Positions 1 through 64,000 of a DNA stretch of 64,000 bases are shown one piece after another. The position numbers and the translations under genes are program-made. The stretch lies in NCBI GenBank assembly GCA_048499675.1, contig JASNZL010000009.1, forward strand, positions 303-64,302. The letters are read 5' to 3'. The notes under the pieces are model-generated. The model searched no databases and was not told the DNA's origin. It saw only the letters and a list, made by a program, of their open reading frames with translations. The DNA is from Candidatus Zambryskiibacteriota bacterium. Lineage in GTDB: Bacteria > Patescibacteriota > Minisyncoccia > Phycocordibacterales > WO2-35-19. How positions within the stretch are numbered: position 1 is the first letter of the stretch; each line of letters opens with the position of its first letter.

Positions 1-8776: not shown

Positions 8777-9345
8777 GATACGAAAACTATGCGAAAGTTA
8801 CGAAAAACTACGAAAATTGTTCGGAATCAATTCTGATAATTCTTGTAGGCTTCATAAATTTTTCTCTGAAATTAACCAATAAACCCAGTTTAACTTTAGC
8901 ATGCTGTAAATAATTTTGTATTTGTCTGTAATGATCCTTCAATACGAATCTTGTAGCCTTTAATTCTAATACAATTTTATTATCAATAATAAAATCAATA
9001 ATATTTCCAGTATTTCCAATTGTAACTTCTCTACTATATGGTATGTTTTTTTCTTTAAGTTTTTGCTCAATCATATCCCCATACTGCTTCTCTCTAGCAA
9101 ATTGTCCTAATTCTTTTTTAACTTCAAATAAAACACCATTAATTGTATAGGAGAGTTCTGGATATATAACCTTACTACTATAAACTCTATTTTCTATTTT
9201 TTTACTATTACTTACCATAATGTTTATTTGCCTTTATTTTAATACTCACGGGAATTTTAATTCCTGCACATACACTTTTGGGCCACCATATTGATCTTTT
9301 GAATTTTCGTAACCTTTCGTATCTTTTCGCACGATTTTCGTATCC
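8777..9345. mobile_element. MITE-like element with ~42-bp terminal inverted repeats (aattttcgtaNcttttcgtaNctttcgcaNNNttttcgtat) carrying a GxxExxY gene. It is inserted exactly between the permease stop and the ATPase start.
   Basis: Left end 8779-8822 (reverse complement) and right end 9301-9343 align at about 85% identity. A solo copy of the same sequence occurs at 43035-43135. Confidence 0.5.
8808..9218 (-). CDS. GxxExxY-family protein (TIGR04256-like, PD-(D/E)xK nuclease-like fold)
   Basis: Motifs INGVLFEVKKELGQFAREKQYGD and IVLELKA match the GxxExxY family. 136 aa. Confidence 0.55.
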   Translation of the reverse strand: MVSNSKKIENRVYSSKVIYPELSYTINGVLFEVKKELGQFAREKQYGDMIEQKLKEKNIPYSREVTIGNTGNIIDFIIDNKIVLELKATRFVLKDHYRQIQNYLQHAKVKLGLLVNFREKFMKPTRIIRIDSEQFS

Positions 9346-9349
9346 CGTT

Positions 9350-10645
9350 TTACCTACCAAGTATCGAATCGAGCGTATTTCTCTTGACCACAATCCGCGC
9401 CGGTATATAACCAGCAATAATAGTAGCAAGCATTAACAGAAATACTCTTGTAAATGTCGCCCCTAATTCTGCCACTAATATACCGTCACTAAACGGAAAC
9501 TTTATTGGATTTGCATCAAAATACGGAACAAGAAGTCCGTATAGGAGTAAAAGTCCTACCCCTATACCAACTGTTGCATAAAATAATGATTGAAAAACAT
9601 AAGCAATTTCAATGGCTTGCGAACTTATACCTATACCTTTAAGAATTCCTATAAATTTTTTCCTTGTAATTGCATTTACAAATATAACAATAAATATGGT
9701 AATTGATGCAACCACGAGACCAATAGAACCGACCACATTACCAAGTAGTGCAAAAGTATTTTTAATATCAATTACGAATTTTGGTAAAGCATCTTCTTCT
9801 GTTTGAACTCTGGCTGTTTCTCCAATTCCAGTTTTTAGTAATGAATCTCTTACAAAGACAGGGTCAACCCCAGCATTCAATCTAACTGCCATTTCTGAAA
9901 TATTGTAGTCAGTTATACCTGCCATGTTTCGGAGCATTGAATCAAGCATATAAGCTCTAAAATCAACTTCATCAGCCTTGGTTTGAATTATACCTTTTAC
10001 TGTAAATTCTCTCGTATTTTGTCCGATTGTTATCCTAACTCTTGTTCCAGGTTCTACATTTTCCAAAAATGAAAAACTTGCTGATTCTATCGGTACATAT
10101 TTTTTTAACATACTTGATCCAAGTAAAACATATTCGGTATCGTCTGGATTTAGAAATTCTCCTTCCACAACTTTTGAAGCCAAGTTTGAAGTTTGGTTTT
10201 CAAGTACCGGATTTATCCCAGCTATTGCTCCAGCTACACTGTTTGGTGAATCTGTTAATCTAACTCTCTCTTTGTATCCGGCTTCTACAATTCCAGATTG
10301 TAAATATCTTGGTGAATATGCTCTAACCCACTGCATATTTTTGACTGTTTCTATTATTGTAGGACTATTTTCAATAAAATTCTTTTTTGGAAGTCGTGAT
10401 ATAAAAATCTCTCCAGTTGAATGTTCTCTATAAACTCTAATTGAACCCTCTATAAGACCAACGAGAACTCCTCTCACCACCACAAGATTGAGAAAAGTGA
10501 GCGTCATCACAAATATAATGAGAAACGTAGTTGCTTTACTTGATCTTTTGATTTGGCGAAATGCCAAAAAAAACCCCACCTTAAGTGAAATCAAAAAACG
10601 CTCAAATTTTCTTTTCTGTCGCTCCATAGTTTTATTATAACACAA
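9350..10645 (-). CDS. ABC transporter permease, FtsX/MacB-like
   Basis: N-terminal TM helix, large extracytoplasmic domain, three C-terminal TM helices. Same operon as the ATPase and adaptor. Confidence 0.6.
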   Translation of the reverse strand: MCYNKTMERQKRKFERFLISLKVGFFLAFRQIKRSSKATTFLIIFVMTLTFLNLVVVRGVLVGLIEGSIRVYREHSTGEIFISRLPKKNFIENSPTIIETVKNMQWVRAYSPRYLQSGIVEAGYKERVRLTDSPNSVAGAIAGINPVLENQTSNLASKVVEGEFLNPDDTEYVLLGSSMLKKYVPIESASFSFLENVEPGTRVRITIGQNTREFTVKGIIQTKADEVDFRAYMLDSMLRNMAGITDYNISEMAVRLNAGVDPVFVRDSLLKTGIGETARVQTEEDALPKFVIDIKNTFALLGNVVGSIGLVVASITIFIVIFVNAITRKKFIGILKGIGISSQAIEIAYVFQSLFYATVGIGVGLLLLYGLLVPYFDANPIKFPFSDGILVAELGATFTRVFLLMLATIIAGYIPARIVVKRNTLDSILGR

Positions 10646-10677
10646 AAAATACCCACTAATTACTAATATTCACCTGC

Positions 10678-10760
10678 CCGCAATGCTACCGCATAAGCGT
10701 TGCAGGCGGACCCGCCCGCCATTGCCACACTTCAGGCATTGGCAGGCGGGCGAATAAAAA
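10678..10760. repeat. GC-rich REP-like palindromic element (family 1: cacctgcccgcaatgctaYcgcataMgcgttgcaggcgg)
   Basis: Imperfect GC palindromes in an AT-rich intergenic region. Near-identical unit at 60793-60880. Confidence 0.55.
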
Positions 10761-11056
10761 CGAAAGACACAAATAGAAAAAATGTAAAATTATAATTTAA
10801 AAATCTTACAAAATAAGAGTTGAATTAGGAAGAAATATATAAAAAATAAGAGGCGTAAGTTAGGATAAAAATTTTTAATTATCAAGAACCAAATTCCCTA
10901 AAATAAACCGACCTTATTCGTTTGAGTTAAAAAGCACTTAAATATAAGTGAATTAATGGTTGATTACTTAATTATAATTACAAACATAGATCAATCTATA
11001 GTTATGAAAGGAGGTTGATTTTTACTACAAAAAATATGGTGTTCGTGGGCGCTTTT

Positions 11057-12259
11057 TTATATATACCCTCTAGTTCCTTTATTTAACTTCGGATACGCAT
11101 TGTTATAAAGTTCATTCGCCATTTCTTTTGTTAGTGTTTTATCAGGATGTCTTAAAATTATTTTAACAAGGACATTATCCTGATCTTCAAGTGCACCAAG
11201 CTTTTCCCGTGCGATAGTAGACAGCTTCTCAAAAGGAGTTCTTTCTAAAATTTCGACTTGCTCTAATAATTCACTCTCATTACCAAAAGCATCTTTAATA
11301 GCTTCGCAAATGTCCTCCTCTGTATCATCTTTATTTATGCAGTAGGACATATCTCTGGTAATGGCCGGCTGATCAGACACAGGCTTAAACTCTTTCATAT
11401 CAAACATCTGCTTAAGAATTCTTGGATCAGTTGAACGAATAAGTCTTATATCTGGAAGATTTTTCCTTGCCATTATTAGTCTTTCTACTCCCATTCCTAA
11501 AGCCAATCCGGAATACTCATCGGGGTTAATACCCGCGTTTCTTAATATACCTGGATTAATTAATCCAGCCTCAAAAACTTCTATTTCTTTTCCATTTACT
11601 CTCGCATACACCTCAATACCATTGATGGTATAAGGATGCATAGCTTCATAAACAATCATTTCAGCATCCGGACAAGCTGCTTCAAAAACAGCTTTAGCAA
11701 GTTGGAGTAGATTTTCTCTGTTAACATTTCCATATTTTTTGTTGTTTTGTAGAGTCCAAATGTCTATTTGATGAAAAACATCTAAATGTCTAGGGTCGAT
11801 AACGTCTCTTCTATAAACCAAACCGGGGAATACAAAAGTTGAGCGGTCAACATCCCTTTCTAATTTTCTGAAAGTTGAAGGCACTAACGCTGATGTGTGC
11901 GTTCTCAGAACATGATTTTCATCAGAATATCGAGTATAAGTAGAAGACCTGCCCGGATTTCCCGATGAAAATAATAGATTATCAAAATTATCCCTTGCAT
12001 CAACTACAGGATTACCCCTTATAATGCGAATGTCTGAAAAATTATACTCACTTAACTTGTTTACAACATTATCATATATCCTCCCAACAATATTTCTTTC
12101 TTGTTCATCTTGATTTGGTGTAGGCAGAGTTAAATCATTAACCGATAATAGTTTATTAATAATCTCTGTGGATGAAACCTCAAATCTCAACCGCATAAGT
12201 AAATCTGGGTTCTCTTTCGGCACTTCTATACTTGCTTTTTTTATAGCTGATTCTTTCAT
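11057..12259 (-). CDS. pheS: phenylalanine--tRNA ligase alpha subunit
   Basis: Class II aaRS motif 2 FPGLVYRRDVIDPRHLDVFHQID. Motif 3 GLALGMGVERLIMARKNL. Confidence 0.8.
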   Translation of the reverse strand: MKESAIKKASIEVPKENPDLLMRLRFEVSSTEIINKLLSVNDLTLPTPNQDEQERNIVGRIYDNVVNKLSEYNFSDIRIIRGNPVVDARDNFDNLLFSSGNPGRSSTYTRYSDENHVLRTHTSALVPSTFRKLERDVDRSTFVFPGLVYRRDVIDPRHLDVFHQIDIWTLQNNKKYGNVNRENLLQLAKAVFEAACPDAEMIVYEAMHPYTINGIEVYARVNGKEIEVFEAGLINPGILRNAGINPDEYSGLALGMGVERLIMARKNLPDIRLIRSTDPRILKQMFDMKEFKPVSDQPAITRDMSYCINKDDTEEDICEAIKDAFGNESELLEQVEILERTPFEKLSTIAREKLGALEDQDNVLVKIILRHPDKTLTKEMANELYNNAYPKLNKGTRGYI

Positions 12260-12260
12260 A

Positions 12261-13433
12261 TTAAAAATATTTATTTAAGAACTCTTTAACCTCTTTAAGT
12301 TTGACAGGGTCTGCATATTGACTCGGGAATATATTATAGTTGCTTTCTTCAAAAAGTTCCGGCCACTTATCCACAAATATCTTGCGTACCCCCTCCATTA
12401 AAGAAAGGCCAAGGTTTGGGTAAACATCTTCCACACTATGAGCTAGATAATAAATGATGTTGCGCTGGTACGTACTTTGTTCGTCTTGGCGTTCTTGGTA
12501 ATTAGACAGGCTGTATTTAGGGTAACAAGCATCCAAAATAATTTTTGGTATATCCCACAAAGGCATTAGGAGTCTTGTTGAACCAAATTTCCGTACTGGG
12601 AATTCAAGAGGTTTTTGTCCATTCATAATCGAAAACAATAAATCTGAAAGTAAATCTTCACGATTAAAGCCCAGTATATATTCATTGGCATTGTATTTCT
12701 TACAAAGTTTTCGCGCGACAATAGAGATAAGATAAGTACCAAAAAAGTGACTTGTATTACTACCAAACTTTTCACAATACTCATTATAGAAATCACTTAG
12801 AGATTTTTTCATCTTTAACAGCTCCTCTATTTCCTTATTATTATAGACATAATGTGTCAAATTATGATCGGCACAAAGTTTAGAAGCTCGTTCTGCTGCA
12901 GATGCAGGCCATATTGGCTCAAAGACGATAGTAAAAAAAATAAATTGTTTACCAATTAAGGTTTTGAGCCCTTGTGCAAGAGTATTACTATCTCCTCCAC
13001 CAGAAATACCTACAATCAAAGTTCTGCTTTGACTATTTTTTTTAATAAAATCAGTAATTTTTTCTTTTACTAAATTCTTTGCAGAATCAGGATTTAGCTC
13101 ATGAATTATTTCTCTACAGCCCTCATTTCCAAAATTAAATTCAGGAACAACTATCACCGGGTTATCGACCTTGCTATACGTGGTACTCTGTGGAAGCACA
13201 TCACGCAAGTCGGTATTCCTAATACAATGTAAAAAAATTTTTTCTTCTGGAGGAATAGCGAAAATAAAAGTATTAAGTGGAATTGGACATGTTTCCTCTT
13301 TTGTTTTTATATAACCTTGAAAAAGGTTTGGAGGAATTCGTTTTGTTCGGAGAACATCCTCTAGAGTGAGGGAATCGTCCATTTCTACCACTATCTCTTC
13401 AGAAGCGGTTTTTATAATGATACTTCTTAACAT
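12261..13433 (-). CDS. PP-loop superfamily ATP pyrophosphatase (TilS/ThiI/TtcA-like tRNA-modification enzyme candidate) with ~140-aa N-terminal extension
   Basis: SGGGDS PP-loop (LIVGISGGGDSNTL). Immediately upstream of pheS and probably co-transcribed. Confidence 0.45.
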   Translation of the reverse strand: MLRSIIIKTASEEIVVEMDDSLTLEDVLRTKRIPPNLFQGYIKTKEETCPIPLNTFIFAIPPEEKIFLHCIRNTDLRDVLPQSTTYSKVDNPVIVVPEFNFGNEGCREIIHELNPDSAKNLVKEKITDFIKKNSQSRTLIVGISGGGDSNTLAQGLKTLIGKQFIFFTIVFEPIWPASAAERASKLCADHNLTHYVYNNKEIEELLKMKKSLSDFYNEYCEKFGSNTSHFFGTYLISIVARKLCKKYNANEYILGFNREDLLSDLLFSIMNGQKPLEFPVRKFGSTRLLMPLWDIPKIILDACYPKYSLSNYQERQDEQSTYQRNIIYYLAHSVEDVYPNLGLSLMEGVRKIFVDKWPELFEESNYNIFPSQYADPVKLKEVKEFLNKYF

Positions 13434-13894
13434 ATACTAACAAGTGCAAAATACTAATTGAACGCCGCAAGGGATGATGTACACATTATATGTTCTATCT
13501 TAGTATCGGTTAAACTACATAATCCTTTGTCAGCTAAGGAAATAAAAAGGTTCTTATCGGTATTCTCAGAAATGATCCCAATCTTACGAATTTCTTTTTT
13601 AGCTAATGTAGAAGAGTTTTTCATATTATATATTATTAAGTTTATTAATAAAAACTAGATGAAATCGCATTTATGCACGAAACGCGAATACACATATTTA
13701 TAATACACGGAGTTATAATATTGTCAATTTTTTGTATAACCACACCCATTTTTACACTCGACTCGTAGTTTAGAAACAAATAACTGGAACAGGAAAGAAC
13801 CTTTAGTGAGGTTAGTTTTTTGAAAGAATAGTGGAATCGTTTGATATTGTAGAACAAAAAATAATTTACCATCTTTCTTATTAGCATGATTCGC

Positions 13895-13985
13895 CCGCCT
13901 GCAACGCCTGGAGCGTAGCACTGGCGGGCAGGCCCGCCTGCCAGCGCCTGAAGCGTAGCACTGGCGGGCAGGCCCGCATTAGCGG
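13895..13985. repeat. GC-rich REP-like element, two tandem ~43-bp units (family 2: gcccgcctgc-N-agcgtagcactggcgggcagg)
   Basis: Direct tandem duplication of a GC palindrome in an AT-rich intergenic region. Confidence 0.55.
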
Positions 13986-14037
13986 ATTGGTGAGTAACTT
14001 TACAAACTTTCTAACTTGCGCCTTTCTAACTTTCTTA

Positions 14038-14541
14038 CTATTTAAGTCCTTTACAATTGCTCGCTGGTGTATAACCTTTTGCTCTCGCCTCCTCTATAGA
14101 ATTAAAAGTAATCAAATTTTTCTCTGCAATTTGTTTTGCTCCAGCACACCATGGATAATGATACTTAGTTCCATTTTTTGAACCAACAACAATTTCAGAT
14201 GGATTTTGATTCGAATTTTCTATATTAACAACAGAGATAACCGCTGAAGCCCCATCTTTTGCCCTTTCTGTATTTATTTTCTGTTGCCCATCTAAATTTT
14301 GCAGATTTTGTACATTTCCATTTATTACCTTCACTGGAACTTTTTTATCCTCCAGACCAGAAATTCTACCGAGCGAAAAGGAAGAGATAGCAACCAAAAT
14401 GACACAAGCGACAACAAAACTCCTACTATCCAAAAAATTTTCCAACCTTTCTTTTGGTGTAAGTTTTAGATTTTCATCAAAATATAGAGAGTCCACATAC
14501 TCTTCAGTTACGTCTAAATTGTCCTTTTTAATATCACTCAT
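14038..14541 (-). CDS. membrane-anchored protein with C-terminal Cys-containing small domain (YHYPWC...NCKG), unknown function
   Basis: TM helix at residues 40-60. Conserved-looking YHxxxC/..C C-terminal motif. Confidence 0.35.
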   Translation of the reverse strand: MSDIKKDNLDVTEEYVDSLYFDENLKLTPKERLENFLDSRSFVVACVILVAISSFSLGRISGLEDKKVPVKVINGNVQNLQNLDGQQKINTERAKDGASAVISVVNIENSNQNPSEIVVGSKNGTKYHYPWCAGAKQIAEKNLITFNSIEEARAKGYTPASNCKGLK

Positions 14542-14879
14542 ATATAAAAGTAATAACTATATTCTACATTGATTTTTTACGATTTGCATTTTATCTAACT
14601 TTGTATAACCCTAACTCTCTACATCTAAAACCTCTCACCTCCAAGCTCCAACCTTCTTTCTTCCCATTTAGAATAATTAGGTTAATTAGTATAATTCTAT
14701 TATCTTCCCTCCCACCTCTGCCCCCAATCCTTTAAATCATATGTCTTATTTCTTACTTCTTATCTCTTTCGAGCTTGCATTATCCCCCAAACTATATTAT
14801 ACTTTTTTCAAGTCAATACTTTTTGACTTTTTCGTTTTTACTTTATAAACTTTACACTTTATAACTTTTAACTAATTTT

Positions 14880-15152
14880 ATGGCACATAAAAAAGCCGCA
14901 GGAACAACAAAAAATGGTAGAGATTCCAATCCAAAATATCTCGGTATCAAACTAACTGATGGAGCAGTATGTAAAGTTGGTTCTATTATAGTACGACAAA
15001 GAGGCTCAAAAATACTTCCCGGAAACGGTGTTAAACTGGGCAAAGACTACACACTATTTGCTGTAAAAGACGGCAAAGTAAAAATGTCCTCAAAAAGAAA
15101 AGTTCACTTTGATGGCACAACAATAATCAAAAAGGTAGCGAGCGTAGTCTAA
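14880..15152 (+). CDS. rpmA: 50S ribosomal protein L27
   Basis: [22 protein letters not shown]...IIVRQRGSK is a near-canonical L27 N-terminus. Confidence 0.9.
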
Positions 15153-15219
15153 AAAATACTTCTAAAAGTTATCACAAGAAAATCTGGAACTCTCCAGATT
15201 TTCTTGTATAATTTTATTA

Positions 15220-15768
15220 ATGACAGGAACAAGAATAGCATCGACCAAAGGCTTTACTCTTATAGAATTATTAGTTGTGATTGCTATTATTGGAGTTTTA
15301 TCTGGGATAGTTTTTTCTGGAATAAACAACGCCAGAGCCAAAGCTAGAGATACGCAGAGAATTGCAGAAATAAGATCAATAATGAACGCATTGGAATTGT
15401 ATCGTAGTACTAATGGCTCGTATTTGGTATCTGGTAACTGTGGCGCAACAGTACCAAACAGTGCTTGGTGTAACAGTGTTCAATCATTAAGTAATGATCA
15501 TTGGATAAGAAACGGAACAACAAACTTATCACAATTCATAAGCAAAGATCCGATTGATCCCCAGCAGGGCTCCACTGCGGTTTTTGGAGGTGCTACATAT
15601 TCTTATTACTCACCTTCTGGAGGCGCATGGTATATGATAGTGTATAGACTTGAGAATCCAAATAAAAAACTGGAAGATATTGACGGTATAAAAAGTTGTA
15701 CAGGCACAACATACCACTACGGAAACGGAACAAACGGTATTCTAACTGTCGGAACGAGTTGTATTTAA
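15220..15768 (+). CDS. type IV pilin / pseudopilin-like protein with prepilin N-terminal methylation domain
   Basis: KGFTLIELLVVIAIIGVLSGIV: class III signal peptide with a G|F cleavage site. Confidence 0.7.
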   Translation: MTGTRIASTKGFTLIELLVVIAIIGVLSGIVFSGINNARAKARDTQRIAEIRSIMNALELYRSTNGSYLVSGNCGATVPNSAWCNSVQSLSNDHWIRNGTTNLSQFISKDPIDPQQGSTAVFGGATYSYYSPSGGAWYMIVYRLENPNKKLEDIDGIKSCTGTTYHYGNGTNGILTVGTSCI

Positions 15769-16208
15769 GAAGCATTTACACTCAAAACAAACTCCGCTTT
15801 GTTATTTCCTACTACAACAGGAATCTTGTGTTCCCCTATTTCCTTTATCGGCACAGTAATATCCAAATAATCAGAATCCAAACTAATTCTTGCTTGCTCG
15901 TGCAAAGCTTTTACTATTTCATCATTATGAATTTTTTCAAACAAATGACCTTTTTCGTTGGCTTTTTTTGATATAGTAACCTTAACATCTTTTAGCATTT
16001 CAATTTGTTTCTTTGCTAAATTTTCTTTTATTTCCATCTCTGCAATATTTGTCTCTTGTTGTATTTTTGCATTTTTGATAGCTTCAGGACTTGCATATAC
16101 TGCTAGTTTTTTTGGTATCAAAAAATTGTTTGCGTATCCATCTGACACATCTTTTACATCATACTTTCTACCAACTCCTTTTATATCTTGTTTTAGAATT
16201 ACTTTCAT
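15765..16208 (-). CDS. rplI: 50S ribosomal protein L9. The likely start is MKVILKQ, internal to the ORF-track call.
   Basis: MKVILKQDIKGVGRKYDVKDVSDGYANNFLIPKKLAV matches the L9 N-terminal domain. Confidence 0.8.
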   Translation of the reverse strand: MKVILKQDIKGVGRKYDVKDVSDGYANNFLIPKKLAVYASPEAIKNAKIQQETNIAEMEIKENLAKKQIEMLKDVKVTISKKANEKGHLFEKIHNDEIVKALHEQARISLDSDYLDITVPIKEIGEHKIPVVVGNNKAEFVLSVNAS

Positions 16209-16262
16209 ATAATTTAGCGAAATCATGTCGCACAATACCACACTTTGAGGTGCAACCTAGAT

Positions 16263-17513
16263 TTAGTTAATAGTTAATAAATATTCAACTGCTTTTTTGA
16301 AAATCACATCACCATCTTTTTCCTCCCCCCTTTCAACTACAATATCAGGAGTGAGTCCCCCTTCAGATATAGAATTTCCAAGTGGAGTAAGCCAATGAGC
16401 CACGGTGACTTTTAGAGAAGTCTCCCCAGTAATAGACACGAGCTCTTGAACAGAACCCTTCCCAAAAGTTTGTCGGCCTATAATTATAGCTTTGTTATGC
16501 TCTCTTAGAGCACCCGCCAAAATCTCGGAAGCAGAAGCTGAACCTTCATTGACCAAAATTACCATCTTCAAATTATCATTAAATATATTGTATCCCTTGC
16601 TTCTATATTCTTTGTTATTTCTTTTGCCACCAAAATCTTCTACCACCACCACTTTACCGGTTGGCAAAAACCAACTAGCCATATCAAGTGAAGCTTCCAA
16701 AAAACCTCCGGGATTATTTCTCAAATCCAAAATCAATTTGCCCGAACCTGACTCGATAAATTCACGAAGAGCGCTCCTAAAAAGATTTGGCGAAGTAGCT
16801 GAGAAGTTATAAAGTTCAATTACAAATATCCCCTCTTCCGTCATTTTTGTATTAACAGTGGGAATCTCTATATTGGCTCTAACAATATCTTTAACAATTG
16901 GCTCAGGAATTTCTTTTCTGAGAAAAGTTATAGTTACTTTTGTGCCACTCTCTCCTCTTATAAGACCTATCGCTTCGTCTGTCGTCATATTAATAGCTGA
17001 CTTTCCATCAATTTCTACAATTTTGTCTCCCGCCAAAACTCCCGCCCTATATGCAGGTGTGTTTTTGAGCGGAGCAATTACGGTAAGTAAATCGTCGGCA
17101 ATACCTATTTCCATTCCAACTCCCCCAAAACTACCGCTGATTTCTTCTTCAAATGCTTTAGATTCAACAGGAGGAAAAAACACGGTGTAAGGATCATCAT
17201 ATGAACTTGCAAGCCCCGCAATGGCCCCCCATATTCTTTCTTGTCCTGAGATAGACTCGGATGTGGTAGATGCGGGTGTAAATTTTTCTTCCAAAATTTT
17301 CCACGCCTTCCAAAACGGAGCAAGGTCTACTACTTCTGACTCTATACCTTCTGTATTTACAAACTCAACAGAAGTGATTTTTGATTTTTCCCTACCACCC
17401 ACAAAAAATCCAGTCGCAAAAAGTGCGACGGACATCACGAAGGATAATATTATTTGTGTGTATCTTTCATTCATCATTTTCTGATATAATATATCATACT
17501 TAATACATATCAA
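16263..17513 (-). CDS. carboxyl-terminal processing protease (S41 family, CtpA-like) with PDZ domain
   Basis: S41 signature LILDLRNNPGGFL. Catalytic region GSASASEILAG..K. N-terminal TM helix. Confidence 0.75.
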   Translation of the reverse strand: MICIKYDILYQKMMNERYTQIILSFVMSVALFATGFFVGGREKSKITSVEFVNTEGIESEVVDLAPFWKAWKILEEKFTPASTTSESISGQERIWGAIAGLASSYDDPYTVFFPPVESKAFEEEISGSFGGVGMEIGIADDLLTVIAPLKNTPAYRAGVLAGDKIVEIDGKSAINMTTDEAIGLIRGESGTKVTITFLRKEIPEPIVKDIVRANIEIPTVNTKMTEEGIFVIELYNFSATSPNLFRSALREFIESGSGKLILDLRNNPGGFLEASLDMASWFLPTGKVVVVEDFGGKRNNKEYRSKGYNIFNDNLKMVILVNEGSASASEILAGALREHNKAIIIGRQTFGKGSVQELVSITGETSLKVTVAHWLTPLGNSISEGGLTPDIVVERGEEKDGDVIFKKAVEYLLTIN

Positions 17514-17522
17514 AAAATAAAT

Positions 17523-18425
17523 ATGATAACAACATACTCACAAAACGAACAGACATGGACTGATATAAGCTCCCCAACAAAGGATGAGCTCGATTCCCTT
17601 ATTATGGCTCAAAATTTGGACCCTTTGATAGCAAAGGACCTAAATACCCCAACACCAAAGCAATACACCAAAAAATTTGATAATTCTGTTTATGTTGTTT
17701 TGCACATACCTTTTTTTAAACATTCAAACAGAGAAAGTCTAGAGCAGGAAATTGATTTCATAATTTCAAAAGATGGTCTTATCACCGCTAGATACGACAG
17801 CATTGATGCACTTCACCACTACTCAAAATATTTGGAGGCAAACGAGACATTTAACAAACCCAGCGATTCTCACATATTTGTGGGGCTAATGAAAGAAGTG
17901 TATAAGTTTTTGTTTGATGAAATAGAATATATGAAAGACTGGACCAAAGAGATAGAAAAAAGAATTTTTCAAGGCAAAGAAAAAGATATGGTTTTTTCTC
18001 TGTCAGAAGCATCAAGAAATATTTTAGTATTTCAAAGAAACATAAAACCTCATGGGGATGTTTTCAAAAAAATGATGGAATTTAGTAAAGATATTATATC
18101 CAAAGATTTTGAAAAGGATATGACTACCCTTATAGAAGAGTGGAATAGACTAATTATTGAAACTCAAAATACCAAAGATATGCTCGACGAACTAAAAGAA
18201 ACAAACAATGCCCTCTTGTCCACCAAACAAAATGAGATAATGAAAATTTTTACAATTCTTGCGTTTGTTACTTTCCCACTATCTCTAATTGCTTCAATTT
18301 TCGGAATGAACACCAATTATATACCTCTAGTTGGACTGCCAAATGACTTTTGGGTAGTTATTGGAATTATGACTATAATGAGTATTGCTATGTTTATCTA
18401 TTTCAAGTATAAAATATGGATATAG
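17523..18425 (+). CDS. corA: CorA-family Mg2+/Co2+ transporter
   Basis: Two C-terminal TM helices with the GMN motif (FGMNTNYIPL). ~300 aa. Confidence 0.7.
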   Translation: MITTYSQNEQTWTDISSPTKDELDSLIMAQNLDPLIAKDLNTPTPKQYTKKFDNSVYVVLHIPFFKHSNRESLEQEIDFIISKDGLITARYDSIDALHHYSKYLEANETFNKPSDSHIFVGLMKEVYKFLFDEIEYMKDWTKEIEKRIFQGKEKDMVFSLSEASRNILVFQRNIKPHGDVFKKMMEFSKDIISKDFEKDMTTLIEEWNRLIIETQNTKDMLDELKETNNALLSTKQNEIMKIFTILAFVTFPLSLIASIFGMNTNYIPLVGLPNDFWVVIGIMTIMSIAMFIYFKYKIWI

Positions 18426-18532
18426 GAGAGTTAAAAGTTAAAAGTTTTAAAGTTCATCAAGTAAAAAAGAATTTGATATTGTTTAATTTTCACTTTTTAA
18501 CTTGCGCTTTTATAACTTTATAAACTAAGCTT

Positions 18533-19918
18533 ATGCAAATAAAACTATACAACACCCTAACCAACAAGAAAGAAGAGTTTGAGCCTTTAGATAATAAGGA
18601 GGTCAAAATGTACAACTGTGGACCTACAATGTATGGCAGACAACATATAGGCAATCTTTCTATGTTTGTGTTTACTGACATATTAAGAAAAACTCTAGAA
18701 TATGGTGGTTATAAAGTAAGGCAAGTAATAAACATTACAGACTTTGGTCACCTCTCAGGCGATAATCAAGGTGATGCTGATCACGGAGAAGATCGGATGA
18801 CTATGGGACTCAAAAGAGAAAAGATGGCACTTACAGTACCCAACATGAGAGTCCTTGCTGAGAAATATGCAAAGACTTTTTTTGAGGAAATCAAATTACT
18901 AAGCATTGACTCAAAAAAAATTACTTTTCCTTTTGCATCGGACTATGTCAAAGACCAGATAAAAATGATTGAAAAATTACTCGAAAAAGGTTTTGCTTAT
19001 GAAGGTAAAAACGGTGTATATTTTGACACATCAAAATACCAAAATTACGGCAAATTAGGCAAAATAAACATAAAGGGTTTGAAAGAGGGCGTGAGGGTAA
19101 GTAAAAGCGAAAAGAGAAATCCTACTGATTTTATTTTATGGAAAGGAGATAAAAGTCTGGGTTGGGAGTCACCTTGGGGTTTTGGTTTCCCCGGATGGCA
19201 CATAGAGTGTTCCGCAATGATTATAAAAATTCTAGGTGATCAAATTGATATACACACAGGAGGTATAGAACACATTGGGGTGCACCACAACAACGAAATT
19301 GCTCAGTCAGAATGCGCGACGGGCAAATCCCCTTTTGCAAAATATTGGCTTCATAGAGCACATATAAAAATAGACGATAAGAAAATATCCAAATCAGAAG
19401 GAAATACGCTCTTTTTAGAAGATTTTAAAAAACATTTTATTCACCCAATTTCTTTTAGATTTTGGCTTCTCTACTCTCATTATCGCAAACCATCCAACTT
19501 TACTTGGCAAAGTGTTTCGGGTGCTCAAAATACCTTAGAGAAGATTATATATTCATATAATGATTTCCCCACAAAAGACGAAACCGATAACGGAGTATTA
19601 AAAAATTTTGAAGATGCCATTTCTGATGATTTAAATACCCCTATCGCAATCTCCATACTTCAGGAAGCCAAATCAAAAAATGTAATAGAAAAGATGGATA
19701 AAATTTTTGGTTTAGGAATCAAAGATTTATCAAAACAAATACATAGTGATTTTCCGGAAGATATTTCTGATATGAAATCAGAAAGAGACTTGGCAAGAGA
19801 GAAAAAAGACTGGCAAAAAAGTGATGAATTAAGGAAAGAAATAGAAAAAGCTGGATTTGTTTTGGAAGATAGAGAAAAAAAGACAATTCTTAGAAAAACT
19901 CTTTCTTCGCTTGTTTAG
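18533..19918 (+). CDS. cysS: cysteine--tRNA ligase
   Basis: [16 protein letters not shown] (HIGH region). KISKSEGN (KMSKS). Zn-binding residues for a class I aaRS. Confidence 0.9.
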
Positions 19919-20134
19919 CTAATAAATACAACATAGTCACCTCTTTCTTTGTTGTGCGGGTAGGGGTAATCGAACCTTCAACTTTTTGTTCGTCGTCACT
20001 CACAAAAGTTTAGGCACCAACTCGCCTGTTTTTGTTGGTACAAAAACATGGCTCCGTTGGTTTCGATCACCCCGCAAAGCAGAGCAGTCTGCTTTGCTCT
20101 ACCACGCACAACATAGTCACTTCGTTCCTTGATG

Positions 20135-20205
20135 TGCGGGTAGGGGTAATCGAAACCCCGTCTCAACCTTGGGAAGGTCGCATTCTACCACTAAACTATA
20201 CCCGC
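20135..20205 (-). tRNA. tRNA-Gly (anticodon CCC), no encoded CCA
   Basis: Hand-folded cloverleaf. Acceptor stem GCGGGTA/TACCCGC. Anticodon stem CGACC/GGTTG with loop TTCCCAA. T-arm GGGGT-TTCGATT-ACCCC. Discriminator A. Confidence 0.7.
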
Positions 20206-20472
20206 ATTGTTTTTTAAATATTTTTGAATTCTTTTCTTTACATAACCTCTACCAAAACCTGTTTTTAGTTGAAGTTCTCTTTTCCTGGAATCTGTCTTAT
20301 CTAGGCATGCCTCATAGTAAACCAGTGTAATTTTATCAAACTTTTTTGTTGTTTGAACTTCCCCTAGTTTATGCTCTCTTAATCTATTAGGTAAATCACT
20401 TGTTGAGCCGATATAAAAATTGCTTTCTTTTGTTCTCAAATTTTTACAATGTAGTACGTAAGTATAAAACAT
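20194..20472 (-). CDS. small GIY-YIG (URI-domain, YhbQ/COG2827-like) nuclease. The probable start is MFYTYV, and the 3' end overlaps the first ~12 nt of tRNA-Gly.
   Basis: FYTYVLHCKN...FYIGSTSDLPNRLREH is a GIY-YIG motif. ~92 aa. The stop TAG lies inside the tRNA D-arm. Confidence 0.6.
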
Positions 20473-20618
20473 ATTATTTCTTGCCCGCCAAAAGGTTTGC
20501 AAAACCATTTTGGCGGGTCCGCCACAATGTCCGCTTTGCGGACTTTGGGCGGAGGAAGGTCGCATTCTACCACTAAACTATACCCGCAATATTATATTTT
20601 ATATAATAAAAACCTTTA

Positions 20619-21833
20619 TTATTCCATATCCAAATAAGAATTTATGTAATGTATCGCAATACCTCCATAATTCCTATTCTTCGCAAACTCTGCTTCTATT
20701 TTTTCTATCTCTGTGTACAAATGACTTCTGCTCTTGCTATGAAAAGTTATATAAGGCGGTGGAAAGTCCCCCGTCTCTTGAGCAATGATTAATTTTGTAT
20801 TTTTTGCCTTCCTCTTGAAAGTCTTCATCTCATTTTTTGAGACTTCAATTGAACCATCTTCCCCATCTGCAAAATTCCTATAGGACATCACAATTACAGA
20901 ATTACCTTTTCTCTCATCTAGAATATTTATCAAATGAGGGATTACGTATTCGGACAAACCATTATAATAAAATTTTTCAGTCACCTCATCTTTTTTATCA
21001 TAAAAATCTGGAATAACTACCGAAAATCTAATATCTGTATCCTTAAAAAAGTTTTCTGTTTTGTGTATTAATTCCGTAAAATTACGGAGCACATCCGATT
21101 GTTCTGTTTGAAATCTTTCCAAAAGGTAAGGTTCTACATCATACTGAAAACCTCTAAACTTATAACTACTTTCTTCATTAAAATCTTTAACAAAATTCAC
21201 AACCGCATAAGGTTTATACAAATTCCCCTCCTCTGCCCAATTTTTCCATCCCGCAAGGGCATCTACCTCTATATCATTTTCATTAGCAATTTTTATAAAA
21301 TTCTCTATTTTATTTTTAAAATCTAGTTCTCTATTTATTTTGGTCTGAGATTCTTCCATAACAAATATATCCAAATAAGAATCAATTGAGAGGTATATCG
21401 TATTTATTCCCTTTTCTTTTGCACCTAATACAATTTCTGAAACATAATCATTCGTAAGATACATAGTTGGGGTCCAGAGCCAACTGCCTTTTTCTTTTGG
21501 TTCTAAATCGGAATTTTTTATCAAACTCAAAAGGTAGTCAAATATCGTGATATTTTTTATTGAATGAAAAACCGAGGCCACTTGATAAGCAAAAGGGTTT
21601 ATATCTTTTTGTTCTAATTCCTCAAAAGCTAAATGACTGTATTCTTGATTTGTTTCAGTAATGCTCAAACTTCTTGTTTGTTCCCTATTTAATGACAAAC
21701 TCAAATCAATATTGTTTTTGTGTGGTACCGACTCTATACCATTAACAACACTAAACACAAACAAAAAAATCAAAAATACAACTGGCACAAAGACAAGGTG
21801 CTTGGTATTTAATTTTTTGGTTTTCTTTCGCAT
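20619..21833 (-). CDS. secreted hypothetical protein, possibly TIM-barrel glycoside-hydrolase-like
   Basis: Signal/TM N-terminus. 404 aa. Weak resemblance to GH-like families (GINTIYLSID, GGIAIHY). Confidence 0.3.
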   Translation of the reverse strand: MRKKTKKLNTKHLVFVPVVFLIFLFVFSVVNGIESVPHKNNIDLSLSLNREQTRSLSITETNQEYSHLAFEELEQKDINPFAYQVASVFHSIKNITIFDYLLSLIKNSDLEPKEKGSWLWTPTMYLTNDYVSEIVLGAKEKGINTIYLSIDSYLDIFVMEESQTKINRELDFKNKIENFIKIANENDIEVDALAGWKNWAEEGNLYKPYAVVNFVKDFNEESSYKFRGFQYDVEPYLLERFQTEQSDVLRNFTELIHKTENFFKDTDIRFSVVIPDFYDKKDEVTEKFYYNGLSEYVIPHLINILDERKGNSVIVMSYRNFADGEDGSIEVSKNEMKTFKRKAKNTKLIIAQETGDFPPPYITFHSKSRSHLYTEIEKIEAEFAKNRNYGGIAIHYINSYLDME

Positions 21834-22220
21834 CTAATTATTACCATTAAAGAATTTTTTAAAGTTCTCTTTTATTTTTTGGAAATAGGTTTTTTCTGGA
21901 ACAACATCTTTATTCTCTTCTTCTTCGGTTACAATAATCGCCACACTCTCACCCTCTGAAGCAACGTTGAGTTTTTTTCTAAGCTCAAATTCCAAACCTT
22001 CGTTTGTTTCTAGCCTAGCAAGTGAGGCCTCCAAATTTTTTCCCCTTTGCTCCAAAAGCATCATCTCTTCCTGCATTTTTGCCAAAACCTCTTCTGCTCC
22101 TCTTTTCTTTTTGTAAACTCGAAAAACAGAATTTACTAGAACAAGAAAAATAATCAACAATATAAAAAATATCGTAATTCTTCTAAACTTAGAGCCGTCT
22201 CTACTTTTTACCCCTCTCAT
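21834..22220 (-). CDS. FtsB/DivIC-like septum formation initiator (TM plus coiled coil)
   Basis: TM helix. Coiled coil LAKMQEEMMLLEQRGKNLEASLARLE. C-terminal EFELRKKLNVASEGE motif. Confidence 0.45.
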   Translation of the reverse strand: MRGVKSRDGSKFRRITIFFILLIIFLVLVNSVFRVYKKKRGAEEVLAKMQEEMMLLEQRGKNLEASLARLETNEGLEFELRKKLNVASEGESVAIIVTEEEENKDVVPEKTYFQKIKENFKKFFNGNN

Positions 22221-22460
22221 GCTAATATATTACTATAAATATATTAAACATTATAATCAAAAATTATGCTTTGGGACCCAAGAGTTAGAAAAGTTACAAA
22301 AATCACCTCTATTGTTATATCTATTTTGGTTATTTTGGCTATGGTATTGGCTTACCTACCATTTTACTAATAACCAAGTAACAGAAGAAACCCCTACTCT
22401 TTTTTGTTTCCTTAATTCATTAAAACACTAGAGCCTTTCCTAAAAACTTTATATTTAAAA

Positions 22461-22988
22461 TCATCTTTCAAATGAACCTGTTACCCACGCAAATTCATTT
22501 TGCCAATTTCTAGAAGGGCAACTCCACCCGGGACTTGTAGGCCACGTCCCACTTTTTGACTCCATCCGACCTATTCCCAATACATAAAAAGCACCTTTTG
22601 AAGAGTCACACCCCGCAGTCCCCGCTCCATATTTATAGTAGTAATAAGCACCACTTGTACACCCCGTAACACTTGCTGGGTCACCAGGTGTATCTATAAA
22701 CCCTTGAGTCTTAAGTGGTTGTATAAAAGTATCAGTAGAAGCGCTCCCATTAAAACCTATATCCCAACCACTGCAATCATTGTCTGTATTGTTTGGATAA
22801 GTATTGTTGTTTGCATAATAATAAAGTTCTAGAGCATTTCTTATCTGTCTAACATCAGAAAGTCTTTTTGTATCTCTTGCTTTCGCTCTTGAGTTATTAA
22901 TCGCTACCAAAACAATGGAAGAAAGCACACCGATTATAGCTATAACCACTAGAAGCTCAATTAAAGTAAATCCTTTTGAATTTTTCAT
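22461..22988 (-). CDS. type IV pilin / pseudopilin-like protein, paralog of 15220..15768
   Basis: KGFTLIELLVVIAIIGVLSSIV prepilin N-terminus. Confidence 0.7.
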   Translation of the reverse strand: MKNSKGFTLIELLVVIAIIGVLSSIVLVAINNSRAKARDTKRLSDVRQIRNALELYYYANNNTYPNNTDNDCSGWDIGFNGSASTDTFIQPLKTQGFIDTPGDPASVTGCTSGAYYYYKYGAGTAGCDSSKGAFYVLGIGRMESKSGTWPTSPGWSCPSRNWQNEFAWVTGSFER

Positions 22989-23040
22989 CTTTTTAGATTC
23001 TAAACGTTAAATTTATTATATTACAAAAAACACCACTAAC

Positions 23041-23455
23041 CAATAAATTTTGTCGTATTAGTTTTATTGGTTGTATTAGTTTTATTGGTCGTATTAGTTT
23101 TATTGATCGTATTAGTCCTATTGGTCGCATCCTTCTTATCCTTCTTATCCGTCCCTAGTCCCATTCGTCCAATTTTCCCTCCCCGCCCCATTCGACCTAT
23201 TCGTCCTATCTGTCTTAATTGGTCCTATCAGTCCCGTCTCCTCTTTTCTCCACTTTTTTCTTTCCTTTTTCGATTCGTCCTATCTGTCCTATTCGTCCTA
23301 TCTGTCTTATTGGTCCTATTTTCCTCCCCACCCCATTCGTCCTATCTGTCCAATTTTCCCTCCCCGCCCCATTCGACCTATTCGACCTATTCGTCCTATC
23401 TGTCTTATTAGTCCTATTTACTTTTTAAAAACCTGCTCCACCCATTACTTCGTAT
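23041..23455. repeat. degenerate 9-bp tandem repeat array 1 (YNGTCCTAT on the + strand). It begins with 4x an 18-bp unit (cgtattagttttattggt) and contains conserved internal blocks.
   Basis: Directly visible periodicity. Fills the whole intergenic gap upstream of lepA. Confidence 0.8.
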
Positions 23456-23490
23456 CCAATTTTTATGCTATATTAGCTCTAAACTCCATT

Positions 23491-25332
23491 ATGAAAAATA
23501 TCAGAAACTTTTCAATTATTGCCCACATAGACCATGGTAAGAGCACCTTGGCTGATAGAATGTTAGAAATTACAGGCACAATAGAAAAACGTAAAATGCA
23601 CGACCAAGTGCTAGACTCTATGGATTTGGAAAGAGAACGTGGTATCACCATAAAAATGCAACCTGTCCGAATGATTTACAAACCCCAAACCCAAGTTTCA
23701 GAAATTTTAAATTTTGACTTTTACATTTTAAACTTAATAGATACCCCTGGCCACATCGACTTCTCTTACGAAGTTTCAAGGGCCCTAAAAGCCGTTGAAG
23801 GTTCTATCCTTCTTGTTGACGCAACTCAAGGTGTCCAAGCCCAAACTCTCACCACACTTAATATGGCTCGGGAAGCAGGCCTCGTCATTATCCCCGTCCT
23901 TACAAAAATAGACTCCCCTCTTGCCAGAGTAGAAGAAGTCAAAGAAGAAGTTGTAAAACTTTTATCATGCGATAAAGAAGATATTCTTTTGGTATCGGGC
24001 AAAACCGGCGAAGGTGTAAAAGATTTACTCCACGAAATTGTTGAAAAAATTCCACCACCAAACAAAGAAGAAAGTTTGGAAAACAAAGAAAGTGATTTTA
24101 GCTCCTTGGTTTTTGATTTTCAATATTCTACTCATAGAGGTGTAATTGTTTTTGTTCGAGTAATGGAAGGTAAGATTAGCAAAAACTCACCACTCATTTT
24201 TAAAGTTGCCAACGAAAAATTCAACGCTATTGAAGTTGGAATATTTGCACCCGACGAAAAACCTGTAGAAAGTTTGAGTGCTGGTGAAATCGGCTACATC
24301 GTAACCGGCATAAAAGAACCGGGTATTGCATCAGTTGGAGATACTGTCAGCCACTTAAATAATACAAAAGGTCCTTTAGCTGGATATTTTTCTCCCAAAC
24401 CAGTCGTCTGGGCATCAATTTATCCAGAAAGCCAAGACGACTTCGTACCCCTCAAACAAGCGCTCGGCAAACTTAAACTTTCTGATTCTTCATATACCTA
24501 CGAAGAAGAATCTTCAGGTGCTTTGGGGCGTGGTTTTAGATGTGGTTTCTTGGGAATGCTCCACCTAGAAATTATTACCGAGAGACTCAGACGAGAATTC
24601 GATTTAGAGCTTGTAGTCACAATGCCTACAATCACATACGAAGTCACTTACAAAAATCCAAATGGTTCAAAAGGAGAAGGTAAAAAAGAAATAATTTATT
24701 CTCCCGCAAACTTTCCTGACGATGGAATAGTTGAGTGTGTTTTTGAGCCATGGGTTTCTGTTTTCATTATTACCCCCATTACTTATGTCGGTTCTCTTAT
24801 GCAACTTCTCTATGAACACGAAGCGATACTAATTGATACAACAAACTTTGGTGATGACAAATCTGAGTTAAAAATAGAAATGCCTCTCCGTGAACTAATG
24901 CGAAACTTTTTTGACAAACTAAAAAGTTTGACTTCCGGATACGCCTCTATTTCTTACGAAATACAAGGTATGCGCGAGGCAAACGTAACAAGGCTTGATA
25001 TTTTGGTTGCAGACGAAGTCCTACCTGCTTTCTCAAGAGTTGTATCAAAAAGAATAGTAGCTGAGGAAGCCGAAAATGCTGTAGAAAAACTTGCAGAGAT
25101 AATACCTAGACAAATGTTTGCAATGAAAATACAAGGCAAAGCACTTGGTAGAATTATTTCTTCAAAAGCTATTAGCGCATTTAGAAAAGATGTCACCCAA
25201 CATATGTATGGGGGCGACATTACCAGAAAAATGAAGCTTAGAGAAAAACAAAAGAAAGGCAAGAAAAAAATGCAGGCCCGAGGAAAAGTTAATATTCCTC
25301 ACGAAGTATTCCTAAAGATGATGAAAAACTAA
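23491..25332 (+). CDS. lepA: elongation factor 4 (LepA)
   Basis: NIRNFSIIAHIDHGKSTLADR G-domain. LepA-specific C-terminal domain. Confidence 0.9.
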   Translation: MKNIRNFSIIAHIDHGKSTLADRMLEITGTIEKRKMHDQVLDSMDLERERGITIKMQPVRMIYKPQTQVSEILNFDFYILNLIDTPGHIDFSYEVSRALKAVEGSILLVDATQGVQAQTLTTLNMAREAGLVIIPVLTKIDSPLARVEEVKEEVVKLLSCDKEDILLVSGKTGEGVKDLLHEIVEKIPPPNKEESLENKESDFSSLVFDFQYSTHRGVIVFVRVMEGKISKNSPLIFKVANEKFNAIEVGIFAPDEKPVESLSAGEIGYIVTGIKEPGIASVGDTVSHLNNTKGPLAGYFSPKPVVWASIYPESQDDFVPLKQALGKLKLSDSSYTYEEESSGALGRGFRCGFLGMLHLEIITERLRREFDLELVVTMPTITYEVTYKNPNGSKGEGKKEIIYSPANFPDDGIVECVFEPWVSVFIITPITYVGSLMQLLYEHEAILIDTTNFGDDKSELKIEMPLRELMRNFFDKLKSLTSGYASISYEIQGMREANVTRLDILVADEVLPAFSRVVSKRIVAEEAENAVEKLAEIIPRQMFAMKIQGKALGRIISSKAISAFRKDVTQHMYGGDITRKMKLREKQKKGKKKMQARGKVNIPHEVFLKMMKN

Positions 25333-25334
25333 AA

Positions 25335-25690
25335 CTTTTCTATCTATCCTACTTCTTCTGTCTCATCCCCCTTTTCTTAATTCGTCGCATCCATCTTATT
25401 TTCCTTCCCCTTCCGTCAAATTCGACTTATCCGTCCTATTTGTCCCATTAGCCCTATGCGTCCAATTCTTTTTTTATTCGTCCCATTAGTCCCATCCGTC
25501 CTATTTGTCCTATTAGTCCTATTTCCCTCCCCGCCCTATCAGTCCTATTCGACTTATCCGTCCGATTCCCTCTCTCTTTTTCTTTCCTTTTTCGATTCGT
25601 CCCATCCGTCCCCTATCCGTCCCACTAGTCTTATTAGTCCTATTCGACTTATTTGTCCTATTTCCCCACCATCTCCCTGCTCTCCAAAAT
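25335..25690. repeat. 9-bp tandem repeat array 2 (same family and orientation)
   Basis: ccgtcctat/tagtcctat units plus conserved blocks tatttccctccccgccc and ctctctttttctttcctttttcgattcgtcc. Confidence 0.8.
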
Positions 25691-27292
25691 TTTAAAAACA
25701 AAAGCGGTCGCTAAAATCCCTATCGTTCCAGCAATAAACCCGTGTCCCAATACACCCCAAAAAGTCTCAAGTGTAAAATAGTCAGAAAATACCAAAAGAC
25801 CCAAATAAACTCCAACCCCACAACCCAAAGCTCCAACCAAACTTTCAACAATAGTTCGCCTTATAGAAATCCAAATATCAAATACTAGTTCTCTACCAAG
25901 ACCAAAGAAAAGCAAAAGGGCGCTAAAAATACTCCCCAAAGAAAAAGCAAAAGGCAAAGATAGAATTTTTAAAGACAAATCAGGCACTTTTAAAATATCA
26001 GCAACTAAAGCAAAAAAGACTCTAAAATCCTCAAAATATTTATAAAACAAAACTGCAAACAAAACCGATACTACACCACCTAAAATGTTTCCGTAAAATG
26101 GCCATTTAGTTCTGCCAAGTGCATAGTGCGAACGAGACAAAAACAAAACTATACTTTGAAAAACGATTGAAAGAGCAAAAATAGCAAGCGACGCAGAGAC
26201 AAGCCTAGTAGAAAGCCAATCAAAAGACCCAGAACCCAAAACAACTCTGGTAATGTGAGCTCGCAAAAGTATTATAAAAACTGTAAAAGGGAGGGACCAA
26301 AAAATGATTTGCCTTAATCCGTGAGAAATCTTTTCTATTACACCAACCATATCTTTTTTTGCATAAGATAGTGCAAGAGCCGGAAAAGCCGCCAAAGAAA
26401 AACTAACACCAATAAGAGAAATTGGAGCCGATTGCAAATTCCAAGACAGATTAAATATCGCAATAGAACCAGTTTCCATTCTAGAAGCAAGAACAGCAAA
26501 GAAAAAACCAACAAAACTTGTAATAGAAAGGGCAAGTGTTCGTGGAACCGACAATTTTCCTACTTCTAACACATCTTCCCATTTAATTCTTTTAATAAAT
26601 CTCGGCCTGAGTTTTGACCGCATTACAAAAATTGCCTGAAGCAAGAGATGCATAAAAGCTCCGAGTATCACTCCAAAAACCGCTGAGGAAATACCTATTT
26701 TTTCGCTCAAAGCAAAAATTCCAATGATAATACCAAGGTTATAAAGTATCGGACTTATTGAATACAAAATAAATCTTTTTTCATACTGGACTATACTGCC
26801 AAAAAAATTAGAAAAACCTAAAAGAAGCGGCGATAAAAGTAAAACTCTTGATAAGAGAATTATTTCATTAATCGTATTTAGAGAAAGGGTAGAATAAAAA
26901 AAGTTAACTATAATCGGCATCAAAAAATATGCGAGTCCACAAAACAAAACAATAAGAACCGAAAAGATACTAAACACCGAATCGGTTGCATCCTTCAAAT
27001 GTTTTTCACCTTCCGTTTCTTTTTTTGCAAACAAGGGCACCAAGGCAGAGATAGAAACCAAAGAAGCAACAGTCACAAAAATCAAATCCGGTACTTTAAA
27101 AGAGGCATAATATATATCAAGCTCAAGTCCTGCACCAAAATTATGAGCGAGCATCCTATCGCGAAGGAGTGCCAAAATAAGTGAAAAGAAAGAAAAAAGA
27201 GCTAGCCAAAATGCCGCCTCTCCTACTCCGTTAATTTTTAGCGCTATAGAGTTTACTATCCTCTTTACCATTATTAATAAAAAATAGCACAA
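25658..27292 (-). CDS. murJ: lipid II flippase MurJ (MviN). The true start is possibly the internal MVKRIV.
   Basis: About 14 TM helices. N-terminal motif RDRMLAHNFGAGLELDIYYASFKVPDLIF matches the MurJ family. Confidence 0.65.
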   Translation of the reverse strand: MCYFLLIMVKRIVNSIALKINGVGEAAFWLALFSFFSLILALLRDRMLAHNFGAGLELDIYYASFKVPDLIFVTVASLVSISALVPLFAKKETEGEKHLKDATDSVFSIFSVLIVLFCGLAYFLMPIIVNFFYSTLSLNTINEIILLSRVLLLSPLLLGFSNFFGSIVQYEKRFILYSISPILYNLGIIIGIFALSEKIGISSAVFGVILGAFMHLLLQAIFVMRSKLRPRFIKRIKWEDVLEVGKLSVPRTLALSITSFVGFFFAVLASRMETGSIAIFNLSWNLQSAPISLIGVSFSLAAFPALALSYAKKDMVGVIEKISHGLRQIIFWSLPFTVFIILLRAHITRVVLGSGSFDWLSTRLVSASLAIFALSIVFQSIVLFLSRSHYALGRTKWPFYGNILGGVVSVLFAVLFYKYFEDFRVFFALVADILKVPDLSLKILSLPFAFSLGSIFSALLLFFGLGRELVFDIWISIRRTIVESLVGALGCGVGVYLGLLVFSDYFTLETFWGVLGHGFIAGTIGILATAFVFKILESREMVGK

Positions 27293-27299
27293 AAAACCT

Positions 27300-27850
27300 T
27301 TTTTTAAAACGCAAAACTCACTTCCCTAGTTCCATTATCCAATCTTCCTTCTACTTTTTTCTTCTTTTTTCCCTATCCAACTTATTTTCCTTCCCCTTCC
27401 GTCAAATTCGACCTGTCTTATTTCCCTCCTCCGCCTTATTCGTCCTATTAGTCCTATCCGTCCTATTAGTCCCATCCGTCCGATTCCCTCTCTCTTTTTC
27501 TTTCCTTTTTCGATTCGTCCCATCCGTCCCATCCGTCCTATCTGTCTTATTTCCCTCCTCTGCCTTATTTGTCCTATCCGTCCTATTCGACCTATAAGTC
27601 CTATTTGTCCTATTAGTCCTATTTCCCTCCCCGCCCTATCAGTCCTATTCGACTTATCCGTCCGATTCCCTCTCTCTTTTTCTTTCCCTTTTTAATTTGT
27701 CCCACCGTCCTATTAGTCCTATCCGTCCTATCCGTCCTATCTGTCTTTTTTGTCCTATTTCCCTCCTCTGCCTTATTTGTCCTATCCGTCCTATTCGTCC
27801 TATCCGTCCTATCCGACCTATTGGTCCTATTTCCCTCCGCTTTCTTCGTC
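27300..27850. repeat. 9-bp tandem repeat array 3
   Basis: Longest array. Several copies of the conserved blocks. Its 3' part overlaps the acidic C-terminus of the 27827..28489 gene. Confidence 0.8.
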
Positions 27851-28489
27851 CCCTTTTCCTTCTTCGTCATCTTCAATTGGAACCACCCTACCGTCTATCA
27901 ACCTCTTACGACCGTTCTCTTTTAAAATCCTAGCGTACACCTCATCATCATTCCCAAAAATCTGCTCCTTTTTCACCTCCCTCTTCCTATCATTAAAATC
28001 CCCATTCACCTTAAACTCTTCCTCCAAAACTTTTATCTGATTATCAAGCAAATAATTGGTTTGATTAATAAGACAAAGCAAACAATTCCCAGCAATTTCT
28101 GGATGCTTCATATAAGCCGAGTATGTTTTACTCGTCTTTTCGGGCAATCTCGCAATCTCCCTAATCTCAATCGTTCGAGGATCGTCCTTCTTCCAAATTG
28201 AGAGGTTGTTTACTCTCAAATAATCCAAAATGTCGTTTTTTAATTCCTCCTGACTACCTCTGGCAACATTCAAAAGCCTAATCTCGGTTTGTTTTGAGGT
28301 AGCCGAATTTAAACTACCTTCGCTTATGTTTTGTTTGCCCGCTCTCGCCGCCCCCTCCATCTGTTCTTTCATTTTAAACGATTTGACGTAAAGTTTGCAA
28401 AATTCAAAAGTTAAATCAAAAACTATTTCGGCGCTCTGAAAAGATTTGAGTTTGTTGTAGCCACCATGTTTTGCAATTAAATCAGTCAT
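27827..28489 (-). CDS. four-helix-bundle protein (23S rRNA IVS protein / Avd-like family) with ~90-aa acidic C-terminal extension
   Basis: KSFQSAEIVFDLTFEFCKLYV...NISEGSLNSATSKQTEIRLLNVARGSQEELKNDI matches the TIGR02436/PF05635 pattern. Confidence 0.5.
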   Translation of the reverse strand: MTDLIAKHGGYNKLKSFQSAEIVFDLTFEFCKLYVKSFKMKEQMEGAARAGKQNISEGSLNSATSKQTEIRLLNVARGSQEELKNDILDYLRVNNLSIWKKDDPRTIEIREIARLPEKTSKTYSAYMKHPEIAGNCLLCLINQTNYLLDNQIKVLEEEFKVNGDFNDRKREVKKEQIFGNDDEVYARILKENGRKRLIDGRVVPIEDDEEGKGDEESGGK

Positions 28490-28539
28490 TTTTTTAATTT
28501 AATTTTTAATTTTAATTCTAATTTTATTCTAATTCAAAT

Positions 28540-28960
28540 TGTAATTCTAATTTTATTTTTAATTCGTCCCATCCGTCCTATCCGTCCTATTCATTTTTTA
28601 TTTGCCCTATCCGACCTATAAGTCCTATTTCCCTCCTCTGCCTTATTTGTCCTATCCGTCCTATTCGACTTATCCGTCCTATCAGTCCTATTCGACTTAT
28701 CCGTCCGATTCCCTCTCTCTTTTTCTTTCCTTTTTCGATTCGTCCTATCCGTCCTATTAGTCCTATCCGTCCTATTTCCCTCCTCTGCCTTATTTGCCCT
28801 ATCCGTCCTATTCGACTTATCCGTCCAATTCTCTCTCTTTTTCTTTCCCTTTTTAATTTGTCCTATCTGTCCAATTTTTTTATTTACCCTATCCAACCTA
28901 TAAGTCCTATCTGTCTTATTTGCTCCATCCGACTTATTGGTCCTATCAGTCCTATTTCCC
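28540..28960. repeat. 9-bp tandem repeat array 4
   Basis: Same units and blocks. Preceded by an AATTCTAATTTT AT-rich repeat at 28495-28560. Confidence 0.8.
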
Positions 28961-30991
28961 AATTAGATACAACTGCTTCACCTCCTCCGCCGACAACGCT
29001 CGATTATAAATCCGCACGTCGTCAATCGAGCCGTTAAAAAATCTATTTAACCCATTCCATTCAGAACCAATAGCTAAATTATTTGCATTAACTGTAATAT
29101 TACCAGTTGCAGAAATAAATTTATCTAACTGTCCATCAATATATATACTGAAACCTGTTTGGTCTATCGTGCACAAAATATGATACCACCTGTTAGTTTC
29201 AAGAGTGGCACCAGAACTATGATATCCTGCTGGACTTTTACCATATGCAAAAACTTCAATTTTCCCTGTTGGTACAATTGTTAAATAATATGTACCTTTA
29301 ATTATTACTCCCCTTCTATCCGCACCAGCCCAGGAATTTCCCTTTACCCAAGCGGACATAGTAATTTTTGTAACATCCAAATTGTCGCTATCATTTATTA
29401 TTACGTATTGATTTGTTCCATCAAACTCCAACGCCTGACCTATCTTACCAATAGTTGGTTTTGCACCAGTGATCGTTCCATTGTTCCCCTGCCCGCTCCT
29501 ATCATAAGCAGTCGTGCCCGAAATATCCTTACCATCAAAACTCCACAACCCAACCAAACCATCAGTCATTTTATTATTTTGGGAAGAGTTTATGGTCGCA
29601 CTACTCTGTTCATAAAGTTTTTGTATTTCTCCGGCTGATAAAGCTCGGTTGTAGATACGAACATCGTCTATTAGTCCGTTATAAGAGTAATCGCTATTAT
29701 GATAGTCTCTGCCAATTTTACCAAAAGTGGATATATTAACAGTTATCTGACCAGAATTTATAGGGCTATAAGCAACACCGTCAATGAATATTGTTACTGT
29801 CCCAGCATTGTAATCATACACGCCGGATACAAAATGCCATTTCCCGTCATTTACGTTCGCATTAACAAAAGCTTCATAAGCTGATGAGCCGTTACCAACC
29901 CATAAACCCACACGGTTAATATTTTTATATGTCATCAATTTTACTCCGTATAGATAGGTATTGTCTGTTGCCAAAACCGTTTGATGAGGTTTCCCAGTCG
30001 GTGGCCCGTTAGATTTCATCCATGCCGAAATAGTTTGAGAGCCTGTCAGTCCTGAATTTATTAAATTCACATCAACATAACTATTAATTCCATCAAAACT
30101 TAAAGCCTTCCCTCTCTTTCCATCCGTCCAAGTGGCGCCAATGATGGTCCCATTATTCCCATTCCCACTACTGTCTCCCGCAACTGTTCCAGCTCCTTCA
30201 TCAAACGACCAATACCCAACAAGTCCTTGATTAGAAACTGTTTTCCTTGTCGCTTGCCCGCTTGAATAAAGCCTTGCAATCTCTCCAGATGACAGCGCTC
30301 GATTATAAATCCGCACGTCGTCCAAAAATCCATCCAGTCTAAACGAATGAGTACCGAAAGTTAAATTTGCATTATTCGAAATAGATCCACTTCGACTTGA
30401 TATATTCACCGTATGCTTTAGAGTTCCATTTATGTAAAACTCCGCATCAGAACTCCTTCTATAATTCACCGTAACAAAATTCCACTCATTGTTCCCAACA
30501 TAAGTATTACCTGATGTGGTATTACAAGCAACATTACTAGAGACATCTTGGAAATGAGTACAAACTTCACCATTAAACATTCTGACAACAAAACCAGTGG
30601 TTACTGACCCATTACTACCATATTTATTAATTATACCAACATTACTTCTTGAATCATTTGTTTTGATCCAAAACGAAACTGAAAAATCTTGCGTCCCAAA
30701 GTTAAAAGAGTCTTTATTCCCAGCATTTACATACCCACTACTTCCATCAAGTTTTAATGCCTTCCCCCTTTTTCCATCTGTCCATTCTACACCTCCAACG
30801 AGTGTGCCATTATTCCCATTCCCGCTACTATCCCCCGCAACTGTTCCAACCCCTTCGTCAAAATTCCAATACCCTACCAAACCAAGGTTTGATGGGGGGC
30901 GCGCCAAAACCGCAGCAGTCGCTGTACGCGGAGTTGGTAAAGCTATAAACAGCAAACTAAATATGATTATTTTGATGAGAGCTTGTTGCAT
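28952..30991 (-). CDS. secreted protein with four LamG / concanavalin-A-like lectin domains (Laminin_G_3 type)
   Basis: Signal peptide. Fourfold repeat of the diagnostic motif (L/I)DDVRIYNRALS..EI..LY. Confidence 0.65.
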   Translation of the reverse strand: MQQALIKIIIFSLLFIALPTPRTATAAVLARPPSNLGLVGYWNFDEGVGTVAGDSSGNGNNGTLVGGVEWTDGKRGKALKLDGSSGYVNAGNKDSFNFGTQDFSVSFWIKTNDSRSNVGIINKYGSNGSVTTGFVVRMFNGEVCTHFQDVSSNVACNTTSGNTYVGNNEWNFVTVNYRRSSDAEFYINGTLKHTVNISSRSGSISNNANLTFGTHSFRLDGFLDDVRIYNRALSSGEIARLYSSGQATRKTVSNQGLVGYWSFDEGAGTVAGDSSGNGNNGTIIGATWTDGKRGKALSFDGINSYVDVNLINSGLTGSQTISAWMKSNGPPTGKPHQTVLATDNTYLYGVKLMTYKNINRVGLWVGNGSSAYEAFVNANVNDGKWHFVSGVYDYNAGTVTIFIDGVAYSPINSGQITVNISTFGKIGRDYHNSDYSYNGLIDDVRIYNRALSAGEIQKLYEQSSATINSSQNNKMTDGLVGLWSFDGKDISGTTAYDRSGQGNNGTITGAKPTIGKIGQALEFDGTNQYVIINDSDNLDVTKITMSAWVKGNSWAGADRRGVIIKGTYYLTIVPTGKIEVFAYGKSPAGYHSSGATLETNRWYHILCTIDQTGFSIYIDGQLDKFISATGNITVNANNLAIGSEWNGLNRFFNGSIDDVRIYNRALSAEEVKQLYLIGK

Positions 30992-31171
30992 CGTAATTAA
31001 CCTAATTATACTAATTAACCTAAATAAATCCTAAACCCTAATTAGAAATTAAAAATTCAGTAAAAATTTTTCCCTATACTTCTGCATAAGTTCAGAAACA
31101 TATGAGACTCTGATTTTTGATTTTATATGTCTTTTTATCTTAAATCTTAAATCTAATTTATTAACACACTC

Positions 31172-31702
31172 CTAAAACGAAAAACTCTCCACAAACATCT
31201 TAAGCAACTCCTCTTCTCCTTCCTCGCAAGTTACTTGATACAAAACTCCTTCCTGAATAAACCAAACATCCCAAACTCTTCCCATTGTCTCGTGTTCTGA
31301 AGCAAAACTCACAGCAGAAATTTTTGCCTTTGGTAATTCTATATCCAAAAGTGATTCTATTTTTTCACCCGCCAAATCTCTCCTTACAGTATTTGAATCA
31401 ACTTTTACACTAGTATCAACTTCCGAAATATAGACTTGCATTCCCTTTCCTTCCCTCAAAACCAAAATACCCTCACCAAATCCATCTTCTACAATAGATA
31501 GGGTGTGAGAACTTGGATAATCAAAACTAAAACCAAGTGTTGAATGGACAAATACCAACATCTCGGTTTTGCCATAAACCCCTTTTGTATCTATATCCAA
31601 AATATCACCAAGACTTCTAGGACCTTTTTCACCACCACTAAAGTAAATTATTATTAGAATAACAATCACCACAAACAGTCCTGTGTAAATCACCTTTTTC
31701 AT
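31172..31702 (-). CDS. membrane-anchored/lipoprotein-like small protein, unknown function
   Basis: N-terminal TM/signal segment. 176 aa. Confidence 0.35.
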   Translation of the reverse strand: MKKVIYTGLFVVIVILIIIYFSGGEKGPRSLGDILDIDTKGVYGKTEMLVFVHSTLGFSFDYPSSHTLSIVEDGFGEGILVLREGKGMQVYISEVDTSVKVDSNTVRRDLAGEKIESLLDIELPKAKISAVSFASEHETMGRVWDVWFIQEGVLYQVTCEEGEEELLKMFVESFSF

Positions 31703-31744
31703 ACTTTTGTTAATTTCTTTTTTATCTCTTTAACTTTACCGTTT

Positions 31745-32230
31745 CAACTCTCCCCTTTTATTTTATCTTGCCCCAATTCGTCCTATTTGTTTATCCACCC
31801 CATCTTCCTTTTTCCTTATCTGTCCTATTTGTCCTATGAGCCCCATCCGTCCTATTTCCCCTCTCTTTCCTCATCGGTCTTATACGTCCTATTTCCCTTC
31901 TCTGCCTTATTCGTCCTATTAGTCTTATTGGTACTATTTCCCTCCCCGCCCGCCATTCGTCCTATAAGTCCTATTTCCTCTCTCTTTTTCTTTCCCTTTT
32001 TAATTTGTCCTATCCGTCCGATTAGTCTTATTAGTCCTATTCGTCCTATTCGACCTATCGGTCCTATTTCCCTTTTATACGTCCTATTTGTCCTATCCGT
32101 CCGATTAGTCTTATTAGTCCTATTCGTCCTATTCGACCTATCGGTCCCATTTCCCTTTTATACGTCCTATTTGTCCTATCCGTCCAATAAGTCCTATTTC
32201 CCGCCCCCCTTCCTTCCTCTTACAACAAAC
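31745..32230. repeat. 9-bp tandem repeat array 5
   Basis: Contains an internal ~90-bp duplication (32030-32110 and 32111-32190). Confidence 0.8.
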
Positions 32231-32290
32231 CCATCCATTACCTCATAGTGATAATAGATGGGTTTTAATATCATATCCTTACCAAAAGCA

Positions 32291-34618
32291 CTACTCCTCT
32301 AACGGAAGTTCTGATCTTGATTGCGGATCCACATCAATTGGAGGAGTTGCTCCAGTAAAAGGATCTCTACCCGCCCTCAAATTATCAAGAATAAGAGAAA
32401 TTTCTTCACTGTCTGGATTTGTTGTAAGCACAGTTTCAAACACTGCAATTGCTTCAGCATCTCTACCCAGTTTATCGTAAGACAAACCTAAGAAATATTT
32501 TGCGTTGGCAAAATCTGGAACTAAAACAATTGCTCTCTCAAAAGCTTGGGAAGCTCCCAAAAAATCATCCCTATTATATTTTAGAAGACCCAATTGAAAG
32601 AATAGTCCAGAATTTGACGGGTCGACAATAGTTGCAGACTCTACAGACCTAATCGCGCCTTCTATATTATTTGTAGCCACCTCTATTTGAGCCAAAGTAA
32701 AATATGCATCGCTATAATTATTTTTCATTCGGAGAGCTTCAGCAATGTAATTTTTTGCTCCTTCCAAATCATTCTCTAGTGCACTAATTCTAGAAAATGC
32801 CAAAGGAATTGCTGGGTTATTTGGCGCTCTGTTCAATGCTTCTGCGTAAGCGCTCTTTGCATTCTCCAAGGAACCCTCTATTCCACTACCACCCAAAATC
32901 TCATACACTCTTCCCAGCGCAAACCAGTTTTGAAAATCCTTATTGTTCCAATTAATAGCCTCTCTTGCTGAAAGGATGGCATCTGATATTGCGCCCTGTA
33001 TTTCGTTTCTATCTGCCTCAGAAAGTTGCTCTGGATTAGATGCCCTACTTGCTATCTCAGAAATTCTTGCAACAGACAGTTCAGCCACACCTCTCCAGTA
33101 AACATCATTTTGAGTCAAATTAATCGCGCCTAACGCATTACCCTTCTGGAACATAGAAGTAGCGACCACCCTCTCCCACACAAAATATCCTCCGGCAATC
33201 GAAGAAATGAGAAGCACCACGATTACAAAAACCGAAGCAAAATTTGCTTTTGGATTTCTGAATATATTGAATTCCATATTTTCTGCAATTCCCTGCGCCA
33301 CCAAAGTCCCCGCAAAAATACCTGTAAAGATAAATGCCAAAGCCAAAAGCGCGATACTAGGAACATAAACAAACGCCATCACCCAAATAAAGAGGGATAT
33401 AAAGAACGTTGTAGTAGAGACAAATCTATTTCTCGAATCAGAACTTGAAGAAAATATTGCTTTATACCCCGAAAGAATATACAAGCCAAAGAAAAACAAA
33501 ATTGACAATATACCCAGCAGACCGATAGTTGAGAATAAAGTAAACACAAAACTAGAACCAAAGGCAAATTCAGAAGCCCAAAACTGCGTTAAGTTTATAT
33601 CAACCGGTCTTTGCAAATCCCACAACTCTTTAAACATATTAGGACCAACACCAAACACAGGATTTACCGAGAGAGAGTCACCAACAAGACTTAAGGTGGT
33701 TAGAGTATTTGGTCTAACTTCTACCATATTAACATTAAAAATATTAGACAAATATCCAGACAAAGCCCCCCCAGAGAGAATAAACACTACAGAAAGAATC
33801 AAAACGAAGAGTGAAGGAAATGATGCTTTTTGTGTTCCCTGAGTTCCTGACTGTGAAATATTATTCTGTGACCCAACTGACCAAGCAAAAGTGTAAACAA
33901 AATATATTAGAGAAAATAAACCAATTACAACAATTGCTGGCATAAATCCAGAAGCTCCAATAAACAAAACAGCAAAAGCAAGGACTACATACATTAGATA
34001 TTTTGTTCTATTGCTCAACGTAAATGTGTTTAGAATTGATAGGAGAGCAATCACAACAACACCCAAAAATATTGTGGTATCTATCATGCCACCAACCAAA
34101 AAATTAGGGATTCTCATACCAAAACTTTCTGGCAGTGACCCTGCAAAAATTCTAAGTAAAAGGTGGAGTATAACTACAACCGAAGACAACAGAAGCGCAT
34201 ATATTGATTTAATACCAATCCGCGCTTCTCCTCTTGACGCAAATATTGCGATGAAGAACAGGAGCGATAGTATAAAGAGTGAACCAGAAGTTCCTAAATC
34301 AAAGACTACACCCGCAACAGATTTTGATATTGCACCCGAGAAAAAAGAAGATATTAGAGCAAAAAGTGGCAACAGAGCAACTGGGATTAGAAACTTTGAT
34401 TTAGGAAAAGATATTTTCCCAGTTGAAAGAGTATTCCCCAAAAATGCCCCCAGAAACACAACGATTATAGTTGCCAAAAAAGCAACTTTGACAGAATACA
34501 AAGACAAAAAGAAGCTAGGTATAAATATAAGAGGAGTTAAGAAAACTAATAATAAGAGACAGTATTCAAAGATTTTTCCAAAATCAAACTTTGAATGCAT
34601 TTGAGTATTTTCTTCCAT
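32291..34618 (-). CDS. polytopic membrane protein (O-antigen-ligase/Wzy-like N-terminal domain) fused to C-terminal TPR repeats
   Basis: At least 12 TM helices over the first 450 aa. The C-terminus carries about 6 TPR-like repeats (AYAEALNRAPNN..., AKYFLGLSYDKLGRDAEAIAVFE). Confidence 0.5.
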   Translation of the reverse strand: MEENTQMHSKFDFGKIFEYCLLLLVFLTPLIFIPSFFLSLYSVKVAFLATIIVVFLGAFLGNTLSTGKISFPKSKFLIPVALLPLFALISSFFSGAISKSVAGVVFDLGTSGSLFILSLLFFIAIFASRGEARIGIKSIYALLLSSVVVILHLLLRIFAGSLPESFGMRIPNFLVGGMIDTTIFLGVVVIALLSILNTFTLSNRTKYLMYVVLAFAVLFIGASGFMPAIVVIGLFSLIYFVYTFAWSVGSQNNISQSGTQGTQKASFPSLFVLILSVVFILSGGALSGYLSNIFNVNMVEVRPNTLTTLSLVGDSLSVNPVFGVGPNMFKELWDLQRPVDINLTQFWASEFAFGSSFVFTLFSTIGLLGILSILFFFGLYILSGYKAIFSSSSDSRNRFVSTTTFFISLFIWVMAFVYVPSIALLALAFIFTGIFAGTLVAQGIAENMEFNIFRNPKANFASVFVIVVLLISSIAGGYFVWERVVATSMFQKGNALGAINLTQNDVYWRGVAELSVARISEIASRASNPEQLSEADRNEIQGAISDAILSAREAINWNNKDFQNWFALGRVYEILGGSGIEGSLENAKSAYAEALNRAPNNPAIPLAFSRISALENDLEGAKNYIAEALRMKNNYSDAYFTLAQIEVATNNIEGAIRSVESATIVDPSNSGLFFQLGLLKYNRDDFLGASQAFERAIVLVPDFANAKYFLGLSYDKLGRDAEAIAVFETVLTTNPDSEEISLILDNLRAGRDPFTGATPPIDVDPQSRSELPLEE

Positions 34619-34772
34619 TTTTTATAAATTATTAATATTAATTCCTGTTATTATTATATCACTATTTGTATATTTATTTATCAAGTTTTCCACACATATT
34701 TACGCTTACATAATAATAAGTATTTTCATATTTATGCTAGAATTAAATTAAGATTAAAACTAAAATATATAT

Positions 34773-35288
34773 ATGAATGAAATAAGATTCAGCCAACAAA
34801 ACAAGTCTCCAGAGATACAGACGGGACCCAAAGACAGCCTGTCACAAAAAGAAAATGTTCCAACCAAAAAAAGAGGCTTTTGGGTTATGTTAAAAAAAAT
34901 ATTTTTTACTCTATTTTTTATTTTAGTTATTTTACTCATTATCTTTTTTGCTAGAGACATTACAGTTAAATTATTAACAAAAGAACCAAACAATTATTCT
35001 GCAGTATTTCTTTCAAACAATCAGGTATATTTCGGTATAATGATAAAAAATTCAAAAGACGAACTTGTTTTAAAGAATGTTTTTTATGTTCAAGCAAATG
35101 AAAGTAATGACGGTGCAGGTACCCCCATCCAAAGTATTAACCAACCAAGATTTAATTTAGTAAAACTCGGCAATGAAATTCATGGGCCAACCGACAGTAT
35201 GCATATAAACAAATCTCACATAATGTTCTACGAAGACTTAAGAGAAGACAGTGTAGTGGTCCAAGCAATTAGAAACTACAAAGAATAA
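34773..35288 (+). CDS. membrane-anchored hypothetical protein
   Basis: TM helix at residues 40-60. 171 aa. Confidence 0.35.
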   Translation: MNEIRFSQQNKSPEIQTGPKDSLSQKENVPTKKRGFWVMLKKIFFTLFFILVILLIIFFARDITVKLLTKEPNNYSAVFLSNNQVYFGIMIKNSKDELVLKNVFYVQANESNDGAGTPIQSINQPRFNLVKLGNEIHGPTDSMHINKSHIMFYEDLREDSVVVQAIRNYKE

Positions 35289-35289
35289 A

Positions 35290-35460
35290 ACTTATTAGTT
35301 CCATTCGTCTTTATTTGTCCTATTTTCTCTTTTCCTTCCTCCTATTTCACTTTTCTGTTTCTTAATCAGACCTATTCCCCCTTTTTTCATCCGTCTTATT
35401 CGTCCAATAAGTCCTATTTTTTGCTCGTCCTATTGGTCCATTTAGTCCTATTACCTTATC
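35290..35460. repeat. 9-bp tandem repeat array 6 (short, degenerate)
   Basis: gtcctat/gtcttat units, same orientation. Confidence 0.65.
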
Positions 35461-37798
35461 TGAATTTCACTCCCCCTCTCACATTCACCGGCTTCGCCGG
35501 CGCACCTCCACTACCTGTCTCCCTATTCAAAGACTCAAGCCCCCCATATCCATAAAACGAACTCGGACTATTTTGGTTGTTGTATTCAGTCATCACCCAG
35601 TCACTACTTCTAACTCCTGCATACACCCTCATATTATCTATCCTTCCATTAAAAGTTCTTGCACCTCCAGTTCTATTCCCAATAAAAGCTGTATCAGGAG
35701 CATCAGAAACAATTGCCGTCACCCCATCCGTACCAGATGAATAAGCCGCCTCTACTCCATCAACATATATTTTTAATCCTGTGGCGCTCAGCGAACCATC
35801 CCACGTACCCACAACATAAGCCCACGAATTTCTAGTATAAATATCATTAACTGTTTCTCTAACAGGACGCCCAGCAGACCCAGATGAGTTAAAACCAAAA
35901 CCTATTCTATTTTGTGGATTTGGGTTATCTACAGTCAATATTCTTGGACCATCTGAGCTTCCTGATGGTGTTTTGCTGTAAATAAAGCCGAAACCATTTT
36001 GTCCAGCCCCAACAACATATATCCAAGAACTCATTGTTTGTGATCCAACGTCATCCAACGAAGAAGCAGAGCCGACATTAATTGAAGAAGTGCTTCCATT
36101 AAACGAACCCGCTCCATCAATTTTACCTGCAACAGCAGTAACATTAGAAGCAGTGCCATTATTAGCATTTGATGTAGAATCATTAGAATTTAAAGTCGTC
36201 CCATCTTTTAAATGCCAAGCTCCTCTATAACCCGTCCATACATTTGCAATATCTTGCTGGTCACTCGCCCCCGAATTCCCGAAGTACATATATATAGGTG
36301 TCTCCGAATTGTATGAAAGAGTCGGTATCTTCACCCAAGCAACTAGCTCTCCTGTAGAAGATACATATCTTTCAATCTCGTGACTTAGTTTGGTTGTCCC
36401 ATCACTTGAGGTAAATAATATATCTGTCCCGTCTGTCTTGCCCACCTTTCCACCACTTCCAGTGTGTCTCAAATCGCTGTCTGTGACAGATACGAGCATT
36501 GGGAAATCTGTTAGGTTTGATGAGCCAGAGACTTTGGTATTGTCTACGGTGATTAGTTTTCGGTGAGTCCATGTGCCTCCGGTCGAGTACCAACCATAAC
36601 TTATGTCTTTATTCCTCACTAAAACATTTGGGACAGTGTCAATTGGAGGCTCTTCCTCAGAAGAAAAAGTATAAAAAGTACTTGGACTATTCATATTGTT
36701 ATATTCAGTCGCTATCCAATCAGCTCCTAAAACATTTGTAGACAATCTCACTTCGTCTATTCCATCATCCCAAGGGTTTGTGGTTGCATTTGTCCTATCA
36801 CCAATTGCAAAATTGTTTGTGTTAGTTGGAATAGCGCTAGTAAAAGCACAAGTGCCAGCTTGTGAACCATCTGTATACAATCTAATATTAGAACCATCAT
36901 AAGTAACTGAAAATTGAGTCCATTTATTATGCATAAAATTTAAACCACCAACTCCTCCATAAACAGAACAACTGGCACCAGTAGTAAAACTCGTTTGAAT
37001 CAATTGTGAAGCGTGGTTAACAATTAAACCATACGTCCAAATAGATGAAGTTTTTCCTAATATATTACCAGAGTTTGTTCCTCCATCATCATATACCCAA
37101 GCTTGCATCGTTATACTATAACCTCCAATACTCAACGCTGCTTCGTGGTTTCTATATAGCCTGTCATCTGTTCCATCAAAATCTATAGCTCCAGCAATCT
37201 TGCCAGCAATCAAATCTCCCGTTGTCATAGAACCATTACTTGTAAGATGTAGAGCATTCGGTCCAGAATCAAGCATTTGAGGTGCAGAGCCAGAAGGGTC
37301 TTGGTTTAAGTGCCACACCCCAACATAATTACTCCAGACAGAGGTAATGTTCTGCTGATCACTCGCTCCCGAATTACCATAATAAATATATATCTCAGTA
37401 TCGGTGTTGTATGAGAGTGTTGGTATCTTCACCCAAGCAACTAGCTCTCCTGTGGTTGATACATATCTTTCAATCTCGTGACTTAGTTTGGTTGTCCCAT
37501 CACTTGAGGTAAATAATATATCTGTCCCGTCTGTCTTGCCCACCTTTCCACCACTTCCAGTGTGTCTCAAATCGCTGTCTGTGACAGATACGAGCATTGG
37601 GAAATCAGTCAGGTTTGATGAGCCAGAGACTTTGGTATTGTCTACGGTGATTAGTTTTCTGTTTGTCCAAGTGCCTCCGGTCGAGTACCAAGCACCCTCA
37701 GCCTCTCTCGTACTAAACAAATCCGTAAACACAATAACCGAAAGCAAAGTTCCCAGAAGTATCGTGATTATTATTATTTTTTTAAAATTTCTTTTCAT
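35456..37798 (-). CDS. secreted protein with two tandem DUF2341 + LamG-like modules
   Basis: Signal peptide. WYSTGGTWT.RKLITVDNTKVSGSSNLTDFPMLV (DUF2341-like) occurs twice. C-terminal DEVRLS..ADWIATEYNNMNSPSTFY LamG-type motifs. The two modules share ~280 bp of near-identical DNA. Confidence 0.5.
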   Translation of the reverse strand: MKRNFKKIIIITILLGTLLSVIVFTDLFSTREAEGAWYSTGGTWTNRKLITVDNTKVSGSSNLTDFPMLVSVTDSDLRHTGSGGKVGKTDGTDILFTSSDGTTKLSHEIERYVSTTGELVAWVKIPTLSYNTDTEIYIYYGNSGASDQQNITSVWSNYVGVWHLNQDPSGSAPQMLDSGPNALHLTSNGSMTTGDLIAGKIAGAIDFDGTDDRLYRNHEAALSIGGYSITMQAWVYDDGGTNSGNILGKTSSIWTYGLIVNHASQLIQTSFTTGASCSVYGGVGGLNFMHNKWTQFSVTYDGSNIRLYTDGSQAGTCAFTSAIPTNTNNFAIGDRTNATTNPWDDGIDEVRLSTNVLGADWIATEYNNMNSPSTFYTFSSEEEPPIDTVPNVLVRNKDISYGWYSTGGTWTHRKLITVDNTKVSGSSNLTDFPMLVSVTDSDLRHTGSGGKVGKTDGTDILFTSSDGTTKLSHEIERYVSSTGELVAWVKIPTLSYNSETPIYMYFGNSGASDQQDIANVWTGYRGAWHLKDGTTLNSNDSTSNANNGTASNVTAVAGKIDGAGSFNGSTSSINVGSASSLDDVGSQTMSSWIYVVGAGQNGFGFIYSKTPSGSSDGPRILTVDNPNPQNRIGFGFNSSGSAGRPVRETVNDIYTRNSWAYVVGTWDGSLSATGLKIYVDGVEAAYSSGTDGVTAIVSDAPDTAFIGNRTGGARTFNGRIDNMRVYAGVRSSDWVMTEYNNQNSPSSFYGYGGLESLNRETGSGGAPAKPVNVRGGVKFR

Positions 37799-37799
37799 T

Positions 37800-37985
37800 T
37801 TCTTTTTTTAATTGACCCTTTCTGACTTATACGTCCTACTTGGTCTTATTCGTCTTATTGGTCCTATTTGACCTATCCGACTTATTCGACCCATCGGACC
37901 CATTCGTCTTATTGGTCCTATTTGACCTATCCGACTTATTCGACCCATCGGACCCATTCGTCCTATCGGTCCTATGGATTTTCTG
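37800..37985. repeat. 9-bp tandem repeat array 7, including 2x a 54-bp unit
   Basis: tcgtcttattggtcctatttgacctatccgacttattcgacccatcggacccat appears twice. Confidence 0.75.
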
Positions 37986-40900
37986 TAGAAGATGGCTCAA
38001 CCGGAGCTTCTACAACCGGCTCCTCAACTACTGGTTCCTCTACCGACTCCTCCACTACCGGCTCTTCAACCGCCGGTTCCTCTACTGGCTCCTCAACCGG
38101 TGTTTCCGAAACTGTGGTCCCATCACTTACTGTTTCCTCACCCGAAGTATCATCGCTTGTAGTATTATCGTCAGTACTACCTCCCCCTGATTCACCTCCC
38201 GAAGTTCCACCATCAATTGCCGGACTCTGCCCTGCCGAATTCAAAATCTGTTGTAACTCAGTCTTTGTAATACACACATCATCCAAGCACAACACTTCAG
38301 TCTCCACTCTTTGCGCAGTAATTTTTTCTACAACTAGATTAACAAGTTTTACAAAATTATTTCCAATCTCCAAACCGATTTTCTTCAAGAAATTAAATAG
38401 CCCAGCAAACACAGTCGGTACTTCCAAACTTTCGCCACCATTCAAATCAGCAATTTCTACACCTCCAACATCTCTCCAACCTTTTTCTACCAAAACTATA
38501 GTAATCTCACTTGTTGTCGTAATCCCGTCCACCACTTTTTCAGTTGTAGTCGCAAGAGTCAATGCGCGCCCAACAGTATATCCACTTTCTATCATTTTAA
38601 CAGCAACCCCCGGAGTAGTTGATGATAATGTCAAATAATCACCAACTGCAATATCTCCATTCTCATTTGAAACTTTTACTGGCACCTGTCCGACCAAAGC
38701 CACAAGGACATTGTATTTTTCGTAATTAACATCACAATCAATATCACCCACCTTACACACTGGACCATTTCCAACAAATCCGGGATTTGTGGAAACAATT
38801 CCAACCGGTTCGTTCATTCCCAAAGTTTGGTAATCTGCTCTCAAAACAGCATTTTCTCCAACTTGATCGAGCATTACAATCTCACCCGCAACAGGCAAGT
38901 TATTTGTATCTGCCACTCTGAAGTATTCGGCCAAGTCAGCGCCTGATGTTGTATATGCGACAGCACTTGCACCTCCTTGGATTTTACCGGCCACAGTTCC
39001 CGCACCATCAGAAAATCCAATAAAGTAGTTGCCCGTTGTTCTGCTTGCATTTGCAACACCAAGCGAAATCAAAAGTCCATCTGCTCCAGTACCTGTGTTT
39101 TTGTTATTTATTCTAGCGATATAACTTGAAGCACTATCTCCGTCTACATTCAAGGTGTAAGTAAGAGTACTTGTTCCTATACCAACGCTTTGACTTGCGC
39201 TATTTACAACAAGAGCAGTAGAACCAGAACCATTCTGAATATTTAACGCTGTTGTGCTTGAAATATTCATAAACAAACCTCCTGAAGCAGTAAATCCAGA
39301 CAGGAATGTTCCGCCAGAAGAAAACATATTTAACAGATTTGATGTCTGCCCCGCAGACGCAGTTATGTCTATACCAGAATTATTCGTTGATGAAGTATCT
39401 ACCTCAAAAACAGGAGAACCAGCAGAAGTTTGAATAGAGAAAGCGGTCGTAGATGAAAGTCTTTGAATAAAAGAGCCCCACTGATTAACTTCAATCACGG
39501 TCCCACCTGTTGAGGTTGCAATTCTAAATATATCCGCGGAAGCAGAACCTTGTATAGCAAGTTTGGCTCCCGGTGAAACAACACCAATCCCCACATTTCC
39601 TCCCAAAGGATTTAATGTCATATCAAGAGCGATGCCTCCCGCTGTTTTTGTTCTAGCTTGAATCCAAGAAGCATTGCCACCGTTAACACCCAGAGCCAAG
39701 ACTGCATTCGTTGTACTATTTCCAAACAAAGCGCCTCTCGTTGGAGCAACTGAGAGTGCTTCTATCGCACCATCTCCCGCGTTGTTTACATGAAAACCAA
39801 CATTTGGAGTAGTGGTGCCAATCCCCACATTTCCATCTTGATTTACAATGATTCTGTTTTGATTATTAGTCCAAATGCTTGCCGTTGTTGCATCCACATT
39901 AAATCTCTGATTTTGAGTAGTTGAATCTCTAAGTCCACCACCAGCCCCAACAATATAATTTCCGGTCACATAAGCCGTTCCAATAACAGTAAGTTCTTGA
40001 GATGGGCTTGCAGTTCCTACTCCAACTTTCCCATTATTCAAAACAGTAAAGAGTGAAGTTGTTGCGCTTCCAGTTGAGCTTGCAATATTGAATAGTGTTG
40101 TATTTGTCTCACCATTGTTTGCGTGAATAGAAAGTTTTGCGTATGGTGATGTGGTGCCGATTCCGACGTTGCCATCATTTTGTCTTATATATAGTTGCCC
40201 AGAATTAAAATTAAAATTACCTGCCCCACTTATTGTTAGTCTCTGGTTTGCTCCACCTGTTCTAAATATAACAGAACCACTTCCAAAGTTATCAAAATAT
40301 AGTCCTCCTTGACTTGTTCTAAACACCATATTTCCTGCTTGGTCTAAAGAAAATATACCCGCACCCCCAACTGTTTGGAATGAGATTTCTGCCTGAGATG
40401 ACAGAGCTGTAGATTGTGCTTTAATTTTCGCACTACCAACAGTTGAATATACATGCAACATTTCACTCGGACTCACCGTCCCCACCCCAACATTCCCATT
40501 ATCCAAAATAGTAAATCTTTCTGTGTCAGCACTGTCACTCACTGCAAATGCTCTACCTGTAGTTGTCCCACCACCTTTGACTGATAGTTTTGCACTTGGG
40601 CTAGTTGTTCCAATGCCGACGTTACCTCCGCTTGCTTGAATCACAAAATTTCCATATCCCGTACCTGTCTTTGCTCCGTAGTAAGTTAGTGTTCCGTTAC
40701 CGGTGGTATTAAATGTAAACCAACCACCCACTTCCCCAGTATTCAAACCTTGCCCAAACATTAATCCAGCAGTTGATGCGCCGTACAAATGTAGGTTACT
40801 CTGAGGATTTGTCGTCCCGATGCCAACCCTACCAGAATTTTGCTGAACTATAAATTGGGAATTGCCAACAGTGAAGCCACCTGTTGAGATGGTTGATGTA

Positions 40901-42879
40901 GCGGTAGTTGAAGTAGCATTGAAATTACCAAATGTTGGAGTTGAGGTGGCTGTGATAATTCCTGAAGCGTTTGTTGAAAGAAGTGAATTAATTGCAACAG
41001 ATGAAAGTGTAGTGTTGCCAGAAACAGTGAGTCCTCCGCTTAGAGTTTGGAGAGCAGTAAATGTATTTGCTGTGTATGTTTTTGGAATTGTGGTTGATGC
41101 GTGGATGTAAGCATTGACTACTGAGTCAGAGTACGAAGTCAAACAACTACCTGCGATTGCAAAACATCCACCCGATAGGTTGATGCCGACATTTGAAGTG
41201 GTGGTTGCTTGACCGGAGATGTTTAATCCTGAGAGAGTGGTCGTACCAAAACCAAGTGCTGATACAGAGAGTTGTGTCGCTGTCGATGAACCGATGACGA
41301 AGCTGACCACATCACCCGCTACAGGATTGACTGAAAGTTTTGCAAATGGAGTAGTTGTCCCTATTCCAATCCTGCGGTTTTGGGTTCCACCGACCCCGTC
41401 TGATTCGGAGTAGATAGTAAACATTGGGTTGCCGTCTATCTGAGCGGTGTATGAATTGACAGTACCCAAAGTCGAAGCCGAGGTGACAGGCATATCAATC
41501 CAAGAGACGATTCCTGAATCAGCTTCAAAATTTATATTTCCGAGCGCCAAGTTATCAATTGATGTGACACCAGTTGAGGAATTGTGTGTCAAAGCGCCAC
41601 CGCCTACACTCAAATTTCCTGCGATTGTCGTCGTGCTGGTAGTCCCATACGCGGTAAAGAATTGAGCCAAAGTTTCGCCTTGGACAGAAAGAAGTGCTGA
41701 TGGGCTTGTGCTCCCTATTCCCACTCTGCCACCCAAAGTCGCAAGGTATGTATTGCCGGTCGCTGTGAGTTCTGTAGTTGTAGCGCCTCCGTTGAATATT
41801 TGTAATTGTGACCAAGTGTTTGCGGTGGTCGTGCCAAAAGCAAGGGAGATGTTGTTGGAAGATATTTGAAGAGGATAGAGAGCGCTCGTTATCCTATTTA
41901 TATATGCAATGTTCCAATCAGTAGTGCTTGCAGTTAGGGGTATGTTGTAGCCAGAAGTTGGGGCGATGTTGTTTGCTGTCCTTGTGAGTCCTCCAGAGAA
42001 AGTAAGTGGCGCTTCAAAATCTGTACCAAGAATCGCAGGAACAACCGAGCCAGAAGCGTTTGTTTTGAGCAGTGAGGAGGTAATGTTTGTGATGGCAAGA
42101 TTTGTCGTCGTTGCTTGTCCGGCCATTATATTTTGCAGTGTTGAAAGTCCGGAGATATTTAAGGTGCTTGTGCTCGTAATTCCGCCACCAAAGAAAGCGG
42201 TGCCTGATATATATGAATTACCATTTACGCTTAGTGTCGCATTTGGAGTGGTAGAACCAATACCAACTCTACCAGTCGATGTTACAGAAAGAACACTTGA
42301 GGAGCTTGGACCAAAAAATTCTGCAATTTTGCCCGCGCCATTTTGAATTATTGTAAAGTAGGTGCTTGCAGTTGTTGTAGCGTTTACAGCATCGCTTCGT
42401 AGGAATTGCTCGCTTGATAAACCATCAAGTCTATCTGCTTCAAAGGAGGCAGGGACCGCACCGAGTTTTTTCCTTGGCGACAGAGTCTCCCAAGTGACAC
42501 CGTCGGTACCGCCAATTTCTACCTCAAGCCAGAGGTCTTGATTGAAGTTTACTGATGTGAGAGGAGTGGAAGAACCGAGCAAAACAGAGAATAATCCATT
42601 TGTTACATTTATCCTATTACCAACAACTGCCGAACGATCATCTTCCCATATATGACTACCGCCCACTGCCTGTGTGTAGAGTCTAAACTTCATATGGTAT
42701 AGACCATCGGCAACAGCGGTGTTTGAGGAATTGGTTAGTTTACCTTGATAATTTATTTGTTCATTAAAATTAGCAGATGCAATTTCTGGAAAAGCAAAAC
42801 CATAAGGGAAAAGAAGTCCCACTATTATTATAGTGTTGATGATTTTGTGATATGTTGTTTTGCTAATAAAATCTTTCAT
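37972..42879 (-). CDS. giant (1635 aa) secreted/surface beta-repeat fibre-like protein with acidic PEEPV-repeat C-terminal tail
   Basis: N-terminal signal/TM segment. More than 12 copies of G(N/R)VGIGTTSP.AKLSV.G. Gly/Thr/Ser-rich. C-terminal (EEPV)n. Confidence 0.55.
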   Translation of the reverse strand: MKDFISKTTYHKIINTIIIVGLLFPYGFAFPEIASANFNEQINYQGKLTNSSNTAVADGLYHMKFRLYTQAVGGSHIWEDDRSAVVGNRINVTNGLFSVLLGSSTPLTSVNFNQDLWLEVEIGGTDGVTWETLSPRKKLGAVPASFEADRLDGLSSEQFLRSDAVNATTTASTYFTIIQNGAGKIAEFFGPSSSSVLSVTSTGRVGIGSTTPNATLSVNGNSYISGTAFFGGGITSTSTLNISGLSTLQNIMAGQATTTNLAITNITSSLLKTNASGSVVPAILGTDFEAPLTFSGGLTRTANNIAPTSGYNIPLTASTTDWNIAYINRITSALYPLQISSNNISLAFGTTTANTWSQLQIFNGGATTTELTATGNTYLATLGGRVGIGSTSPSALLSVQGETLAQFFTAYGTTSTTTIAGNLSVGGGALTHNSSTGVTSIDNLALGNINFEADSGIVSWIDMPVTSASTLGTVNSYTAQIDGNPMFTIYSESDGVGGTQNRRIGIGTTTPFAKLSVNPVAGDVVSFVIGSSTATQLSVSALGFGTTTLSGLNISGQATTTSNVGINLSGGCFAIAGSCLTSYSDSVVNAYIHASTTIPKTYTANTFTALQTLSGGLTVSGNTTLSSVAINSLLSTNASGIITATSTPTFGNFNATSTTATSTISTGGFTVGNSQFIVQQNSGRVGIGTTNPQSNLHLYGASTAGLMFGQGLNTGEVGGWFTFNTTGNGTLTYYGAKTGTGYGNFVIQASGGNVGIGTTSPSAKLSVKGGGTTTGRAFAVSDSADTERFTILDNGNVGVGTVSPSEMLHVYSTVGSAKIKAQSTALSSQAEISFQTVGGAGIFSLDQAGNMVFRTSQGGLYFDNFGSGSVIFRTGGANQRLTISGAGNFNFNSGQLYIRQNDGNVGIGTTSPYAKLSIHANNGETNTTLFNIASSTGSATTSLFTVLNNGKVGVGTASPSQELTVIGTAYVTGNYIVGAGGGLRDSTTQNQRFNVDATTASIWTNNQNRIIVNQDGNVGIGTTTPNVGFHVNNAGDGAIEALSVAPTRGALFGNSTTNAVLALGVNGGNASWIQARTKTAGGIALDMTLNPLGGNVGIGVVSPGAKLAIQGSASADIFRIATSTGGTVIEVNQWGSFIQRLSSTTAFSIQTSAGSPVFEVDTSSTNNSGIDITASAGQTSNLLNMFSSGGTFLSGFTASGGLFMNISSTTALNIQNGSGSTALVVNSASQSVGIGTSTLTYTLNVDGDSASSYIARINNKNTGTGADGLLISLGVANASRTTGNYFIGFSDGAGTVAGKIQGGASAVAYTTSGADLAEYFRVADTNNLPVAGEIVMLDQVGENAVLRADYQTLGMNEPVGIVSTNPGFVGNGPVCKVGDIDCDVNYEKYNVLVALVGQVPVKVSNENGDIAVGDYLTLSSTTPGVAVKMIESGYTVGRALTLATTTEKVVDGITTTSEITIVLVEKGWRDVGGVEIADLNGGESLEVPTVFAGLFNFLKKIGLEIGNNFVKLVNLVVEKITAQRVETEVLCLDDVCITKTELQQILNSAGQSPAIDGGTSGGESGGGSTDDNTTSDDTSGEETVSDGTTVSETPVEEPVEEPAVEEPVVEESVEEPVVEEPVVEAPVEPSSTENP

Positions 42880-42939
42880 CTATCTGCTTTTTTGTTTTTT
42901 ATGTTTTGTTTTAAACTTTTACCCACTAATTACTGTTGA

Positions 42940-44679
42940 CTATTGACTCTTATCTCTAAACTCTTGCTCCTCAACTATTGACTGTTGACTCTCAACTGTT
43001 GACTCTTCATTCGTGTCGAGTTTAGTGTCATTTGAAAAATTTTCGTAGCTTTTCGTATCTTTCGCCCGCCTGCGAGCGCCTGCAGTCGCAGACAATGGCG
43101 GGCAGGCATAATTTTCGTATCGTTTCTTTTTCTTAAACAACAGCAACCAAAATTTTCTAAACAACCAAATCAAGAGTAGAACAAAAAGTATGAACCAGAA
43201 GTATTCAGACAAAATAATTAGAAACCCTGTTATTTTGTCAGCCAAAACAAAATTGTTTGATAGAGCAAGTGATGCAACAAGATTCCCGTCTATTTTTTTT
43301 AGTCCTTGATTTTTGTGATCGAGAATAGATATATGCATTCCGTAATTTCCAGATCTGCCAAGTGGAGCAATCACCGCCTCATAACCATTTTTTTCTTTGT
43401 TTATCCTCAAAAGGAAAGAGAATACTTTTGATGGATCTATCGGGTCGTAGAGTGTGATACTAATTGTTTTTAAAACTTCAGGAACTTTTTCGTAAGGCAG
43501 TCTGACTGTAAATGGTTTATCGCCAATAAGAGAAACTGTGTTTTTTTCAAATGGAAGTATTTTTCCTTCTTGAATAAATTCAAAATCTAACAAAGACAAC
43601 TCTTCTATCATTTGATCTACAATCGGGGATTTTGGGAGGAAGTCATATATATAAGGAGTGTGATCTACTATTTCCCCCGGTAGCGCTATGCGAGCATGAG
43701 CAATCGCTCCAGACGCATAATTTCCATTTTTATCTACCGCAAAAATTGTATAGAAATACAATTTTCCTTTTTCTACATCTCTATCAACATAAGATTCGCC
43801 TAATCCTCTATAAATTTCTTTTCCATCTAATATGTCCTTCGGGTAAAAAATGTCTGAACGGATTATCCTCACTTCTCTTAGATCTTTATCTGGTGGATTG
43901 TTCCAAGACAAATCTATCGACGAATCATTTTGTATTGCAACAAAATTTATTGGGTTTGAAGGTGGAGTAAAGTCAGGCAATGATTTTGTTTGGAATGTGG
44001 TTTCGGCAACCACCTGTCTACCAAAAGCATCTACTGATTGTATCTTTATATAGTATGAGGTATCACTCTCAAGATCTGAGATTTTTATATTGTGTGCCGG
44101 AATATATAATTTGCTTTGTATAGAACCCAACTCATAGTCTTTTGTTTTTCCCCAGAAAACCGTTCCCAAAGTAGCCCTGTTTGTTATCCAATTAATGACT
44201 GCAGAATCTGGCTGTGTAGCAATGTTTATATTGATAAAAATCAAAGAACTTCCACCGGGAGGCCCGACTACAGGTTTTGGAGTTGTAACAAGGACCGAAT
44301 CAGAAAGAGGCGATTCATTTGTTGCATTATCTACGGTAGACACTCTATATTCATATAAAGTATCTGCTTGTAAGTCAGTGTCGTAGAAAAATAAATCTGG
44401 AGTAGTTCCTATAAACACACCGTCTCTATATATCTTGTAATGAAGAATTCCAGCCGAAGCTGTCCCAGCATCCCAAGAAAGGTTGATTTGGCTCGTCGAT
44501 ACTGCTGTAGCGACGAGGTTGGTCGGGGCAGTTGGTGGTATACCATCTGTCACTGTTACACTCACCTCAAAAGTGCTCTCAGAAGCATAGACGTTTTTTA
44601 CACCAGAAAATGAACCAAACAAAAGAACGAGACAAACGTAGGCTGATATTATTTTTTTACTTTTTGAATTTAATTTCAT
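42940..44679 (-). CDS. membrane-anchored surface protein with fibronectin type III domains. Its C-terminal tail is encoded partly by an inserted REP/TIR sequence.
   Basis: Signal peptide. FN3 motifs (PTAPTNLVA...INLSWDA...YEYRVSTVDNATNES). C-terminal TM helix and KKKKR stop-transfer. The tail codons ACPPLSATAGARRRAKDTKSYENF derive from the GC palindrome at 43065-43112. Confidence 0.55.
   Translation of the reverse strand: MKLNSKSKKIISAYVCLVLLFGSFSGVKNVYASESTFEVSVTVTDGIPPTAPTNLVATAVSTSQINLSWDAGTASAGILHYKIYRDGVFIGTTPDLFFYDTDLQADTLYEYRVSTVDNATNESPLSDSVLVTTPKPVVGPPGGSSLIFININIATQPDSAVINWITNRATLGTVFWGKTKDYELGSIQSKLYIPAHNIKISDLESDTSYYIKIQSVDAFGRQVVAETTFQTKSLPDFTPPSNPINFVAIQNDSSIDLSWNNPPDKDLREVRIIRSDIFYPKDILDGKEIYRGLGESYVDRDVEKGKLYFYTIFAVDKNGNYASGAIAHARIALPGEIVDHTPYIYDFLPKSPIVDQMIEELSLLDFEFIQEGKILPFEKNTVSLIGDKPFTVRLPYEKVPEVLKTISITLYDPIDPSKVFSFLLRINKEKNGYEAVIAPLGRSGNYGMHISILDHKNQGLKKIDGNLVASLALSNNFVLADKITGFLIILSEYFWFILFVLLLIWLFRKFWLLLFKKKKRYENYACPPLSATAGARRRAKDTKSYENFSNDTKLDTNEESTVESQQSIVEEQEFRDKSQ
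43035..43135. repeat. solo copy of the MITE terminal repeat (ttttcgtaNcttttcgtatctttcgc...attttcgtatc) split by a family-2 GC-rich REP palindrome (43065-43112)
   Basis: Aligns with the right inverted repeat at 9301-9343. The 3-nt 'acg' is replaced by a 46-nt palindrome gcccgcctgcgagcgcctgcagtcgcagacaatggcgggcaggc. Confidence 0.5.
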
Positions 44680-44682
44680 CTT

Positions 44683-45462
44683 CTAGATTGGCAACAAAGT
44701 TAAGGTTGTAGTAGCTGTGTATGTGCCCTCCGGCTGATTTCCTCCGTATATAACTTCTGCTTGGAATTTTATTGTGGTAGTTGCACCATTTGGATGATTA
44801 CCACTATTTCTAGTACTTATTATTTTTTCTGTAGTACTTAAACCGTCCCAACATTTATTTTCATTTGAACTAGTCCCAGCATTACAAGAAAAACCATTAT
44901 TTTTGTAAGCATTTGAAACATCCAAACCATACGGATTGAATCCGAAGTGAGAAACAGTAGGTTGATTAAAGTCTAGATCGGGATCTGCTCCTATTGGTGA
45001 GTAGTCAGCAAAACTGTTTGCTCCCCAAGTCAATGCAGGAGAACTAAGAGCCTTTATTGACAACTCATAACCAGAAGGACTATCTGTCGTTACAACAACA
45101 GAAGTAGTGCCCGAAGCAATACCGCCTGTGATTCCAGCAATTGATGGTAGTAATACAACATCTGGAGCAGAAGTCATTGCTAAATAAACTTCTTGCATTT
45201 GTTGATAGCCTGCTTTTAATCTGTATGAAGTGCTTCCCGATTCACCCGTAGCTATTTCTCCAAAAGTATCTTCGATTATGTAGCTTGCAGAATCAGAGTA
45301 AGCTCCTCCAAAATTTATGCTATCACTTTGTATTTTATAACTACCACTAGACATAACCTGTCCAAAAACTTGACCAAAGGAAAAAATGTTTACTACAAAC
45401 AAAATTAAAAATGGAATATAAAATTTAATTTTGTTTAATTTAATTTCTTTTTTTAAAAACAT
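44683..45462 (-). CDS. secreted beta-rich surface protein, WxL-domain-like (paralog of 46475..47155)
   Basis: Signal peptide. Shared motifs with the paralog (GxTGGxxxGxTxVVVxTxxxxGY, TATTTLT C-terminus). Confidence 0.3.
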   Translation of the reverse strand: MFLKKEIKLNKIKFYIPFLILFVVNIFSFGQVFGQVMSSGSYKIQSDSINFGGAYSDSASYIIEDTFGEIATGESGSTSYRLKAGYQQMQEVYLAMTSAPDVVLLPSIAGITGGIASGTTSVVVTTDSPSGYELSIKALSSPALTWGANSFADYSPIGADPDLDFNQPTVSHFGFNPYGLDVSNAYKNNGFSCNAGTSSNENKCWDGLSTTEKIISTRNSGNHPNGATTTIKFQAEVIYGGNQPEGTYTATTTLTLLPI

Positions 45463-45481
45463 TTTGTTTTGTTATGACAAT

Positions 45482-46465
45482 TTATTTCCTTTTAATCTCA
45501 AATTTAGACATAACCAATTTAATCAGAGTAATCACTATTACAAAGAACACGAACACGAGACCTACGAGCATCCAAGGTATTACGTAAAACGTAACAACTT
45601 TTGTGTCAATTATGTTGTCATAACCTCTATTAACGTTAAGTTCAGCATCATATTTCCCAAACAAAAATGATGGGCTCCAAGACACCTCTCTTAACCTAAG
45701 AGAACTCGGCATCGCAAACCATGGCTCTATTTCTACAAGACCAACCTCCTGACCAAAAATGTTTTTGATTGAAATCTCTCCATATGGATTCAAGTGAACA
45801 GAACCTTCGTTTCTATAAAGAATCTGGAAATTAACTGGCGAACCTGATATGAATTTTTTATCACCAACAATTTTGAAATCTGTAACTTCTCCTTTTTCAT
45901 TGACGTCCCCTGGGACTCTAACAAAAAAGAGTATTCCTATTCTAGAAACTATTGCAGTACCACCGGTTGCACCCGATACTTCTCGCCCTTGGTTTAGTGT
46001 TGTTGTTGTAACAAGAATAGTTCCATAATGACCCCCCGGTTCTACATCTTGAGGAACAGATATTTTAACTGGAATTGTAGCTCTTTCATTGTTTTTAAGC
46101 TCAAATCTTTTTGGCTCAAAAATAAGATAGTCTCTTAGTGAATACGGACCTTTTTCATCTCCAAGCAATACGACAGTTTGGTTTGTAGATTCAGAACCAA
46201 TAAAATCTTCTACTTGGAGTTCGAACATTCTATCCTCACCCATTCTATTACTTACATATATATCGATTGTTCGTGATTCACCAGGACTCAATAAAACATC
46301 AACTTTCCCAGGGCCAACTACAAAATCTCTAGTTCCAGAATATTCTCCCAATTGTTCAATTTTGTAATTTGCGTAAACAGATGCAGAAGGAACAACAAGA
46401 AACAACAAAAACATTAAAGCAAGGAATGGTTTCTTTATTCTTTTTTTAATTTTTATTTTTTCCAT
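45482..46465 (-). CDS. surface protein with N-terminal signal peptide and C-terminal TM anchor (DUF916/CscA-like partner of WxL proteins?)
   Basis: 327 aa. C-terminal TM helix VGLVFVFFVIVITLIKLV followed by basic residues. Sandwiched between the two paralogs. Confidence 0.3.
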   Translation of the reverse strand: MEKIKIKKRIKKPFLALMFLLFLVVPSASVYANYKIEQLGEYSGTRDFVVGPGKVDVLLSPGESRTIDIYVSNRMGEDRMFELQVEDFIGSESTNQTVVLLGDEKGPYSLRDYLIFEPKRFELKNNERATIPVKISVPQDVEPGGHYGTILVTTTTLNQGREVSGATGGTAIVSRIGILFFVRVPGDVNEKGEVTDFKIVGDKKFISGSPVNFQILYRNEGSVHLNPYGEISIKNIFGQEVGLVEIEPWFAMPSSLRLREVSWSPSFLFGKYDAELNVNRGYDNIIDTKVVTFYVIPWMLVGLVFVFFVIVITLIKLVMSKFEIKRK

Positions 46466-46474
46466 ACTCGTTTG

Positions 46475-47155
46475 TTAATTTGTTGTTGCTGTTAGTGTGG
46501 TTGTTGCTGTGTATACGTCTTCAGGAATAAGTGGTATTGGATTTGGGTTTATAGTTAGTCTGAATTTTAGAGTTGTAGTAGATCCGGAAGTTGGTGTGAA
46601 TGTATTCCTGTTTACTAAGACATAGTTTGTTGTTGTTGCATTAAGCCAACATCTATCTGCTGTATTTGATGATCCGGTTCCACAAGCTGAAGTACCGTTA
46701 TCTAACCAACTTGGCGCTAGGTCAGAAGTTGTACTTGCTTCTACGGAATAACCAAACTCAGCAGTATTTGCGGGTACCGAAAAGATAAAGTCAGGTACAC
46801 CGGGAGTTGTAGGTGTGTAGTTTGGAATTACTCCACCCTGTGTATGCCCTTGCATTGCAGGAGTCGAACTTGCTTTCAGTGTCATTGTGTATCCCGCGCT
46901 ATCGTTTGTTACAACCACAACTTGTGTTTGTCCGTTTGACGTACCTCCAGTCAAACCGGGAATAGAAGCTAGTGTTACATCTGTGGCGGGAACCGAAAAG
47001 GCAACTTCAGACGTAACAGAAACGCTTACCGTAAACTGATCTTCTATAGCAAGCAAGTTGGTTGGTTCTAAAGTTGAGAACCCAGCAAAGCTTATTAGGC
47101 TTAATATGAGGGCCCCAACTATAATTTCTTTTGTGTGTATTTTTTTTGCATTCAT
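46475..47155 (-). CDS. secreted beta-rich surface protein, WxL-domain-like
   Basis: Signal peptide. PSWL...CWL motifs. Confidence 0.3.
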   Translation of the reverse strand: MNAKKIHTKEIIVGALILSLISFAGFSTLEPTNLLAIEDQFTVSVSVTSEVAFSVPATDVTLASIPGLTGGTSNGQTQVVVVTNDSAGYTMTLKASSTPAMQGHTQGGVIPNYTPTTPGVPDFIFSVPANTAEFGYSVEASTTSDLAPSWLDNGTSACGTGSSNTADRCWLNATTTNYVLVNRNTFTPTSGSTTTLKFRLTINPNPIPLIPEDVYTATTTLTATTN

Positions 47156-47205
47156 TTTAATAAATTAATAATTTGAACTAATAATTTTTAAAAGAGTTGA
47201 AGAAT

Positions 47206-48441
47206 TTATTCTTTCTCTTTCATCGGCACCAAAACATACATATAATCTTCTCCTCTTTTTTCCCTAAAGACGGGTGTAATTGTGCCTGACACACCATCTT
47301 CATCGACCTTTATTTCAACTTCATCCGAAAATGAACTTTGAATGTTGTTTGTTAATGTCTGTCTTACACGCTCATCTTCAGCGTAAGGTAAGACGACCAA
47401 ACCATTGGGATAATTTTGTGAATCTCTTTCAGCCGATATATTTGTAACCGCCGTATCTCCATCATAAAAAAACTTATCTCCAGAATTAGCAGGAGTATTT
47501 ACTGCCACATTACTTCCAAACATAACTTTTATGACAGCCATTCTGATTTTGTAATTCCAGAAAGAAATTTTCTTTTTTGCTTTACTAATAAAATTATCTG
47601 TACTTTTTAAGTCATACTTGTCGGATCCATAGTCAGTACTCAAAAATACACCTGCAACTACAGACGCTTTATTTGAAACTCGATCACCAAACATATCCAA
47701 TTTTTTTGAAATCTCTCTCAAATCAAAACTTTCTTTTATCAGAGATGCCCTTGTTGCAAATTGTGCATCTATCAAACTTTCTTCATTTTTTGACCAGACA
47801 AAAATAAGCAACAAAACCGCCATGAGAGAAACACCGACAGTGTTTCTAAACATTCGAAGATTAAAAATTTCACTGTTTTTATTTTTTTGAATGACTGTTG
47901 GACTAGTTTTTGAATGCAAAAACTTATCTGCGTTTGCTTTGGTAATCTTTGGGAAAAGAAAATACTCATCCTCTAATTCATACGTAATGAAAGTATTATT
48001 GCTCTTTACAATCTTGAGTGAAGGAAGGTATGTGTTTTTTTCATATAAGGTTTTGCGGATAAATGACAAATCCTCAGTAGAACTGTCGAGCACAGTTTGA
48101 TTAATTGAAGTGGCTTCAGGAGTAGCTCCTTCAACATCTTCTGTTTGAAAATATTTTTTATTATGGTCTTGGTTTTCTTGACTAACAATTTTTTTAGTTG
48201 TATCAATTTTTTTAACCGATCTAAGTGATTTATATTTTCTTCTAGCTAATCTAGTTTTTGCAGATTTCTTGTGGTTAATCAAATCACTCTCAGAGACAAA
48301 CCAAAAGTGTCCGATCATAATTCCATCTACTTTTTTTGATCTACAAAGTTGGCCTATGTAATCGGTCGTGTAGCCAAAAATTTTTTCGGCACTACTAGCC
48401 GAGATATACTTTTTCCCTTTTTCAAAAATAGGCTTATCCAT
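47206..48441 (-). CDS. single-pass membrane protein with cytoplasmic N-terminal domain, unknown function
   Basis: TM helix near residue 200 (GVSLMAVLLLIFVW). 411 aa. Confidence 0.3.
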   Translation of the reverse strand: MDKPIFEKGKKYISASSAEKIFGYTTDYIGQLCRSKKVDGIMIGHFWFVSESDLINHKKSAKTRLARRKYKSLRSVKKIDTTKKIVSQENQDHNKKYFQTEDVEGATPEATSINQTVLDSSTEDLSFIRKTLYEKNTYLPSLKIVKSNNTFITYELEDEYFLFPKITKANADKFLHSKTSPTVIQKNKNSEIFNLRMFRNTVGVSLMAVLLLIFVWSKNEESLIDAQFATRASLIKESFDLREISKKLDMFGDRVSNKASVVAGVFLSTDYGSDKYDLKSTDNFISKAKKKISFWNYKIRMAVIKVMFGSNVAVNTPANSGDKFFYDGDTAVTNISAERDSQNYPNGLVVLPYAEDERVRQTLTNNIQSSFSDEVEIKVDEDGVSGTITPVFREKRGEDYMYVLVPMKEKE

Positions 48442-48857
48442 TAAGGATATTATACTATCTCGGATACACGAGATACTAAATATTTCTGTGGATAAATAAG
48501 GTAAAAAAATTTAGTTTAAATTATATCAAAAAAGTGATAATGAACCATCAAAAATCTTTATAAAAAAACATACAAAAAAGTGCCAGATTACACTCACACC
48601 ATCACCAACTCAAAAAAGGTTCTATGAGCAAAATTTCTATCCAAAAACGAACGTTCTAACTCATAAATCAAATAACAGTCCGATCTACCATAATATTTAA
48701 CTTAATTTAATTCACTATTTAATTAATCTATCTGCTATCAAATTTCATAACCAATAAAACAAGAAAAAATTCTGATGTATTTATAAAATCTTATCCACAT
48801 AACTTATTGTTAATCGTTGTAATTTTTGTATAATGATTAGTAACGTTTAACAAGCTT

Positions 48858-49094
48858 ATGGAAAACTATATAACTATAAAAAACGCGGCTTCAATTTTGG
48901 GTGTATCAAAAATGACACTTAGAAATTGGGACAAATCTGGTAAACTAACCGCCCTTAGACACCCACTCAACAATTACAGAGTTTACCGAATTTCTGATAT
49001 AGAAAGAATAATTGAACTTATTGAAGCGAGTCCTCTTGTCATACAGAGAAAAAAAGATGAGATTAAGAAGCTATCGGTGAGACACCTAGATTAG
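48858..49094 (+). CDS. excisionase/MerR-family helix-turn-helix DNA-binding protein
   Basis: ITIKNAASILGVSKMTLRNWDKSGKL matches the Xis-family HTH (TIGR01764-like). Confidence 0.5.
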   Translation: MENYITIKNAASILGVSKMTLRNWDKSGKLTALRHPLNNYRVYRISDIERIIELIEASPLVIQRKKDEIKKLSVRHLD

Positions 49095-49675
49095 TTTTTC
49101 TCTGATTTAAAAATTAAAAACATATCATATATGATATGTTTTTAATTTTTAAAATATAGATTTTTCAAATTTTACAGATTCTGTAGGAATACTATAACAC
49201 TACATTATAGACGAGTTAAACAAAACTTACTTTTAATCAATTCTTCTTTGTCCACCATATTCAAATTACAACACTAGGCTAGTAGTATAAACTCACCAAA
49301 AAAACCGCATATCAAAATTATATAATTCTTATGAATTTTCATTGATACAGATTTACATCTTTGAGTAATTTTTAATACCAAATACAAATACCATCAAATA
49401 TTACTGGCATTTATAAACAAGGCATACCGCTCAACTATCTTTTGTATTTTGTATCTAGTTCTACTATAAAATTTATTCATACCCCCTATTTAGTATATGC
49501 TTAAATGTACCCAAAAAGTCAATTTTAAATTTAAACACACATAAAAAAGTTTTGTGTTTTGATCATAGACAAGAAATGTACTTTTCTAATGACCTCAATT
49601 GACTATTTTTACAAAAAATCACGATCATTTTATTATCTTTTTTGACAATAAATTTCATAACTATGTAATAAAAAT

Positions 49676-49720
49676 CTTATTGTATCCATATCAAACCCTC
49701 AGGGATTGATATGACAACCT
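49676..49720. repeat. 15-bp-arm inverted repeat (tatcaaaccctcagg-N14-cctgagggtttgata), IS200/IS605-like subterminal hairpin
   Basis: Perfect palindrome 70 bp upstream of the HUH transposase gene. Confidence 0.5.
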
Positions 49721-49791
49721 GAGGGTTTGATACTTATCCACACCCCAAAACACATCCCCCCATTAACCTGATATTATTAAATTATCAAAAT

Positions 49792-50454
49792 ATGAGATAC
49801 GAAACATTTACAAGTAATGAATATTATCACTTATACGCTCGTGGTTCTAATCAAGAGAATATTTTTATTGACGAGCATGACAAAGTGCGTTTTATTTTTT
49901 TGTTATGTCTTTACACTTCCCCAACACGGATCAACAACACTTTTTGGTACGTAAACAATTTCATTAAAAAAGGCGTTTTTGGTTTTAAACCAGACAAACT
50001 TTCGGATGTGACCAAAGATAAAAGCTTGGAACTTAACTGCTTCTGTGTTATGGATAATCATTTTCATATATTAGTCCGCAACGTGGAAGATAATATGATT
50101 TCTGTGTATATGCATAGAGTACTCACTGCATACAGTAAATACTTTAATGCAAAGTATCGGAGAAAAGGTCATGTTTTTGATGGACCATACAAGGCTGTCC
50201 ACATTAAAAACAACAACCAAATACTTCATTTATCAGCCTATATACACAAGAATCCTAAGGATATAAAAGAGTGGTCAAATAAGTATGAGAAATACCCTTG
50301 GTCCTCTCTCTCAGACTACATAAGTACAAATAAGTGGGGTAATTTTATAAGTAAGGACATAATACTTGGTCAATTCAAAACACAAACAGATTACAAAAAT
50401 TTTGTGTCCACAAGCACAGCAAAAGAATATTTATTTGAGGATTTGCTCAAATAA
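49792..50454 (+). CDS. IS200/IS605-family Y1 HUH transposase-like protein (RAYT-like), 220 aa
   Basis: HuH motif DNHFHILV. Catalytic-Tyr region LHLSAYIHKNP. The 3' end overlaps gatB convergently by 24 nt. Confidence 0.55.
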   Translation: MRYETFTSNEYYHLYARGSNQENIFIDEHDKVRFIFLLCLYTSPTRINNTFWYVNNFIKKGVFGFKPDKLSDVTKDKSLELNCFCVMDNHFHILVRNVEDNMISVYMHRVLTAYSKYFNAKYRRKGHVFDGPYKAVHIKNNNQILHLSAYIHKNPKDIKEWSNKYEKYPWSSLSDYISTNKWGNFISKDIILGQFKTQTDYKNFVSTSTAKEYLFEDLLK

Positions 50455-51831
50455 ATCTTTTAGAATTTGAGGATTTGCAGAGCCTTTTGATTCTTTCATG
50501 CCTTGTCCAACAAGAAATTGTAAGGCGCTTAATTTGCCAGCTTTATACTCTTTTATGACTTCTGGATTCAAAGAAATCACCTTATTTACAATGGTTTTGA
50601 GAGATTCCTCATCATTTTTTTGAATTAAACCCTCTCTGAGAGCTATGTCTTTTGGGCTTTCGTCCTTTATGTACATTATTCCGATTATATCTTTAGCTCC
50701 TCGCGAAGATATCTCCCCTTTTTCTATCATTAAAATAAGTTCGGCAAAATTAACAGGATTTATATGACAAAAGTCCTTACCAGCAATATCACTGATTATA
50801 TAATTTGATAATAATTGATATGATTTTTTGTTTATCTTCTCACTAACTTTTTCAAATAAATCAAAATAATCAGTATTTTTTATGTAAAATTCAATATCTT
50901 CTTTCTTTACTGCATACTCACCCAGAATCCTTTTCCTTCTATTTTCTGGTGTCTCTTTTAGATCCTTTGTTAGCGACTCATAAGAAAATTCTCCAATATC
51001 ACCTAGAGCGAGTTTGGGCAGATCTGGATCTGGAAAGTATCTATAGTCGTGAGAATCTTCTTTGGATCTTTGTGAAAATGTCTCTTGTTTTGCCTCGTCC
51101 CATCCCCTTGTTTCTTGTTTGATTTCTCCGCCATTTTCAATTGTTTCTATGTGTCTATTTATCTCAAACATGACAGCTCGTTCTGCCGATCTAAATGAGT
51201 TTAGATTTTTTACCTCAACCTTAGTGCCCAATTTTGGACTTCCTTTCTTTGACACAGAAATATTTGCTTCTAAACGCATTTCGCCCTTTTCCATATTTGC
51301 ATCTGACACACCCAAATATTGCAACAACAACTGTAACTCCTCTCCAAATTTTACTACTTCAGAAGCACTGTGAATAACAGGTTCTGTAACAAGTTCCAAG
51401 AGTGGAACTCCTGCTCTATTAAAATTTACTAAACTATTACCACTTTCTCCATGGGAAGAACTAGCTGTATCTTCTTCTAGATGAATCCTTGTCAACAAAA
51501 CTCCAGCCAATTCCCCACCCGACACAAGAGGATATTTATACTGACTAATTTGATAACCTTTTGGTATATCTGGGTAAAAATAATTCTTTCTATCAAATTC
51601 TGATTTATCTGCCAATTTACCTCCAACAGCCACGCCCACCTTCAATATATGCTTTACAGCCTCTTTGTTGATTACAGGAAGCGTGCCGGGGTGCCCCATA
51701 CAAACAGGGCAAATATTCCAGTTTGGCCTTTCCTCATCTGGATTATTCTTGCAAGCACAAAACATCTTTGTTTGTGTCTTTAATTCTGCATGAACTTCTA
51801 GACCTATTGTTGGTATAAATTCAGAACTCAT
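50431..51831 (-). CDS. gatB: Asp-tRNA(Asn)/Glu-tRNA(Gln) amidotransferase subunit B
   Basis: IGLEVHAELKTQTKMFC and NWNICPVCMGHPGTLPV are canonical GatB motifs. Confidence 0.9.
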   Translation of the reverse strand: MSSEFIPTIGLEVHAELKTQTKMFCACKNNPDEERPNWNICPVCMGHPGTLPVINKEAVKHILKVGVAVGGKLADKSEFDRKNYFYPDIPKGYQISQYKYPLVSGGELAGVLLTRIHLEEDTASSSHGESGNSLVNFNRAGVPLLELVTEPVIHSASEVVKFGEELQLLLQYLGVSDANMEKGEMRLEANISVSKKGSPKLGTKVEVKNLNSFRSAERAVMFEINRHIETIENGGEIKQETRGWDEAKQETFSQRSKEDSHDYRYFPDPDLPKLALGDIGEFSYESLTKDLKETPENRRKRILGEYAVKKEDIEFYIKNTDYFDLFEKVSEKINKKSYQLLSNYIISDIAGKDFCHINPVNFAELILMIEKGEISSRGAKDIIGIMYIKDESPKDIALREGLIQKNDEESLKTIVNKVISLNPEVIKEYKAGKLSALQFLVGQGMKESKGSANPQILKDLFEQILK

Positions 51832-51839
51832 ACCATTAT

Positions 51840-52757
51840 TTATACCTTTTTTATTACCCTTTTTGCAAGTTCAAGTGCCGCTTCTTTTGTCTTCGCACTT
51901 GCAAAAAATAAACCTTTGTGGCAAAAAATAGCATCTTTTACGCCTGATACTCTTACTAATTCATCATATGATTTTCCTGCCCACTCTACTGGAAAATCGG
52001 CTCTATTTGATAAATAGTCATTTATATTAGAACGCGCTACTTGTACACCCCAATTTTTACCAACAAAATCTGGGTAAACAACTACATAAACTTTTCTAAA
52101 ATCACTTACCACTCTTTCCCAAGGCAAATATTTATCAAGAACAAGGATTTCTGGTTCGGATTGTTTCTCTATATATTTTAGTACCAAATTCTCCCCTTTT
52201 ATAATACTTTTAGCAATTTCAATTTCTCTTTCGATAATCTTCACTGCAATTTTTAATATTTCATTAAAATTTTTGTCTATATTGTGAGCCCCCTCATCCC
52301 AAGTTGACCTAAACAAATTCATTATATCTACACCAAAGGTGTATTCAGAAATATCATCGTAAATATTTTTTGATAGATTCACTCCATTATCATGGGCATC
52401 AATTGGTACTACAAGCTTTTTATCAATCATTTTTAAAATTTCATCATTTCCGCAAATATTCTTTCCAAACTTTTTCCACACCAAACCAAAAGAGGCATAG
52501 GGAATATTGTTTTCTCTTACCATCTCAAATCCATTTTGGTGATGGTCAAATCTGTTTAATCTTTCGTCATAAGAACCACCCACATCTATTACAATATCTG
52601 ATTTAACAATAACAGATTCTTCTCGAGTTCTAATTATTTTTATCTTTTTATTATTTTTGTTTGCCCACATCATTACCACAGCGCAAGCAAAAACATCATC
52701 GGCATGAAATTGACCGTCGTGAGTACACAATATCAAAGGTTTGCTGAAATTAAACAT
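51840..52757 (-). CDS. MYG1/UPF0160-family metal-dependent hydrolase
   Basis: CTHDGQFHADDVFACAV and DVGGSYDERLNRFDHHQ match UPF0160 motifs. Confidence 0.55.
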   Translation of the reverse strand: MFNFSKPLILCTHDGQFHADDVFACAVVMMWANKNNKKIKIIRTREESVIVKSDIVIDVGGSYDERLNRFDHHQNGFEMVRENNIPYASFGLVWKKFGKNICGNDEILKMIDKKLVVPIDAHDNGVNLSKNIYDDISEYTFGVDIMNLFRSTWDEGAHNIDKNFNEILKIAVKIIEREIEIAKSIIKGENLVLKYIEKQSEPEILVLDKYLPWERVVSDFRKVYVVVYPDFVGKNWGVQVARSNINDYLSNRADFPVEWAGKSYDELVRVSGVKDAIFCHKGLFFASAKTKEAALELAKRVIKKV

Positions 52758-52772
52758 AATGAAGTAATTTAA

Positions 52773-55439
52773 TTAACGTTTAATGCTAAATATTATTTTT
52801 CTTATCTCTTCTACTAGAAGGATCGAAGACGCAACCGCTATGGCAATAGCCCAATCATATGGGTCCAATGGGACAAGTCGTAATATGTTTTGCATAAAAG
52901 GATTATAAACTGCAAAAATATGCGACCCTACGGCACCAAAAAGACCCAAAACCAAATACTTATTGGTAAATGGTTTATAAAATGCAGAGTTGGTTTCCGA
53001 CCTCACATTCCAAGCGTTAAACCACTGAAATGCGGCTAAGACAGTTAGCGCCATGGTCCACGCTTTTGCACTACCCATATTGTAATATACAGAAAATGTA
53101 ATGAGAGCAAAAAACGCCATTGTACAACTCATAAGTATTGCTCTAATCCCACCAATTTTTGTCAAAATATTTGTTCCTCTATCACCTTCTTTTAGAGAAA
53201 TTTTTGGCTCAAAACCCAAAGTAACGACCATAAAACCATCAGTAACCAAGTTTAGCCATAATATTTGGCTAGGATAAAGAGGTAAAGGTAAACCAATTAC
53301 CAATGAACCTGCAATTGCAAAAAACTCCCCAAGACTTGTTGAAATCAAATAAAGAACAACTTTCTTAATGGTTGCATATATAGAACGCCCCTCTTCAACT
53401 GCTGCTATTATGCTCTTGAAATTATTATCGAGCAAAACAATGTCCGAGGCATCTTTGGCTACATCTGTACCACCTTTGCCCATAGCAATACCTAGATGGG
53501 CCGCTTGTAGCGACAGCGCATCGTTTACACCATCACCAGTCATACCAATAATATCGCCTCTTAGCTTGTAAGCTTCTACTATTTTAAATTTATGTTCGGG
53601 TAAAACTCTGGCAAAGACAGACACATTTTTTAGCCTCTTTGAAAGCTCTTCCACACTCAATATATCTATTTCTGCCCCCGTAATAACCTTATCTCCATCT
53701 TTATAAATATTTGCCTCTTTGGCAATAGCTTTGGCTGTCCCAACAAAATCGCCCGTTATCATCACTACTCTTATATCATTTTTTTGTACCAGAGAAACAG
53801 CCTTTGAAACTTCTTCTCTCAATACATCCGCCATTGCATACAATCCACCAAAAACAAGTTTGGGCATATTCTCCAAATCAATAGAACTATCATTGTCTTT
53901 GTTATAAGCAAAAGCAAGGACTCTCAATCCCATAGATGAAAATTCTTCAATTTTTGAGTAAATATCGTTCTTATCATTATTATTTATTTCTCTTACTCCC
54001 TCATTTGTCCAAATATGTGAAATTCTAGAAATTATACTTTCAGGTGCACCTATTATTGATAATTTGTATTCTAAATCTTTTATTTTATGAATAGTTGCGT
54101 GAAATTTGTATTTAAAATTAAAAGGAATATCTAAAACTAGTGGCTCTTCGGATTCCAATTCAGATTTTCTAAAACCTGTCTTTTCTCCAAACACAACGAG
54201 CGCCGCCTCGGTAGGATCGCCAAGTATTTTTATTTCATCATTGTGCGTAGACTCGACACTGGCACTGGAACAAAAAGTTGCAATCTTACCTGCAAACAAT
54301 ATCTCTTTATGGTTAGATACCTCTATTGGTTTATCATTAAGAATAATATTACCATCCGAGTTAAACCCCGAACCCAATACTGTGTAAGTTTTGGAATCAA
54401 CATAAACCCTCTCCACCATAAGCTCGTTTTTTGTTATCGTCCCTGTCTTATCTACCGCAATAACATTTGCTTGCCCCAAAGCTTCGACCGCCTGCATATT
54501 TTTTACAAGTGCGTTTCTCTTCGCCATCTTGTAAACTCCCCGTGCTAAAACCAAAGTAATAACAATTGGCAATCCAGCAGGTATCAAAGAGACGGAAACT
54601 GCTGTTGCTGTGAAGAATAGTTCATAAAAATTTAGTCCCCTCATATAACCAACTGAGAGCATAAATATTACTCCAACAAAAACAGAAACCCCGACCACTT
54701 TTGAGAACTGACCTATTTTCTCTTTTAATGGCATCTCAGTATCAATGTCAATTAATTGCTCGGAAATTTGTCCAACATAACTTGATGCCCCTGTTTCGGT
54801 TACAATCGCTCTTGCTTGTCCGGAAACACACAAAGTACCTTTAAAAATCATATTTTTCCTGTCAGGGATAGGAGTTTCTTCATCTATTAAATCTATATTT
54901 TTAGCGACAGACGTTGATTCTCCAGTCAAAGCAGACTCGTTTATTTTTAAATCCTGTAGAGAAATAAGTCTTGCGTCCGCAGGTACTTTGTAGCCATCTC
55001 TTATAACAATCAAGTCCCCAGGAATTAATTCTTCATCCAAAATTTCATACTCTTTTCCATCTCTTACAACTACCGCCAAACCTCTTGTAAATTCTTTTAG
55101 AGAATCTATCGTTTTTCTTGCTTTAAACTCTTGTAATGTGCCGACTATAGAATTAACAAATAAAACAAAAACAATTATTATACCATCAGTAAATTCTCCA
55201 AGAAAATTAACCACGACTCCGGCTATTATTAAAACGTATATTAGAGGATCCTTAAACTGACTAAAAAAAATTCCTATCAAAGTTTTTTTCTTCCCCTCTG
55301 GTATCGAATTTTTTCCATATTCTTTTAATCTCTTTTCTGCCTCTTTTTCTGACAATCCACGATCTGTGGTATTTAGTTTTTCTAATAATTCTTTTTCGTT
55401 CAAAGAATGCCAATTTATTTTTTTTGAAATTTTTTCCAT
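52773..55439 (-). CDS. cation-transporting P-type ATPase (type IIA/IIB-like, Ca2+/Mg2+)
   Basis: DKTGTIT phosphorylation motif. TGDFVGTA. GDGVNDALSL. 10 TM helices. Confidence 0.85.
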   Translation of the reverse strand: MEKISKKINWHSLNEKELLEKLNTTDRGLSEKEAEKRLKEYGKNSIPEGKKKTLIGIFFSQFKDPLIYVLIIAGVVVNFLGEFTDGIIIVFVLFVNSIVGTLQEFKARKTIDSLKEFTRGLAVVVRDGKEYEILDEELIPGDLIVIRDGYKVPADARLISLQDLKINESALTGESTSVAKNIDLIDEETPIPDRKNMIFKGTLCVSGQARAIVTETGASSYVGQISEQLIDIDTEMPLKEKIGQFSKVVGVSVFVGVIFMLSVGYMRGLNFYELFFTATAVSVSLIPAGLPIVITLVLARGVYKMAKRNALVKNMQAVEALGQANVIAVDKTGTITKNELMVERVYVDSKTYTVLGSGFNSDGNIILNDKPIEVSNHKEILFAGKIATFCSSASVESTHNDEIKILGDPTEAALVVFGEKTGFRKSELESEEPLVLDIPFNFKYKFHATIHKIKDLEYKLSIIGAPESIISRISHIWTNEGVREINNNDKNDIYSKIEEFSSMGLRVLAFAYNKDNDSSIDLENMPKLVFGGLYAMADVLREEVSKAVSLVQKNDIRVVMITGDFVGTAKAIAKEANIYKDGDKVITGAEIDILSVEELSKRLKNVSVFARVLPEHKFKIVEAYKLRGDIIGMTGDGVNDALSLQAAHLGIAMGKGGTDVAKDASDIVLLDNNFKSIIAAVEEGRSIYATIKKVVLYLISTSLGEFFAIAGSLVIGLPLPLYPSQILWLNLVTDGFMVVTLGFEPKISLKEGDRGTNILTKIGGIRAILMSCTMAFFALITFSVYYNMGSAKAWTMALTVLAAFQWFNAWNVRSETNSAFYKPFTNKYLVLGLFGAVGSHIFAVYNPFMQNILRLVPLDPYDWAIAIAVASSILLVEEIRKIIFSIKR

Positions 55440-55491
55440 AAGATTATTTGATTGTTATTTAAACAATTTCTCGTATCGAAATAACAAAAAA

Positions 55492-57459
55492 CTACTCGTG
55501 AATTATTTTTATGCTTGTTTTTAATACTTCGCTCTTTTTTGCACACAGAGCTATTGTTCTCACAAATTCAGAATGGCTCCACACAAGTGGCATAGCAGAT
55601 ATTGGGCTACCTGTATACGGATTTATTTGCTCTGATAAAACAGAATTTTTTGAATTTTTAGTAACCCATTCTATATCTTCAAAGACTTTTTCTAGATCAT
55701 TAACAGAATTAGCACAAGCAATTTTATACTGAGTCAGCCACAAAGTGGTCACGAACCAAGGATTACCGAGAGCTTCTCCACCCACATTTGCATAAGCATC
55801 ATTCTCATATCTTGGAACGCCACCTACTATATTTCCTTTTTTTAACCTCTGATTCAAAACTTCAAACGCCTCTTTCATTTTAGGATCTTCGGGAGACAAA
55901 ATACCATATCTAAATACTCCATAAAAACTACTAACATCTAGATTTGGATCTTTTTCTAATTTTTCACCAACCAAATTAATAAATCTTTTTTCGTTATCAT
56001 CCCATAAATAATTTAATATAGAACTTCGAAGAGACTCAGCTTCTTTGTAAAAATTAGCCATATCTTCCTCTTTTCCAAGTGTTTTAGCAAAATGTCCGGC
56101 AGAAATTAACGCACCATACACAACTGATGCCGTATACGAAGACACCCCGTACTTTTCTTCCCATAAATCATAACTAGGCAGAGGTAGTCCCGTATTAGCA
56201 TCTCTATAGCGAATCATAAACTCCGCAGATCTTTTTATAAATCTATTATATATACTTTCAACAAACTCCAAATCCTTTGCTCTAGAATAATGCTCCCACA
56301 ACCCAACAAGGAGGATTGCTGTCTCGTCTTCCTGAATAGCAAGCTGTCTTCTACCATCCTTTACCCATGGATGCCACGAGCTTCCTAAAGAATAATCTGG
56401 CTGATATTTATGCAAAATATAACCATCTTCTGTTAATACTTCATCTGCAAATTCATAAAATTTTCTTGATAAATCATAAAATCCTACCAAATCAAAGGTC
56501 CATGCCGTATAACACGCATCTCGTGGCCAAACATAACTATAAGTATCCCCACCATACTGAACATTACCAGAATCAGCCGAAGCCAAAATACCACCTCTGT
56601 TATCGGTATGAGTTCTCATAACAAACAAAGAATCATAAAACAATTTTTTTGATTCTTCAGATAAACCATAAAATGGTATTGAAACTTGATTAACCCACGC
56701 TTGCCAAAAATCCTGAGTAGAATCAATTAAGTGTTCGCCTGATTTATTGAGTACATAATCCAAGAGTTCACAAACCTCTCTATAAGTCTCACCAACTGCA
56801 ATCCAGTAATAAACTGTGACTGAAGAATTTTCCGGAATTTCTCTTTTCCACGATATAACAGAATCAACTATGCCATGCTCTATTGGATTTTTTGACAACA
56901 ATCCATCTTCCGCATCCCTCCAAGTCCCCTCTTTACCTTCTATACCACAAAAACCTATACCATAATCATCAAAAGGTTTGTTTTCGCAAACCCCTCCTAC
57001 CAAAAAAACCCTTCTACCCTTATAATGTATTATTGACTCAATGGTACTTGAGAAATATGCAGTATCTGCATGATTTGTATCACCAATTTTGAATTGTTGA
57101 TTAAGGAAAATACTGATTTCTCTTTTTTTATTACTATCATTATTTATTTTAATTTTCCTAAGGAAAATGTTTTTTTCATTGTATACCACATCAAAAGATT
57201 CAATTGAGACATTAATTTTGTCATTACGCAAAGTAACGTTACTCACCATTGTGTTTTTTTGATATTCTATTTTAGCTTTCCAATCCCCATTATCAACCCA
57301 ACTAATTACTCCATCAACAAAAACCCCAATCCTATGAACTTGGTTTTGGCCTACATGATTTTCGTGACCAACATATGGAAAATAGAAATCCCTTACTTGT
57401 CCATAATTATCTAAACAAACAAGTGAATTGCCATTACCCAGAACTAATGAACGTGCCAT
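55492..57459 (-). CDS. glycoside hydrolase family 15-like (glucoamylase/glucodextranase/trehalase-related)
   Basis: YSYVWPRDACYTAWTFD and (alpha/alpha)6-barrel-type motifs. 655 aa. Confidence 0.55.
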   Translation of the reverse strand: MARSLVLGNGNSLVCLDNYGQVRDFYFPYVGHENHVGQNQVHRIGVFVDGVISWVDNGDWKAKIEYQKNTMVSNVTLRNDKINVSIESFDVVYNEKNIFLRKIKINNDSNKKREISIFLNQQFKIGDTNHADTAYFSSTIESIIHYKGRRVFLVGGVCENKPFDDYGIGFCGIEGKEGTWRDAEDGLLSKNPIEHGIVDSVISWKREIPENSSVTVYYWIAVGETYREVCELLDYVLNKSGEHLIDSTQDFWQAWVNQVSIPFYGLSEESKKLFYDSLFVMRTHTDNRGGILASADSGNVQYGGDTYSYVWPRDACYTAWTFDLVGFYDLSRKFYEFADEVLTEDGYILHKYQPDYSLGSSWHPWVKDGRRQLAIQEDETAILLVGLWEHYSRAKDLEFVESIYNRFIKRSAEFMIRYRDANTGLPLPSYDLWEEKYGVSSYTASVVYGALISAGHFAKTLGKEEDMANFYKEAESLRSSILNYLWDDNEKRFINLVGEKLEKDPNLDVSSFYGVFRYGILSPEDPKMKEAFEVLNQRLKKGNIVGGVPRYENDAYANVGGEALGNPWFVTTLWLTQYKIACANSVNDLEKVFEDIEWVTKNSKNSVLSEQINPYTGSPISAMPLVWSHSEFVRTIALCAKKSEVLKTSIKIIHE

Positions 57460-57662
57460 ATTCTAATAATACAGCTTTTCCTTTGTTTCAAAAAGTTTTT
57501 ACTGGGAATAATGAGTTAAAAAGATCTTGTAATTTTTAACCAATTTTAATTTTCAATCATTTAATTTTCAATTCTAATTTTCTTTTTTACTCTGATACCC
57601 AGATTCAAAATTCCAGACTCTATCTTCTTCTTATCTCGTATTTCGTATTTCCTATCTCTTAT

Positions 57663-58763
57663 TTAAATTCCTTCTGCTTTTAGTTTATTTACTGCTTCTT
57701 TTGCAGATTTAGATATTTTCTTAGGAATTTCTACTTTTACTTTTATGAGTATATCTCCTCTTTTTTTATTATTATCTGGCACACCCTTGCCTTTTATTTG
57801 TAAAATATCGCCAGTATTAACTCCTTCTGGGATATTTAGCTTAGAAATTCCGTCAAGTGTAGCCACTTCATAAGTTGCACCAAGAAGAGCGTCAGAAAGC
57901 TTAACGTCCAAATTCATAACCAAATCATTACCTTCTTTGTGAAATATTTTGTGTTTTTTGACATGAGTCTTTACATACAAATCACCTGATACACCACCCT
58001 TGATTGCCTCCCCAGCACCAGAGAGTCTTATCATTTCTCCATTTTCTATACCAGCTGGTATTTTAATTTTTACTTCTTCTTGTTTTTTGTTTATTCCAAG
58101 ACCGTCACAAGTATTGCATTTTTCCTTTGGAACTTTGCCTGTACCACTACAAGTTTCGCAGTTTTTTGTCATTTCTATTGAGCCAAAAATTGTTCTCTTT
58201 TGTTCACGGATAGAACCCTTGCCGTTACAAGTATTACAAGTAATCATTTCGGTTCCCTTTTTTGCACCACTTCCGGAGCAAGTATCACAACTTGATACTT
58301 TATTAATCAAAAACACTCTCTCAACTCCAAAAACCGCTTCCTCAAAAGTAAGTTCTACATCTATCGATATATCTCTCCCACGCTTAACTCTAGAACCACG
58401 TCCTCCTCCAAAAAATTCTCCAAATATATCACCTATGTCAAAGTCAGCACCGAATCCTCCTCCATTCGCAAAACCAGAAAAATCAAAACCAGATGCCTGA
58501 CCACCCCCCGCCCCAGCAAAATCATTCCAATTAAAACCACCCGCTCCACCCTGTCCAGATGTATACTCTCCATATGTATCATATTGGGCTCTCTTCTTTT
58601 CATCAGAAAGCACACTATATGCCTCATTTAGTTCTTTAAACTTGTCTTCATTACCACCCTTTTTGTCTGGATGGTATTCATGAGCCAGCTTTCTAAAAGC
58701 CTTCTTTATATCGTCTTTTGAGGCTTTTTTGTCAACACCTAGAATTTCATAGTAGTCTTTCAT
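57663..58763 (-). CDS. dnaJ: molecular chaperone DnaJ
   Basis: J-domain YYEILGV...HPDK. Gly-rich linker. Four CxxCxGxG zinc-finger repeats. Confidence 0.9.
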
Positions 58764-58860
58764 CCCGTAGTAGATTTTGGCAATGTTATAATAACGATTC
58801 CGTAGGAATTATTGCCAAAATTCACTACGGGATTCATATTGTCCTAATTATAGCAGAATT

Positions 58861-60750
58861 TTAACTTTTTGTCTCGTCTGGTTTGTCCTCTGTTTTTGGT
58901 TCTTCAGACTTATTTTCTTCGACTGGATTCTGACCACTCGATTCTGGATTATTTTTCTTCATCTCCTCACCTATTTTTTGCATTTCTTTTGAGAGTTCCT
59001 CGGTTGCTTTCTTGATTAGATCAATATCTTCACCTTCTTTTGCTTTTTTAAGCTCATCTATTTTTGAATTTATCCCCGTTTTTACTTCATCAGATACCTT
59101 TCCTTCTGCATCTTTAAGTGCTTTCTCTGCAGTATAAACCATTTGCTCTGAAAGATTTCTTGCTTCTGCCAAATCTTTTTTCTTTTGGTCCTCTGAAGCA
59201 TGAGCTTCTGCCTCCTTTTGCATTCTTTCAATGTCTTCCTTTGAAAGACCAGATGAACCCTCAATCTTGATAGATTGCTCTTTTCCACTTGATTTGTCTT
59301 TTGCTTTGACATTCAAAATACCATTTGCATCAATATCAAAGGTAACTTCAACTTGTGGCACACCTCTCGGAGCTGGCGGAATTCCATCAAGAATAAATCT
59401 ACCCAAAGACCTGTTGTCGTTTGCAAGAGGTCTTTCTCCTTGAACTATATGTATTTCAACACTTGTTTGATTGTCAGCTGCCGTTGAAAAAACTTGAGAA
59501 CGGGACGCTGGAACAGTTGTATTTCTTTCTATAAGTTTTGTAGCCACACCTCCCATTGTCTCAATCCCCAAAGATAGTGGAATGACATCCAAAAGCAAAA
59601 TATCTTTTACATCTCCTGCTATAATACCTCCTTGAATAGCAGCACCGAGTGCCACCACTTCGTCTGGGTTGATAGATTTGTTTGGTTCTTTACCAAAAAA
59701 TCTCTTAACTTCTTCAACTATTTTTGGCATTCTTGTTTGACCTCCCACCAAAACAACCTCTTCTATTTCGTTTACCTTGAATGGAGAAGCTTCTATTGCC
59801 CTCTTTGTTATATCTATTGCTCTTTGTATAAACTCGTCAGCAATTTCCTCCAATTTAGCTCTCGTCATTTTTATTAAGAGGTGCCTTGGACCACTTGAAT
59901 CAGAAGTAATGAATGGAATATTTACTTCTGTTTCCATTGCTGTTGAGAGTTCTATTTTTGCTTTTTCTGATGCCTCGTCCAATCTCTGCAAAGCAAGCGG
60001 GTCTTTTGTGATATCAATTCCCGACTCTTTTTTGAATTCCTCAGCAAGCCAGTGAATTATTTTTTGGTCTATATCTTTTCCGCCCAAGTGACTATCACCA
60101 TCTGTTGATTTCACCTCAACCACATCATCTCCAACTTCTAGGATTGAAATATCAAAAGTTCCACCTCCAAAGTCAAAGACGGCAATTTGTTCGTTTTTCT
60201 TTTTGTTAAACCCATAAGCAAGCGCTGCCGCTGTTGGTTCGTTAATAATTCTTTTTACATCAAGGCCAGCAATTGCGCCTGCATCTTTTGTCGCCTTTCT
60301 TTGAGCATCATTAAAGTATGCCGGCACAGTGATTATCGCTTCTGTAATTTTCTCTCCCAACTTTGCTTCTGCATCTGCTTTTAGTTTTGAAAGAATCATT
60401 GCCGATATTTCTTCTGGTCGATAATTCTTTTCTCCTATTTTTATGTTTACCCCACCTGTTTCTGACTTAGTCATTTCATACGGCACAGTTTTTAAGTCCT
60501 TTTGAACAGCTTCTTCTTCAAAATTGTGCCCTATAAATCTTTTTATGCCGAAAACTGTGTTTTTTGGATTTGTAACAGCTTGTCGTCTTGCAAGAAGACC
60601 CACCAATCTCTCTCCAGTTTTTGAGACAGCAACAATAGAAGGAGTCGTTCTCGCACCTTCTGCGTTTTCAATTATTTTTGGATTTCCTGATTCCATTACA
60701 GCTACTGCGCAGTTTGTTGTTCCTAAGTCAATTCCTATTATTTTACTCAT
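58861..60750 (-). CDS. dnaK: molecular chaperone DnaK (Hsp70)
   Basis: [22 protein letters not shown] and other Hsp70 signatures. Confidence 0.95.
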
Positions 60751-60792
60751 ATCTTTTTTTCATTAATTTATAATAATTAATTGCGACACTTA

Positions 60793-60880
60793 TCCACCTG
60801 CCCGCAATGCTATCGCATACGCGTTGCAGGCGGGCCTGCCCGCAATGCTATCGCATACGCGTTGCAGGCGGGCGAATTCA
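60793..60880. repeat. GC-rich REP-like element, two tandem 43-bp units (family 1)
   Basis: cctgcccgcaatgctatcgcatacgcgttgcaggcgggc x2, about 95% identical to 10678-10720. Confidence 0.6.
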
Positions 60881-61082
60881 TCCAACTTCGCTCCGAATTC
60901 GCGAAGCTACGTTGGACAAGTGCGAATGACACGAATAAAAAATCAATTTCATCTCTTAAATTAGTGTCATTCGAGTTAATTCGTAATTCGTATCGAGTAT
61001 AAATTATACTCCCGACCACCCTCTTTGTGCACTTGCATTTTTACTTCAAATTTGGTATAATATAGGTAGGAGGTTTTGAACC

Positions 61083-61346
61083 ATGTATGCTGCTTATGCC
61101 CTGTTTGGCTTTTCGCTACTCAGTGTTGTGCTTGGGTTGATTTGTCTTTTCAAGGACTCACCTGATCAGGGTTACACAAAATCAGTCAACGTTTCAGTTC
61201 TCTTTTTCTCTGCCGGCTGCCTGTCGATTGTGGCAGCAGTGGCCAAATATCTCTTCGGGTGAAGAACATGAATTTGACGGAACCCATGAGCTGCCAAGAC
61301 ATCAAACCGGCGGCTTTTTTCTTGTCTAAAACCTCCAAGCTCTTAG
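61083..61346 (+). CDS. small hydrophobic protein, 87 aa by my reading (N-terminal TM helix). Not present in the supplied ORF track.
   Basis: Extended -10 TGgTATAAT at 61052-61059, -35 TTACTT, RBS AGGAGG 9 nt upstream of ATG. GC-richer cassette next to REP. If I miscounted by one base the ORF would end at TGA 61261 (59 aa). Confidence 0.35.
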
Positions 61347-61388
61347 CTCCGAACTTCTTCGATATTTAATTTTTCAATTTTCAATCTT

Positions 61389-61970
61389 TTAATTTTCAAT
61401 TCTGTATTCCCCCACCTTCACCTTCGGCGCCCTTATTATTCTATCCTGTAATTTATAACCCACACTCACCACCTCAATTATTTTGTGATCATCTTCCTCC
61501 TTTTCTACCTCTACACTCTCTACCGCCTCATCTCTCTCTGGATCAAATTTTTCTCCAAGTGGATTTACCACCGAAACACCATGATTTCCTAAAACATTCA
61601 AAAGTTGACTATGAATATATTCAACCCCCACTCTCCAATTCTTATCAACCTTCTCCCACGCTTCTTTGTTTTTAAAAGCACTCTCAAAAGAATCAAGAAC
61701 AGGAATTATTTCGGTTGCAATATCTTCCTTGGCAAATTTAGCAAAATCTCTCTTTTCTTCTTCCAGTCTTTTTCTTAGATTCACACCGTCCGCTCTCTCT
61801 TTTTGCCAACCAGTCAAGTATTCCCTATTCTCGGCCTCAAGCTTCTTGATTTTTTCTCGTAGTTTCTTTATGACACCAGACTGATTCCCTTCTTCACCAT
61901 CTTCACCAATATTGTCATCAAAAACAACATCTTCTCCTATGTCTTTTTTTTCTTCTTTATCCTTATTCAT
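61389..61970 (-). CDS. grpE: nucleotide exchange factor GrpE
   Basis: Coiled-coil N-terminus. C-terminal GEKFDPERDEAVESV...VVSVGYKLQDRIIRAPKV matches the GrpE signature. Confidence 0.8.
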   Translation of the reverse strand: MNKDKEEKKDIGEDVVFDDNIGEDGEEGNQSGVIKKLREKIKKLEAENREYLTGWQKERADGVNLRKRLEEEKRDFAKFAKEDIATEIIPVLDSFESAFKNKEAWEKVDKNWRVGVEYIHSQLLNVLGNHGVSVVNPLGEKFDPERDEAVESVEVEKEEDDHKIIEVVSVGYKLQDRIIRAPKVKVGEYRIEN

Positions 61971-62183
61971 AGAAAATACTTTAAATTATTTTTAACCTTT
62001 ATACAAAAGTATTATTCAATATTTTTAGAATAATTAGGTTAATTAGAACAATTAGAAATTTTATTCTATCGTTTTGACCACTGCGGAGCCTTCCTTTTCC
62101 CGTAAAGCAAGCAGAGCTTGCCACGGGACTGCGGAAGGCTAACGTGATTTTAACAATGTGCAAAATATGTTGCAAATCGTTAA

Positions 62184-62588
62184 CTAACGCTTTGACCACT
62201 GCGGAGCCTTCCTTGCCTTCTTCAGGCCGAATTTTCTTCTTTCTTTTGATCTTGGATCTCTCTTTAGATAACCTGCTTTTTTTAGTTTTTCTCTAAGTTC
62301 TGATTCATTTTTTATCAAAGCTCTTGAAATAGCCTGTCTTAGCGCCTCGGCTTGAGAATGAACTCCTCCACCTTTGAGTACAACAGATACAGAAAATTCT
62401 CCGGCCTTCGCTTTGTTTATTGGACTTTCGATTATTTTTCTCAACTCTACAGTTGGAAAATACGTATCCAAATTTCTGTCATTTATTATGTAAGAAGTTT
62501 TTGAAGAAGGGGTAATTCTCGCTCTTGCGACAGATGTCTTTCTTCTTCCAATGCCTTCTATGTATTTTGTATCTTTTGTTACAGTCAT
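62184..62588 (-). CDS. rpsI: 30S ribosomal protein S9
   Basis: GRRKTSVARARI...RDPRSKERRKFGLKKARKAPQWSKR is a canonical S9 C-terminus. Confidence 0.9.
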   Translation of the reverse strand: MTVTKDTKYIEGIGRRKTSVARARITPSSKTSYIINDRNLDTYFPTVELRKIIESPINKAKAGEFSVSVVLKGGGVHSQAEALRQAISRALIKNESELREKLKKAGYLKRDPRSKERRKFGLKKARKAPQWSKR

Positions 62589-62592
62589 CTTA

Positions 62593-62970
62593 TTAATCTT
62601 TTATTACTAAGTTTTTCATCATTCTATCTCTTAATTTGTTTTTGGGAAGCATACCTTTCACAGCAATCCTTAGTGCCTCTTTCATTCCCTTCTTCTCCAC
62701 TGTCTTTTTCATTGTTACTTCTTTAAGACCTCCTGGGTAGCCAGAGTAAGTTTTGAAAACTTTGCTCTCCATCTTTCTGTTTGTTGTAGAAATTTTAGAA
62801 GCATTCTCAATTTTAACTTTTGTATCTGGGATAGCATTTCTAACAAAATCTGTTCTATTTTTCCCCATTAAATACGATGCTGCTTGGCTCGCAATTCTTC
62901 CCAATTTTTTTCCTTGTGCATCTATTGTATGTTCCATAATTTTGAATTTAAATTTTGATTCTTTATACAA
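62593..62970 (-). CDS. rplM: 50S ribosomal protein L13
   Basis: IDAQGKKLGRIASQAASYLMGKNRTDF matches the L13 N-terminus. Confidence 0.8.
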   Translation of the reverse strand: MYKESKFKFKIMEHTIDAQGKKLGRIASQAASYLMGKNRTDFVRNAIPDTKVKIENASKISTTNRKMESKVFKTYSGYPGGLKEVTMKKTVEKKGMKEALRIAVKGMLPKNKLRDRMMKNLVIKD

Positions 62971-63310
62971 AACTTATAATGGCCATCTTACTCCCATCAG
63001 ACAATCTTCTAGGTAACTTGTTTATTCTTGTGTAGCCACCATTTCTCTTCTCATATCTCTTTGAAAGGTCATCAAACATAATTTTCATAGCTTTTGGTCC
63101 AACCGCCGTTACAACATCTCTCTTTGCTGAAACTGTTTGAAGTTTTGATTTTGTCACCAATTTTTCAATAAAAGGTCTTAGCTCTTTTGCTTTTGCTTCT
63201 GTAGTTTCTATTTTTTCATGCAACACCAAAGATCTAGCAAGCGAATTAATTAAAGCTTTTCTAACTTTTGTTACTCTTCCAAATTTTCTGTTTTGATTGT
63301 GGTGTCTCAT
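62963..63310 (-). CDS. rplQ: 50S ribosomal protein L17
   Basis: MRHHNQNRKFGRVTKVRKALINSLARSLVLHEKIETTEAKAKELR matches L17. Confidence 0.85.
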   Translation of the reverse strand: MRHHNQNRKFGRVTKVRKALINSLARSLVLHEKIETTEAKAKELRPFIEKLVTKSKLQTVSAKRDVVTAVGPKAMKIMFDDLSKRYEKRNGGYTRINKLPRRLSDGSKMAIISFV

Positions 63311-63359
63311 TGTTGTTATTCTTCTTTACTTTATGAACTTTCTAACTTTTAACCTTTTA

Positions 63360-64000
63360 CTACTTAAGTGTTATCCCATTCTCTGCCAATACTCTTTTTA
63401 TTTCTGCAACTCCCTTAGCGCCCAACCCCTCGACTTCTAGAATATCTTTTTCTTTCTTTCTTACGAGTCCGCCGAGCGTCCTTATGTTTGCACTTGAAAG
63501 AGCATTAAGTGTCCTAGCACTCAAATCCATACTCTCAATGCGTGTTTTCAAAAACTCTGGGTCCAACTTCTTTGTATCTGTGTGAGCTCCCTCGTCACTT
63601 GAATCTTCTTCTGATTCAGATGAATTCAACTCTTCTGATTCTTGAATATCTTCAAAACCTGTAATGGCTTTTAGTTGACCTATCATAATATTAATAGATT
63701 GTAGCAATGCATCTTTTGGTGAAATACTTCCATCTGTCTCTATATTAATTCTCAATCTGTTGAAATCAGTTCTGTCTCCAACTCTCATATTTTCAACCTC
63801 ATAACTAACTCTTCTGATTGGTGTGAAGTTTGCATCCAAAACTATTGTTCCTATATCAACTTTATCTTTTCCTACATTATCTCTAGCTATAAAACCCAAA
63901 CCTCTCTCCACTGTCATTTCTATATTTAACTCAGAATTTTTATCAGTAAGAGTAGCCAAAACAAGATCAGGATTAATAACTTCTACTTGACCAGGTACAG
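63360..64000 (-). CDS. rpoA: DNA-directed RNA polymerase subunit alpha (C-terminal part; the gene continues beyond the window end)
   Basis: Alpha-CTD motif LSARTLNALSSANIRTLGGLV..EVEGLGAKGVAEIKRVL. The frame is open to the window edge. Confidence 0.8.
   Translation of the reverse strand, partial: VPGQVEVINPDLVLATLTDKNSELNIEMTVERGLGFIARDNVGKDKVDIGTIVLDANFTPIRRVSYEVENMRVGDRTDFNRLRINIETDGSISPKDALLQSINIMIGQLKAITGFEDIQESEELNSSESEEDSSDEGAHTDTKKLDPEFLKTRIESMDLSARTLNALSSANIRTLGGLVRKKEKDILEVEGLGAKGVAEIKRVLAENGITLK

Follow-up and report, generated by a model that had tools for sequence, protein, structure and literature searches.

A GxxExxY Gene Between Inverted Repeats in a Transporter Operon

The locus lies in a transporter operon on the minus strand of the 64,000-nt stretch of DNA analyzed here (the window). 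The upstream host gene encodes an FtsX-type ABC permease (9350–10627, minus strand; PF02687; orthologues at 67–95% identity), whose start is probably the ATG at 10627, since its homologues have 425 aa. Directly downstream follows a LolD/MacB-like ABC transporter ATPase (8078–8776, minus strand; PF00005, TIGR02211), and the third operon gene encodes a HlyD/MacA-type periplasmic adaptor (6568–8043, minus strand; TIGR01730, 1.5e-41). The gap between permease and ATPase measures 573 nt (8777–9349), rather than the 577 reported in an earlier note on this DNA, and is filled by a cassette of about 570 bases (8777–9344). The cassette carries a 136-aa gene of the GxxExxY family (8808–9218, minus strand), and permease, ATPase, adaptor, and cassette gene all lie on one strand.

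The cassette is bounded by inverted repeats, as the earlier note had proposed. Aligning 8777–8818 with the reverse complement of 9302–9344 gave 35 matches over 43 positions with one gap, or ∼81% identity (∼85% had been claimed). The local alignment score of 44 compares with a maximum of 27 in 5,000 shuffles and of 25 among 642 equally spaced controls drawn from real sequence of the same window. Moreover, both arms match a repeat-family profile that was built independently from metagenome copies. The downstream (right) arm (8777–8818, minus strand), which reads AATTTTCGTAGTTTTTCGTAACTTTCGCATAGTTTTCGTATC on the gene strand, was found by nhmmer over 8775–8821 (E = 2.7e-13), and the upstream (left) arm (9302–9344, plus strand), AATTTTCGTAACCTTTCGTATCTTTTCGCACGATTTTCGTATC, inverted relative to it, was found with E = 4.5e-11. 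Each arm contains four TTTCG(T/C)A heptamers, not the three sub-repeats first counted, at a helically phased spacing of 9–11 nt. The cassette arms measure 42–44 bp, and their heptamers, of the TACGAAA type, are spaced by about one helical turn. The arm unit is an array of four direct heptamers without self-complementarity, not an imperfect palindrome (hairpin), and its conserved positions are the heptamers rather than paired columns.

The fit between arms and genes is tight on both sides. The downstream arm abuts the ATPase ATG (8776), and the GxxExxY stop codon (8808–8810) lies inside its first sub-repeat, an architecture that is the same in every related locus. The upstream arm has its outer end 5 nt away from the permease stop. 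An internal spacer (9219–9301, minus strand) separates this arm from the start of the gene and holds a small palindrome, GGAATTTTAATTCC, at 9251–9264. In other elements, this spacer ranges from 6 to 555 nt and sometimes includes an additional gene.

The assignment of the cargo to a PD-(D/E)xK-like GxxExxY family held up. The protein scores 71.8 bits against TIGR04256 (5.7e-20; cut-off 35), covering profile positions 1–115 of 116, and 74.5 bits against PF13366 (PDDEXK_3; 1.1e-20; cut-off 22). Residues D75, E85, and K87 are invariant in an alignment of 40 homologues, and the alpha-beta core of the AlphaFold model (pLDDT 86) is of the form aabbbabb. Judged by alignment and model, this is a minimal protein of the PD-(D/E)xK nuclease fold with its predicted catalytic motif intact. 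The best fold and profile matches are weak and confined to the core (SSO0001, E = 1e-2; PADLOC Cas4b, E = 4e-4); together with the conserved D…ExK motif, they recall Cas4/RecB-like nucleases, but GxxExxY has no Fe-S cysteine cluster and no CRISPR context. A defense-system reading was rejected, as PADLOC returned just the weak Cas4-core similarity. The fold matches also include 3r3p; homing endonucleases with a PD-(D/E)xK fold are known, among them I-Ssp6803I and I-Bth0305I. Domain profiles recognized no transposase or integrase domain in the protein, profile and fold searches gave no Y1 transposase match, and an exact-protein lookup found no record of it. In the literature, we found a single statement on GxxExxY, where the family is entered as "Unknown, multiple transfers" (PMC3424549).

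The Same Operon Site in Relatives

We compared the permease–ATPase junction across orthologous operons. A GxxExxY cassette occupies it in four related loci (L037, L157, L110, and L090); in L154, an analogous cassette holds a PF05635 gene instead, L153 has a geneless remnant, and in L155 and L156 the site is empty, with a spacer of 24 nt. These empty sites bear out the claim of a precise insertion between the two genes. On this comparison, the cassette would take the place of the whole 24-nt spacer, from permease stop to ATPase start and on the operon strand. One operon site that is empty, remnant, PF05635-bearing, or GxxExxY-bearing across relatives amounts to a natural experiment in how selfish DNA invades tight operons without polarity in Shine–Dalgarno-independent bacteria.

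The most informative relative is L037, an independent assembly whose cassette is ∼98% identical to that of the window over 573 nt. The host genes of the two loci are far more diverged, with nucleotide identities of 83.5% (permease), 78% (ATPase), and 72% (HlyD) and with 40–46% of same-amino-acid codons differing, whereas the GxxExxY gene is 98.8% identical with zero synonymous changes and the arms are 95–97% identical. The internal spacer belongs to the transferred block as well (95% identity, against 72–84% in the flanks). Mismatch density is 2% between 8769 and 9355 and ∼20–25% outside, and the tract of high identity stops within 8–11 nt of the repeat ends on both sides. Dated by this divergence, the cassette block is far younger than its flanking genes. 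The boundaries of the tract show a discrete mobile unit that, on the same comparison, recently moved in one piece, from arm end to arm end.

The pattern has features of free-standing homing endonuclease genes, such as the phage T4 seg/mob genes of "intronless homing": a small nuclease gene sits between conserved genes, some relatives have it at a given site and others lack it there, diverged lineages can share that site, and the gene is far more recent than the DNA around it. Homing leaves co-conversion tracts in the flanks. Such co-conversion was not seen here, where identity collapses so close to the inverted-repeat ends. Furthermore, we know of no homing endonuclease genes that are bounded by long inverted repeats or that leave dispersed solo repeats behind.

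The idea that the element sits in the operon without disrupting it also found support. A Shine–Dalgarno-like site precedes only 4 of the 48 window genes, and several have a TATAAT box 6–9 nt before the ATG. The cassette is probably tolerated because it lies on the operon strand in a genome that hardly uses Shine–Dalgarno sites; the operon would survive because the cassette is read through, because such sites are not needed, and because the right arm, which is rich in AT, runs up to the next ATG. Rfam reported only a tRNA over the window and no known RNA family at the cassette.

A Dispersed Repeat Family

The arms also occur away from GxxExxY genes. A metagenome scan yielded 90 copies of the 42-bp unit (71 non-redundant), only about eight of which adjoin GxxExxY genes. 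Most are singlets that sit, in either orientation, between the stop of one gene and the start of the next. Among singlets between co-oriented genes, 21 are reverse and 17 forward; because their direction bears no relation to that of transcription, we rejected a promoter or leader role as a general reading of the unit. A sigma-70 consensus scan likewise did no better than shuffles. Cargo-less inverted doublets of ∼100–116 bp were found at L064, L108, L131, and L151. Conversely, all 11 distinct Parcubacteria GxxExxY loci that we recovered have both arms: the downstream arm always overlaps the GxxExxY stop codon, and the upstream arm, at a distance of 12–555 nt, takes in an additional gene in some cases. 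Different forms can share a site: the scpA|scpB junction holds a singlet in L103 and a full element in L048. Arm types differ between cassette lineages (TACGAAA, TACGAAT/TACAAAT, ATGAAT, and TGGAAAA).

In the window, nhmmer found three copies of the unit, and sites with singlets in other genomes are empty. The copy outside the cassette is a solo unit (43035–43122, plus strand) within the 3′ end of an ORF (42940–44679, minus strand). It is split into 43035–43065 and 43106–43122 (E = 5.6e-07 and 0.0055) by a 40-nt GC-rich hairpin (43066–43105), which belongs to a second repeat family.

Forward singlets stop 0–7 nt before the ATG of rpmG, rpsI, rpsO, rplC, dnaJ, topA, recR, map, aspS, and scpB. 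Some singlets are shared at orthologous sites in three to five diverged genomes (rpsH|rplF and the sites ahead of rpmG and of rplC), and these units are 80–96% identical against 63–80% for flanking coding DNA, an estimate inflated by ascertainment bias, since the loci were picked by exact pattern. This conservation hints at either host function or homogenization.

We found no published description of this 42-bp repeat or cassette family, and the literature on GxxExxY, PDDEXK_3, TIGR04256, PF13366, PF05635, and Patescibacteria MITEs that we searched does not describe the architecture. The arms thus appear to belong to a previously undescribed dispersed repeat family. Its copies lie inside ribosomal-protein and replication operons of candidate-phyla-radiation genomes, which are usually deemed streamlined and repeat-poor. 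GxxExxY (PF13366/TIGR04256), in turn, can be given a concrete role in the genome, that of the one constant gene in a discrete cassette that is bounded by inverted repeats and has recently been mobile.

Likeness to REP Sequences and MITEs

The closest parallel is with the REP/REPIN sequences and RAYTs (REPtrons), in which HUH/Y1 transposases act on hairpin-forming palindromic REPs (PMC3116915, PMC3337134). As there, a small nuclease-type gene lies between inverted copies of a short repeat, the repeat is scattered intergenically as inverted doublets and more numerous singlets, and some copies are kept at orthologous sites. The differences are equally plain: the protein has a PD-(D/E)xK rather than an HUH/Y1 (IS200/IS605-like) fold, the unit consists of four phased direct heptamers and is not self-complementary, and the gene-bearing copy has recently moved horizontally, with sites differing between genomes.

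Typical MITEs and the Correia repeat-enclosed elements of Neisseria are flanked by duplicated target sites (TA in the case of Correia) and lack an ORF (PMC2649163, PMC10969869). The present elements resemble them in being small, having terminal inverted repeats, and lying between and being co-transcribed with genes; as with Correia elements, their ends can supply promoter-like boxes, and their inverted repeats are predicted to form RNase III-type stems in mRNA. In contrast, no element here has a target duplication, and single arms outnumber doublets; of 15 elements or doublets, none showed a direct repeat where it joins the flanking DNA. The earlier description of the insert as MITE-like is apt for its terminal inverted repeats, but we found neither a target duplication nor a parent transposase. 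Since the window copy has an intact gene inside, it does not itself count as a MITE, and it is the cargo-less doublets that truly resemble one. Dominated by single arms, the family as a whole resembles REP sequences more than MITEs.

Mobilization of the Cassette

GxxExxY is the only gene found consistently between such ends; neither a parent insertion sequence with a known transposase nor, in the window and the gene tables of the fetched loci, any transposase of a known family was seen. On balance, we think it probable, by a modest measure, that 8777–9344 is a copy of a small, selfish, Parcubacteria-specific mobile cassette. Two inverted arms of phased heptamers enclose the gene of a putative PD-(D/E)xK nuclease of ∼130 aa, and arms of this family also lie scattered as inverted doublets without cargo and, in most cases, as singlets in either orientation. 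The GxxExxY protein would bind the phased heptamers as a multimer, cut at or near the arm ends, and mobilize or maintain both its own cassette and gene-less arms, in parallel to RAYT with REP/REPIN; host repair would finish integration without target duplication. To this sequence of binding, cutting, and repair we give roughly even chances. Arm DNA and the empty site provide clear substrates for biochemistry.

The main alternative, which we consider unlikely, is that GxxExxY is a passenger. The arms would then be the ends of a non-autonomous element whose enzyme is encoded elsewhere, and GxxExxY, PF05635, and the extra genes would be carried along, possibly conferring some other benefit or addiction. 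This is in essence what the earlier note proposed; its discrete mobile unit stands by the comparison with L037, but we found nothing to show that GxxExxY is passive cargo, and the nuclease may itself be what mobilizes the repeats. Several observations speak for passengers. PF05635 genes, which encode four-helix bundles and not nucleases, are unrelated to GxxExxY and yet occupy analogous cassettes bounded by inverted-repeat arrays, including one at the same permease–ATPase site; this favors mobilization in trans or by host recombination. Some elements contain additional genes (for a 94-aa membrane protein, a 168-aa protein, and an HD protein), and that at L137 has a 545-nt non-coding cargo, in which we found no Rfam family and, by ARAGORN, no tRNA or tmRNA. 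Distant GxxExxY genes occur without inverted repeats, and a bare nuclease is no known transposase; to our knowledge, strand transfer is not known for a 130-aa nuclease alone. Against this, neither the window nor any of the loci showed a candidate transposase, and where an element with type-A arms carries a gene, GxxExxY is always there, at a constant position and with its final codons running into the arm. The GxxExxY and PF05635 cassettes that share one contig in L038 differ in arm sequence, so that a single enzyme acting in trans would have to recognize different arms. The catalytic residues, moreover, are invariant. A nuclease with a conserved D-ExK motif could equally well be the mobilizing enzyme.

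A second alternative, that the element is domesticated, seems to us quite improbable. Here, the unit would be a functional site of the chromosome, for instance a set of binding sites for a regulatory or nucleoid protein, or else an outward promoter or leader; GxxExxY would be its cognate DNA-binding factor, retained beside the sites it binds, and mobility would be incidental. Protein binding would fit the helical phasing of the heptamers, a CATAAT box at 9 nt from the ATG might act as an outward promoter or leader, TATAAT boxes stand at a similar place in several window genes, and forward singlets end just before housekeeping-gene ATGs. Units are also retained at orthologous sites of diverged genomes and are better conserved there than the flanking coding DNA, although that estimate is the inflated one noted above. 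The random orientation, the presence of only three copies in 64 kb, and the many orthologous sites that are empty argue against such a role, and the block transfer between the window and L037, as read from the identity pattern, shows selfish mobility.

Least of all do we expect an RNA-level intervening sequence, in which the arms would pair in the transcript and RNase III would excise the GxxExxY message as in 23S rRNA: the minus-strand transcript of 9355–8770 does fold with an arm stem of ∼42 bp in both minimum-energy and centroid structures (z = −3.3), and PF05635, the classical protein of rRNA intervening sequences, occurs in the same kind of cassette, but complementarity between arms of the same element is no higher than across elements (0.766 vs. 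0.758; permutation p = 0.33), so that covariation specific to pairing is absent, the family consists mostly of single arms, which cannot form a stem, and it is the heptamers that are conserved. The 23S rRNA intervening sequences of Leptospira and Coxiella encode PF05635 proteins and are bounded by inverted repeats. The likeness thus extends to an inverted-repeat insertion with one small ORF, tolerated in an essential transcript, and to the PF05635 gene of L154 at the same operon site; the cassettes described here, however, reside in protein-coding operons and not in rRNA, and their arms do not covary.

Returning to GxxExxY-driven mobilization, a broader version is tentative and, in our view, rather doubtful. 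Parcubacteria GxxExxY proteins might be the enzymes of a new class of minimal mobile elements of ∼0.5 kb, which would read heptamer arrays, seed REP-like singlets and MITE-like doublets, and insert stop-to-start without target duplication, with Avd-like, non-DGR PF05635 proteins in sister cassettes. If so, the seeding would reach ribosomal-protein operons of reduced CPR genomes, two large families lacking a function would gain their first, and REP/RAYT would have an analogue on another catalytic fold.

Distribution Outside Parcubacteria

The expectation that other GxxExxY genes are flanked by the arms was borne out at the Parcubacteria loci but not among distant relatives. Viral contigs contain GxxExxY genes at 30–35% identity, but no significant inverted repeats flank them, and a search of phage GenBank gave no match. 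The only find of the plasmid search, a GxxExxY copy from Treponema, has a marginal inverted repeat that 14 of 300 shuffles equal in score. On these comparisons, the inverted-repeat architecture is apparently not general to the GxxExxY family outside the Parcubacteria clade.

Separately, the first scan of the genome collection, made with TTTTCGTANNYTTTCGTAWCTTT, led for the most part to TTTTCGTATC tandem repeats, which are unrelated, and to promoter-like sites of Bacteroidetes. Only two of its matches were relevant, and both came from one Patescibacteria MAG.

A Repeat-Bounded Cassette Within a Transporter Operon

In the window, an FtsX-type permease gene (9350–10627, minus strand) lies upstream of an ABC ATPase gene (8078–8776, minus strand), with 573 nt between the permease stop codon and the ATPase ATG and inverted repeats at both ends of this interval. 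Aligned with the reverse complement of 9302–9344, positions 8777–8818 agree at 35 of 43 sites, with a single gap. This local alignment scores 44, compared with a maximum of 27 in shuffles (n = 5000) and 25 among real same-spacing controls in the window (n = 642). The earlier note's observation that inverted repeats bound a GxxExxY gene here was confirmed with small corrections, and each arm was found to hold four TTTCG(T/C)A heptamers, not three sub-repeats, spaced 9–11 nt or about one helical turn apart. The 136-aa ORF between the arms (8808–9218) clearly belongs to TIGR04256 (GxxExxY) and PF13366 (PDDEXK_3). Its stop codon falls within the first heptamer of the downstream arm, which directly abuts the ATPase ATG. 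D75, E85, and K87 are invariant across 40 homologs, a minimal nuclease fold is confidently predicted, and weak fold matches are to Cas4, homing-endonuclease, Hjc, and EndA-like structures.

Evidence for Recent Movement as One Block

We followed orthologs of the window permease to their contigs and compared the permease–ATPase site. The same GxxExxY cassette is present in the comparison locus L037 (permease 94–96% identical), and a GxxExxY cassette with TACGAAA arms is present in L157, from Zambryskibacteria (67%). In L153 (93%), a 211-nt remnant lacks a gene and has a GC hairpin and arms of other types, and L154 (81%; 4279–4727) carries a PF05635 gene (23S_rRNA_IVP/Avd-like family) within inverted TGGAAAA/TGTAAAA arrays. 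Orthologous operons lacking the insert, a comparison proposed in the earlier note, were found in L155 and L156 (77%), where the site is empty and 24 nt separate stop codon from ATG.

L037, an independent assembly, was the decisive partner. Its permease 3′ end is 83.5% identical to that of the window at the nucleotide level (40% of same-amino-acid codons differ), its ATPase gene 78% (46% differ), and its HlyD gene 72%. Identity is 98.8% for the GxxExxY gene, which has zero synonymous differences, 95% for the internal spacer and upstream arm, and 97% for the downstream arm. Mismatches drop from ∼6–7 per 30 nt in the flanks to 12 in the 573 nt of the cassette, with switch points at 8768/8769 and 9355/9356, no more than 8–11 nt from the outer arm ends. 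The inverted-repeat-bounded segment was thus transferred as a single block, by insertion or exchange, well after the host lineages had split, and the flanks were not co-converted; this recent transfer is documented by one pair, although very clearly. Other lineages have GxxExxY copies at this site that are only 70–73% identical to the window gene, those at other sites (a type IV secretion-like operon, scpAB) are 78–80% identical, and the permease–ATPase site was probably colonized more than once. A search for target-site duplications, also suggested in the earlier note, found none at 15 junction pairs. Of that note's interpretation, it is established that the operon holds a mobile cassette bounded by inverted repeats, whereas "non-autonomous cargo" is unproven, and so is a strict-sense transposon.

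GxxExxY Elements in Related Genomes

Homologs of the GxxExxY protein at 60–96% identity are plentiful in Parcubacteria (Nomurabacteria, Campbellbacteria, Zambryskibacteria, and Paceibacterota). An nhmmer profile of the repeat, applied to the retrieved contigs, showed both arms at 11 of 11 distinct Parcubacteria loci; the earlier note had proposed such a check of other GxxExxY genes. At all of them, the downstream arm overlaps the final codons (...IDSxQFS-stop) and lies 0–9 nt from the next ATG. The inverted upstream arm begins 0–7 nt past the preceding stop codon and lies 12–555 nt from the GxxExxY start. Some elements enclose an extra small gene, encoding a 94-aa membrane protein (L038), a 168-aa protein (L048), or an HD-domain protein (L050/L071), and in nearly all loci the GxxExxY gene and its neighbors share one orientation.

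Insertion sites recur: FtsX permease/ABC ATPase (window, L037, L157, L110, and L090), ABC-2 permease/ATPase (L058 and L061, with variant heptamers TACGAAT/TACAAAT), dnaN(-HD)/85-aa gene (L050, L055, and L109), the type IV secretion-like operon (L038 and L113), and scpA/scpB (L048). In three of these five contexts, the gene just downstream of the cassette starts with I-E-[VI]-K (DNA ATTGAARTAAAA; window 8776, L157, L090, L110, L050, L055, L109, L058, and L061). Such starters include the 85-aa protein, apparently not an ABC ATPase. Site-specific insertion may target this motif, or its presence may be coincidental.

A Dispersed Repeat Family

Metagenomes scanned for a pattern covering heptamers 2–4 gave 90 matches (71 non-redundant), only ∼8 of them arms of GxxExxY elements. 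Conservation estimates for the unit carry ascertainment bias; the first heptamer is conserved despite falling outside the pattern. Cargo-less inverted doublets of the same geometry, with 8- to 27-nt gaps, occur in L064/L123, L108, L131, and L151. In L137 (469–1106), an arm pair with TACGAAA heptamers (type A) lies between rpsJ and rplC and surrounds non-coding DNA of 545 nt. This cargo is GC-rich, contains a T-loop-like GGTTCGATCC, and lacks a convincing ORF; it had no match in Rfam or as tRNA or tmRNA, has a fold z-score of −2.1, and may be a novel structured RNA.

Most units are singlets occupying an entire intergenic spacer, with the GTATC end 0–2 nt from one gene boundary and the AATT end 0–12 nt from the other. 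Forward singlets stop just short of an ATG (e.g., rpmG, rpsI, rpsO, rplC, dnaJ, topA, recR, map, aspS, scpB, and typA), and reverse singlets begin just past a stop codon, as in the rpsH/rplF spacer of four genomes. Between co-oriented genes there are 17 forward and 21 reverse singlets; orientation is therefore independent of transcription, and neither a pure promoter nor a pure RNA-signal explanation of the units can hold. At scpA/scpB, an L103 singlet sits at the exact position of the full L048 element, and in L110 a reverse singlet (2553–2598) fills the ATPase–HlyD spacer, an ordinary 34 nt in the window (8044–8077).

Three family members lie in the window, namely both arms of the cassette and a solo copy (43035–43122) interrupted by a 40-nt GC-rich hairpin (43066–43105). 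A minus-strand ORF (42940–44679; 579 aa), whose cell-surface product carries a membrane anchor at its C terminus and then KKKK, runs through this unit and hairpin, gaining a ∼60-aa extra tail, much like the in-frame insertion of Rickettsia palindromic elements.

Proposed Mechanism and Known Systems

We propose that the GxxExxY protein would bind along one helix face to the phased heptamers, probably as a multimer, and cut near the GATAC ends. It would thereby mobilize its own cassette as well as, in trans, the doublets and singlets that lack a gene, and host repair would complete integration. This proposal is favored by the constant arm-fused gene position in every gene-bearing type-A element and by arm types that vary with cassette lineage even inside one contig (in L038, TACGAAA around GxxExxY and ATGAAT[TA] around PF05635). 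Also in its favor, singlets, doublets, and a flanked gene match the REP/REPIN/RAYT triad (PMC3116915, PMC3337134). Weighing against it, analogous cassettes hold PF05635 genes, not nucleases; some elements contain passenger genes or non-coding cargo; and inverted repeats were not found at distant GxxExxY genes in viral contigs and are only marginal around a Treponema plasmid copy. Given these points on both sides, the reading in the earlier note, that GxxExxY is cargo of a non-autonomous transposon, is a less likely but live rival. That the units are domesticated host sites is improbable.

Among known systems, REP/RAYT is closest in working, but RAYT is an HUH/Y1 transposase, which the GxxExxY protein is not, and the REP unit is palindromic, unlike the arm. 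MITEs and Correia elements (PMC2649163) look similar, but the cassette has no target-site duplication and carries a gene. Free-standing homing endonuclease genes share site polymorphism and youth, whereas the cassette has long terminal repeats and no co-conversion tracts. rRNA intervening sequences are alike, including the PF05635 link, but the cassette sits in mRNA operons. It is thus a small prokaryotic mobile repeat element outside all four families, and we found no published description of this architecture in open-access full texts. GxxExxY, a large family with no assigned function, hereby gains a concrete, testable role, and a dispersed repeat system is revealed in streamlined CPR genomes.

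Tolerance Within the Operon

Shine-Dalgarno-like sequences precede only 4 of 48 window genes (long ORFs) and most start regions are just AT-rich, so an AT-rich arm against a start codon destroys nothing. The cassette lies on the operon strand, and read-through expression is therefore possible. The forward arm also places a CATAAT box 9 nt ahead of the ATG, resembling the TATAAT boxes 6–9 nt upstream of ATG in several window genes, and is a plausible candidate outward promoter. These boxes suggest leaderless or very short-leader mRNAs in this organism, in which Shine-Dalgarno sites are so rare.

If operon transcription passes through the cassette, a ∼42-bp stem between the arms is predicted (z = −3.3); this is an RNase III-type substrate like those of rRNA intervening sequences. 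Pairing nevertheless appears not to be the selected feature, because arms are no more complementary within elements (0.766) than between them (0.758; p = 0.33). A primarily RNA-level reading of the cassette is very unlikely.

Other Repeats and Genes

This AT-rich genome also has a second family of small repeats, GC-rich hairpins of ∼40 nt (consensus GCCCGCCTGCAACGCCTGAAGCGTAGCACTGGCGGGCAG; 10700–10760, 13893–13977, 43066–43105, and 60797–60873). One is tandemly duplicated, another is inserted in the solo TACGAAA copy near 43 kb, and the L153 and L157 elements have similar hairpins in their spacers. The PF05635 gene of L038 (four-helix-bundle; 2159–2600) lies within inverted arrays of phased ATGAAT[TA] sub-repeats; its product and that of L154 are just 27.5% identical, and their arm types differ.

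Tandem paralogous genes for signal-peptide proteins of 388 and 391 aa (1824–2990 and 3181–4356, minus strand) have near-identical upstream regions with a strong GGAGG, unlike the rest of the window. Long arrays of 9-nt period (23052–23418, 27437–27831, 28644–28957, 32003–32198, and 37828–37975) read TATTCGTCC on the plus strand, equivalent to GGACGAATA or Gly-X-Y on the minus strand, and indicate collagen-like repeats in several large surface-protein genes. A near-perfect 62-nt palindrome with 31-nt arms, 90% complementary and without a spacer, lies at 49099–49160.

Follow-up and report, generated by a model that had tools for sequence, protein, structure and literature searches.

The 64-kb stretch of DNA analysed here (the window) contains short GC-rich palindromes together with a gene for a RAYT-like HUH/Y1 protein. 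This raises the question of what the palindromes are, whether they are mobile, and whether the protein encoded in the same window is the one that moves them.

Palindrome units in the window and in other genomes

Inspection of the sequence and a profile search located seven GC-rich palindrome units at four loci of the window:

10673-10710, plus strand: unit A1, 38 nt, subtype CAATGCTAYCGCATAM, last base A; spacer between pheS and an ftsX-like gene
10711-10750, plus strand: unit A2, 40 nt, subtype CCATTGCCACAC…, unlike A1; head-to-tail against A1
13894-13932, minus strand: unit B1, 39 nt; spacer between a PP-loop (TilS-like) gene and an Ada-Zn-like gene
13933-13972, minus strand: unit B2, 40 nt; head-to-tail with B1 (93% match); profile E = 9e-10
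43065-43106, minus strand: unit C, 42 nt; within the 3' tail of the fn3/PAP-like ORF 42940-44679
60797-60834, plus strand: unit D1, 38 nt; grpE-dnaK spacer
60835-60872, plus strand: unit D2, 100% identical to D1 and head-to-tail with it

All units have the layout 5'-CCTGCCCGC / variable inner stem-loop / GCAGGCGGG-3'. Their length is 38-42 nt within the window, and the range widens to 35-42 nt when other genomes are included. The ends CCTGCCCGC…GCAGGCGGG are common to all subtypes, which differ in the middle alone. Unit A2 was recovered by the profile with E = 2.6e-8, unit B2 is directly followed by a truncated palindrome arm (13973-13977), and unit C codes for …CPPLSATAGARRRA… inside its ORF. 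The units stand out from the rest of the window by several measures. The 9-mer CCTGCCCGC, with at most one mismatch, occurs 21 times, compared to 3.0 +/- 1.7 times in shuffled sequence (0 of 100 shuffles reached 21), and 30-nt stretches of at least 70% GC in intergenic sequence coincide exactly with the four palindrome loci. Moreover, a profile built from the copies in other genomes matched the seven window units and nothing else in the window.

Palindromes at these four loci had been reported in a preliminary description of this DNA, and sequence, profile and GC scan agree that they are present. The two families distinguished there, however, are a single one, as "family 2" is "family 1" read on the opposite strand, with shared ends. 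At the locus given as 10678-10760 the palindrome is real but not a single copy, since 10673-10750 is a head-to-tail doublet of two different subtypes. The GC content of 33% assumed there has to be replaced by a measured 36.8% for the window. The short (t)tcgta repeats noted next to several copies do exist, and these TTTCGTA repeats form a spacer-repeat class of their own, which also clusters at 8779-8815 and 9305-9342, where no palindrome is found.

The palindrome was also claimed to be dispersed, and this extends well beyond the window loci. At least 118 exact matches to the palindrome pattern (about 22 specified bases) were found in other genomes, where fewer than 10 were estimated by chance. 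They cover all major Patescibacteria lineages and one verified Desulfobacterota contig, and among the matches listed several genomes have 4-8 or more palindrome loci (the window has four in 64 kb). Part of the apparent conservation of the termini comes from the search itself, because the scan pattern demanded conserved ends. Viral contigs gave 0 matches among 2.9 million. The Desulfobacterota copies are embedded in larger repeats with shared flanks.

Insertion, target and persistence

We consider it likely that a single selfish DNA hairpin, mobile but non-autonomous and 35-42 nt long, accounts for all seven units as its copies. The sole clean pair of filled and empty sites was seen at locus L095, where GTAATCCGTGAAA[E]TCCGTGCCAAAA and GTAATCTGTGAAATCCGTGCCAAAA differ by precisely 40 nt, and where the insertion left no target duplication. 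At the same insertion site, locus L051 carries a palindrome in reversed orientation. The hairpin moves as exactly the CCTGCCCGC…GCAGGCGGG unit, and its insertion is precise and without target-site duplication. Polymorphism between close relatives was also observed for the window copies: L001 encodes the same DnaK protein in nearly identical flanking DNA but is devoid of doublet D, which is present in L002, and L121, with a neighbouring protein 92% identical, is without unit C and has no palindrome in 20.6 kb. At both polymorphic sites, C and D, TTTCGTA-type spacer repeats changed as well, so that the palindrome is not the only difference.

Both orientations occur among the insertions, and the base before the hairpin is usually a purine: this holds for position -1 in 86% of the copies, and position +1 is G in 97%. 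The flank profile shows no other signal, including no 5' GTAG or CGTC tag. New copies often arrive in the loop of another hairpin or directly at the end of a resident copy, where they form a tandem in head-to-tail order. Such tandems join units of different subtypes at window locus A, L082 and L116, and the doublets in the window, L082 and L116 are all direct, with zero spacer; one inverted pair was found, 120 nt apart, in L011 only. In 15 of 128 copies the two flanks pair at 7-8 of 8 positions, versus none in the shuffled control.

Could such a distribution arise without transposition, if copies multiplied locally by slippage or duplication and hypervariable spacers were exchanged by homologous recombination following the uptake of DNA, with the palindrome as a passenger of other repeats? 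The identity of D1 and D2, the exchange of whole spacer blocks, TTTCGTA repeats included, at sites C and D, and the shared flanks of the Desulfobacterota copies would agree with this. We nevertheless regard it as highly improbable: it does not account for the precise 40-nt difference between filled and empty site or for insertions at different positions in many unrelated essential genes, slippage cannot have joined different subtypes in tandem, and the flanks of 126 of the 137 copies are mutually unrelated.

The mobile hairpin persists where it is harmless, that is, in any spacer arrangement, or in coding sequence if the frame is kept. About 20-25% of the copies are intragenic. They lie in recurrent open frames within intact L1, Fmt, BipA, CysRS, SecA, LepA and GatB genes, and their length is divisible by three in 24 of 27 cases, compared to 38 of 66 intergenic copies (Fisher p = 0.0036). 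In coding sequence the palindrome survives when its length, 39 or 42 nt, leaves the frame unchanged.

A function for the host, as terminator or attenuator, mRNA stabiliser or protein-binding site, would mean that selection rather than mobility keeps the hairpins in place. The stems are stable and GC-rich within AT-rich spacers. As single-stranded DNA, 8 of 12 folds reached z = -2.3 to -5.9 and the other four were weaker (z = -1.65 to -2.03), with values of -10.8 kcal/mol (z = -3.2) for A1 and -15.1 kcal/mol (z = -4.7) for A2. The stem also covaries, alignment columns 10 and 33 being C-G or A-T in a ratio of 28 to 17, and E. coli REPs have secondary roles of this kind (PMC3733652). Against this, the two strands fold equally well, orientation relative to transcription is mixed (33:23), copies occur in both orientations within coding sequence, and presence differs between near-identical strains. 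An intrinsic terminator was rejected as a candidate: no T-run follows the stem of any copy, the terminator scan called none of them, and the spacer classes around intergenic copies equal the background, divergent spacers not being depleted. A host function thus seems very unlikely to explain the palindromes.

Comparison with known palindromic and mobile elements

The palindrome matched no family in Rfam and is apparently a so far undescribed non-autonomous mobile hairpin, similar to both REP elements and the Rickettsia palindromic elements (RPE). The REP/BIME elements of E. coli and Pseudomonas are likewise imperfect GC-rich palindromes (20-40 nt) with conserved stem imperfections, non-autonomous, dispersed singly or in clusters in spacers, and found with a single-copy RAYT-like Y1 gene in the same genome. 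The REP/BIME-type label of the preliminary description is appropriate as far as dispersal and REP-like mobility are concerned. It does not fit in other respects, since the present copies have no GTAG/CGTC tag, form no inverted REPINs and are intragenic in about 20-25% of cases. In REPs such a tetranucleotide, GTAG or CGTC, is conserved at one of the two ends (Di Nocera et al. 2013, PMC3733652). A REPIN consists of two inverted REPs separated by a short spacer, in contrast to the direct head-to-tail, zero-spacer arrangement of our doublets, and no RAYT gene was seen flanked by these palindromes. Furthermore, a REP family is usually confined to one species or genus, whereas here the same ends occur in every major Patescibacteria lineage and also in another phylum.

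RPEs have a consensus of about 100-150 bp, form the families RPE-1 to RPE-8 and are restricted to Rickettsia; we know of no transposase for them. As reportedly found by Ogata and colleagues in 2000, they lie in spacers and in-frame in intact, often essential protein genes. Both elements add a short peptide without destroying the protein, and both reside in reduced, host-dependent genomes. The element described here differs in its length of 35-42 nt, in having no known sequence similarity to RPEs, and in showing evidence of current polymorphism and head-to-tail insertion.

The ends of IS200/IS605 elements and their PATE-like derivatives resemble the palindrome in the lack of target duplication and in the hairpin recognition and preference for single-stranded DNA proposed for it, and their insertion beside a short target can recreate tandems. 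Theirs are, however, two different subterminal hairpins flanking a cargo, while here one hairpin is the whole element, and they require a 4-5-nt target where the palindrome has only a purine at -1. Nor was the lagging-strand bias of IS608 seen, as judged by the four window loci (n = 4). MITEs are also short, non-autonomous and dispersed, with an inverted-repeat structure, but they duplicate their target site and descend from an IS that shares their terminal repeats. This class was rejected, as the filled/empty pair has no duplication and an orphan-arm search found no parent element with palindrome ends flanking a cargo. Integron attC sites were rejected as well: the cores RYYYAAC … GTTRRRY are not matched, the nearest sequence (GTTGGCA) breaks two positions, and the copies lie between housekeeping genes.

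By analogy, an enzyme acting in trans would recognise the hairpin in its folded, single-stranded form and carry out cutting and joining at the base of the stem; an HUH/Y1-type nuclease may be the best mechanistic analogue of this enzyme. Such a mechanism is suggested because the element is a hairpin, does not duplicate its target and inserts at element ends and in loops. Possible candidates for the mobilising enzyme are a conserved nuclease of the host and a trans-acting transposase of a new class. Among 150 neighbouring genes (190 Pfam families), transposases were not enriched near the palindromes and no gene was found to be linked to them. An activity that inserts a 40-nt hairpin precisely and without duplication could provide a new tool enzyme for single-stranded DNA.

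Taken more broadly, we tentatively propose that these 35-42-nt palindromes form an undescribed family of mobile elements whose ends are the same throughout Patescibacteria, with members also in Desulfobacterota. On this view the family would still be active, be present in-frame in essential genes, and be mobilised by neither an adjacent gene nor the RAYT-like protein of the window. The genomes of CPR/Patescibacteria are considered streamlined, and we found no literature report of REP-type elements in them. If the proposal is true, a selfish hairpin still active across the whole group and present in another phylum as well would mean that even episymbiont genomes of about 1 Mb harbour and exchange elements of this kind. 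It would also extend RPE-like behaviour beyond Rickettsia for the first time, and no REP-type sequence would be known with a broader host range. Essential proteins that tolerate palindromes would then be documented in a second, independent case, so that the placement and tolerance of such insertions could be studied, and the element would serve as a natural marker in population genetics at strain level and in tracing gene flow between CPR and the bacteria around them.

The RAYT-like gene and its own hairpin

The HUH gene and the hairpin that precedes it are located as follows:

49683-49733, plus strand: hairpin 5' of the HUH gene, cognate-type, kept in relatives through compensatory changes
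49792-50454, plus strand: RAYT-like HUH/Y1 gene, 220 aa, HUH and Tyr motifs, overlapping gatB convergently

Both the 220-aa ORF and an upstream hairpin different from the palindromes were correctly noted before; we place the hairpin at 49683-49733, and it is immediately followed by TTATCCACA (49734-49742). The protein matches Pfam Y1_Tnp (4.6e-9), and the family motifs NHFH and Y150 (…SAYIHKNP…) are conserved or nearly so. Its sole NCBIfam match is REP_Tyr_transpos (NF047646), at 40 bits and below the cutoff of 80, so that on sequence grounds it is only a distant relative of this curated RAYT family. The structural model has a pLDDT of 80, and its best PDB fold match is 4ER8, the E. coli RAYT-REP complex. 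The order MerR-like gene / spacer / HUH / gatB is conserved in relatives (58-76% identity). These data support a RAYT-like protein and not a canonical multi-copy IS200. An IS200 with intact ends, raised earlier as the contrary outcome, was not found: the gene is single-copy at a fixed syntenic chromosomal position, its 3' end overlaps gatB, and it has no downstream hairpin.

In a classical REP-RAYT system, the palindromes would be the cognate REPs of this protein, cut and dispersed by it in trans. The HUH and Tyr motifs kept across the family, the REP_Tyr_transpos and 4ER8 matches, the single-copy syntenic position known from domesticated RAYTs, and an absence of target duplication consistent with HUH chemistry would all agree with such a role. 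The genomic distribution points the other way. Neither the window gene nor any of 85 other HUH-family loci (774 kb) is flanked by the GC-rich palindromes; these loci hold three palindrome copies, each more than 2 kb from the HUH gene. No inverted palindrome pair of the REPIN type surrounds the gene either. Relatives that carry HUH (L121, L123 and L124) have no palindrome in 55 kb, and conversely an HUH relative is found at only 2 of the 118 palindrome loci among the matches listed. The link suggested in the preliminary description is therefore unlikely, and the mobilising enzyme is probably not the window's RAYT-like gene.

The hairpins that do accompany the HUH family set it further apart from the palindromes. 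Whereas the palindrome ends are identical across lineages (by search design), the HUH-associated hairpins are lineage-specific and vary widely from locus to locus, and that of the window gene is conserved and covarying. They are found upstream of the gene, after its stop codon and inside it. The same hairpin recurs just after the stop codon in 29 of the 55 relatives that have an upstream hairpin, while the window has the upstream copy only. A tempting assignment of gene to element is thereby corrected, as the local RAYT-like gene has hairpins of its own.

Palindrome units in the window and across genomes

GC-rich palindromes were found at all four loci for which they had been reported, and three of the four carry head-to-tail doublets with zero spacer. 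The preliminary description divided them into two families; once the units are set in the same orientation they form a single family, "family 2" being "family 1" read on the other strand. With all window units oriented alike, the common sequence is 5'-CCTGCCCGC-(C/A)A(T/G)TGC…-GCAGGCGGG-3'.

Palindrome units of the window (coordinates, strand, unit and locus)
10673-10710, plus, palindrome unit A1, locus A (pheS / ftsX-like spacer)
10711-10750, plus, palindrome unit A2, locus A
13894-13932, minus, palindrome unit B1, locus B (PP-loop / Ada-like spacer)
13933-13972, minus, palindrome unit B2, locus B
43065-43106, minus, palindrome unit C, locus C (tail of the fn3 protein)
60797-60834, plus, palindrome unit D1, locus D (grpE / dnaK spacer)
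60835-60872, plus, palindrome unit D2, locus D

Doublet D consists of two identical units, and the units of doublet B match at 93%; A1 and A2 belong to different subtypes. The window copies have minus-strand housekeeping genes on both sides or lie at the end of such a gene. The end 9-mer (at most one mismatch) occurs 21 times in the window versus 3.0 ± 1.7 times in shuffles, and when the window was scanned for stretches with a GC content of 70% or more, the palindrome loci were the sole intergenic GC islands of their kind (window GC, 36.8%).

That the palindromes are dispersed beyond these loci was borne out by scanning 185,579 species genomes with an exact pattern of about 22 specified bases: at least 118 stretches matched, against a chance estimate of fewer than 10. 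Since the pattern fixed the element ends, the conserved termini are partly a product of its construction. By record title, the matches listed come from Saccharibacteria, Microgenomates (Gottesman-, Roizman-, Collier- and Shapirobacteria), Berkelbacteria and many Parcubacteria (Zambryski-, Vogel-, Taylor-, Falkow-, Magasanik-, Moran-, Buchanan- and Portnoybacteria), and among them several genomes each hold 4-8 or more palindrome loci. The window itself is placed in Parcubacteria (Zambryskibacteria-like) by the homologues of its HUH protein.

Record titles were ruled out as taxonomy by CAZWYJ01, a MAG titled "uncultured Gammaproteobacteria" that belongs to the CPR, as its GyrA is 80% identical to that of Uhrbacteria; other TPA_asm titles among the matches (Pseudomonadales, Actinomycetota) may be equally unreliable. 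The palindrome loci of CAZWYJ01 are L014, L018, L036, L044, L074, L081, L092 and L098. A Desulfobacteraceae contig proved genuine: its element adjoins a ProRS gene whose product shares 85-86% identity with proteins of Desulfatiglandales and Desulfobacterium, and an aldehyde:ferredoxin oxidoreductase gene lies on a sister contig. The element thus occurs in at least two phyla, a claim carried solely by this verified Desulfobacterota contig because the CAZWYJ01 title was wrong. None of 2.9 million viral contigs scanned held a copy, so phage carriage is unsupported. Rfam, at gathering and permissive thresholds, held no family for the palindrome and returned just tRNA-Gly and chance microRNA-type matches; in the open-access text searched, neither the element sequence nor a paper linking CPR with REP, RAYT or RPE was found.

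Insertion sites and copies inside genes

Several lines of evidence indicate that the element is mobile. The clearest insertion was seen in the Desulfobacterota contig L095, where the filled site reads GTAATCCGTGAAA, a 40-nt element, TCCGTGCCAAAA, and an empty copy, GTAATCTGTGAAATCCGTGCCAAAA, lies about 100 nt away. The insertion is precise, with no target duplication, and this is the sole clean filled/empty pair found. In L051 this site is also occupied, with the element turned the other way round. In Desulfobacterota (L095 1-2951; L019, L021, L051) the palindrome sits between the GTAATCCGTGAAA and TCCGTGCCAAAA parts of a larger repeat, which in L095 adjoins a Y1-transposase gene and an ORF with a Bac_DnaA_C domain, with many AACGTCCCCCATTA repeats around.

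With regard to the window loci, strain L001 has an identical DnaK and nearly identical flanks, yet lacks doublet D. The doublet is present in L002, a contig that ends inside the element. In the relative L121 (neighbouring protein 92% identical) copy C is missing, and 20.6 kb of syntenic DNA hold no copy of the palindrome. These differences at C and D are not clean single events, since the surrounding TTTCGTA-type spacer repeats also changed. In the search for polymorphism at loci A and B, contigs with the exact PheS protein stopped before the locus A spacer.

Flanks are unrelated among 126 distinct copies, save for a purine at -1 (86%) and a G at +1 (97%). They pair with each other at 7-8 of 8 positions in 15 of 128 copies (for example GGGGCGGGTT…AACCCGCCCC), as expected for copies in hairpin loops, compared with none in a shuffled control. 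Exact junctions between different subtypes are seen at window locus A and at two further loci (L082, L116); such heterologous tandems are not slippage products and imply preferential targeting of the ends of resident copies. A main rival explanation, that the palindromes spread purely by recombination, conflicts with several of the tests.

A crude gene call placed 33 of 134 copies inside ORFs. Stricter criteria left 27 copies that sit deep within long ORFs; their reading frames recur, giving GLPASA…WQAG for one orientation and ARLPTPERSNGGQ for the opposite one. The host genes are intact as judged by Pfam (ribosomal protein L1, Fmt, BipA, CysRS, SecA, LepA and GatB), with domain matches that span the insertion sites. 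A length of 39 or 42 nt was found for 24 of the 27 in-gene copies, compared with 38 of 66 intergenic copies of a length divisible by 3 (Fisher p = 0.0036), a bias that fits a unit inserting without extra bases and later filtered for reading frame. Copy C is an in-gene case: compared with L121, it rewrites the fn3 protein's C-terminal tail.

Hairpin structure and the HUH gene

The palindromes might instead be functional terminators or RNA hairpins, another main rival with which several tests conflict. Spacers holding copies (50 tandem, 10 convergent, 8 divergent) match the background (288, 65 and 57), copies are oriented 33:23 relative to transcription, no T-run follows the stem and a terminator scan called 0 copies. 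The terminator reading was rejected on the background-like spacer classes, the use of both orientations and the lack of terminator calls. The two DNA strands fold about equally well, which rules out strand-specific folding. The stem is maintained, as alignment columns 10 and 33 change between C-G (28) and A-T (17), while the inner stem-loop is particular to each subtype; maintenance of the stem fits recognition of a folded strand. An integron attC reading was rejected on mismatching cores. The 150 genes adjoining palindromes (190 Pfam families) showed no enrichment, of transposases or otherwise, and a search for a parent IS sharing the palindrome ends found none.

The remaining main rival is that the palindromes and the local HUH gene (49792-50454, plus strand) form a REP-RAYT pair. 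The 220-aa HUH/Y1 protein is as first described, with conserved NHFH and Tyr motifs. Its sole NCBIfam match is REP-associated tyrosine transposase (40 bits versus a cutoff of 80), and its predicted AlphaFold structure (pLDDT 80) most resembles the E. coli RAYT-REP complex 4ER8, with ISDra2 and IS608 TnpA as the next-best matches. The gene order MerR-like, spacer of about 600 nt, HUH and convergent gatB is kept in relatives of 58-76% identity. This conserved arrangement indicates a fixed, single-copy, RAYT-like gene and not a mobile IS200. A tie between palindromes and gene was not upheld: 85 family loci (774 kb) hold just 3 GC palindromes, each lying over 2 kb from the gene, and an HUH relative of any kind was found at 2 of the 118 palindrome loci among the matches listed. 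Adjacency was negative in all three tests made: tblastn, a family HMM applied to every ORF of the 118 listed loci, and the palindrome scan of the 85 HUH loci. Several tests thus conflict with the REP-RAYT pair, and the local protein is unlikely to be the mobilising enzyme.

The hairpin upstream of the HUH gene (49683-49733) does differ from the palindromes, as first noted; it is unique in the window and conserved in relatives through compensatory changes. A lineage-specific hairpin lies no more than 120 nt upstream of the start in 55 HUH-family genes and recurs just past the stop in 29 of them; a third, in-frame copy at about +165-176 (FIKxxxF region) is often found among those with the post-stop copy. 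The internal hairpin co-varies with the flanking copies. Locus L129 has all three (1270-1300, 1475-1505, 1995-2030), and the pattern recurs at about 28 other HUH loci (including L130, L135, L138, L142, L144, L156, L171 and L173). The window has four perfect TTATCCACA sequences (DnaA-box consensus), of which three (48487, 48791, 49734) lie in the 1.35-kb AT-rich spacer 48442-49791 (GC about 0.29), one of them directly after the HUH hairpin and kept in L121, L123 and L126. A replication origin is not indicated here, as GC skew does not flip.

The best-supported reading is that the element is a non-autonomous selfish hairpin, resembling REP in form and RPE in its tolerance inside genes. Its insertion would be precise and free of duplication, at a site of weak specificity, with element ends and hairpin loops as preferred targets. 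By resemblance of these traits, the chemistry may be HUH-type single-strand "peel and paste".

Other repeats and genes of the window

TTTCGTA motifs spaced by about 10 nt (8779-8815, 9305-9342, 43041-43119) occur in spacers with or without palindromes and occupy the "empty" grpE-dnaK site of L001 (about 1280-1360); they are a separate hypervariable spacer-repeat class outside the palindrome. A tandem array of 7-nt or 21-nt period (ACTGTTG / ACTATTG; 42925-43015) lies immediately 5' of copy C at the 3' end of the fn3 ORF. Two more, unrelated palindromes adjoin doublet D in the grpE-dnaK spacer, CCAACTTCGC…GCGAAG…GTTGG (60883-60916) and GAATGACAC…GTGTCATTC (60924-60973), and in L001 the whole palindrome block is replaced.

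Many of the spacers that separate large minus-strand genes are filled by long arrays of 9-nt period (TATTCGTCC / GTCCTATYM; at most about 44 copies). Every array is C-rich on the plus strand, and none is crossed by a long ORF.

Tandem arrays of 9-nt period (coordinates)
23052-23418
25400-25680
27437-27831
28555-28957
32003-32198
35383-35452
37828-37975

Two tandem minus-strand ORFs (1824-2990 and 3181-4356; 388 and 391 aa, 86% identical) have a GC content of about 0.52 versus 0.37 for the genome, with a GC hairpin after each. No Pfam family matched them, and they may stem from recent acquisition or duplication. Finally, PheS (11057-12259, minus strand) carries an FDX-ACB anticodon-binding domain within one 400-aa chain, an arrangement similar to that of mitochondrial PheRS.

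Follow-up and report, generated by a model that had tools for sequence, protein, structure and literature searches.

The window, by which we mean the whole 64-kb stretch of chromosome that was analysed, contains one tRNA gene (tRNA-Gly(CCC)), one gene for a GIY-YIG nuclease and one copy of a double-hairpin element (DHE). Read along the minus strand, the order is tRNA nt 1–34, the 70-nt double hairpin, CAAG, a 93-codon GIY-YIG ORF and the intact tRNA. We call the upstream partial tRNA copy A and the intact tRNA copy B. The features of the locus are:

20603..20632, minus strand: promoter-like hexamers TGGATA-18-TATTAT, from a consensus scan, directly 5' of the partial tRNA copy
20554..20587, minus strand: first part of copy A, equal to tRNA-Gly(CCC) nt 1–34 (34/34 identity to 20205..20172)
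20484..20553, no strand assigned: DHE, interrupting copy A at tRNA position 35/36
20473..20483, minus strand: CAAG and the spacer AAATAAT, followed by ATG (direct reading)
20191..20472, minus strand: GIY-YIG nuclease gene, 93 codons plus TAG stop (Pfam PF01541, E = 1.4e-12)
20135..20205, minus strand: copy B, the intact tRNA-Gly(CCC) (ARAGORN; Rfam RF00005, 65.4 bits, full length)
19978..20134, minus strand: conserved non-coding stretch 3' of the tRNA, not part of the cassette
19928..19974, minus strand: incomplete tRNA copy running from the T-loop to nt 71, with about 25 nt of 3' flank, not part of the cassette

The chance of a 34-nt exact match in 64 kb is negligible, and copy A is, as the first-pass annotation had recognised, a perfect copy of the tRNA 5' half that ends in the anticodon, after its second base. 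The 34 nt correspond to canonical positions 1–35 because position 17 is absent. What had been described as a structured 45-nt segment is really the 70-nt DHE, placed exactly between positions 35 and 36. On the far side of it copy A resumes with CAAG, which is tRNA nt 35–38 by count (canonical 36–39), and the same CAAG(G) continuation 3' of the hairpin is found in about 20 relatives. The intact tRNA had been located correctly, and the nuclease gene had been rightly identified, together with the position of its stop inside the tRNA; its length of ~92 aa and its end at 20194 needed correction to 93 codons and 20191, the stop codon having been omitted. This TAG (20193..20191) is formed by tRNA nt 13–15, so that gene and tRNA overlap by 15 nt, and the last five codons of the ORF, stop included (GCG GGT ATA GTT TAG), are identical with tRNA nt 1–15. 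Some annotations use an extended ORF of 124 codons (20565..20191); we rejected this form, as the extension is the GC-rich hairpin read through and carries in-frame stops in relatives (e.g. L012). The upstream hexamers TGGATA-18-TATTAT presumably represent the resident tRNA promoter, from which transcription would now run across copy A, the DHE, the nuclease gene and copy B, although as consensus matches they point to this weakly. A further promoter candidate inside the hairpin (TTGCAA-18-AATAAT) was given no weight because its -10 box abuts the ATG.

The structure of the locus is explained by comparison with a related genome, L089. It is colinear with the window on both sides: the flanking genes match, and so does the upstream spacer, which ends in 'aaatataatatt' in both and which in L089 leads directly to a lone intact tRNA. 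Copy A sits where the tRNA 5' end is found in L089. The single L089 tRNA aligns to copy B, whose 3' half is identical to it, and, over nt 1–35, to copy A as well. Since L089 has the intact tRNA alone, the window carries a clean insertion of 382 bp, including a duplication of 34–35 nt. Compared with the empty allele, the inserted DNA consists of the 70-nt double hairpin, CAAG plus 7 nt, the GIY-YIG ORF without a stop of its own, and tRNA nt 1–34. The first-pass annotation had proposed just such an element, of ~380 bp, inserted into the tRNA at the anticodon and regenerating it through a second copy of the 5' half, and had named the empty-site comparison in related genomes as the way to check it; L089 bears the proposal out. 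Insertion of the cassette after position 35 leaves the resident 5' half stranded upstream as copy A and rebuilds a full copy B downstream; it is the duplication of its first 34 bases that keeps the tRNA whole. As the two 5' halves are identical, a half borne by the element and a duplicated resident half look the same in sequence. The empty allele of L089 could also be a precise secondary loss instead of the ancestral state.

Among relatives with tRNA-Gly(CCC) next to the CysRS gene, the site is occupied in three (the window, L001 and L003) and empty in six, namely L089 and five genomes in which the tRNA adjoins CysRS without a nuclease gene (L088, L090, L217, L218 and L219). These genomes fall into two groups with the tRNA on opposite strands, and both occupied and empty states occur in each. 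Between the window and L001 the dS of the ORF is 0.16, versus 1.28 for the adjacent CysRS gene; between the window and L003 the values are 0.58 and 3.1. This 5–8 times lower synonymous divergence indicates that the cassette moves between lineages. Likewise, the cassettes of the window and L003 share 87.5% nucleotide identity while the flanking genes share 64–69%, and the L003 cassette is inverted relative to CysRS, yet far more similar than its flanks. The ORF is under purifying selection, with a dN/dS of 0.09–0.11 (window versus L001 and L003). Presence and absence at one conserved site, combined with signs of horizontal spread, is one of the traits of GIY-YIG homing endonucleases, and the locus shows it.

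The same arrangement recurs widely. We found at least 587 related loci in contigs representing one genome per species, mostly from Patescibacteria. Of the best 80 of these at least 587 loci, 64 have a tRNA gene downstream of the ORF on the same strand, and about 50 carry an upstream, hairpin-interrupted copy of the tRNA 5' part. The 64 downstream tRNAs comprise 41 tRNA-Gly, the rest being Val, Ile, Ala, Asp, Glu, Lys, Thr, Arg, Asn, His and others, and the protein clades follow the tRNA type. In 48 of the 64 the stop codon of the ORF lies within the tRNA, and in 32 it is the TAG of U8-A9-G10. Copy A decays whereas copy B stays constant: in L020, L021 and L045 copy B retains 97–100% identity and copy A 62–88%, and in 12 of 22 loci copy A identity is down to 55–90%. 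This decay, faster than that of the tRNA, led us to reject a role for copy A as a guide or other functional RNA under conservation. ORF-less forms consisting of copy A, hairpin and copy B are also seen, and one of them (L162) retains the last 12 codons of the ORF. In the literature outside subscription journals we found no published description of this arrangement.

To characterise the nuclease, we compared it with known GIY-YIG proteins. The Pfam match reaches 48 bits against a cut-off of 22.6 and spans residues 1–75, and Y5, Y20, R30, H34, E54 and E66, invariant in 33 homologues, correspond to the conserved set of the superfamily, namely the two Tyr of the GIY and YIG motifs, an Arg, a His and the metal-binding Glu; by analogy they probably have catalytic roles. 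The AlphaFold model (pLDDT 87) displays the beta-beta-alpha-beta-alpha core. In profile searches against the PDB the best scores were for 1zg2 (3.6e-4), 1ywl (0.015), Slx1 (0.71) and I-TevI (0.82), while Foldseek ranked 7wme (At-HIGLE), 1zg2, 7cq2, 7cq3 and 4xlg (Slx1) all ahead of UvrC (1yd6). No invariant Asn follows E66 in the 33 homologues. Judged by features taken after PMC1564403 (a minimal stand-alone domain, no conserved C-terminal Asn, and 1zg2, 1ywl or Slx1 as nearest structures), the protein appears to be a minimal GIY-YIG domain of the Slx1-like/UPF0213 (YhbQ) lineage, a placement that is probable rather than firm because the scores are weak. All 93 residues fall within the catalytic fold according to Pfam and AlphaFold, and by Pfam, NCBIfam and AlphaFold a DNA-binding domain is absent. 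Nothing in NCBIfam covers the protein: the score of TIGR01453 ('group I intron endonuclease') is 16 bits against a cut-off of 56. The two-part architecture of I-TevI, Seg and group I intron-type enzymes, with its 200-plus residues, is lacking, and the protein is not a homing endonuclease of the I-TevI type. The homing endonuclease type suspected from the first reading therefore has to give way to a bare 93-residue catalytic domain of Slx1/UPF0213 type. We know of no characterised homing endonuclease that resembles a 93-residue domain without a DNA-binding module. Searches for a defence or phage protein gave marginal matches only in PADLOC, none in PHROGs, and no relatives among the viral contigs of IMG/VR, and we rejected both assignments.

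The DHE consists of a pair of imperfect palindromes, rich in GC and lying side by side, (Y)CCGCC-nAAAG-stem-CATTnn-GGCGG(R) and YCCGCC-AAAA-stem-TTTT-GGCGGG, together 70 nt long. The window copy folds with z-scores of -8.3 as DNA and -4.7 as RNA with its flanks. In an alignment of 37 sequences 92% of cells were paired and 16 of 24 pairs had changed on both sides, a degree of covariation that was matched by none of 500 shuffles; G-U pairs made up 11 of 886 cells among the covarying pairs. A covariance model scored the window DHE at 68 bits (60 bits on the other strand) and detected no further copy in the window. Exclusive association of the hairpin with the nuclease locus, which holds in the window, is false in general. 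In a metagenome sample of 52 DHE loci, fetched by the hairpin pattern alone and then confirmed by the covariance model, 18 lay no more than 150 nt from a GIY-YIG gene and roughly 9 others in tRNA fragments, so that the majority did not adjoin a nuclease gene. Of three viral matches to the hairpin pattern, none was confirmed by the covariance model. The DHE is found in both orientations, and it occurs in-frame, with a length that is a multiple of three, in the genes for NusA, FtsZ, L23, a YchF-like GTPase, AlaRS and RF1. Being short, free of ORFs, multi-copy across genomes and present in coding as well as non-coding DNA, it resembles palindromic MITE-like (RPE-like) elements. Within a single protein clade its position in copy A varies (12–14, 17, 20–22 and 35/36), suggesting that the hairpin is possibly an independent passenger; it may be independently mobile rather than a recognition site of the nuclease. 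Since a zero-extension gapped aligner over-split some hairpins, these insertion positions were taken from clean cases and from covariance-model coordinates.

We think it probable that a small selfish cassette has settled in the chromosome of this Patescibacteria (CPR) bacterium, within its tRNA-Gly(CCC) gene, and that it spreads by recombination through tRNA arms. The insertion would have originated by recombination with copy A as the left homology arm and the tRNA 3' half as the right one, through either double-strand-break repair (homing) or recombination of incoming DNA. Such arms would open any genome with a similar tRNA to the cassette, whatever its flanking genes. Once in place, the tRNA promoter may drive a single transcript of copy A, hairpin, ORF and tRNA, as the consensus matches suggest. 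Translation would end at a UAG built from tRNA nucleotides, and RNase P, by cutting at the tRNA 5' end, would strip the stop codon from the mRNA and keep nuclease levels low. The enzyme might recognise DNA structure rather than sequence; its likely cis-acting substrate would be the neighbouring double hairpin, e.g. as an extruded hairpin or a looped-out heteroduplex, and cleavage there could promote gene conversion and with it the spread of hairpin-only or hairpin-plus-ORF copies. After fixation copy A would decay and the ORF might disappear, and copies A and B could recombine to restore the empty site. As a counterpoint to homing, copy B offers intact any target within the tRNA body, and a nuclease that cuts the empty tRNA at 35/36 should also cut copy B of its host. 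The intact downstream tRNA, as a would-be target, argues against simple recognition of the tRNA body.

Part of this evidence could also be accommodated by passive mobility, in which RecA recombination after DNA uptake (with the tRNA arms as portable homology) or Campbell-type integration of a small circle bearing the tRNA fragment moves the cassette and the nuclease does not spread itself; the latter may be a hitch-hiking repair, defence or hairpin-processing enzyme. By reasoning, a single crossover within nt 1–35 between a tRNA and a circle made up of tRNA 1–35, hairpin, 36–39 and ORF yields the exact structure observed, and both the missing DNA-binding domain and the presence of copy B, which would be a self-target for a tRNA-specific endonuclease, are in keeping with it. 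Natural competence, as reported for Saccharibacteria (PMC10187176), would supply the DNA. However, the cassette recurs at many different tRNAs, always joined to the tRNA in the same way and always with the same hairpin partner, which implies a dedicated mechanism; homology arms of 13–35 nt are short for efficient RecA recombination; and strong purifying selection on a gene confined to these sites is what one would expect if the gene helps to propagate itself. We consider passive mobility unlikely. Going beyond the selfish cassette as such, we raise tentatively, as a possibility that we would not favour at present, that the Slx1-type protein is a dedicated structure-recognising mobilisation enzyme for phylum-wide double-hairpin elements, i.e. 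that the two form a hairpin-guided homing system. The nuclease gene and hairpin would then be an autonomous unit at tRNA genes, made harmless by the tRNA-half duplication, and hairpin-only copies would be its non-autonomous derivatives, which would enter tRNA genes, and in-frame also essential protein genes, by precise insertion that leaves no target-site duplication. If true, this would be a form of homing on the repair-type branch of GIY-YIG enzymes, distinct from known homing endonucleases, transposases and RNA-guided systems.

Three other readings fare worse. A vertically inherited host gene, co-transcribed with tRNA-Gly and preceded by an old local duplication, would suit its wide occurrence in Patescibacteria nearly always beside tRNA-Gly(CCC), its dN/dS of about 0.1 and the lack of viral relatives in IMG/VR. 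It conflicts with the empty sites in close relatives, with the low synonymous divergence relative to the neighbouring host gene, with the inverted but well-conserved cassette of L003, with the degenerate and ORF-less versions, and with the same architecture at more than 10 other tRNA species; we regard it as very unlikely and largely refuted. An RNA-guided system, in which a transcript of copy A and the double hairpin directs the nuclease to tRNA genes, appears extremely improbable. It would make sense of tRNA-derived sequence on both sides of a conserved structured element and of a nuclease with no DNA-binding domain of its own, but copy A decays freely relative to the tRNA, and the hairpin, occurring in both orientations and in-frame in protein genes, behaves as DNA and not as a dedicated RNA; G-U pairs are nearly absent among its covarying pairs. 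Nor do we know of any protein of this fold class that binds RNA. A third reading is a group I intron or its remnant in the anticodon loop, with a homing endonuclease gene inside; in its favour, group I introns often carry GIY-YIG genes. The insertion point 35/36 is also that of the introns described in PMC13011429. Against this, an Rfam scan of 19000–21500 at E <= 10 returned the tRNA alone, with no match to an intron ribozyme core or any other known RNA; the intervening DNA ends in a repeat of the 5' exon, which is incompatible with the U/G splice-site rule (a 5' exon ending in U paired to G, and an intron ending in G); an uninterrupted, intact tRNA is present; and the hairpin element is also found in protein genes. 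The intron reading has next to no probability left and is refuted for practical purposes.

Among known systems, SegB of phage T4 comes close, being a free-standing GIY-YIG homing endonuclease gene next to tRNA genes (PMC2330249). It shares with the cassette its setting among tRNA genes, presence and absence between relatives and preferential inheritance together with the adjacent tRNA region. SegB-type enzymes, however, are members of the I-TevI/UvrC lineage with more than 200 residues and a DNA-binding region at the C terminus, compared with 93 residues of Slx1/UPF0213 type here; their genes are phage-borne, and the tRNA is neither split nor part-duplicated. The cassette, in contrast, is chromosomal in Patescibacteria, without counterparts in IMG/VR, and has a hairpin element alongside. 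Fungal and algal mitochondria have mobile endonuclease ORFs that enter a gene and bring along a substitute for the segment they displace, as reportedly in atp6 of Allomyces (Paquin et al. 1994), and double-hairpin elements are said to occur in the Allomyces mtDNA (Paquin et al. 2000). By description these are alike in several ways: the nuclease ORF is joined to a duplicate of part of the host gene, which remains functional, the displaced original persists as a decaying pseudo-copy, and mobile ORFs go together with GC-rich double hairpins in DNA that is otherwise AT-rich. The cassette differs in that its target is a tRNA and not a protein gene, the 5' and not the 3' part is duplicated, the ORF borrows its stop from the tRNA, and the location is a bacterial chromosome.

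The proteins of UPF0213 (YhbQ; 1zg2, 1ywl) have the same minimal domain of about 90–100 residues, with neither an auxiliary domain nor an invariant C-terminal Asn. We know of no function for the Slx1/UPF0213 branch in bacteria. Slx1-like/UPF0213 proteins are described as mainly vertically inherited with a presumed repair function, the selfish GIY-YIG enzymes belonging to the UvrC+ lineage (PMC1564403). The cassette protein, though only remotely similar (E = 3.6e-4 by profile), would be a member on the Slx1-like side that behaves as a mobile element, placing a mobile lifestyle on a branch formerly regarded as non-selfish. The DHE for its part recalls, by description, the Rickettsia palindromic elements (RPEs) that Ogata et al. 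are said to have described in 2000, as a short palindromic repeat found in RNA-gene contexts and in-frame in essential genes. We know of no dedicated enzyme gene for RPEs, whereas about a third of the sampled DHE copies lie immediately 5' of one particular nuclease gene. The link between a nuclease and palindromic repeats inside essential genes of the genome-reduced Patescibacteria may bear on how such repeats move, those of the Rickettsia type included.

Within the CPR, rRNA genes have been reported to contain insertions that hold GIY-YIG ORFs and are introns of neither group I nor group II (PMC11270868), and Patescibacteria tRNA genes to contain group I introns at position 35/36 (PMC13011429). 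By description both share the phylum and the structural-RNA gene targets, but they are rRNA insertions or self-splicing introns, without a tRNA-half duplication, a hairpin element or an ORF ending in a tRNA. The cassette would be a selfish element, though no intron, that colonises a structural-RNA gene which is essential and present once, by duplicating the half that it displaces, and that borrows the tRNA promoter and a stop codon from the universally conserved U8-A9-G10. The use of tRNA halves as universal homology arms would explain its spread across a very diverse phylum. In practical terms, it matters for annotating genes and tRNAs of CPR genomes, where ORFs may be called with an N-terminal extension and pseudo-tRNAs may appear, and it may offer a compact structure-specific nuclease.

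Finally, we looked at the 3' flank of the tRNA. Genomic islands and prophages are reportedly inserted into tRNA genes by integrases (Williams 2002), likewise at the anticodon loop or T-loop, with an intact tRNA regenerated and a partial copy left at the other end. The cassette differs in its size (~0.35 kb), in duplicating the 5' and not the 3' portion and in a junction inside coding sequence, and between the flanking genes there is no tyrosine or serine recombinase gene, the GIY-YIG gene being the only ORF. The first-pass annotation had listed a duplicate of the tRNA 3' end among the four parts of the locus. The duplicate is real (19928–19974 versus 20108–20154, a 47-nt direct repeat, 91% identical, with 20 nt exact and a spacing of 180 nt), and so is the strong hairpin noted beside it, a perfect 24-nt hairpin whose coordinates are 20074–20097 and not 20079–20104. 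Both are present at the empty site of L089 with 89–97% identity, and the duplicate also in L001; they are therefore older than the cassette and unrelated to it, and the duplicate cannot be its right end. A second, AT-rich hairpin lies at 20027–20048, and the plus strand of the stretch carries an inverted T-arm-like fragment (20059–20073) and an acceptor-like fragment. RNAalifold closes the stretch into one structure, which we did not retain, as three sequences and one compensatory pair are too few.

The duplicate might be a scar of integrase-type integration, excision or inversion, a plausible origin to which we give somewhat less than even chances. Its presence at the empty site, the inverted T-arm/acceptor fragment between the copies and the opposite orientation of the tRNA in sister genomes agree with this, as does L090, in which another island occupies this tRNA and has a 16-nt repeat of the tRNA 3' end as its boundary. 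Against it stand the absence of an integrase gene nearby and the conservation of the 157 nt between the copies (19978..20134), which are 97% identical to L089 versus 71–76% for the flanking genes, suggesting function or recent exchange and not a decaying scar.

Direct reading, ARAGORN and Rfam recovered every part that the first-pass annotation had listed at the tRNA-Gly(CCC) locus, and its arrangement stands with small corrections to coordinates (the 24-nt hairpin, for example, lies at 20074-20097). The 45-nt segment it had called structured is structured, but is in fact a discrete double hairpin of 70 nt (double-hairpin element, DHE). The tRNA-prediction and covariance-model scans it had suggested both give the intact tRNA (copy B below; copy A is the upstream partial duplicate).

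Features of the locus, with strand and basis
20632..20603, minus: AT-rich spacer with promoter-like hexamers (consensus scan)
20587..20554, minus: copy A, exact tRNA start, 34 nt (sequence identity)
20553..20484, read on minus: GC-rich double hairpin (DHE), 70 nt (direct reading)
between DHE and ORF, minus: CAAG, the four tRNA nucleotides next in order, then AAATAAT (direct reading)
20472..20191, minus: GIY-YIG ORF, 93 codons (direct reading)
20205..20135, minus: intact tRNA-Gly(CCC) (ARAGORN; Rfam, 65.4 bits)
20074-20097: perfect 24-nt hairpin within 157 nt of non-coding DNA downstream of the tRNA
19928-19974 versus 20108-20154: 3' duplicate (tRNA 3' end plus flank), 47 nt, 91% identical (repeat comparison)

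Fifteen nucleotides are common to the ORF and the tRNA: the final codons, GCG GGT ATA GTT TAG, are nt 1-15 of the tRNA, so that the stop codon is built from D-arm nucleotides. Within copy A the DHE falls precisely at the junction of canonical tRNA positions 35 and 36. No second tRNA, GIY-YIG gene or double hairpin was found in the 64-kb window.

Relatives were collected by a search with the adjoining cysteinyl-tRNA synthetase (CysRS), and their contigs (L-numbers) were then fetched. In L089, whose CysRS is 81% identical and whose gene order is that of the window, the spacer 'aaatataatatt' leads straight into one intact tRNA-Gly(CCC), with no hairpin, ORF or second 5' half at the site. By blastn this contig is colinear with window positions 17887-20206 and then 20554-21498, and its tRNA nt 1-35 align to both window copies, showing that the window holds an insertion of 382 bp, 34-35 nt of which duplicate the 5' part of the tRNA. 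An empty site with a single intact tRNA and colinearity on both sides bears out the insertion proposed in the first-pass annotation. Five more relatives (L088, L090, L217, L218, L219) carry tRNA-Gly(CCC) beside CysRS and lack the nuclease gene; L001 and L003 are occupied. The strand of the tRNA relative to CysRS is opposite in two genome groups, each of which has occupied and empty members.

The 3' duplicate and the 24-nt hairpin are already present at the empty site of L089 (97% and 89% identity) and are therefore older than the cassette insertion and unrelated to it. We take the 3' duplicate to be most probably a scar left by older events at this end of the tRNA, since its two copies in the window have an inverted T-arm/acceptor-like fragment between them (T-arm-like part at 20059-20073), tRNA orientation varies among sister genomes, and L090 has a different island at this tRNA (below). 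The 157 nt at 19978-20134 (counterparts L089:2050-2258 and L001:4340-4548) are, however, 97% identical to L089, versus 71-76% in flanking genes; they contain two perfect hairpins (20074-20097 and 20027-20048), have no Rfam match, and may be structured RNA or recently exchanged DNA. As modelled, they could fold with the 3' tRNA fragment into one closed structure. A different insertion of ~430 bp occupies the corresponding tRNA-Gly(CCC) of L090 (4981-5426). It holds a 98-codon ORF with no Pfam match, and its borders are marked by a 16-nt direct repeat of the tRNA's 3' end (CCCCCCACCCGCACCA), a classical att-type duplication; tRNA-Gly(CCC) is thus a hot spot for integration in general.

When each species was scanned through one genome, 587 relatives emerged, mostly from Patescibacteria, and locus-level counts were made on the best 80 of these. 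A same-strand tRNA lies immediately 3' of the ORF in 64 of the 80 loci. It is tRNA-Gly, mostly CCC, in 41 of the 64, the others being Val, Ile, Ala, Asp, Glu, Lys, Thr, Arg, Asn, His, Leu and Phe tRNAs; the insertion recurs at many tRNAs. The ORF stop codon falls within the tRNA in 48 of the 64, explaining the odd protein C-termini in the alignment (AGIV, MRV, xRD, AGVVQW), and is the TAG of the near-universal U8-A9-G10 in 32 of those 48. A partial copy of a same-type tRNA, its first 20-45 nt, precedes the ORF in about 50 of the 80; this copy is interrupted by a hairpin element and stops 0-20 nt short of the start codon. In the protein tree a tRNA-Gly clade stands apart from a Val/Ile/Asp/Ala/Glu/Asn-tRNA clade. 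Of 22 Gly loci, 10 have a copy A equal to the functional tRNA; in the others its identity is 55-94%, also in cases in which functional tRNAs compared between genomes stay 97-100% identical. Copy A is thus a by-product in decay, in contrast to the conserved DHE and ORF.

Public protein database entries (P0002, P0004, P0019, P0035, P0087 and others) give the nuclease as 118-134 residues because gene calling began within the partial tRNA copy, so that the GC-rich hairpin was translated as well; annotation artefacts of this kind are typical of such loci. The host gene CysRS of L003 likewise borrows its stop codon from tRNA-derived sequence, ending at a TAG that nt 8-10 of the partial copy upstream provide (L003:3982-3996). 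Distant, mostly non-Patescibacteria relatives (L054, L071, L075, L076, L078, L082, L085) have no adjoining tRNA. Some 10-30 nt before their ORF begins (~2501) they carry the motif CCCCGTTAGA(G/T); in L065 and L087 it is CCCTGTTAAATAGC. The motif sits at the 3' end of the gene upstream of the nuclease, and its conservation suggests a distant clade with a different, conserved insertion target.

Among relatives the DHE lies at tRNA-copy positions 12-14, 17, 20-22 or 35/36, sometimes in two copies, and the tRNA sequence continues after it. In an alignment of 37 copies, 92% of cells were paired and 16 of 24 pairs had changed on both sides; none of 500 shuffles equalled this pairing, and slid-register controls gave 34-52%. 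Since G-U pairs are almost absent and covariance-model scores are near-equal on both strands, a DNA-level palindrome fits better than a dedicated RNA. In L009, L012, L013 and L037 (35/36) and in L040 and L051 (21/22), the tRNA is followed by a further 3' fragment of tRNA whose DHE occupies the same position. In L068 the intact tRNA has as its neighbour a pseudo-tRNA of full length, interrupted by a DHE at 21/22. Such loci appear to be spare tRNA copies converted by the hairpin alone. More distant nuclease clades come with a different, single long hairpin (CCCGCCYGCAACGC...). At least two more GC-rich hairpin families occur within the same tRNA fragments: this long hairpin, CCCGCCYGCAACGC...GCGATGCGGGCGGG (L019:2369-2405, L061, L067, L070, L074, L079), and a 29-nt hairpin, CCCGCC-ACAACTTCGCAGATGT-GGCGGG, at times nested in a double hairpin (L010:2438-2466, L012:2685-2712, L051:2403-2435, L162).

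A metagenome scan with a nuclease-blind DHE pattern, its matches confirmed by covariance model, gave 52 loci. A GIY-YIG gene lies within 150 nt of the DHE in 18 of them; enrichment this strong beside a single small gene points to a functional partnership between the two. The cassette is also seen in stages of decay: about 9 of the 52 are tRNA fragments or pseudo-tRNAs without an ORF, including A-hairpin-B forms, and in L162 only the last 12 codons remain. About 20 lie within open reading frames, with lengths mostly multiples of three. Six host genes were confirmed by Pfam, namely NusA (tail; L163:720-776), FtsZ (linker; L131:10830-10886), ribosomal protein L23 (N-terminus; L110:952-1014), a YchF-like GTPase (L120:309-374), AlaRS (L168:3854-3910) and RF1 (L126:1782-1841), all essential. 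The recurring encoded peptide is PAKSxGHLGGPAxISPKASLGG or NPPKAxxFRRARxxAKLxAG, depending on orientation. In being carried in frame the DHE behaves like the Rickettsia palindromic elements, but in Patescibacteria. Further in-gene DHEs were seen in L137, L141, L161, L149, L112 and L142.

Comparison with L001 and L003 shows the ORF to be under purifying selection (dN/dS 0.09-0.11) and to encode a functional protein. Its synonymous divergence is 0.16 from L001 and 0.58 from L003, and that of CysRS for the same pairs is 1.28 and 3.1 (saturated). The cassette is 87.5% identical to that of L003, with flanks at 64-69%, and the two tRNA 5' copies of L003 are identical to each other and differ from the window's at two positions. 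These sequence relationships indicate horizontal spread, the cassette travelling between lineages; IMG/VR viral contigs contained no relatives.

The protein matches the GIY-YIG catalytic domain alone in Pfam and no NCBIfam family. Its AlphaFold model (pLDDT 87) most resembles the catalytic domains of HIGLE, UPF0213 and Slx1, and by sequence profile the UPF0213 proteins 1zg2 and 1ywl rank above Slx1 and I-TevI. Prokaryotic Slx1-like proteins are minimal stand-alone domains without the C-terminal Asn, and selfish GIY-YIG enzymes derive from the other (UvrC+) lineage (PMC1564403). As a Slx1/UPF0213-like minimal domain, the nuclease falls outside the architectural definition of a GIY-YIG homing endonuclease. 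The population behaviour of its gene is nevertheless that of a GIY-YIG homing endonuclease gene.

The cassette probably entered by recombination with tRNA sequence as homology arms, either during repair of a double-strand break or as incoming DNA that recombined; the product would be identical after a Campbell-type crossover within nt 1-35. Classical homing meets its main difficulty in the regenerated tRNA, which is itself an intact target. Being Slx1-like, the nuclease may read hairpin structure rather than sequence, but a hairpin substrate is hard to reconcile with a DHE position in copy A that varies within a single nuclease clade. Once inserted, the cassette would be transcribed from the tRNA promoter, and RNase P processing would then part the tRNA from an mRNA left without a stop codon. 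We rate the cassette as a homing-type selfish nuclease gene, though the partnership of nuclease and hairpin may credibly prove to be a more distinct phenomenon.

The nearest analogues include mitochondrial endonuclease ORFs with a replacement gene segment, accompanied by double-hairpin elements, as well as integrase islands in tRNA genes and the Rickettsia elements. Free-standing GIY-YIG homing genes occur among phage tRNA genes (SegB, PMC2330249), and in the same phylum rRNA genes have GIY-YIG insertions that are not introns (PMC11270868), while tRNA genes have group I introns at 35/36 (PMC13011429). We found no published description of the tRNA cassette or the hairpin family in literature searches of incomplete coverage.

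Elsewhere in the neighbourhood, the LepA of the close relative L001 (1-1899, 765 residues) has a PD-(D/E)XK (PDDEXK_3) domain inserted within its GTPase domain, and the window LepA (~23490-24926) lacks the extra ~450 nt, making LepA a housekeeping gene of this lineage that is likewise polymorphic for a nuclease-type insertion. A type IV pilin-like gene with an N-terminal FTLIELLVV motif (22461-22988) is followed by many scattered matches to a pilin gene of L088 over ~9 kb (~23190-32200), a dispersal that suggests a large array of pilin paralogues.

Follow-up and report, generated by a model that had tools for sequence, protein, structure and literature searches.

A nonamer tandem repeat associated with a four-helix-bundle suffix gene in Patescibacteria and other phyla

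A degenerate 9-bp unit (GTCCTATNN on the + strand, ATAGGACNN on the − strand) forms seven non-coding arrays between 23.0 and 38.0 kb of a 64,000-nucleotide stretch of DNA from a Candidatus Zambryskiibacteriota bacterium (Patescibacteriota; contig JASNZL010000009.1), hereafter the window. An earlier sequence-only reading had listed an 'Avd-like' gene here as a mere neighbour and missed the link: judging from comparison across lineages, the repeat is tied to this gene. We put about even weight on the arrays being the cis-repeat half of a two-part module whose other half is that gene, a four-helix-bundle (4HB) suffix gene at 27827–28489. Because the nonamer brackets one 4HB gene in several phyla and follows stop codons, a repeat-plus-protein module appears more likely than random junk. 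Full-text searches on repeat strings and gene family names gave nothing relevant, in line with the earlier failure to recognise any described family, and we found no published description of this repeat family.

Results

Tandem Repeats Finder recovered all seven arrays claimed for this region (period 9/18). The + strand has 81 copies of the core 7-mer GTCCTAT and the − strand a single one, with all copies inside 23–38 kb and none elsewhere in the window. A three-unit pattern had 13 matches in the window versus 0 in 100 shuffles, and autocorrelation peaked at lags of 9, 18, 27 and 36 in six arrays, with array 6 weak. Two independent Logan assemblies, L001 (SRR27710300) and L248 (SRR21762701), contain the same arrays in the same places, so the arrays are not an assembly artefact. 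Short-read contigs do break within arrays (both Logan contigs terminate there), which would fit an artefact, but the identical arrays and junctions in the NCBI contig and both Logan runs, together with homologous arrays from other lineages in ENA, JGI and NCBI assemblies, long-read metagenome-assembled genomes and isolates among them, reduce the probability of that explanation to almost nothing.

The arrays had been described as filling nearly every intergenic gap. They fill seven of nine, whereas the gaps at 30992–31171 and 34619–34772 have none. Their uniform strand orientation was borne out (81:1), but the added claim that it holds regardless of gene direction leans on only two + strand genes. 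Where a − strand gene has an array downstream of it (six genes), the array is always in mRNA sense.

All seven arrays are assigned to the − strand. Array 1 (23045–23420; 23052–23418 in Tandem Repeats Finder, whose bounds are given second throughout) occupies the divergent gap between a pilin-like gene and lepA; its left part is a degenerate 18-bp ×4 repeat (×4.2, 89%), and both block A-type and block B sequences (see below) occur in it. Array 2 (25377–25668; 25475–25662), between the convergent lepA and murJ, provides the last codons and TAG stop of murJ (...VGK*) and includes a 130-nt segment (D6) 92% identical to part of array 3. Array 3 (27384–27860; 27437–27831) follows the 4HB-suffix gene and precedes murJ; it is made of sub-arrays of 4–6 units with blocks A and B between them. 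Array 4 (28555–28962; 28565–28957) separates LamG gene 1 from the 4HB-suffix gene; it likewise provides the last codons and TAG stop of LamG gene 1 (...IGK*) and has a 193-nt segment (D4) that matches part of array 3 at 85% identity. Array 5 (31775–32215; 31817–32198) follows the tetratricopeptide repeat (TPR) gene and holds an 83-bp ×2.4 repeat (96%). Array 6 (35289–35455; 35383–35452) is short and degenerate, at about 8 units, and starts directly past the TAA stop of the LamG/DUF2341 gene at 35456–37798 (TAATAGGAC). Array 7 (37812–37975; 37828–37975) is a 54-bp ×2.4 higher-order repeat (97%), and a 1635-aa gene terminates at the TAG in its first unit.

The three higher-order duplications claimed earlier were thus recovered, the one given as ~90 bp ×2 measuring 83 bp ×2.4. 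Two shared embedded blocks were also confirmed. Block B (n = 7; representative 27482–27520, − strand GGACGAATCGAAAAAGGAAAGAAAAAGAGAGAGGGAATC) is 36 nt long, or four unit lengths, and its gene-sense strand consists of purines only, with copies at 23255, 25577, 27495, 27677, 28720, 28838 and 31985. Block A-type sequences (n = 5–9; representative 27548–27565, − strand AAGGCAGAGGAGGGAAATA) span 18 nt, or two unit lengths, so that the 9-nt register is kept through both blocks.

No intrinsic-terminator-like sites were found in the array-filled gaps of the window, and promoter and terminator consensus scans gave no enrichment. No Rfam model covers the arrays, and only one tRNA was found in the window. 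The gene-sense RNA folds weakly (−49.5 kcal/mol for 421 nt), and the antisense (+ strand) RNA is rich in pyrimidines and unstructured. A BLAST comparison of array 3 with plasmid and phage sequences gave no match, possibly owing to the low-complexity filter. A metagenome scan for block B gave no match, and one for block A plus one unit gave two chance-level matches, of which the one inspected was unrelated.

The gene between arrays 3 and 4 (27827–28489, − strand) belongs to the Avd/23S-rRNA-IVS-protein superfamily. Its product matches PF05635 (E = 7e-7, below the Pfam gathering score); the N-terminal four-helix-bundle domain scores 27.8 bits with TIGR02436 (cutoff 24) and the putative C-terminal suffix domain 38.9 bits with TIGR04258 (cutoff 40; 36/49 profile positions), a cutoff passed by the homologues at loci L251 and L097. 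Database sources label family members 'four helix bundle suffix'. The AF2 model has a pLDDT of 86.5, with long helices above 90, and its closest fold matches are the PF05635 structures 2GSC and 2RLD, each deposited with five chains; on this modelling, the protein is probably pentameric. We recognised no nucleic-acid-binding or catalytic domain in it, PADLOC and PHROGs gave no match, and a search for viral relatives found none. In one search, PF05635/TIGR02436/TIGR04258 proteins had at least 8000 relatives at E < 1e-10.

The repeat also enters the gene itself. It ends at the TAG of GGGAAATAGGAC, on the border of array 3. The array had been said to contribute the acidic C-terminal tail; it does supply the last ~12 codons and the stop, but the acidic PIE(D/E) stretch of the tail belongs to the family itself. 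The linker of the gene (28109–28141, − strand; KTS KTY SAY MKH) is a degenerate in-frame nonamer copy. Nonamer units in homologue linkers encode (K/R)(S/T)Y repeats, and in a 62% GC genome the (K/R)(S/T)Y peptide is retained with changed codons.

Patescibacteria homologues were chosen by protein similarity alone, not by the repeat. In five further Patescibacteria lineages, nonamer arrays abut both ends of the gene and occur hardly elsewhere in those loci (protein identity: L249, 88%; L250, 69%; L251/252, 59%; L253/254, 59%; L257–259, 55%). L249 also has block A and block B-like sequences and a GGGK*-at-TAG ending as in the window, and window-type arrays with blocks were found only in the window lineage and L249. 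In L257/L259, one downstream array is antisense. From the repeat side, the family hidden Markov model (HMM) identified 4HB-suffix genes at the repeat-found loci L097 (Gemmataceae, 2.6e-77), L048 (Acidobacteriota, 3.6e-35) and L086 (Planctomycetota, 1.9e-24), each bracketed by arrays. Two homologues from outside Patescibacteria, also chosen by protein alone, had only weak arrays (L255, 3 units upstream) or degenerate ones (L256). Clusters named Planctomycetales, Kapabacteria and Caldilinea share L097-type proteins at >80% identity. The same protein in two samples had unit counts of 8 versus 13.

Syntenic relatives without the gene (L242, L245/246 and L247) had zero two-unit matches in 53 kb of non-redundant sequence, L246 repeating the L245 locus. 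The sequence-only reading had named as evidence against itself an absence of the arrays from close relatives with no conservation of the consensus: the nearest relative indeed has no arrays at the orthologous sites, but the nonamer consensus is conserved wherever the 4HB-suffix gene occurs. In L242, lepA and murJ overlap by 4 bp at the array 2 site, and the pilin gene and array 1 are both absent. The arrays bound the segments that differ from L242, namely the pilin gene, the 4HB+LamG cassette and LamG2.

The nonamer was found in many phyla, typically just past stop codons and in mRNA sense, and in high-GC phyla it forms short arrays of 4–5 units directly 3′ of stop codons. Cultured strains with the repeat include Oligosphaera ethanolica DSM 24202, Chlorobaculum sp. 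24CR and Streptomyces sp. NPDC094032. Arrays at most 60 nt 3′ of a stop codon were sense in 72 cases and antisense in 11, and in 14 cases the stop codon was the unit's own TAG; the window obeys this strand rule too. Array-bearing gaps were convergent in 56 cases and divergent in 16. The 7-nt core of the 35% GC Patescibacteria recurs without change in genomes at or above 60% GC, up to 70% GC Acidobacteriota, and the modal array size is 4–5 units, a mode partly shaped by the search pattern used. Within one genome, arrays can be dispersed over dozens of unlinked loci. Genes adjoining arrays in array-rich genomes were ordinary housekeeping genes with no family enriched (all-against-all clustering and Pfam census), which makes a trans factor an assumption.

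Discussion

In its usual form, the proposed module would consist of short nonamer arrays on both flanks of the 4HB-suffix gene, reading as the − strand unit of the window on the gene-sense strand, together with in-frame units in the linker, and it would have passed horizontally between phyla, in line with the >80% identity of L097-type proteins across clusters; some genomes would also carry dispersed solo arrays of 4–5 units, each shortly past the stop codon of an ordinary gene. In the window lineage, the module may have arrived between murJ and the TPR gene along with a LamG surface-protein gene. The repeat would then have acted as a minisatellite, with slippage or unequal exchange producing higher-order repeats, segmental copying into neighbouring gaps with orientation always unchanged, and overwriting of the last codons of several genes, which would now end at an in-frame unit TAG.

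The anatomy of the arrays, their association with the gene, the distribution of presence and absence, the strand rule and the satellite dynamics (higher-order repeats 96–97% identical, inter-array segments 85–92% identical, a register kept through the blocks, and unit counts of 8 and 13 beside one identical protein) are observed; binding by the protein, the strand and molecule that would be read, and a benefit are what we infer. The repeats would work as nucleic acid rather than as coding sequence, in keeping with a 7-nt core common to low- and high-GC genomes, most likely read on the purine-rich, weakly folding gene-sense strand, and may be iterated binding sites for an oligomeric 4HB-suffix protein at about one 9-nt unit per subunit, a reading that the five-chain fold matches and the mode of 4–5 units per array would suit. 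Candidate targets are (AUAGGACNN)n or (ATAGGACNN)n, with (AUAGGACGA)5 as a five-unit RNA form. A broader version, in which a pentameric 4HB-suffix protein recognises 9-nt units on the gene-sense strand, one per subunit, and controls or propagates the arrays after stops as a two-component system across many phyla, is a tentative proposal that we hold to be possible rather than probable. Its logic would parallel REP/RAYT, but no known nuclease is present here. The roles suggested earlier (protein-binding array, recombination substrate or satellite) all stay live options.

We know of no role for PF05635/TIGR02436/TIGR04258 proteins apart from Avd in diversity-generating retroelements (DGRs). A conserved cis partner would be a testable handle on the function of PF05635/TIGR04258 proteins and, if the two-component reading is true, would give that family, and by extension 23S-IVS proteins, its first proposed function. 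The 7-nt core and the stop-codon strand rule point to an unstudied layer of 3′-end biology of genes or else to selfish elements of a new kind. On the practical side, the arrays break short-read Patescibacteria assemblies, and annotators should expect spurious ORFs and altered C-termini.

Several other explanations have to be set against a module. With a modest probability, the repeat is a selfish or neutral minisatellite without a trans factor, born from the (K/R)(S/T)Y linker or the gene flanks, spilling over from there and hitch-hiking with the gene; it would have spread by slippage, template switching and ectopic recombination, and its post-stop position and use of TAG would reflect tolerance only. 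Linker and flanks do have the unit in common, and higher-order repeats, inter-array copying (segments 85–92% identical) and copy-number variation are typical of satellites. The nearest relative is without arrays, the same genomes bear heptamer arrays of other units, and ORFs are invaded without frame shift, for example rpoB in L037 and the C-terminal tails, a period that is a multiple of 3 allowing the repeat to enter ORFs with the frame kept. A neutral repeat should drift, however, whereas the AT-rich 7-nt core is constant at 60–70% GC and across phyla; the 72:11 orientation bias is unexpected from tolerance alone, antisense arrays are stop-free in all frames yet lie outside ORFs anyway, and dispersal to dozens of unlinked loci per genome needs a mechanism. 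We consider it unlikely that the arrays are instead 3′-end RNA or transcription elements independent of the 4HB gene, acting as terminators, insulators or stabilisers past the stop codon. Two sense arrays between convergent genes would then form a hairpin, on the antisense strand the repeat, rich in C and poor in G, would be a Rho loading site that stops read-through or antisense transcription, and the sense strand would offer SD-like AGGA, rare codons or TAG to read-through ribosomes. Such a role would account for arrays adjoining stops in sense orientation, the excess of convergent gaps, the order of stop, array and terminator hairpin at the Streptomyces locus L118, the lack of intrinsic-terminator-like sites in the array gaps of the window and the unstructured, pyrimidine-rich + strand RNA. 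It fits poorly with the arrays of the window, which are unpaired (81:1) so that no hairpin is possible, with array 1 in a divergent promoter gap, and with L103, where the array lies between two terminators and outside both transcripts; the bracketing of the 4HB-suffix gene and the unit in its linker would be left unexplained.

Decayed or cryptic coding sequence is very improbable. The frame would be a collagen-like Gly-X-Ile (GGA CNN ATA) or an R-T-(N/D/Y) frame matching the 4HB linker, and the arrays would be remnants of surface-protein or 4HB tails. Two of the three − strand frames are open by construction, array 4 being a 123-codon ORF; the two variable positions correspond to base 3 of ACN and base 1 of NAT, and viral and some cellular matches are genuine collagen-like genes. 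But indels break the frames and the third frame has a stop in every unit, the third positions of GGA and ATA are invariant while the second codon position varies, arrays begin past stop codons, and in high-GC genomes the non-coding arrays keep ATA/AGG where the coding linker switches to TAC. It is also improbable that another protein, of nucleoid, partition or regulator type, binds the arrays as double-stranded DNA, or that they are recombination sites that shuffle surface-gene cassettes. The arrays do bound the segments that differ from L242, and contiguous direct or inverted short repeats resemble the ribbon-helix-helix operator and centromere arrays of plasmids; against this, we have no candidate protein, no family is enriched near arrays, and array orientation goes with the direction of transcription rather than with any symmetry. 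We discarded the idea that a transposon made the arrays by repeated 9-bp target-site duplication, as they showed no link to a transposase. Likenesses to DnaA-box, KOPS-like, CsrA and Hfq motifs, which we take to be weak, were also set aside.

Known repeat systems resemble the proposed module in part, but for CRISPR, DGRs, IVS within rRNA, REP/RAYT and STRR alike a defining trait is absent here. In agreement with the sequence-only reading, the arrays are not CRISPR, for which repeats of 23–50 bp, unique spacers of similar length and cas genes are expected: the 9-mers are contiguous, without spacers, and no Cas family was found among ORFs of at least 150 aa. REP/REPIN–RAYT systems share a short intergenic repeat, mostly at gene 3′ ends and often in inverted pairs between convergent genes, and one dedicated gene flanked by the repeat. 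Their unit, however, is a 20–40-nt palindrome, often in inverted doublets, rather than a 9-nt tandem unit; RAYT is a Y1 transposase, in contrast to a four-helix bundle without HUH/Y1 nuclease; and REP sequences are species-specific, whereas the nonamer core is common to several phyla. Inverted array pairs occur in other phyla, but the core in the window (81:1) has no inverted partners. A Y1_Tnp ORF in the window (49792–50454) has its own hairpin and no flanking nonamers.

Intervening sequences (IVS) of 23S rRNA with a PF05635 ORF are alike in superfamily (TIGR02436 above cutoff here), in being repeat-bounded and sporadic, and in looking horizontally acquired. They sit inside an rRNA gene, unlike the window module (Rfam found no rRNA in the window), and have a single inverted repeat pair forming a processing stem, whereas the Patescibacteria module is bounded by direct nonamer arrays, without terminal inverted repeats in the window; the 4HB-suffix protein also has a putative extra suffix domain. 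At L097, the flanks of the gene are complementary. DGRs share the Avd-type four-helix-bundle fold (PF05635/TIGR02436; 2GSC and 2RLD), with pentameric relatives, and avd follows its target gene as the 4HB-suffix gene lies just downstream of a large surface-protein gene. No reverse transcriptase (RVT) was found among window ORFs of at least 150 aa or the called genes of L250–L259. A TR/VR pair is likewise absent, and mismatches in the internal LamG repeats (D7 and D10) involve every base and not adenine specifically.

Cyanobacterial STRR heptamers and the satellites of Leptospira and Methanocella (PMC6749651) are likewise families of short tandem repeats found at a number of intergenic positions, where they show higher-order structure and vary in copy number. 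STRR is a heptanucleotide of heterocystous cyanobacteria, and the nonamer family differs from these satellites in its period of 9, unit, strand rule, cross-phylum range and associated gene, with a Patescibacteria host in the window, as judged by its lepA neighbours. Collagen-like Gly-X-Y repeats (GGT CCT ATY, Gly-Pro-Ile) have an identical DNA string and 9-nt period, and many database matches to the repeat string, mostly in viral contigs, are such Gly-Pro-Ile coding repeats. These lie in long ORFs with Gly at every third residue, whereas the window arrays are intergenic and past stops; their Gly-X-Ile frame does not stay open but is broken both by stops and by changes of frame. The earlier view of the array ORFs as spurious is supported. 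The covariance model of Acido-Lenti-1 RNA (RF01687) gave no window match even at E ≤ 5, and this RNA adjoins nonamer arrays only in the Parachlamydiaceae locus L044.

A strand-polar nonamer satellite between 23.0 and 38.0 kb

The window holds a strand-polar nonamer satellite. From 23.0 to 38.0 kb, seven gaps between genes carry arrays, which Tandem Repeats Finder reports with periods 9 and 18 (arrays 1–7: 23045..23420, 25377..25668, 27384..27860, 28555..28962, 31775..32215, 35289..35455 and 37812..37975), with a gene-sense unit of ATAGGACNN that has two variable positions. The + strand has 81 copies of the GTCCTAT core and the − strand a single one, all inside 23–38 kb; a three-unit pattern matched 13 times in the window versus none in 100 shuffles, and base autocorrelation had maxima at lags 9, 18, 27 and 36, weak for array 6. 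These results confirm the sequence-only reading of tandem 9-bp arrays on one strand. The higher-order duplications it described are also real (18 bp × 4.2, 83 bp × 2.4 at 96% and 54 bp × 2.4 at 97%), and the two conserved blocks, A and B, are indeed common to the arrays. Nine gaps fall in this interval; its statement that nearly every one is filled holds for seven, and the other two have no array. The assembly artefact that it had allowed for is contradicted by two independent Logan assemblies showing the same arrays and junctions: L001 (SRR27710300), about 99% identical to the window, and L248 (SRR21762701), whose four-helix-bundle suffix (4HB-suffix) protein is identical to the window's. Both contigs terminate within nonamer arrays.

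When the arrays are laid out in 9-nt rows, blocks A (18 nt) and B (36 nt) preserve the register because of their lengths, and they look like diverged units amplified along with the arrays, as in satellite higher-order repeats. We excluded the arrays as an intact gene, since frame changes interrupt both − strand frames that the unit leaves open (Gly-X-Ile and Arg-Thr-Asn/Asp), and a TAG recurs in each unit of the third. Window GC is about 35%, GC skew is negative over the whole length and the majority of genes are on the − strand. Judged by its lepA neighbours, the host is a member of Patescibacteria (Paceibacteria/Zambryskibacteria-like).

Pfam places the following genes around the arrays: a pilin-like gene (22461–22988, −), lepA (23491–25332, +), murJ (25658–27292, −), the PF05635-like 4HB-suffix gene (27827–28489, −), a triple-LamG gene (LamG1; 28952–30991, −), a TPR gene (32291–34618, −), a LamG/DUF2341 gene (LamG2; 35456–37798, −) and a 1,635-aa ORF (37972–42879, −). 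In the window, arrays begin where the − strand gene upstream of them stops, or they supply its stop codon. A ...GK* ending at the TAG of GGGAAATAGGAC is common to murJ, the PF05635-like gene and LamG1; the 1,635-aa ORF stops at the TAG of its array's first unit, and the TAA of LamG2 is directly followed by TAGGAC. LamG2 also has an internal 300-nt duplication (36207–36506/37305–37604), and a second 300-nt duplication (1799–2098/3156–3455) lies in tandem paralogous ORFs (1824–2990 and 3181–4356); both pairs are 86–87% identical, and their mismatches show no adenine bias.

Arrays are recent and follow the 4HB-suffix gene

Among close relatives, presence or absence of the satellite follows the 4HB-suffix gene, and in the window's lineage the satellite was amplified lately and copied between gaps. 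The closest different genome, L242 (lepA 91% identical, syntenic genes at about 80–83% nucleotide identity), lacks the nonamer altogether. At the position of the window's 333-bp gap with array 2, its lepA and murJ overlap by 4 bp, and its murJ and TPR genes lie 176 bp apart. In the window the latter two genes are separated by 5.1 kb that comprises arrays 3, 4 and 5, with the PF05635-like gene between arrays 3 and 4 and with LamG1 and a 176-aa ORF between arrays 4 and 5. L242 likewise lacks array 1 together with the pilin gene, and the LamG2 segment enclosed by arrays 6 and 7. In the more distantly related L245/246 and L247, the LamG–giant–TPR–murJ–lepA cluster is compact and free of arrays. 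Arrays 2, 3 and 4 have in common 113–193-nt segments that are 85–92% identical; therefore the arrays are of recent date in this lineage and inter-gap copying has occurred.

L001 and L242 share a 105-bp insert directly 5′ of the lepA ATG (L001 120–224; L242 9896–10000), absent from the window and composed of a GC hairpin and a partial duplicate of the start of lepA. The lepA of L242 (765 aa) carries a PDDEXK_3 insertion (10193–10690).

Nonamer arrays flank a four-helix-bundle gene family across phyla

Across phyla, the nonamer satellite shows a tight association with a single gene family. The PF05635-like protein scored 27.8 bits against TIGR02436 (cutoff 24) and 38.9 bits against the suffix domain TIGR04258 (cutoff 40), and its relatives carry the source name 'four helix bundle suffix protein'. 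Its AlphaFold2 model is nearly all helical (pLDDT 86.5, 37-sequence alignment), and by profile and fold alike the best matches were the PF05635 four-helix bundles 2GSC and 2RLD, deposited with five chains each. PADLOC and PHROGs gave no match, and a search for viral relatives found none. We rejected a diversity-generating retroelement at this locus because no reverse transcriptase occurs among the window's ORFs of at least 150 aa and adenine-specific mismatches were not seen in the internal LamG repeats.

Homologue loci were picked by protein similarity and contig extent alone. In every Patescibacteria lineage fetched, ATA(A/G)G(A/T)CNN arrays lie directly at both gene ends (protein identity to the window gene 88% for L249, 69% for L250, 59% for L251/252, 59% for L253/254 and 55% for L257–259). 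The array starts at the stop codon of an upstream giant or LamG gene, and nonamer matches in homologue loci fall nearly all in the gene's two flanks and linker. In L249 there are also A/B-type blocks, and the gene ends in GGGK* at the same TAG. The identical proteins encoded in L257 and L259 come with 8 and 13 downstream units, respectively. Conversely, a family HMM run against all ORFs of loci found through the repeat gave three members, in L097 (Gemmataceae), L048 (Acidobacteriota) and L086 (Planctomycetota), each with arrays on both sides; the first nonamer unit provides the TAG stop of the L097 gene. Two non-Patescibacteria homologues picked by protein alone were weaker, with three units upstream in L255 and a degenerate trace only in L256.

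In several homologues, array sequence is translated into an N- or C-terminal extension (for example, MTYMTYMTY, MGPMGLMRPM and ...NRTDRSHRTN), and the inter-domain linker consists of 3–5 in-frame nonamer units coding (K/R)(S/T)Y. A 62% GC genome retains the linker peptide with altered codons (TAC for TAT), so the linker is under protein-level selection and the flanking arrays under nucleotide-level constraint. L097-type proteins are 80–92% identical over 120 clusters, including ones named Planctomycetales, Kapabacteria and Caldilinea, and many lie on 1–2 kb contigs, which points to horizontal spread and to copies bounded by repeats.

Arrays follow stop codons in mRNA sense

A 2.4-unit pattern, run against one genome for each species, matched at least 120 loci. 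The matches listed include Acidobacteriota (individual Thermoanaerobaculia MAGs have dozens of them), Planctomycetota, Verrucomicrobiota, Lentisphaerota, Chlamydiota, Myxococcota/Deltaproteobacteria, Hydrogenedentota, Chlorobiota, Bacteroidota, Chloroflexota and Patescibacteria; the isolates Oligosphaera ethanolica, Chlorobaculum sp. 24CR and a Streptomyces are among the hosts. Collagen-like Gly-Pro-Ile ORFs, a different thing, account for most of the viral contigs and for a few of the cellular loci that matched the pattern.

Arrays are generally placed past stop codons, in mRNA sense. Among the matches listed, host genomes are mostly high-GC with short arrays (mode 4–5 units); inverted pairs are common there, and gaps were convergent in 56 cases versus divergent in 16. 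Of the listed arrays located up to 60 nt 3′ of a GC3-supported gene end, 72 were sense and 11 antisense, and the unit's TAG was the gene stop in 14 listed cases. Given this convergent, mRNA-sense placement, most 'hairpins' are two genes, each with its own sense array. Adjoining genes in other phyla were ordinary housekeeping genes, no family being enriched. The 7-nt core is unchanged between 35% GC and at least 60% GC genomes, which argues for a constraint acting on nucleic acid.

Heptamer arrays of assorted units occur in the same high-GC genomes (L012, L018, L029, L064, L094, L097, L105, L111 and L117), mostly as inverted pairs (for example, GAAGAGG × 4.7 beside CCTCTTC × 4); hairpins built from tandem repeats thus seem a widespread feature of array-bearing high-GC genomes. 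In L095 (Acidobacteria MAG, 1700–2300), a nonamer hairpin and a second hairpin form the unit of an approximately 150-bp higher-order tandem repeat of about four copies. In L044 (Parachlamydiaceae MAG, 6500–7000), nonamer and GGAC-rich arrays lie on either side of a palindrome of about 350 bp that contains two Acido-Lenti-1 (RF01687) matches in inverted orientation (43.8 and 35.9 bits); a similar hairpin was read by eye in L057 (7800–7986). In L037 (Patescibacteria, 1603–1650), a gene read as rpoB from sequence has an in-frame nonamer insertion encoding IGPIGPIGQIGP.

A candidate two-component system

In the favoured reading, gene and repeat would form a single module moving horizontally. Pentameric Avd-type bundles (bAvd) bind nucleic acid; by analogy, the 4HB-suffix protein may read iterated 9-nt units. 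One 9-nt unit per protein subunit would fit the mode of 4–5 units and the sub-arrays of 4–6 units between blocks. The main rival is a selfish satellite without a trans factor, started in the linker or flanks of the 4HB-suffix gene. A 3′-end RNA or transcription function separate from that gene is also possible. Gene-sense array RNA folds weakly (−49.5 kcal/mol for 421 nt), antisense RNA at best equals shuffles, and consensus promoter and terminator scans gave no enrichment.

Full-text searches by repeat string, by protein family name and for 9-bp or nonamer repeats within these phyla returned no description of the repeat or its gene link. In a survey of about 260 prokaryotic species, transposed non-coding satellite families were rare, being found only in Leptospira interrogans and Methanocella conradii (PMC6749651). 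The arrays fall under a known class, gene-associated dispersed repeats or satellites, this repeat itself being undescribed in the literature searched. There is a real chance that the nonamer and the 4HB-suffix protein constitute a new two-component system.

Other repeats and elements

GC-rich palindromic repeats of about 38–56 nt (for example, CCTGCCCGCAATGCTATCGCATACGCGTTGCAGGCGGG), some in tandem doublets, occur at 10667–10722, 13893–13977 and 60791–60884 and are shared with L242 (gaps 1391–1766 and 2271–2760); they look REP-like and unrelated to the nonamers. An AT-rich stretch (48400–50454, GC 0.29) has a perfect 31-nt palindrome (49099–49160), a small HTH-like ORF and three perfect DnaA-box-like 9-mers, TTATCCACA, close to 48489 (reverse strand), 48791 and 49734, with no GC-skew switch; an IS200-like Y1_Tnp ORF (49792–50454) with its own hairpin in front follows. 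Duplicated tRNA-3′-like segments (19928–19974/20108–20154 and 20172–20211/20554–20593) bracket a GIY-YIG ORF (20191–20565), which looks like an endonuclease element inserted beside tRNA-Gly(CCC) (20134–20205). Further T/C-rich short tandem repeats of period 6–9 (TTTTAA × 12, TAACTTTC, TATTTCT, ACTCTTA and TTCGTAT) lie at 28492–28564, 13995–14039, 14740–14768, 42932–43007 and 57628–57664 and in L242 gaps, all of them purine-rich on the gene-sense strand.
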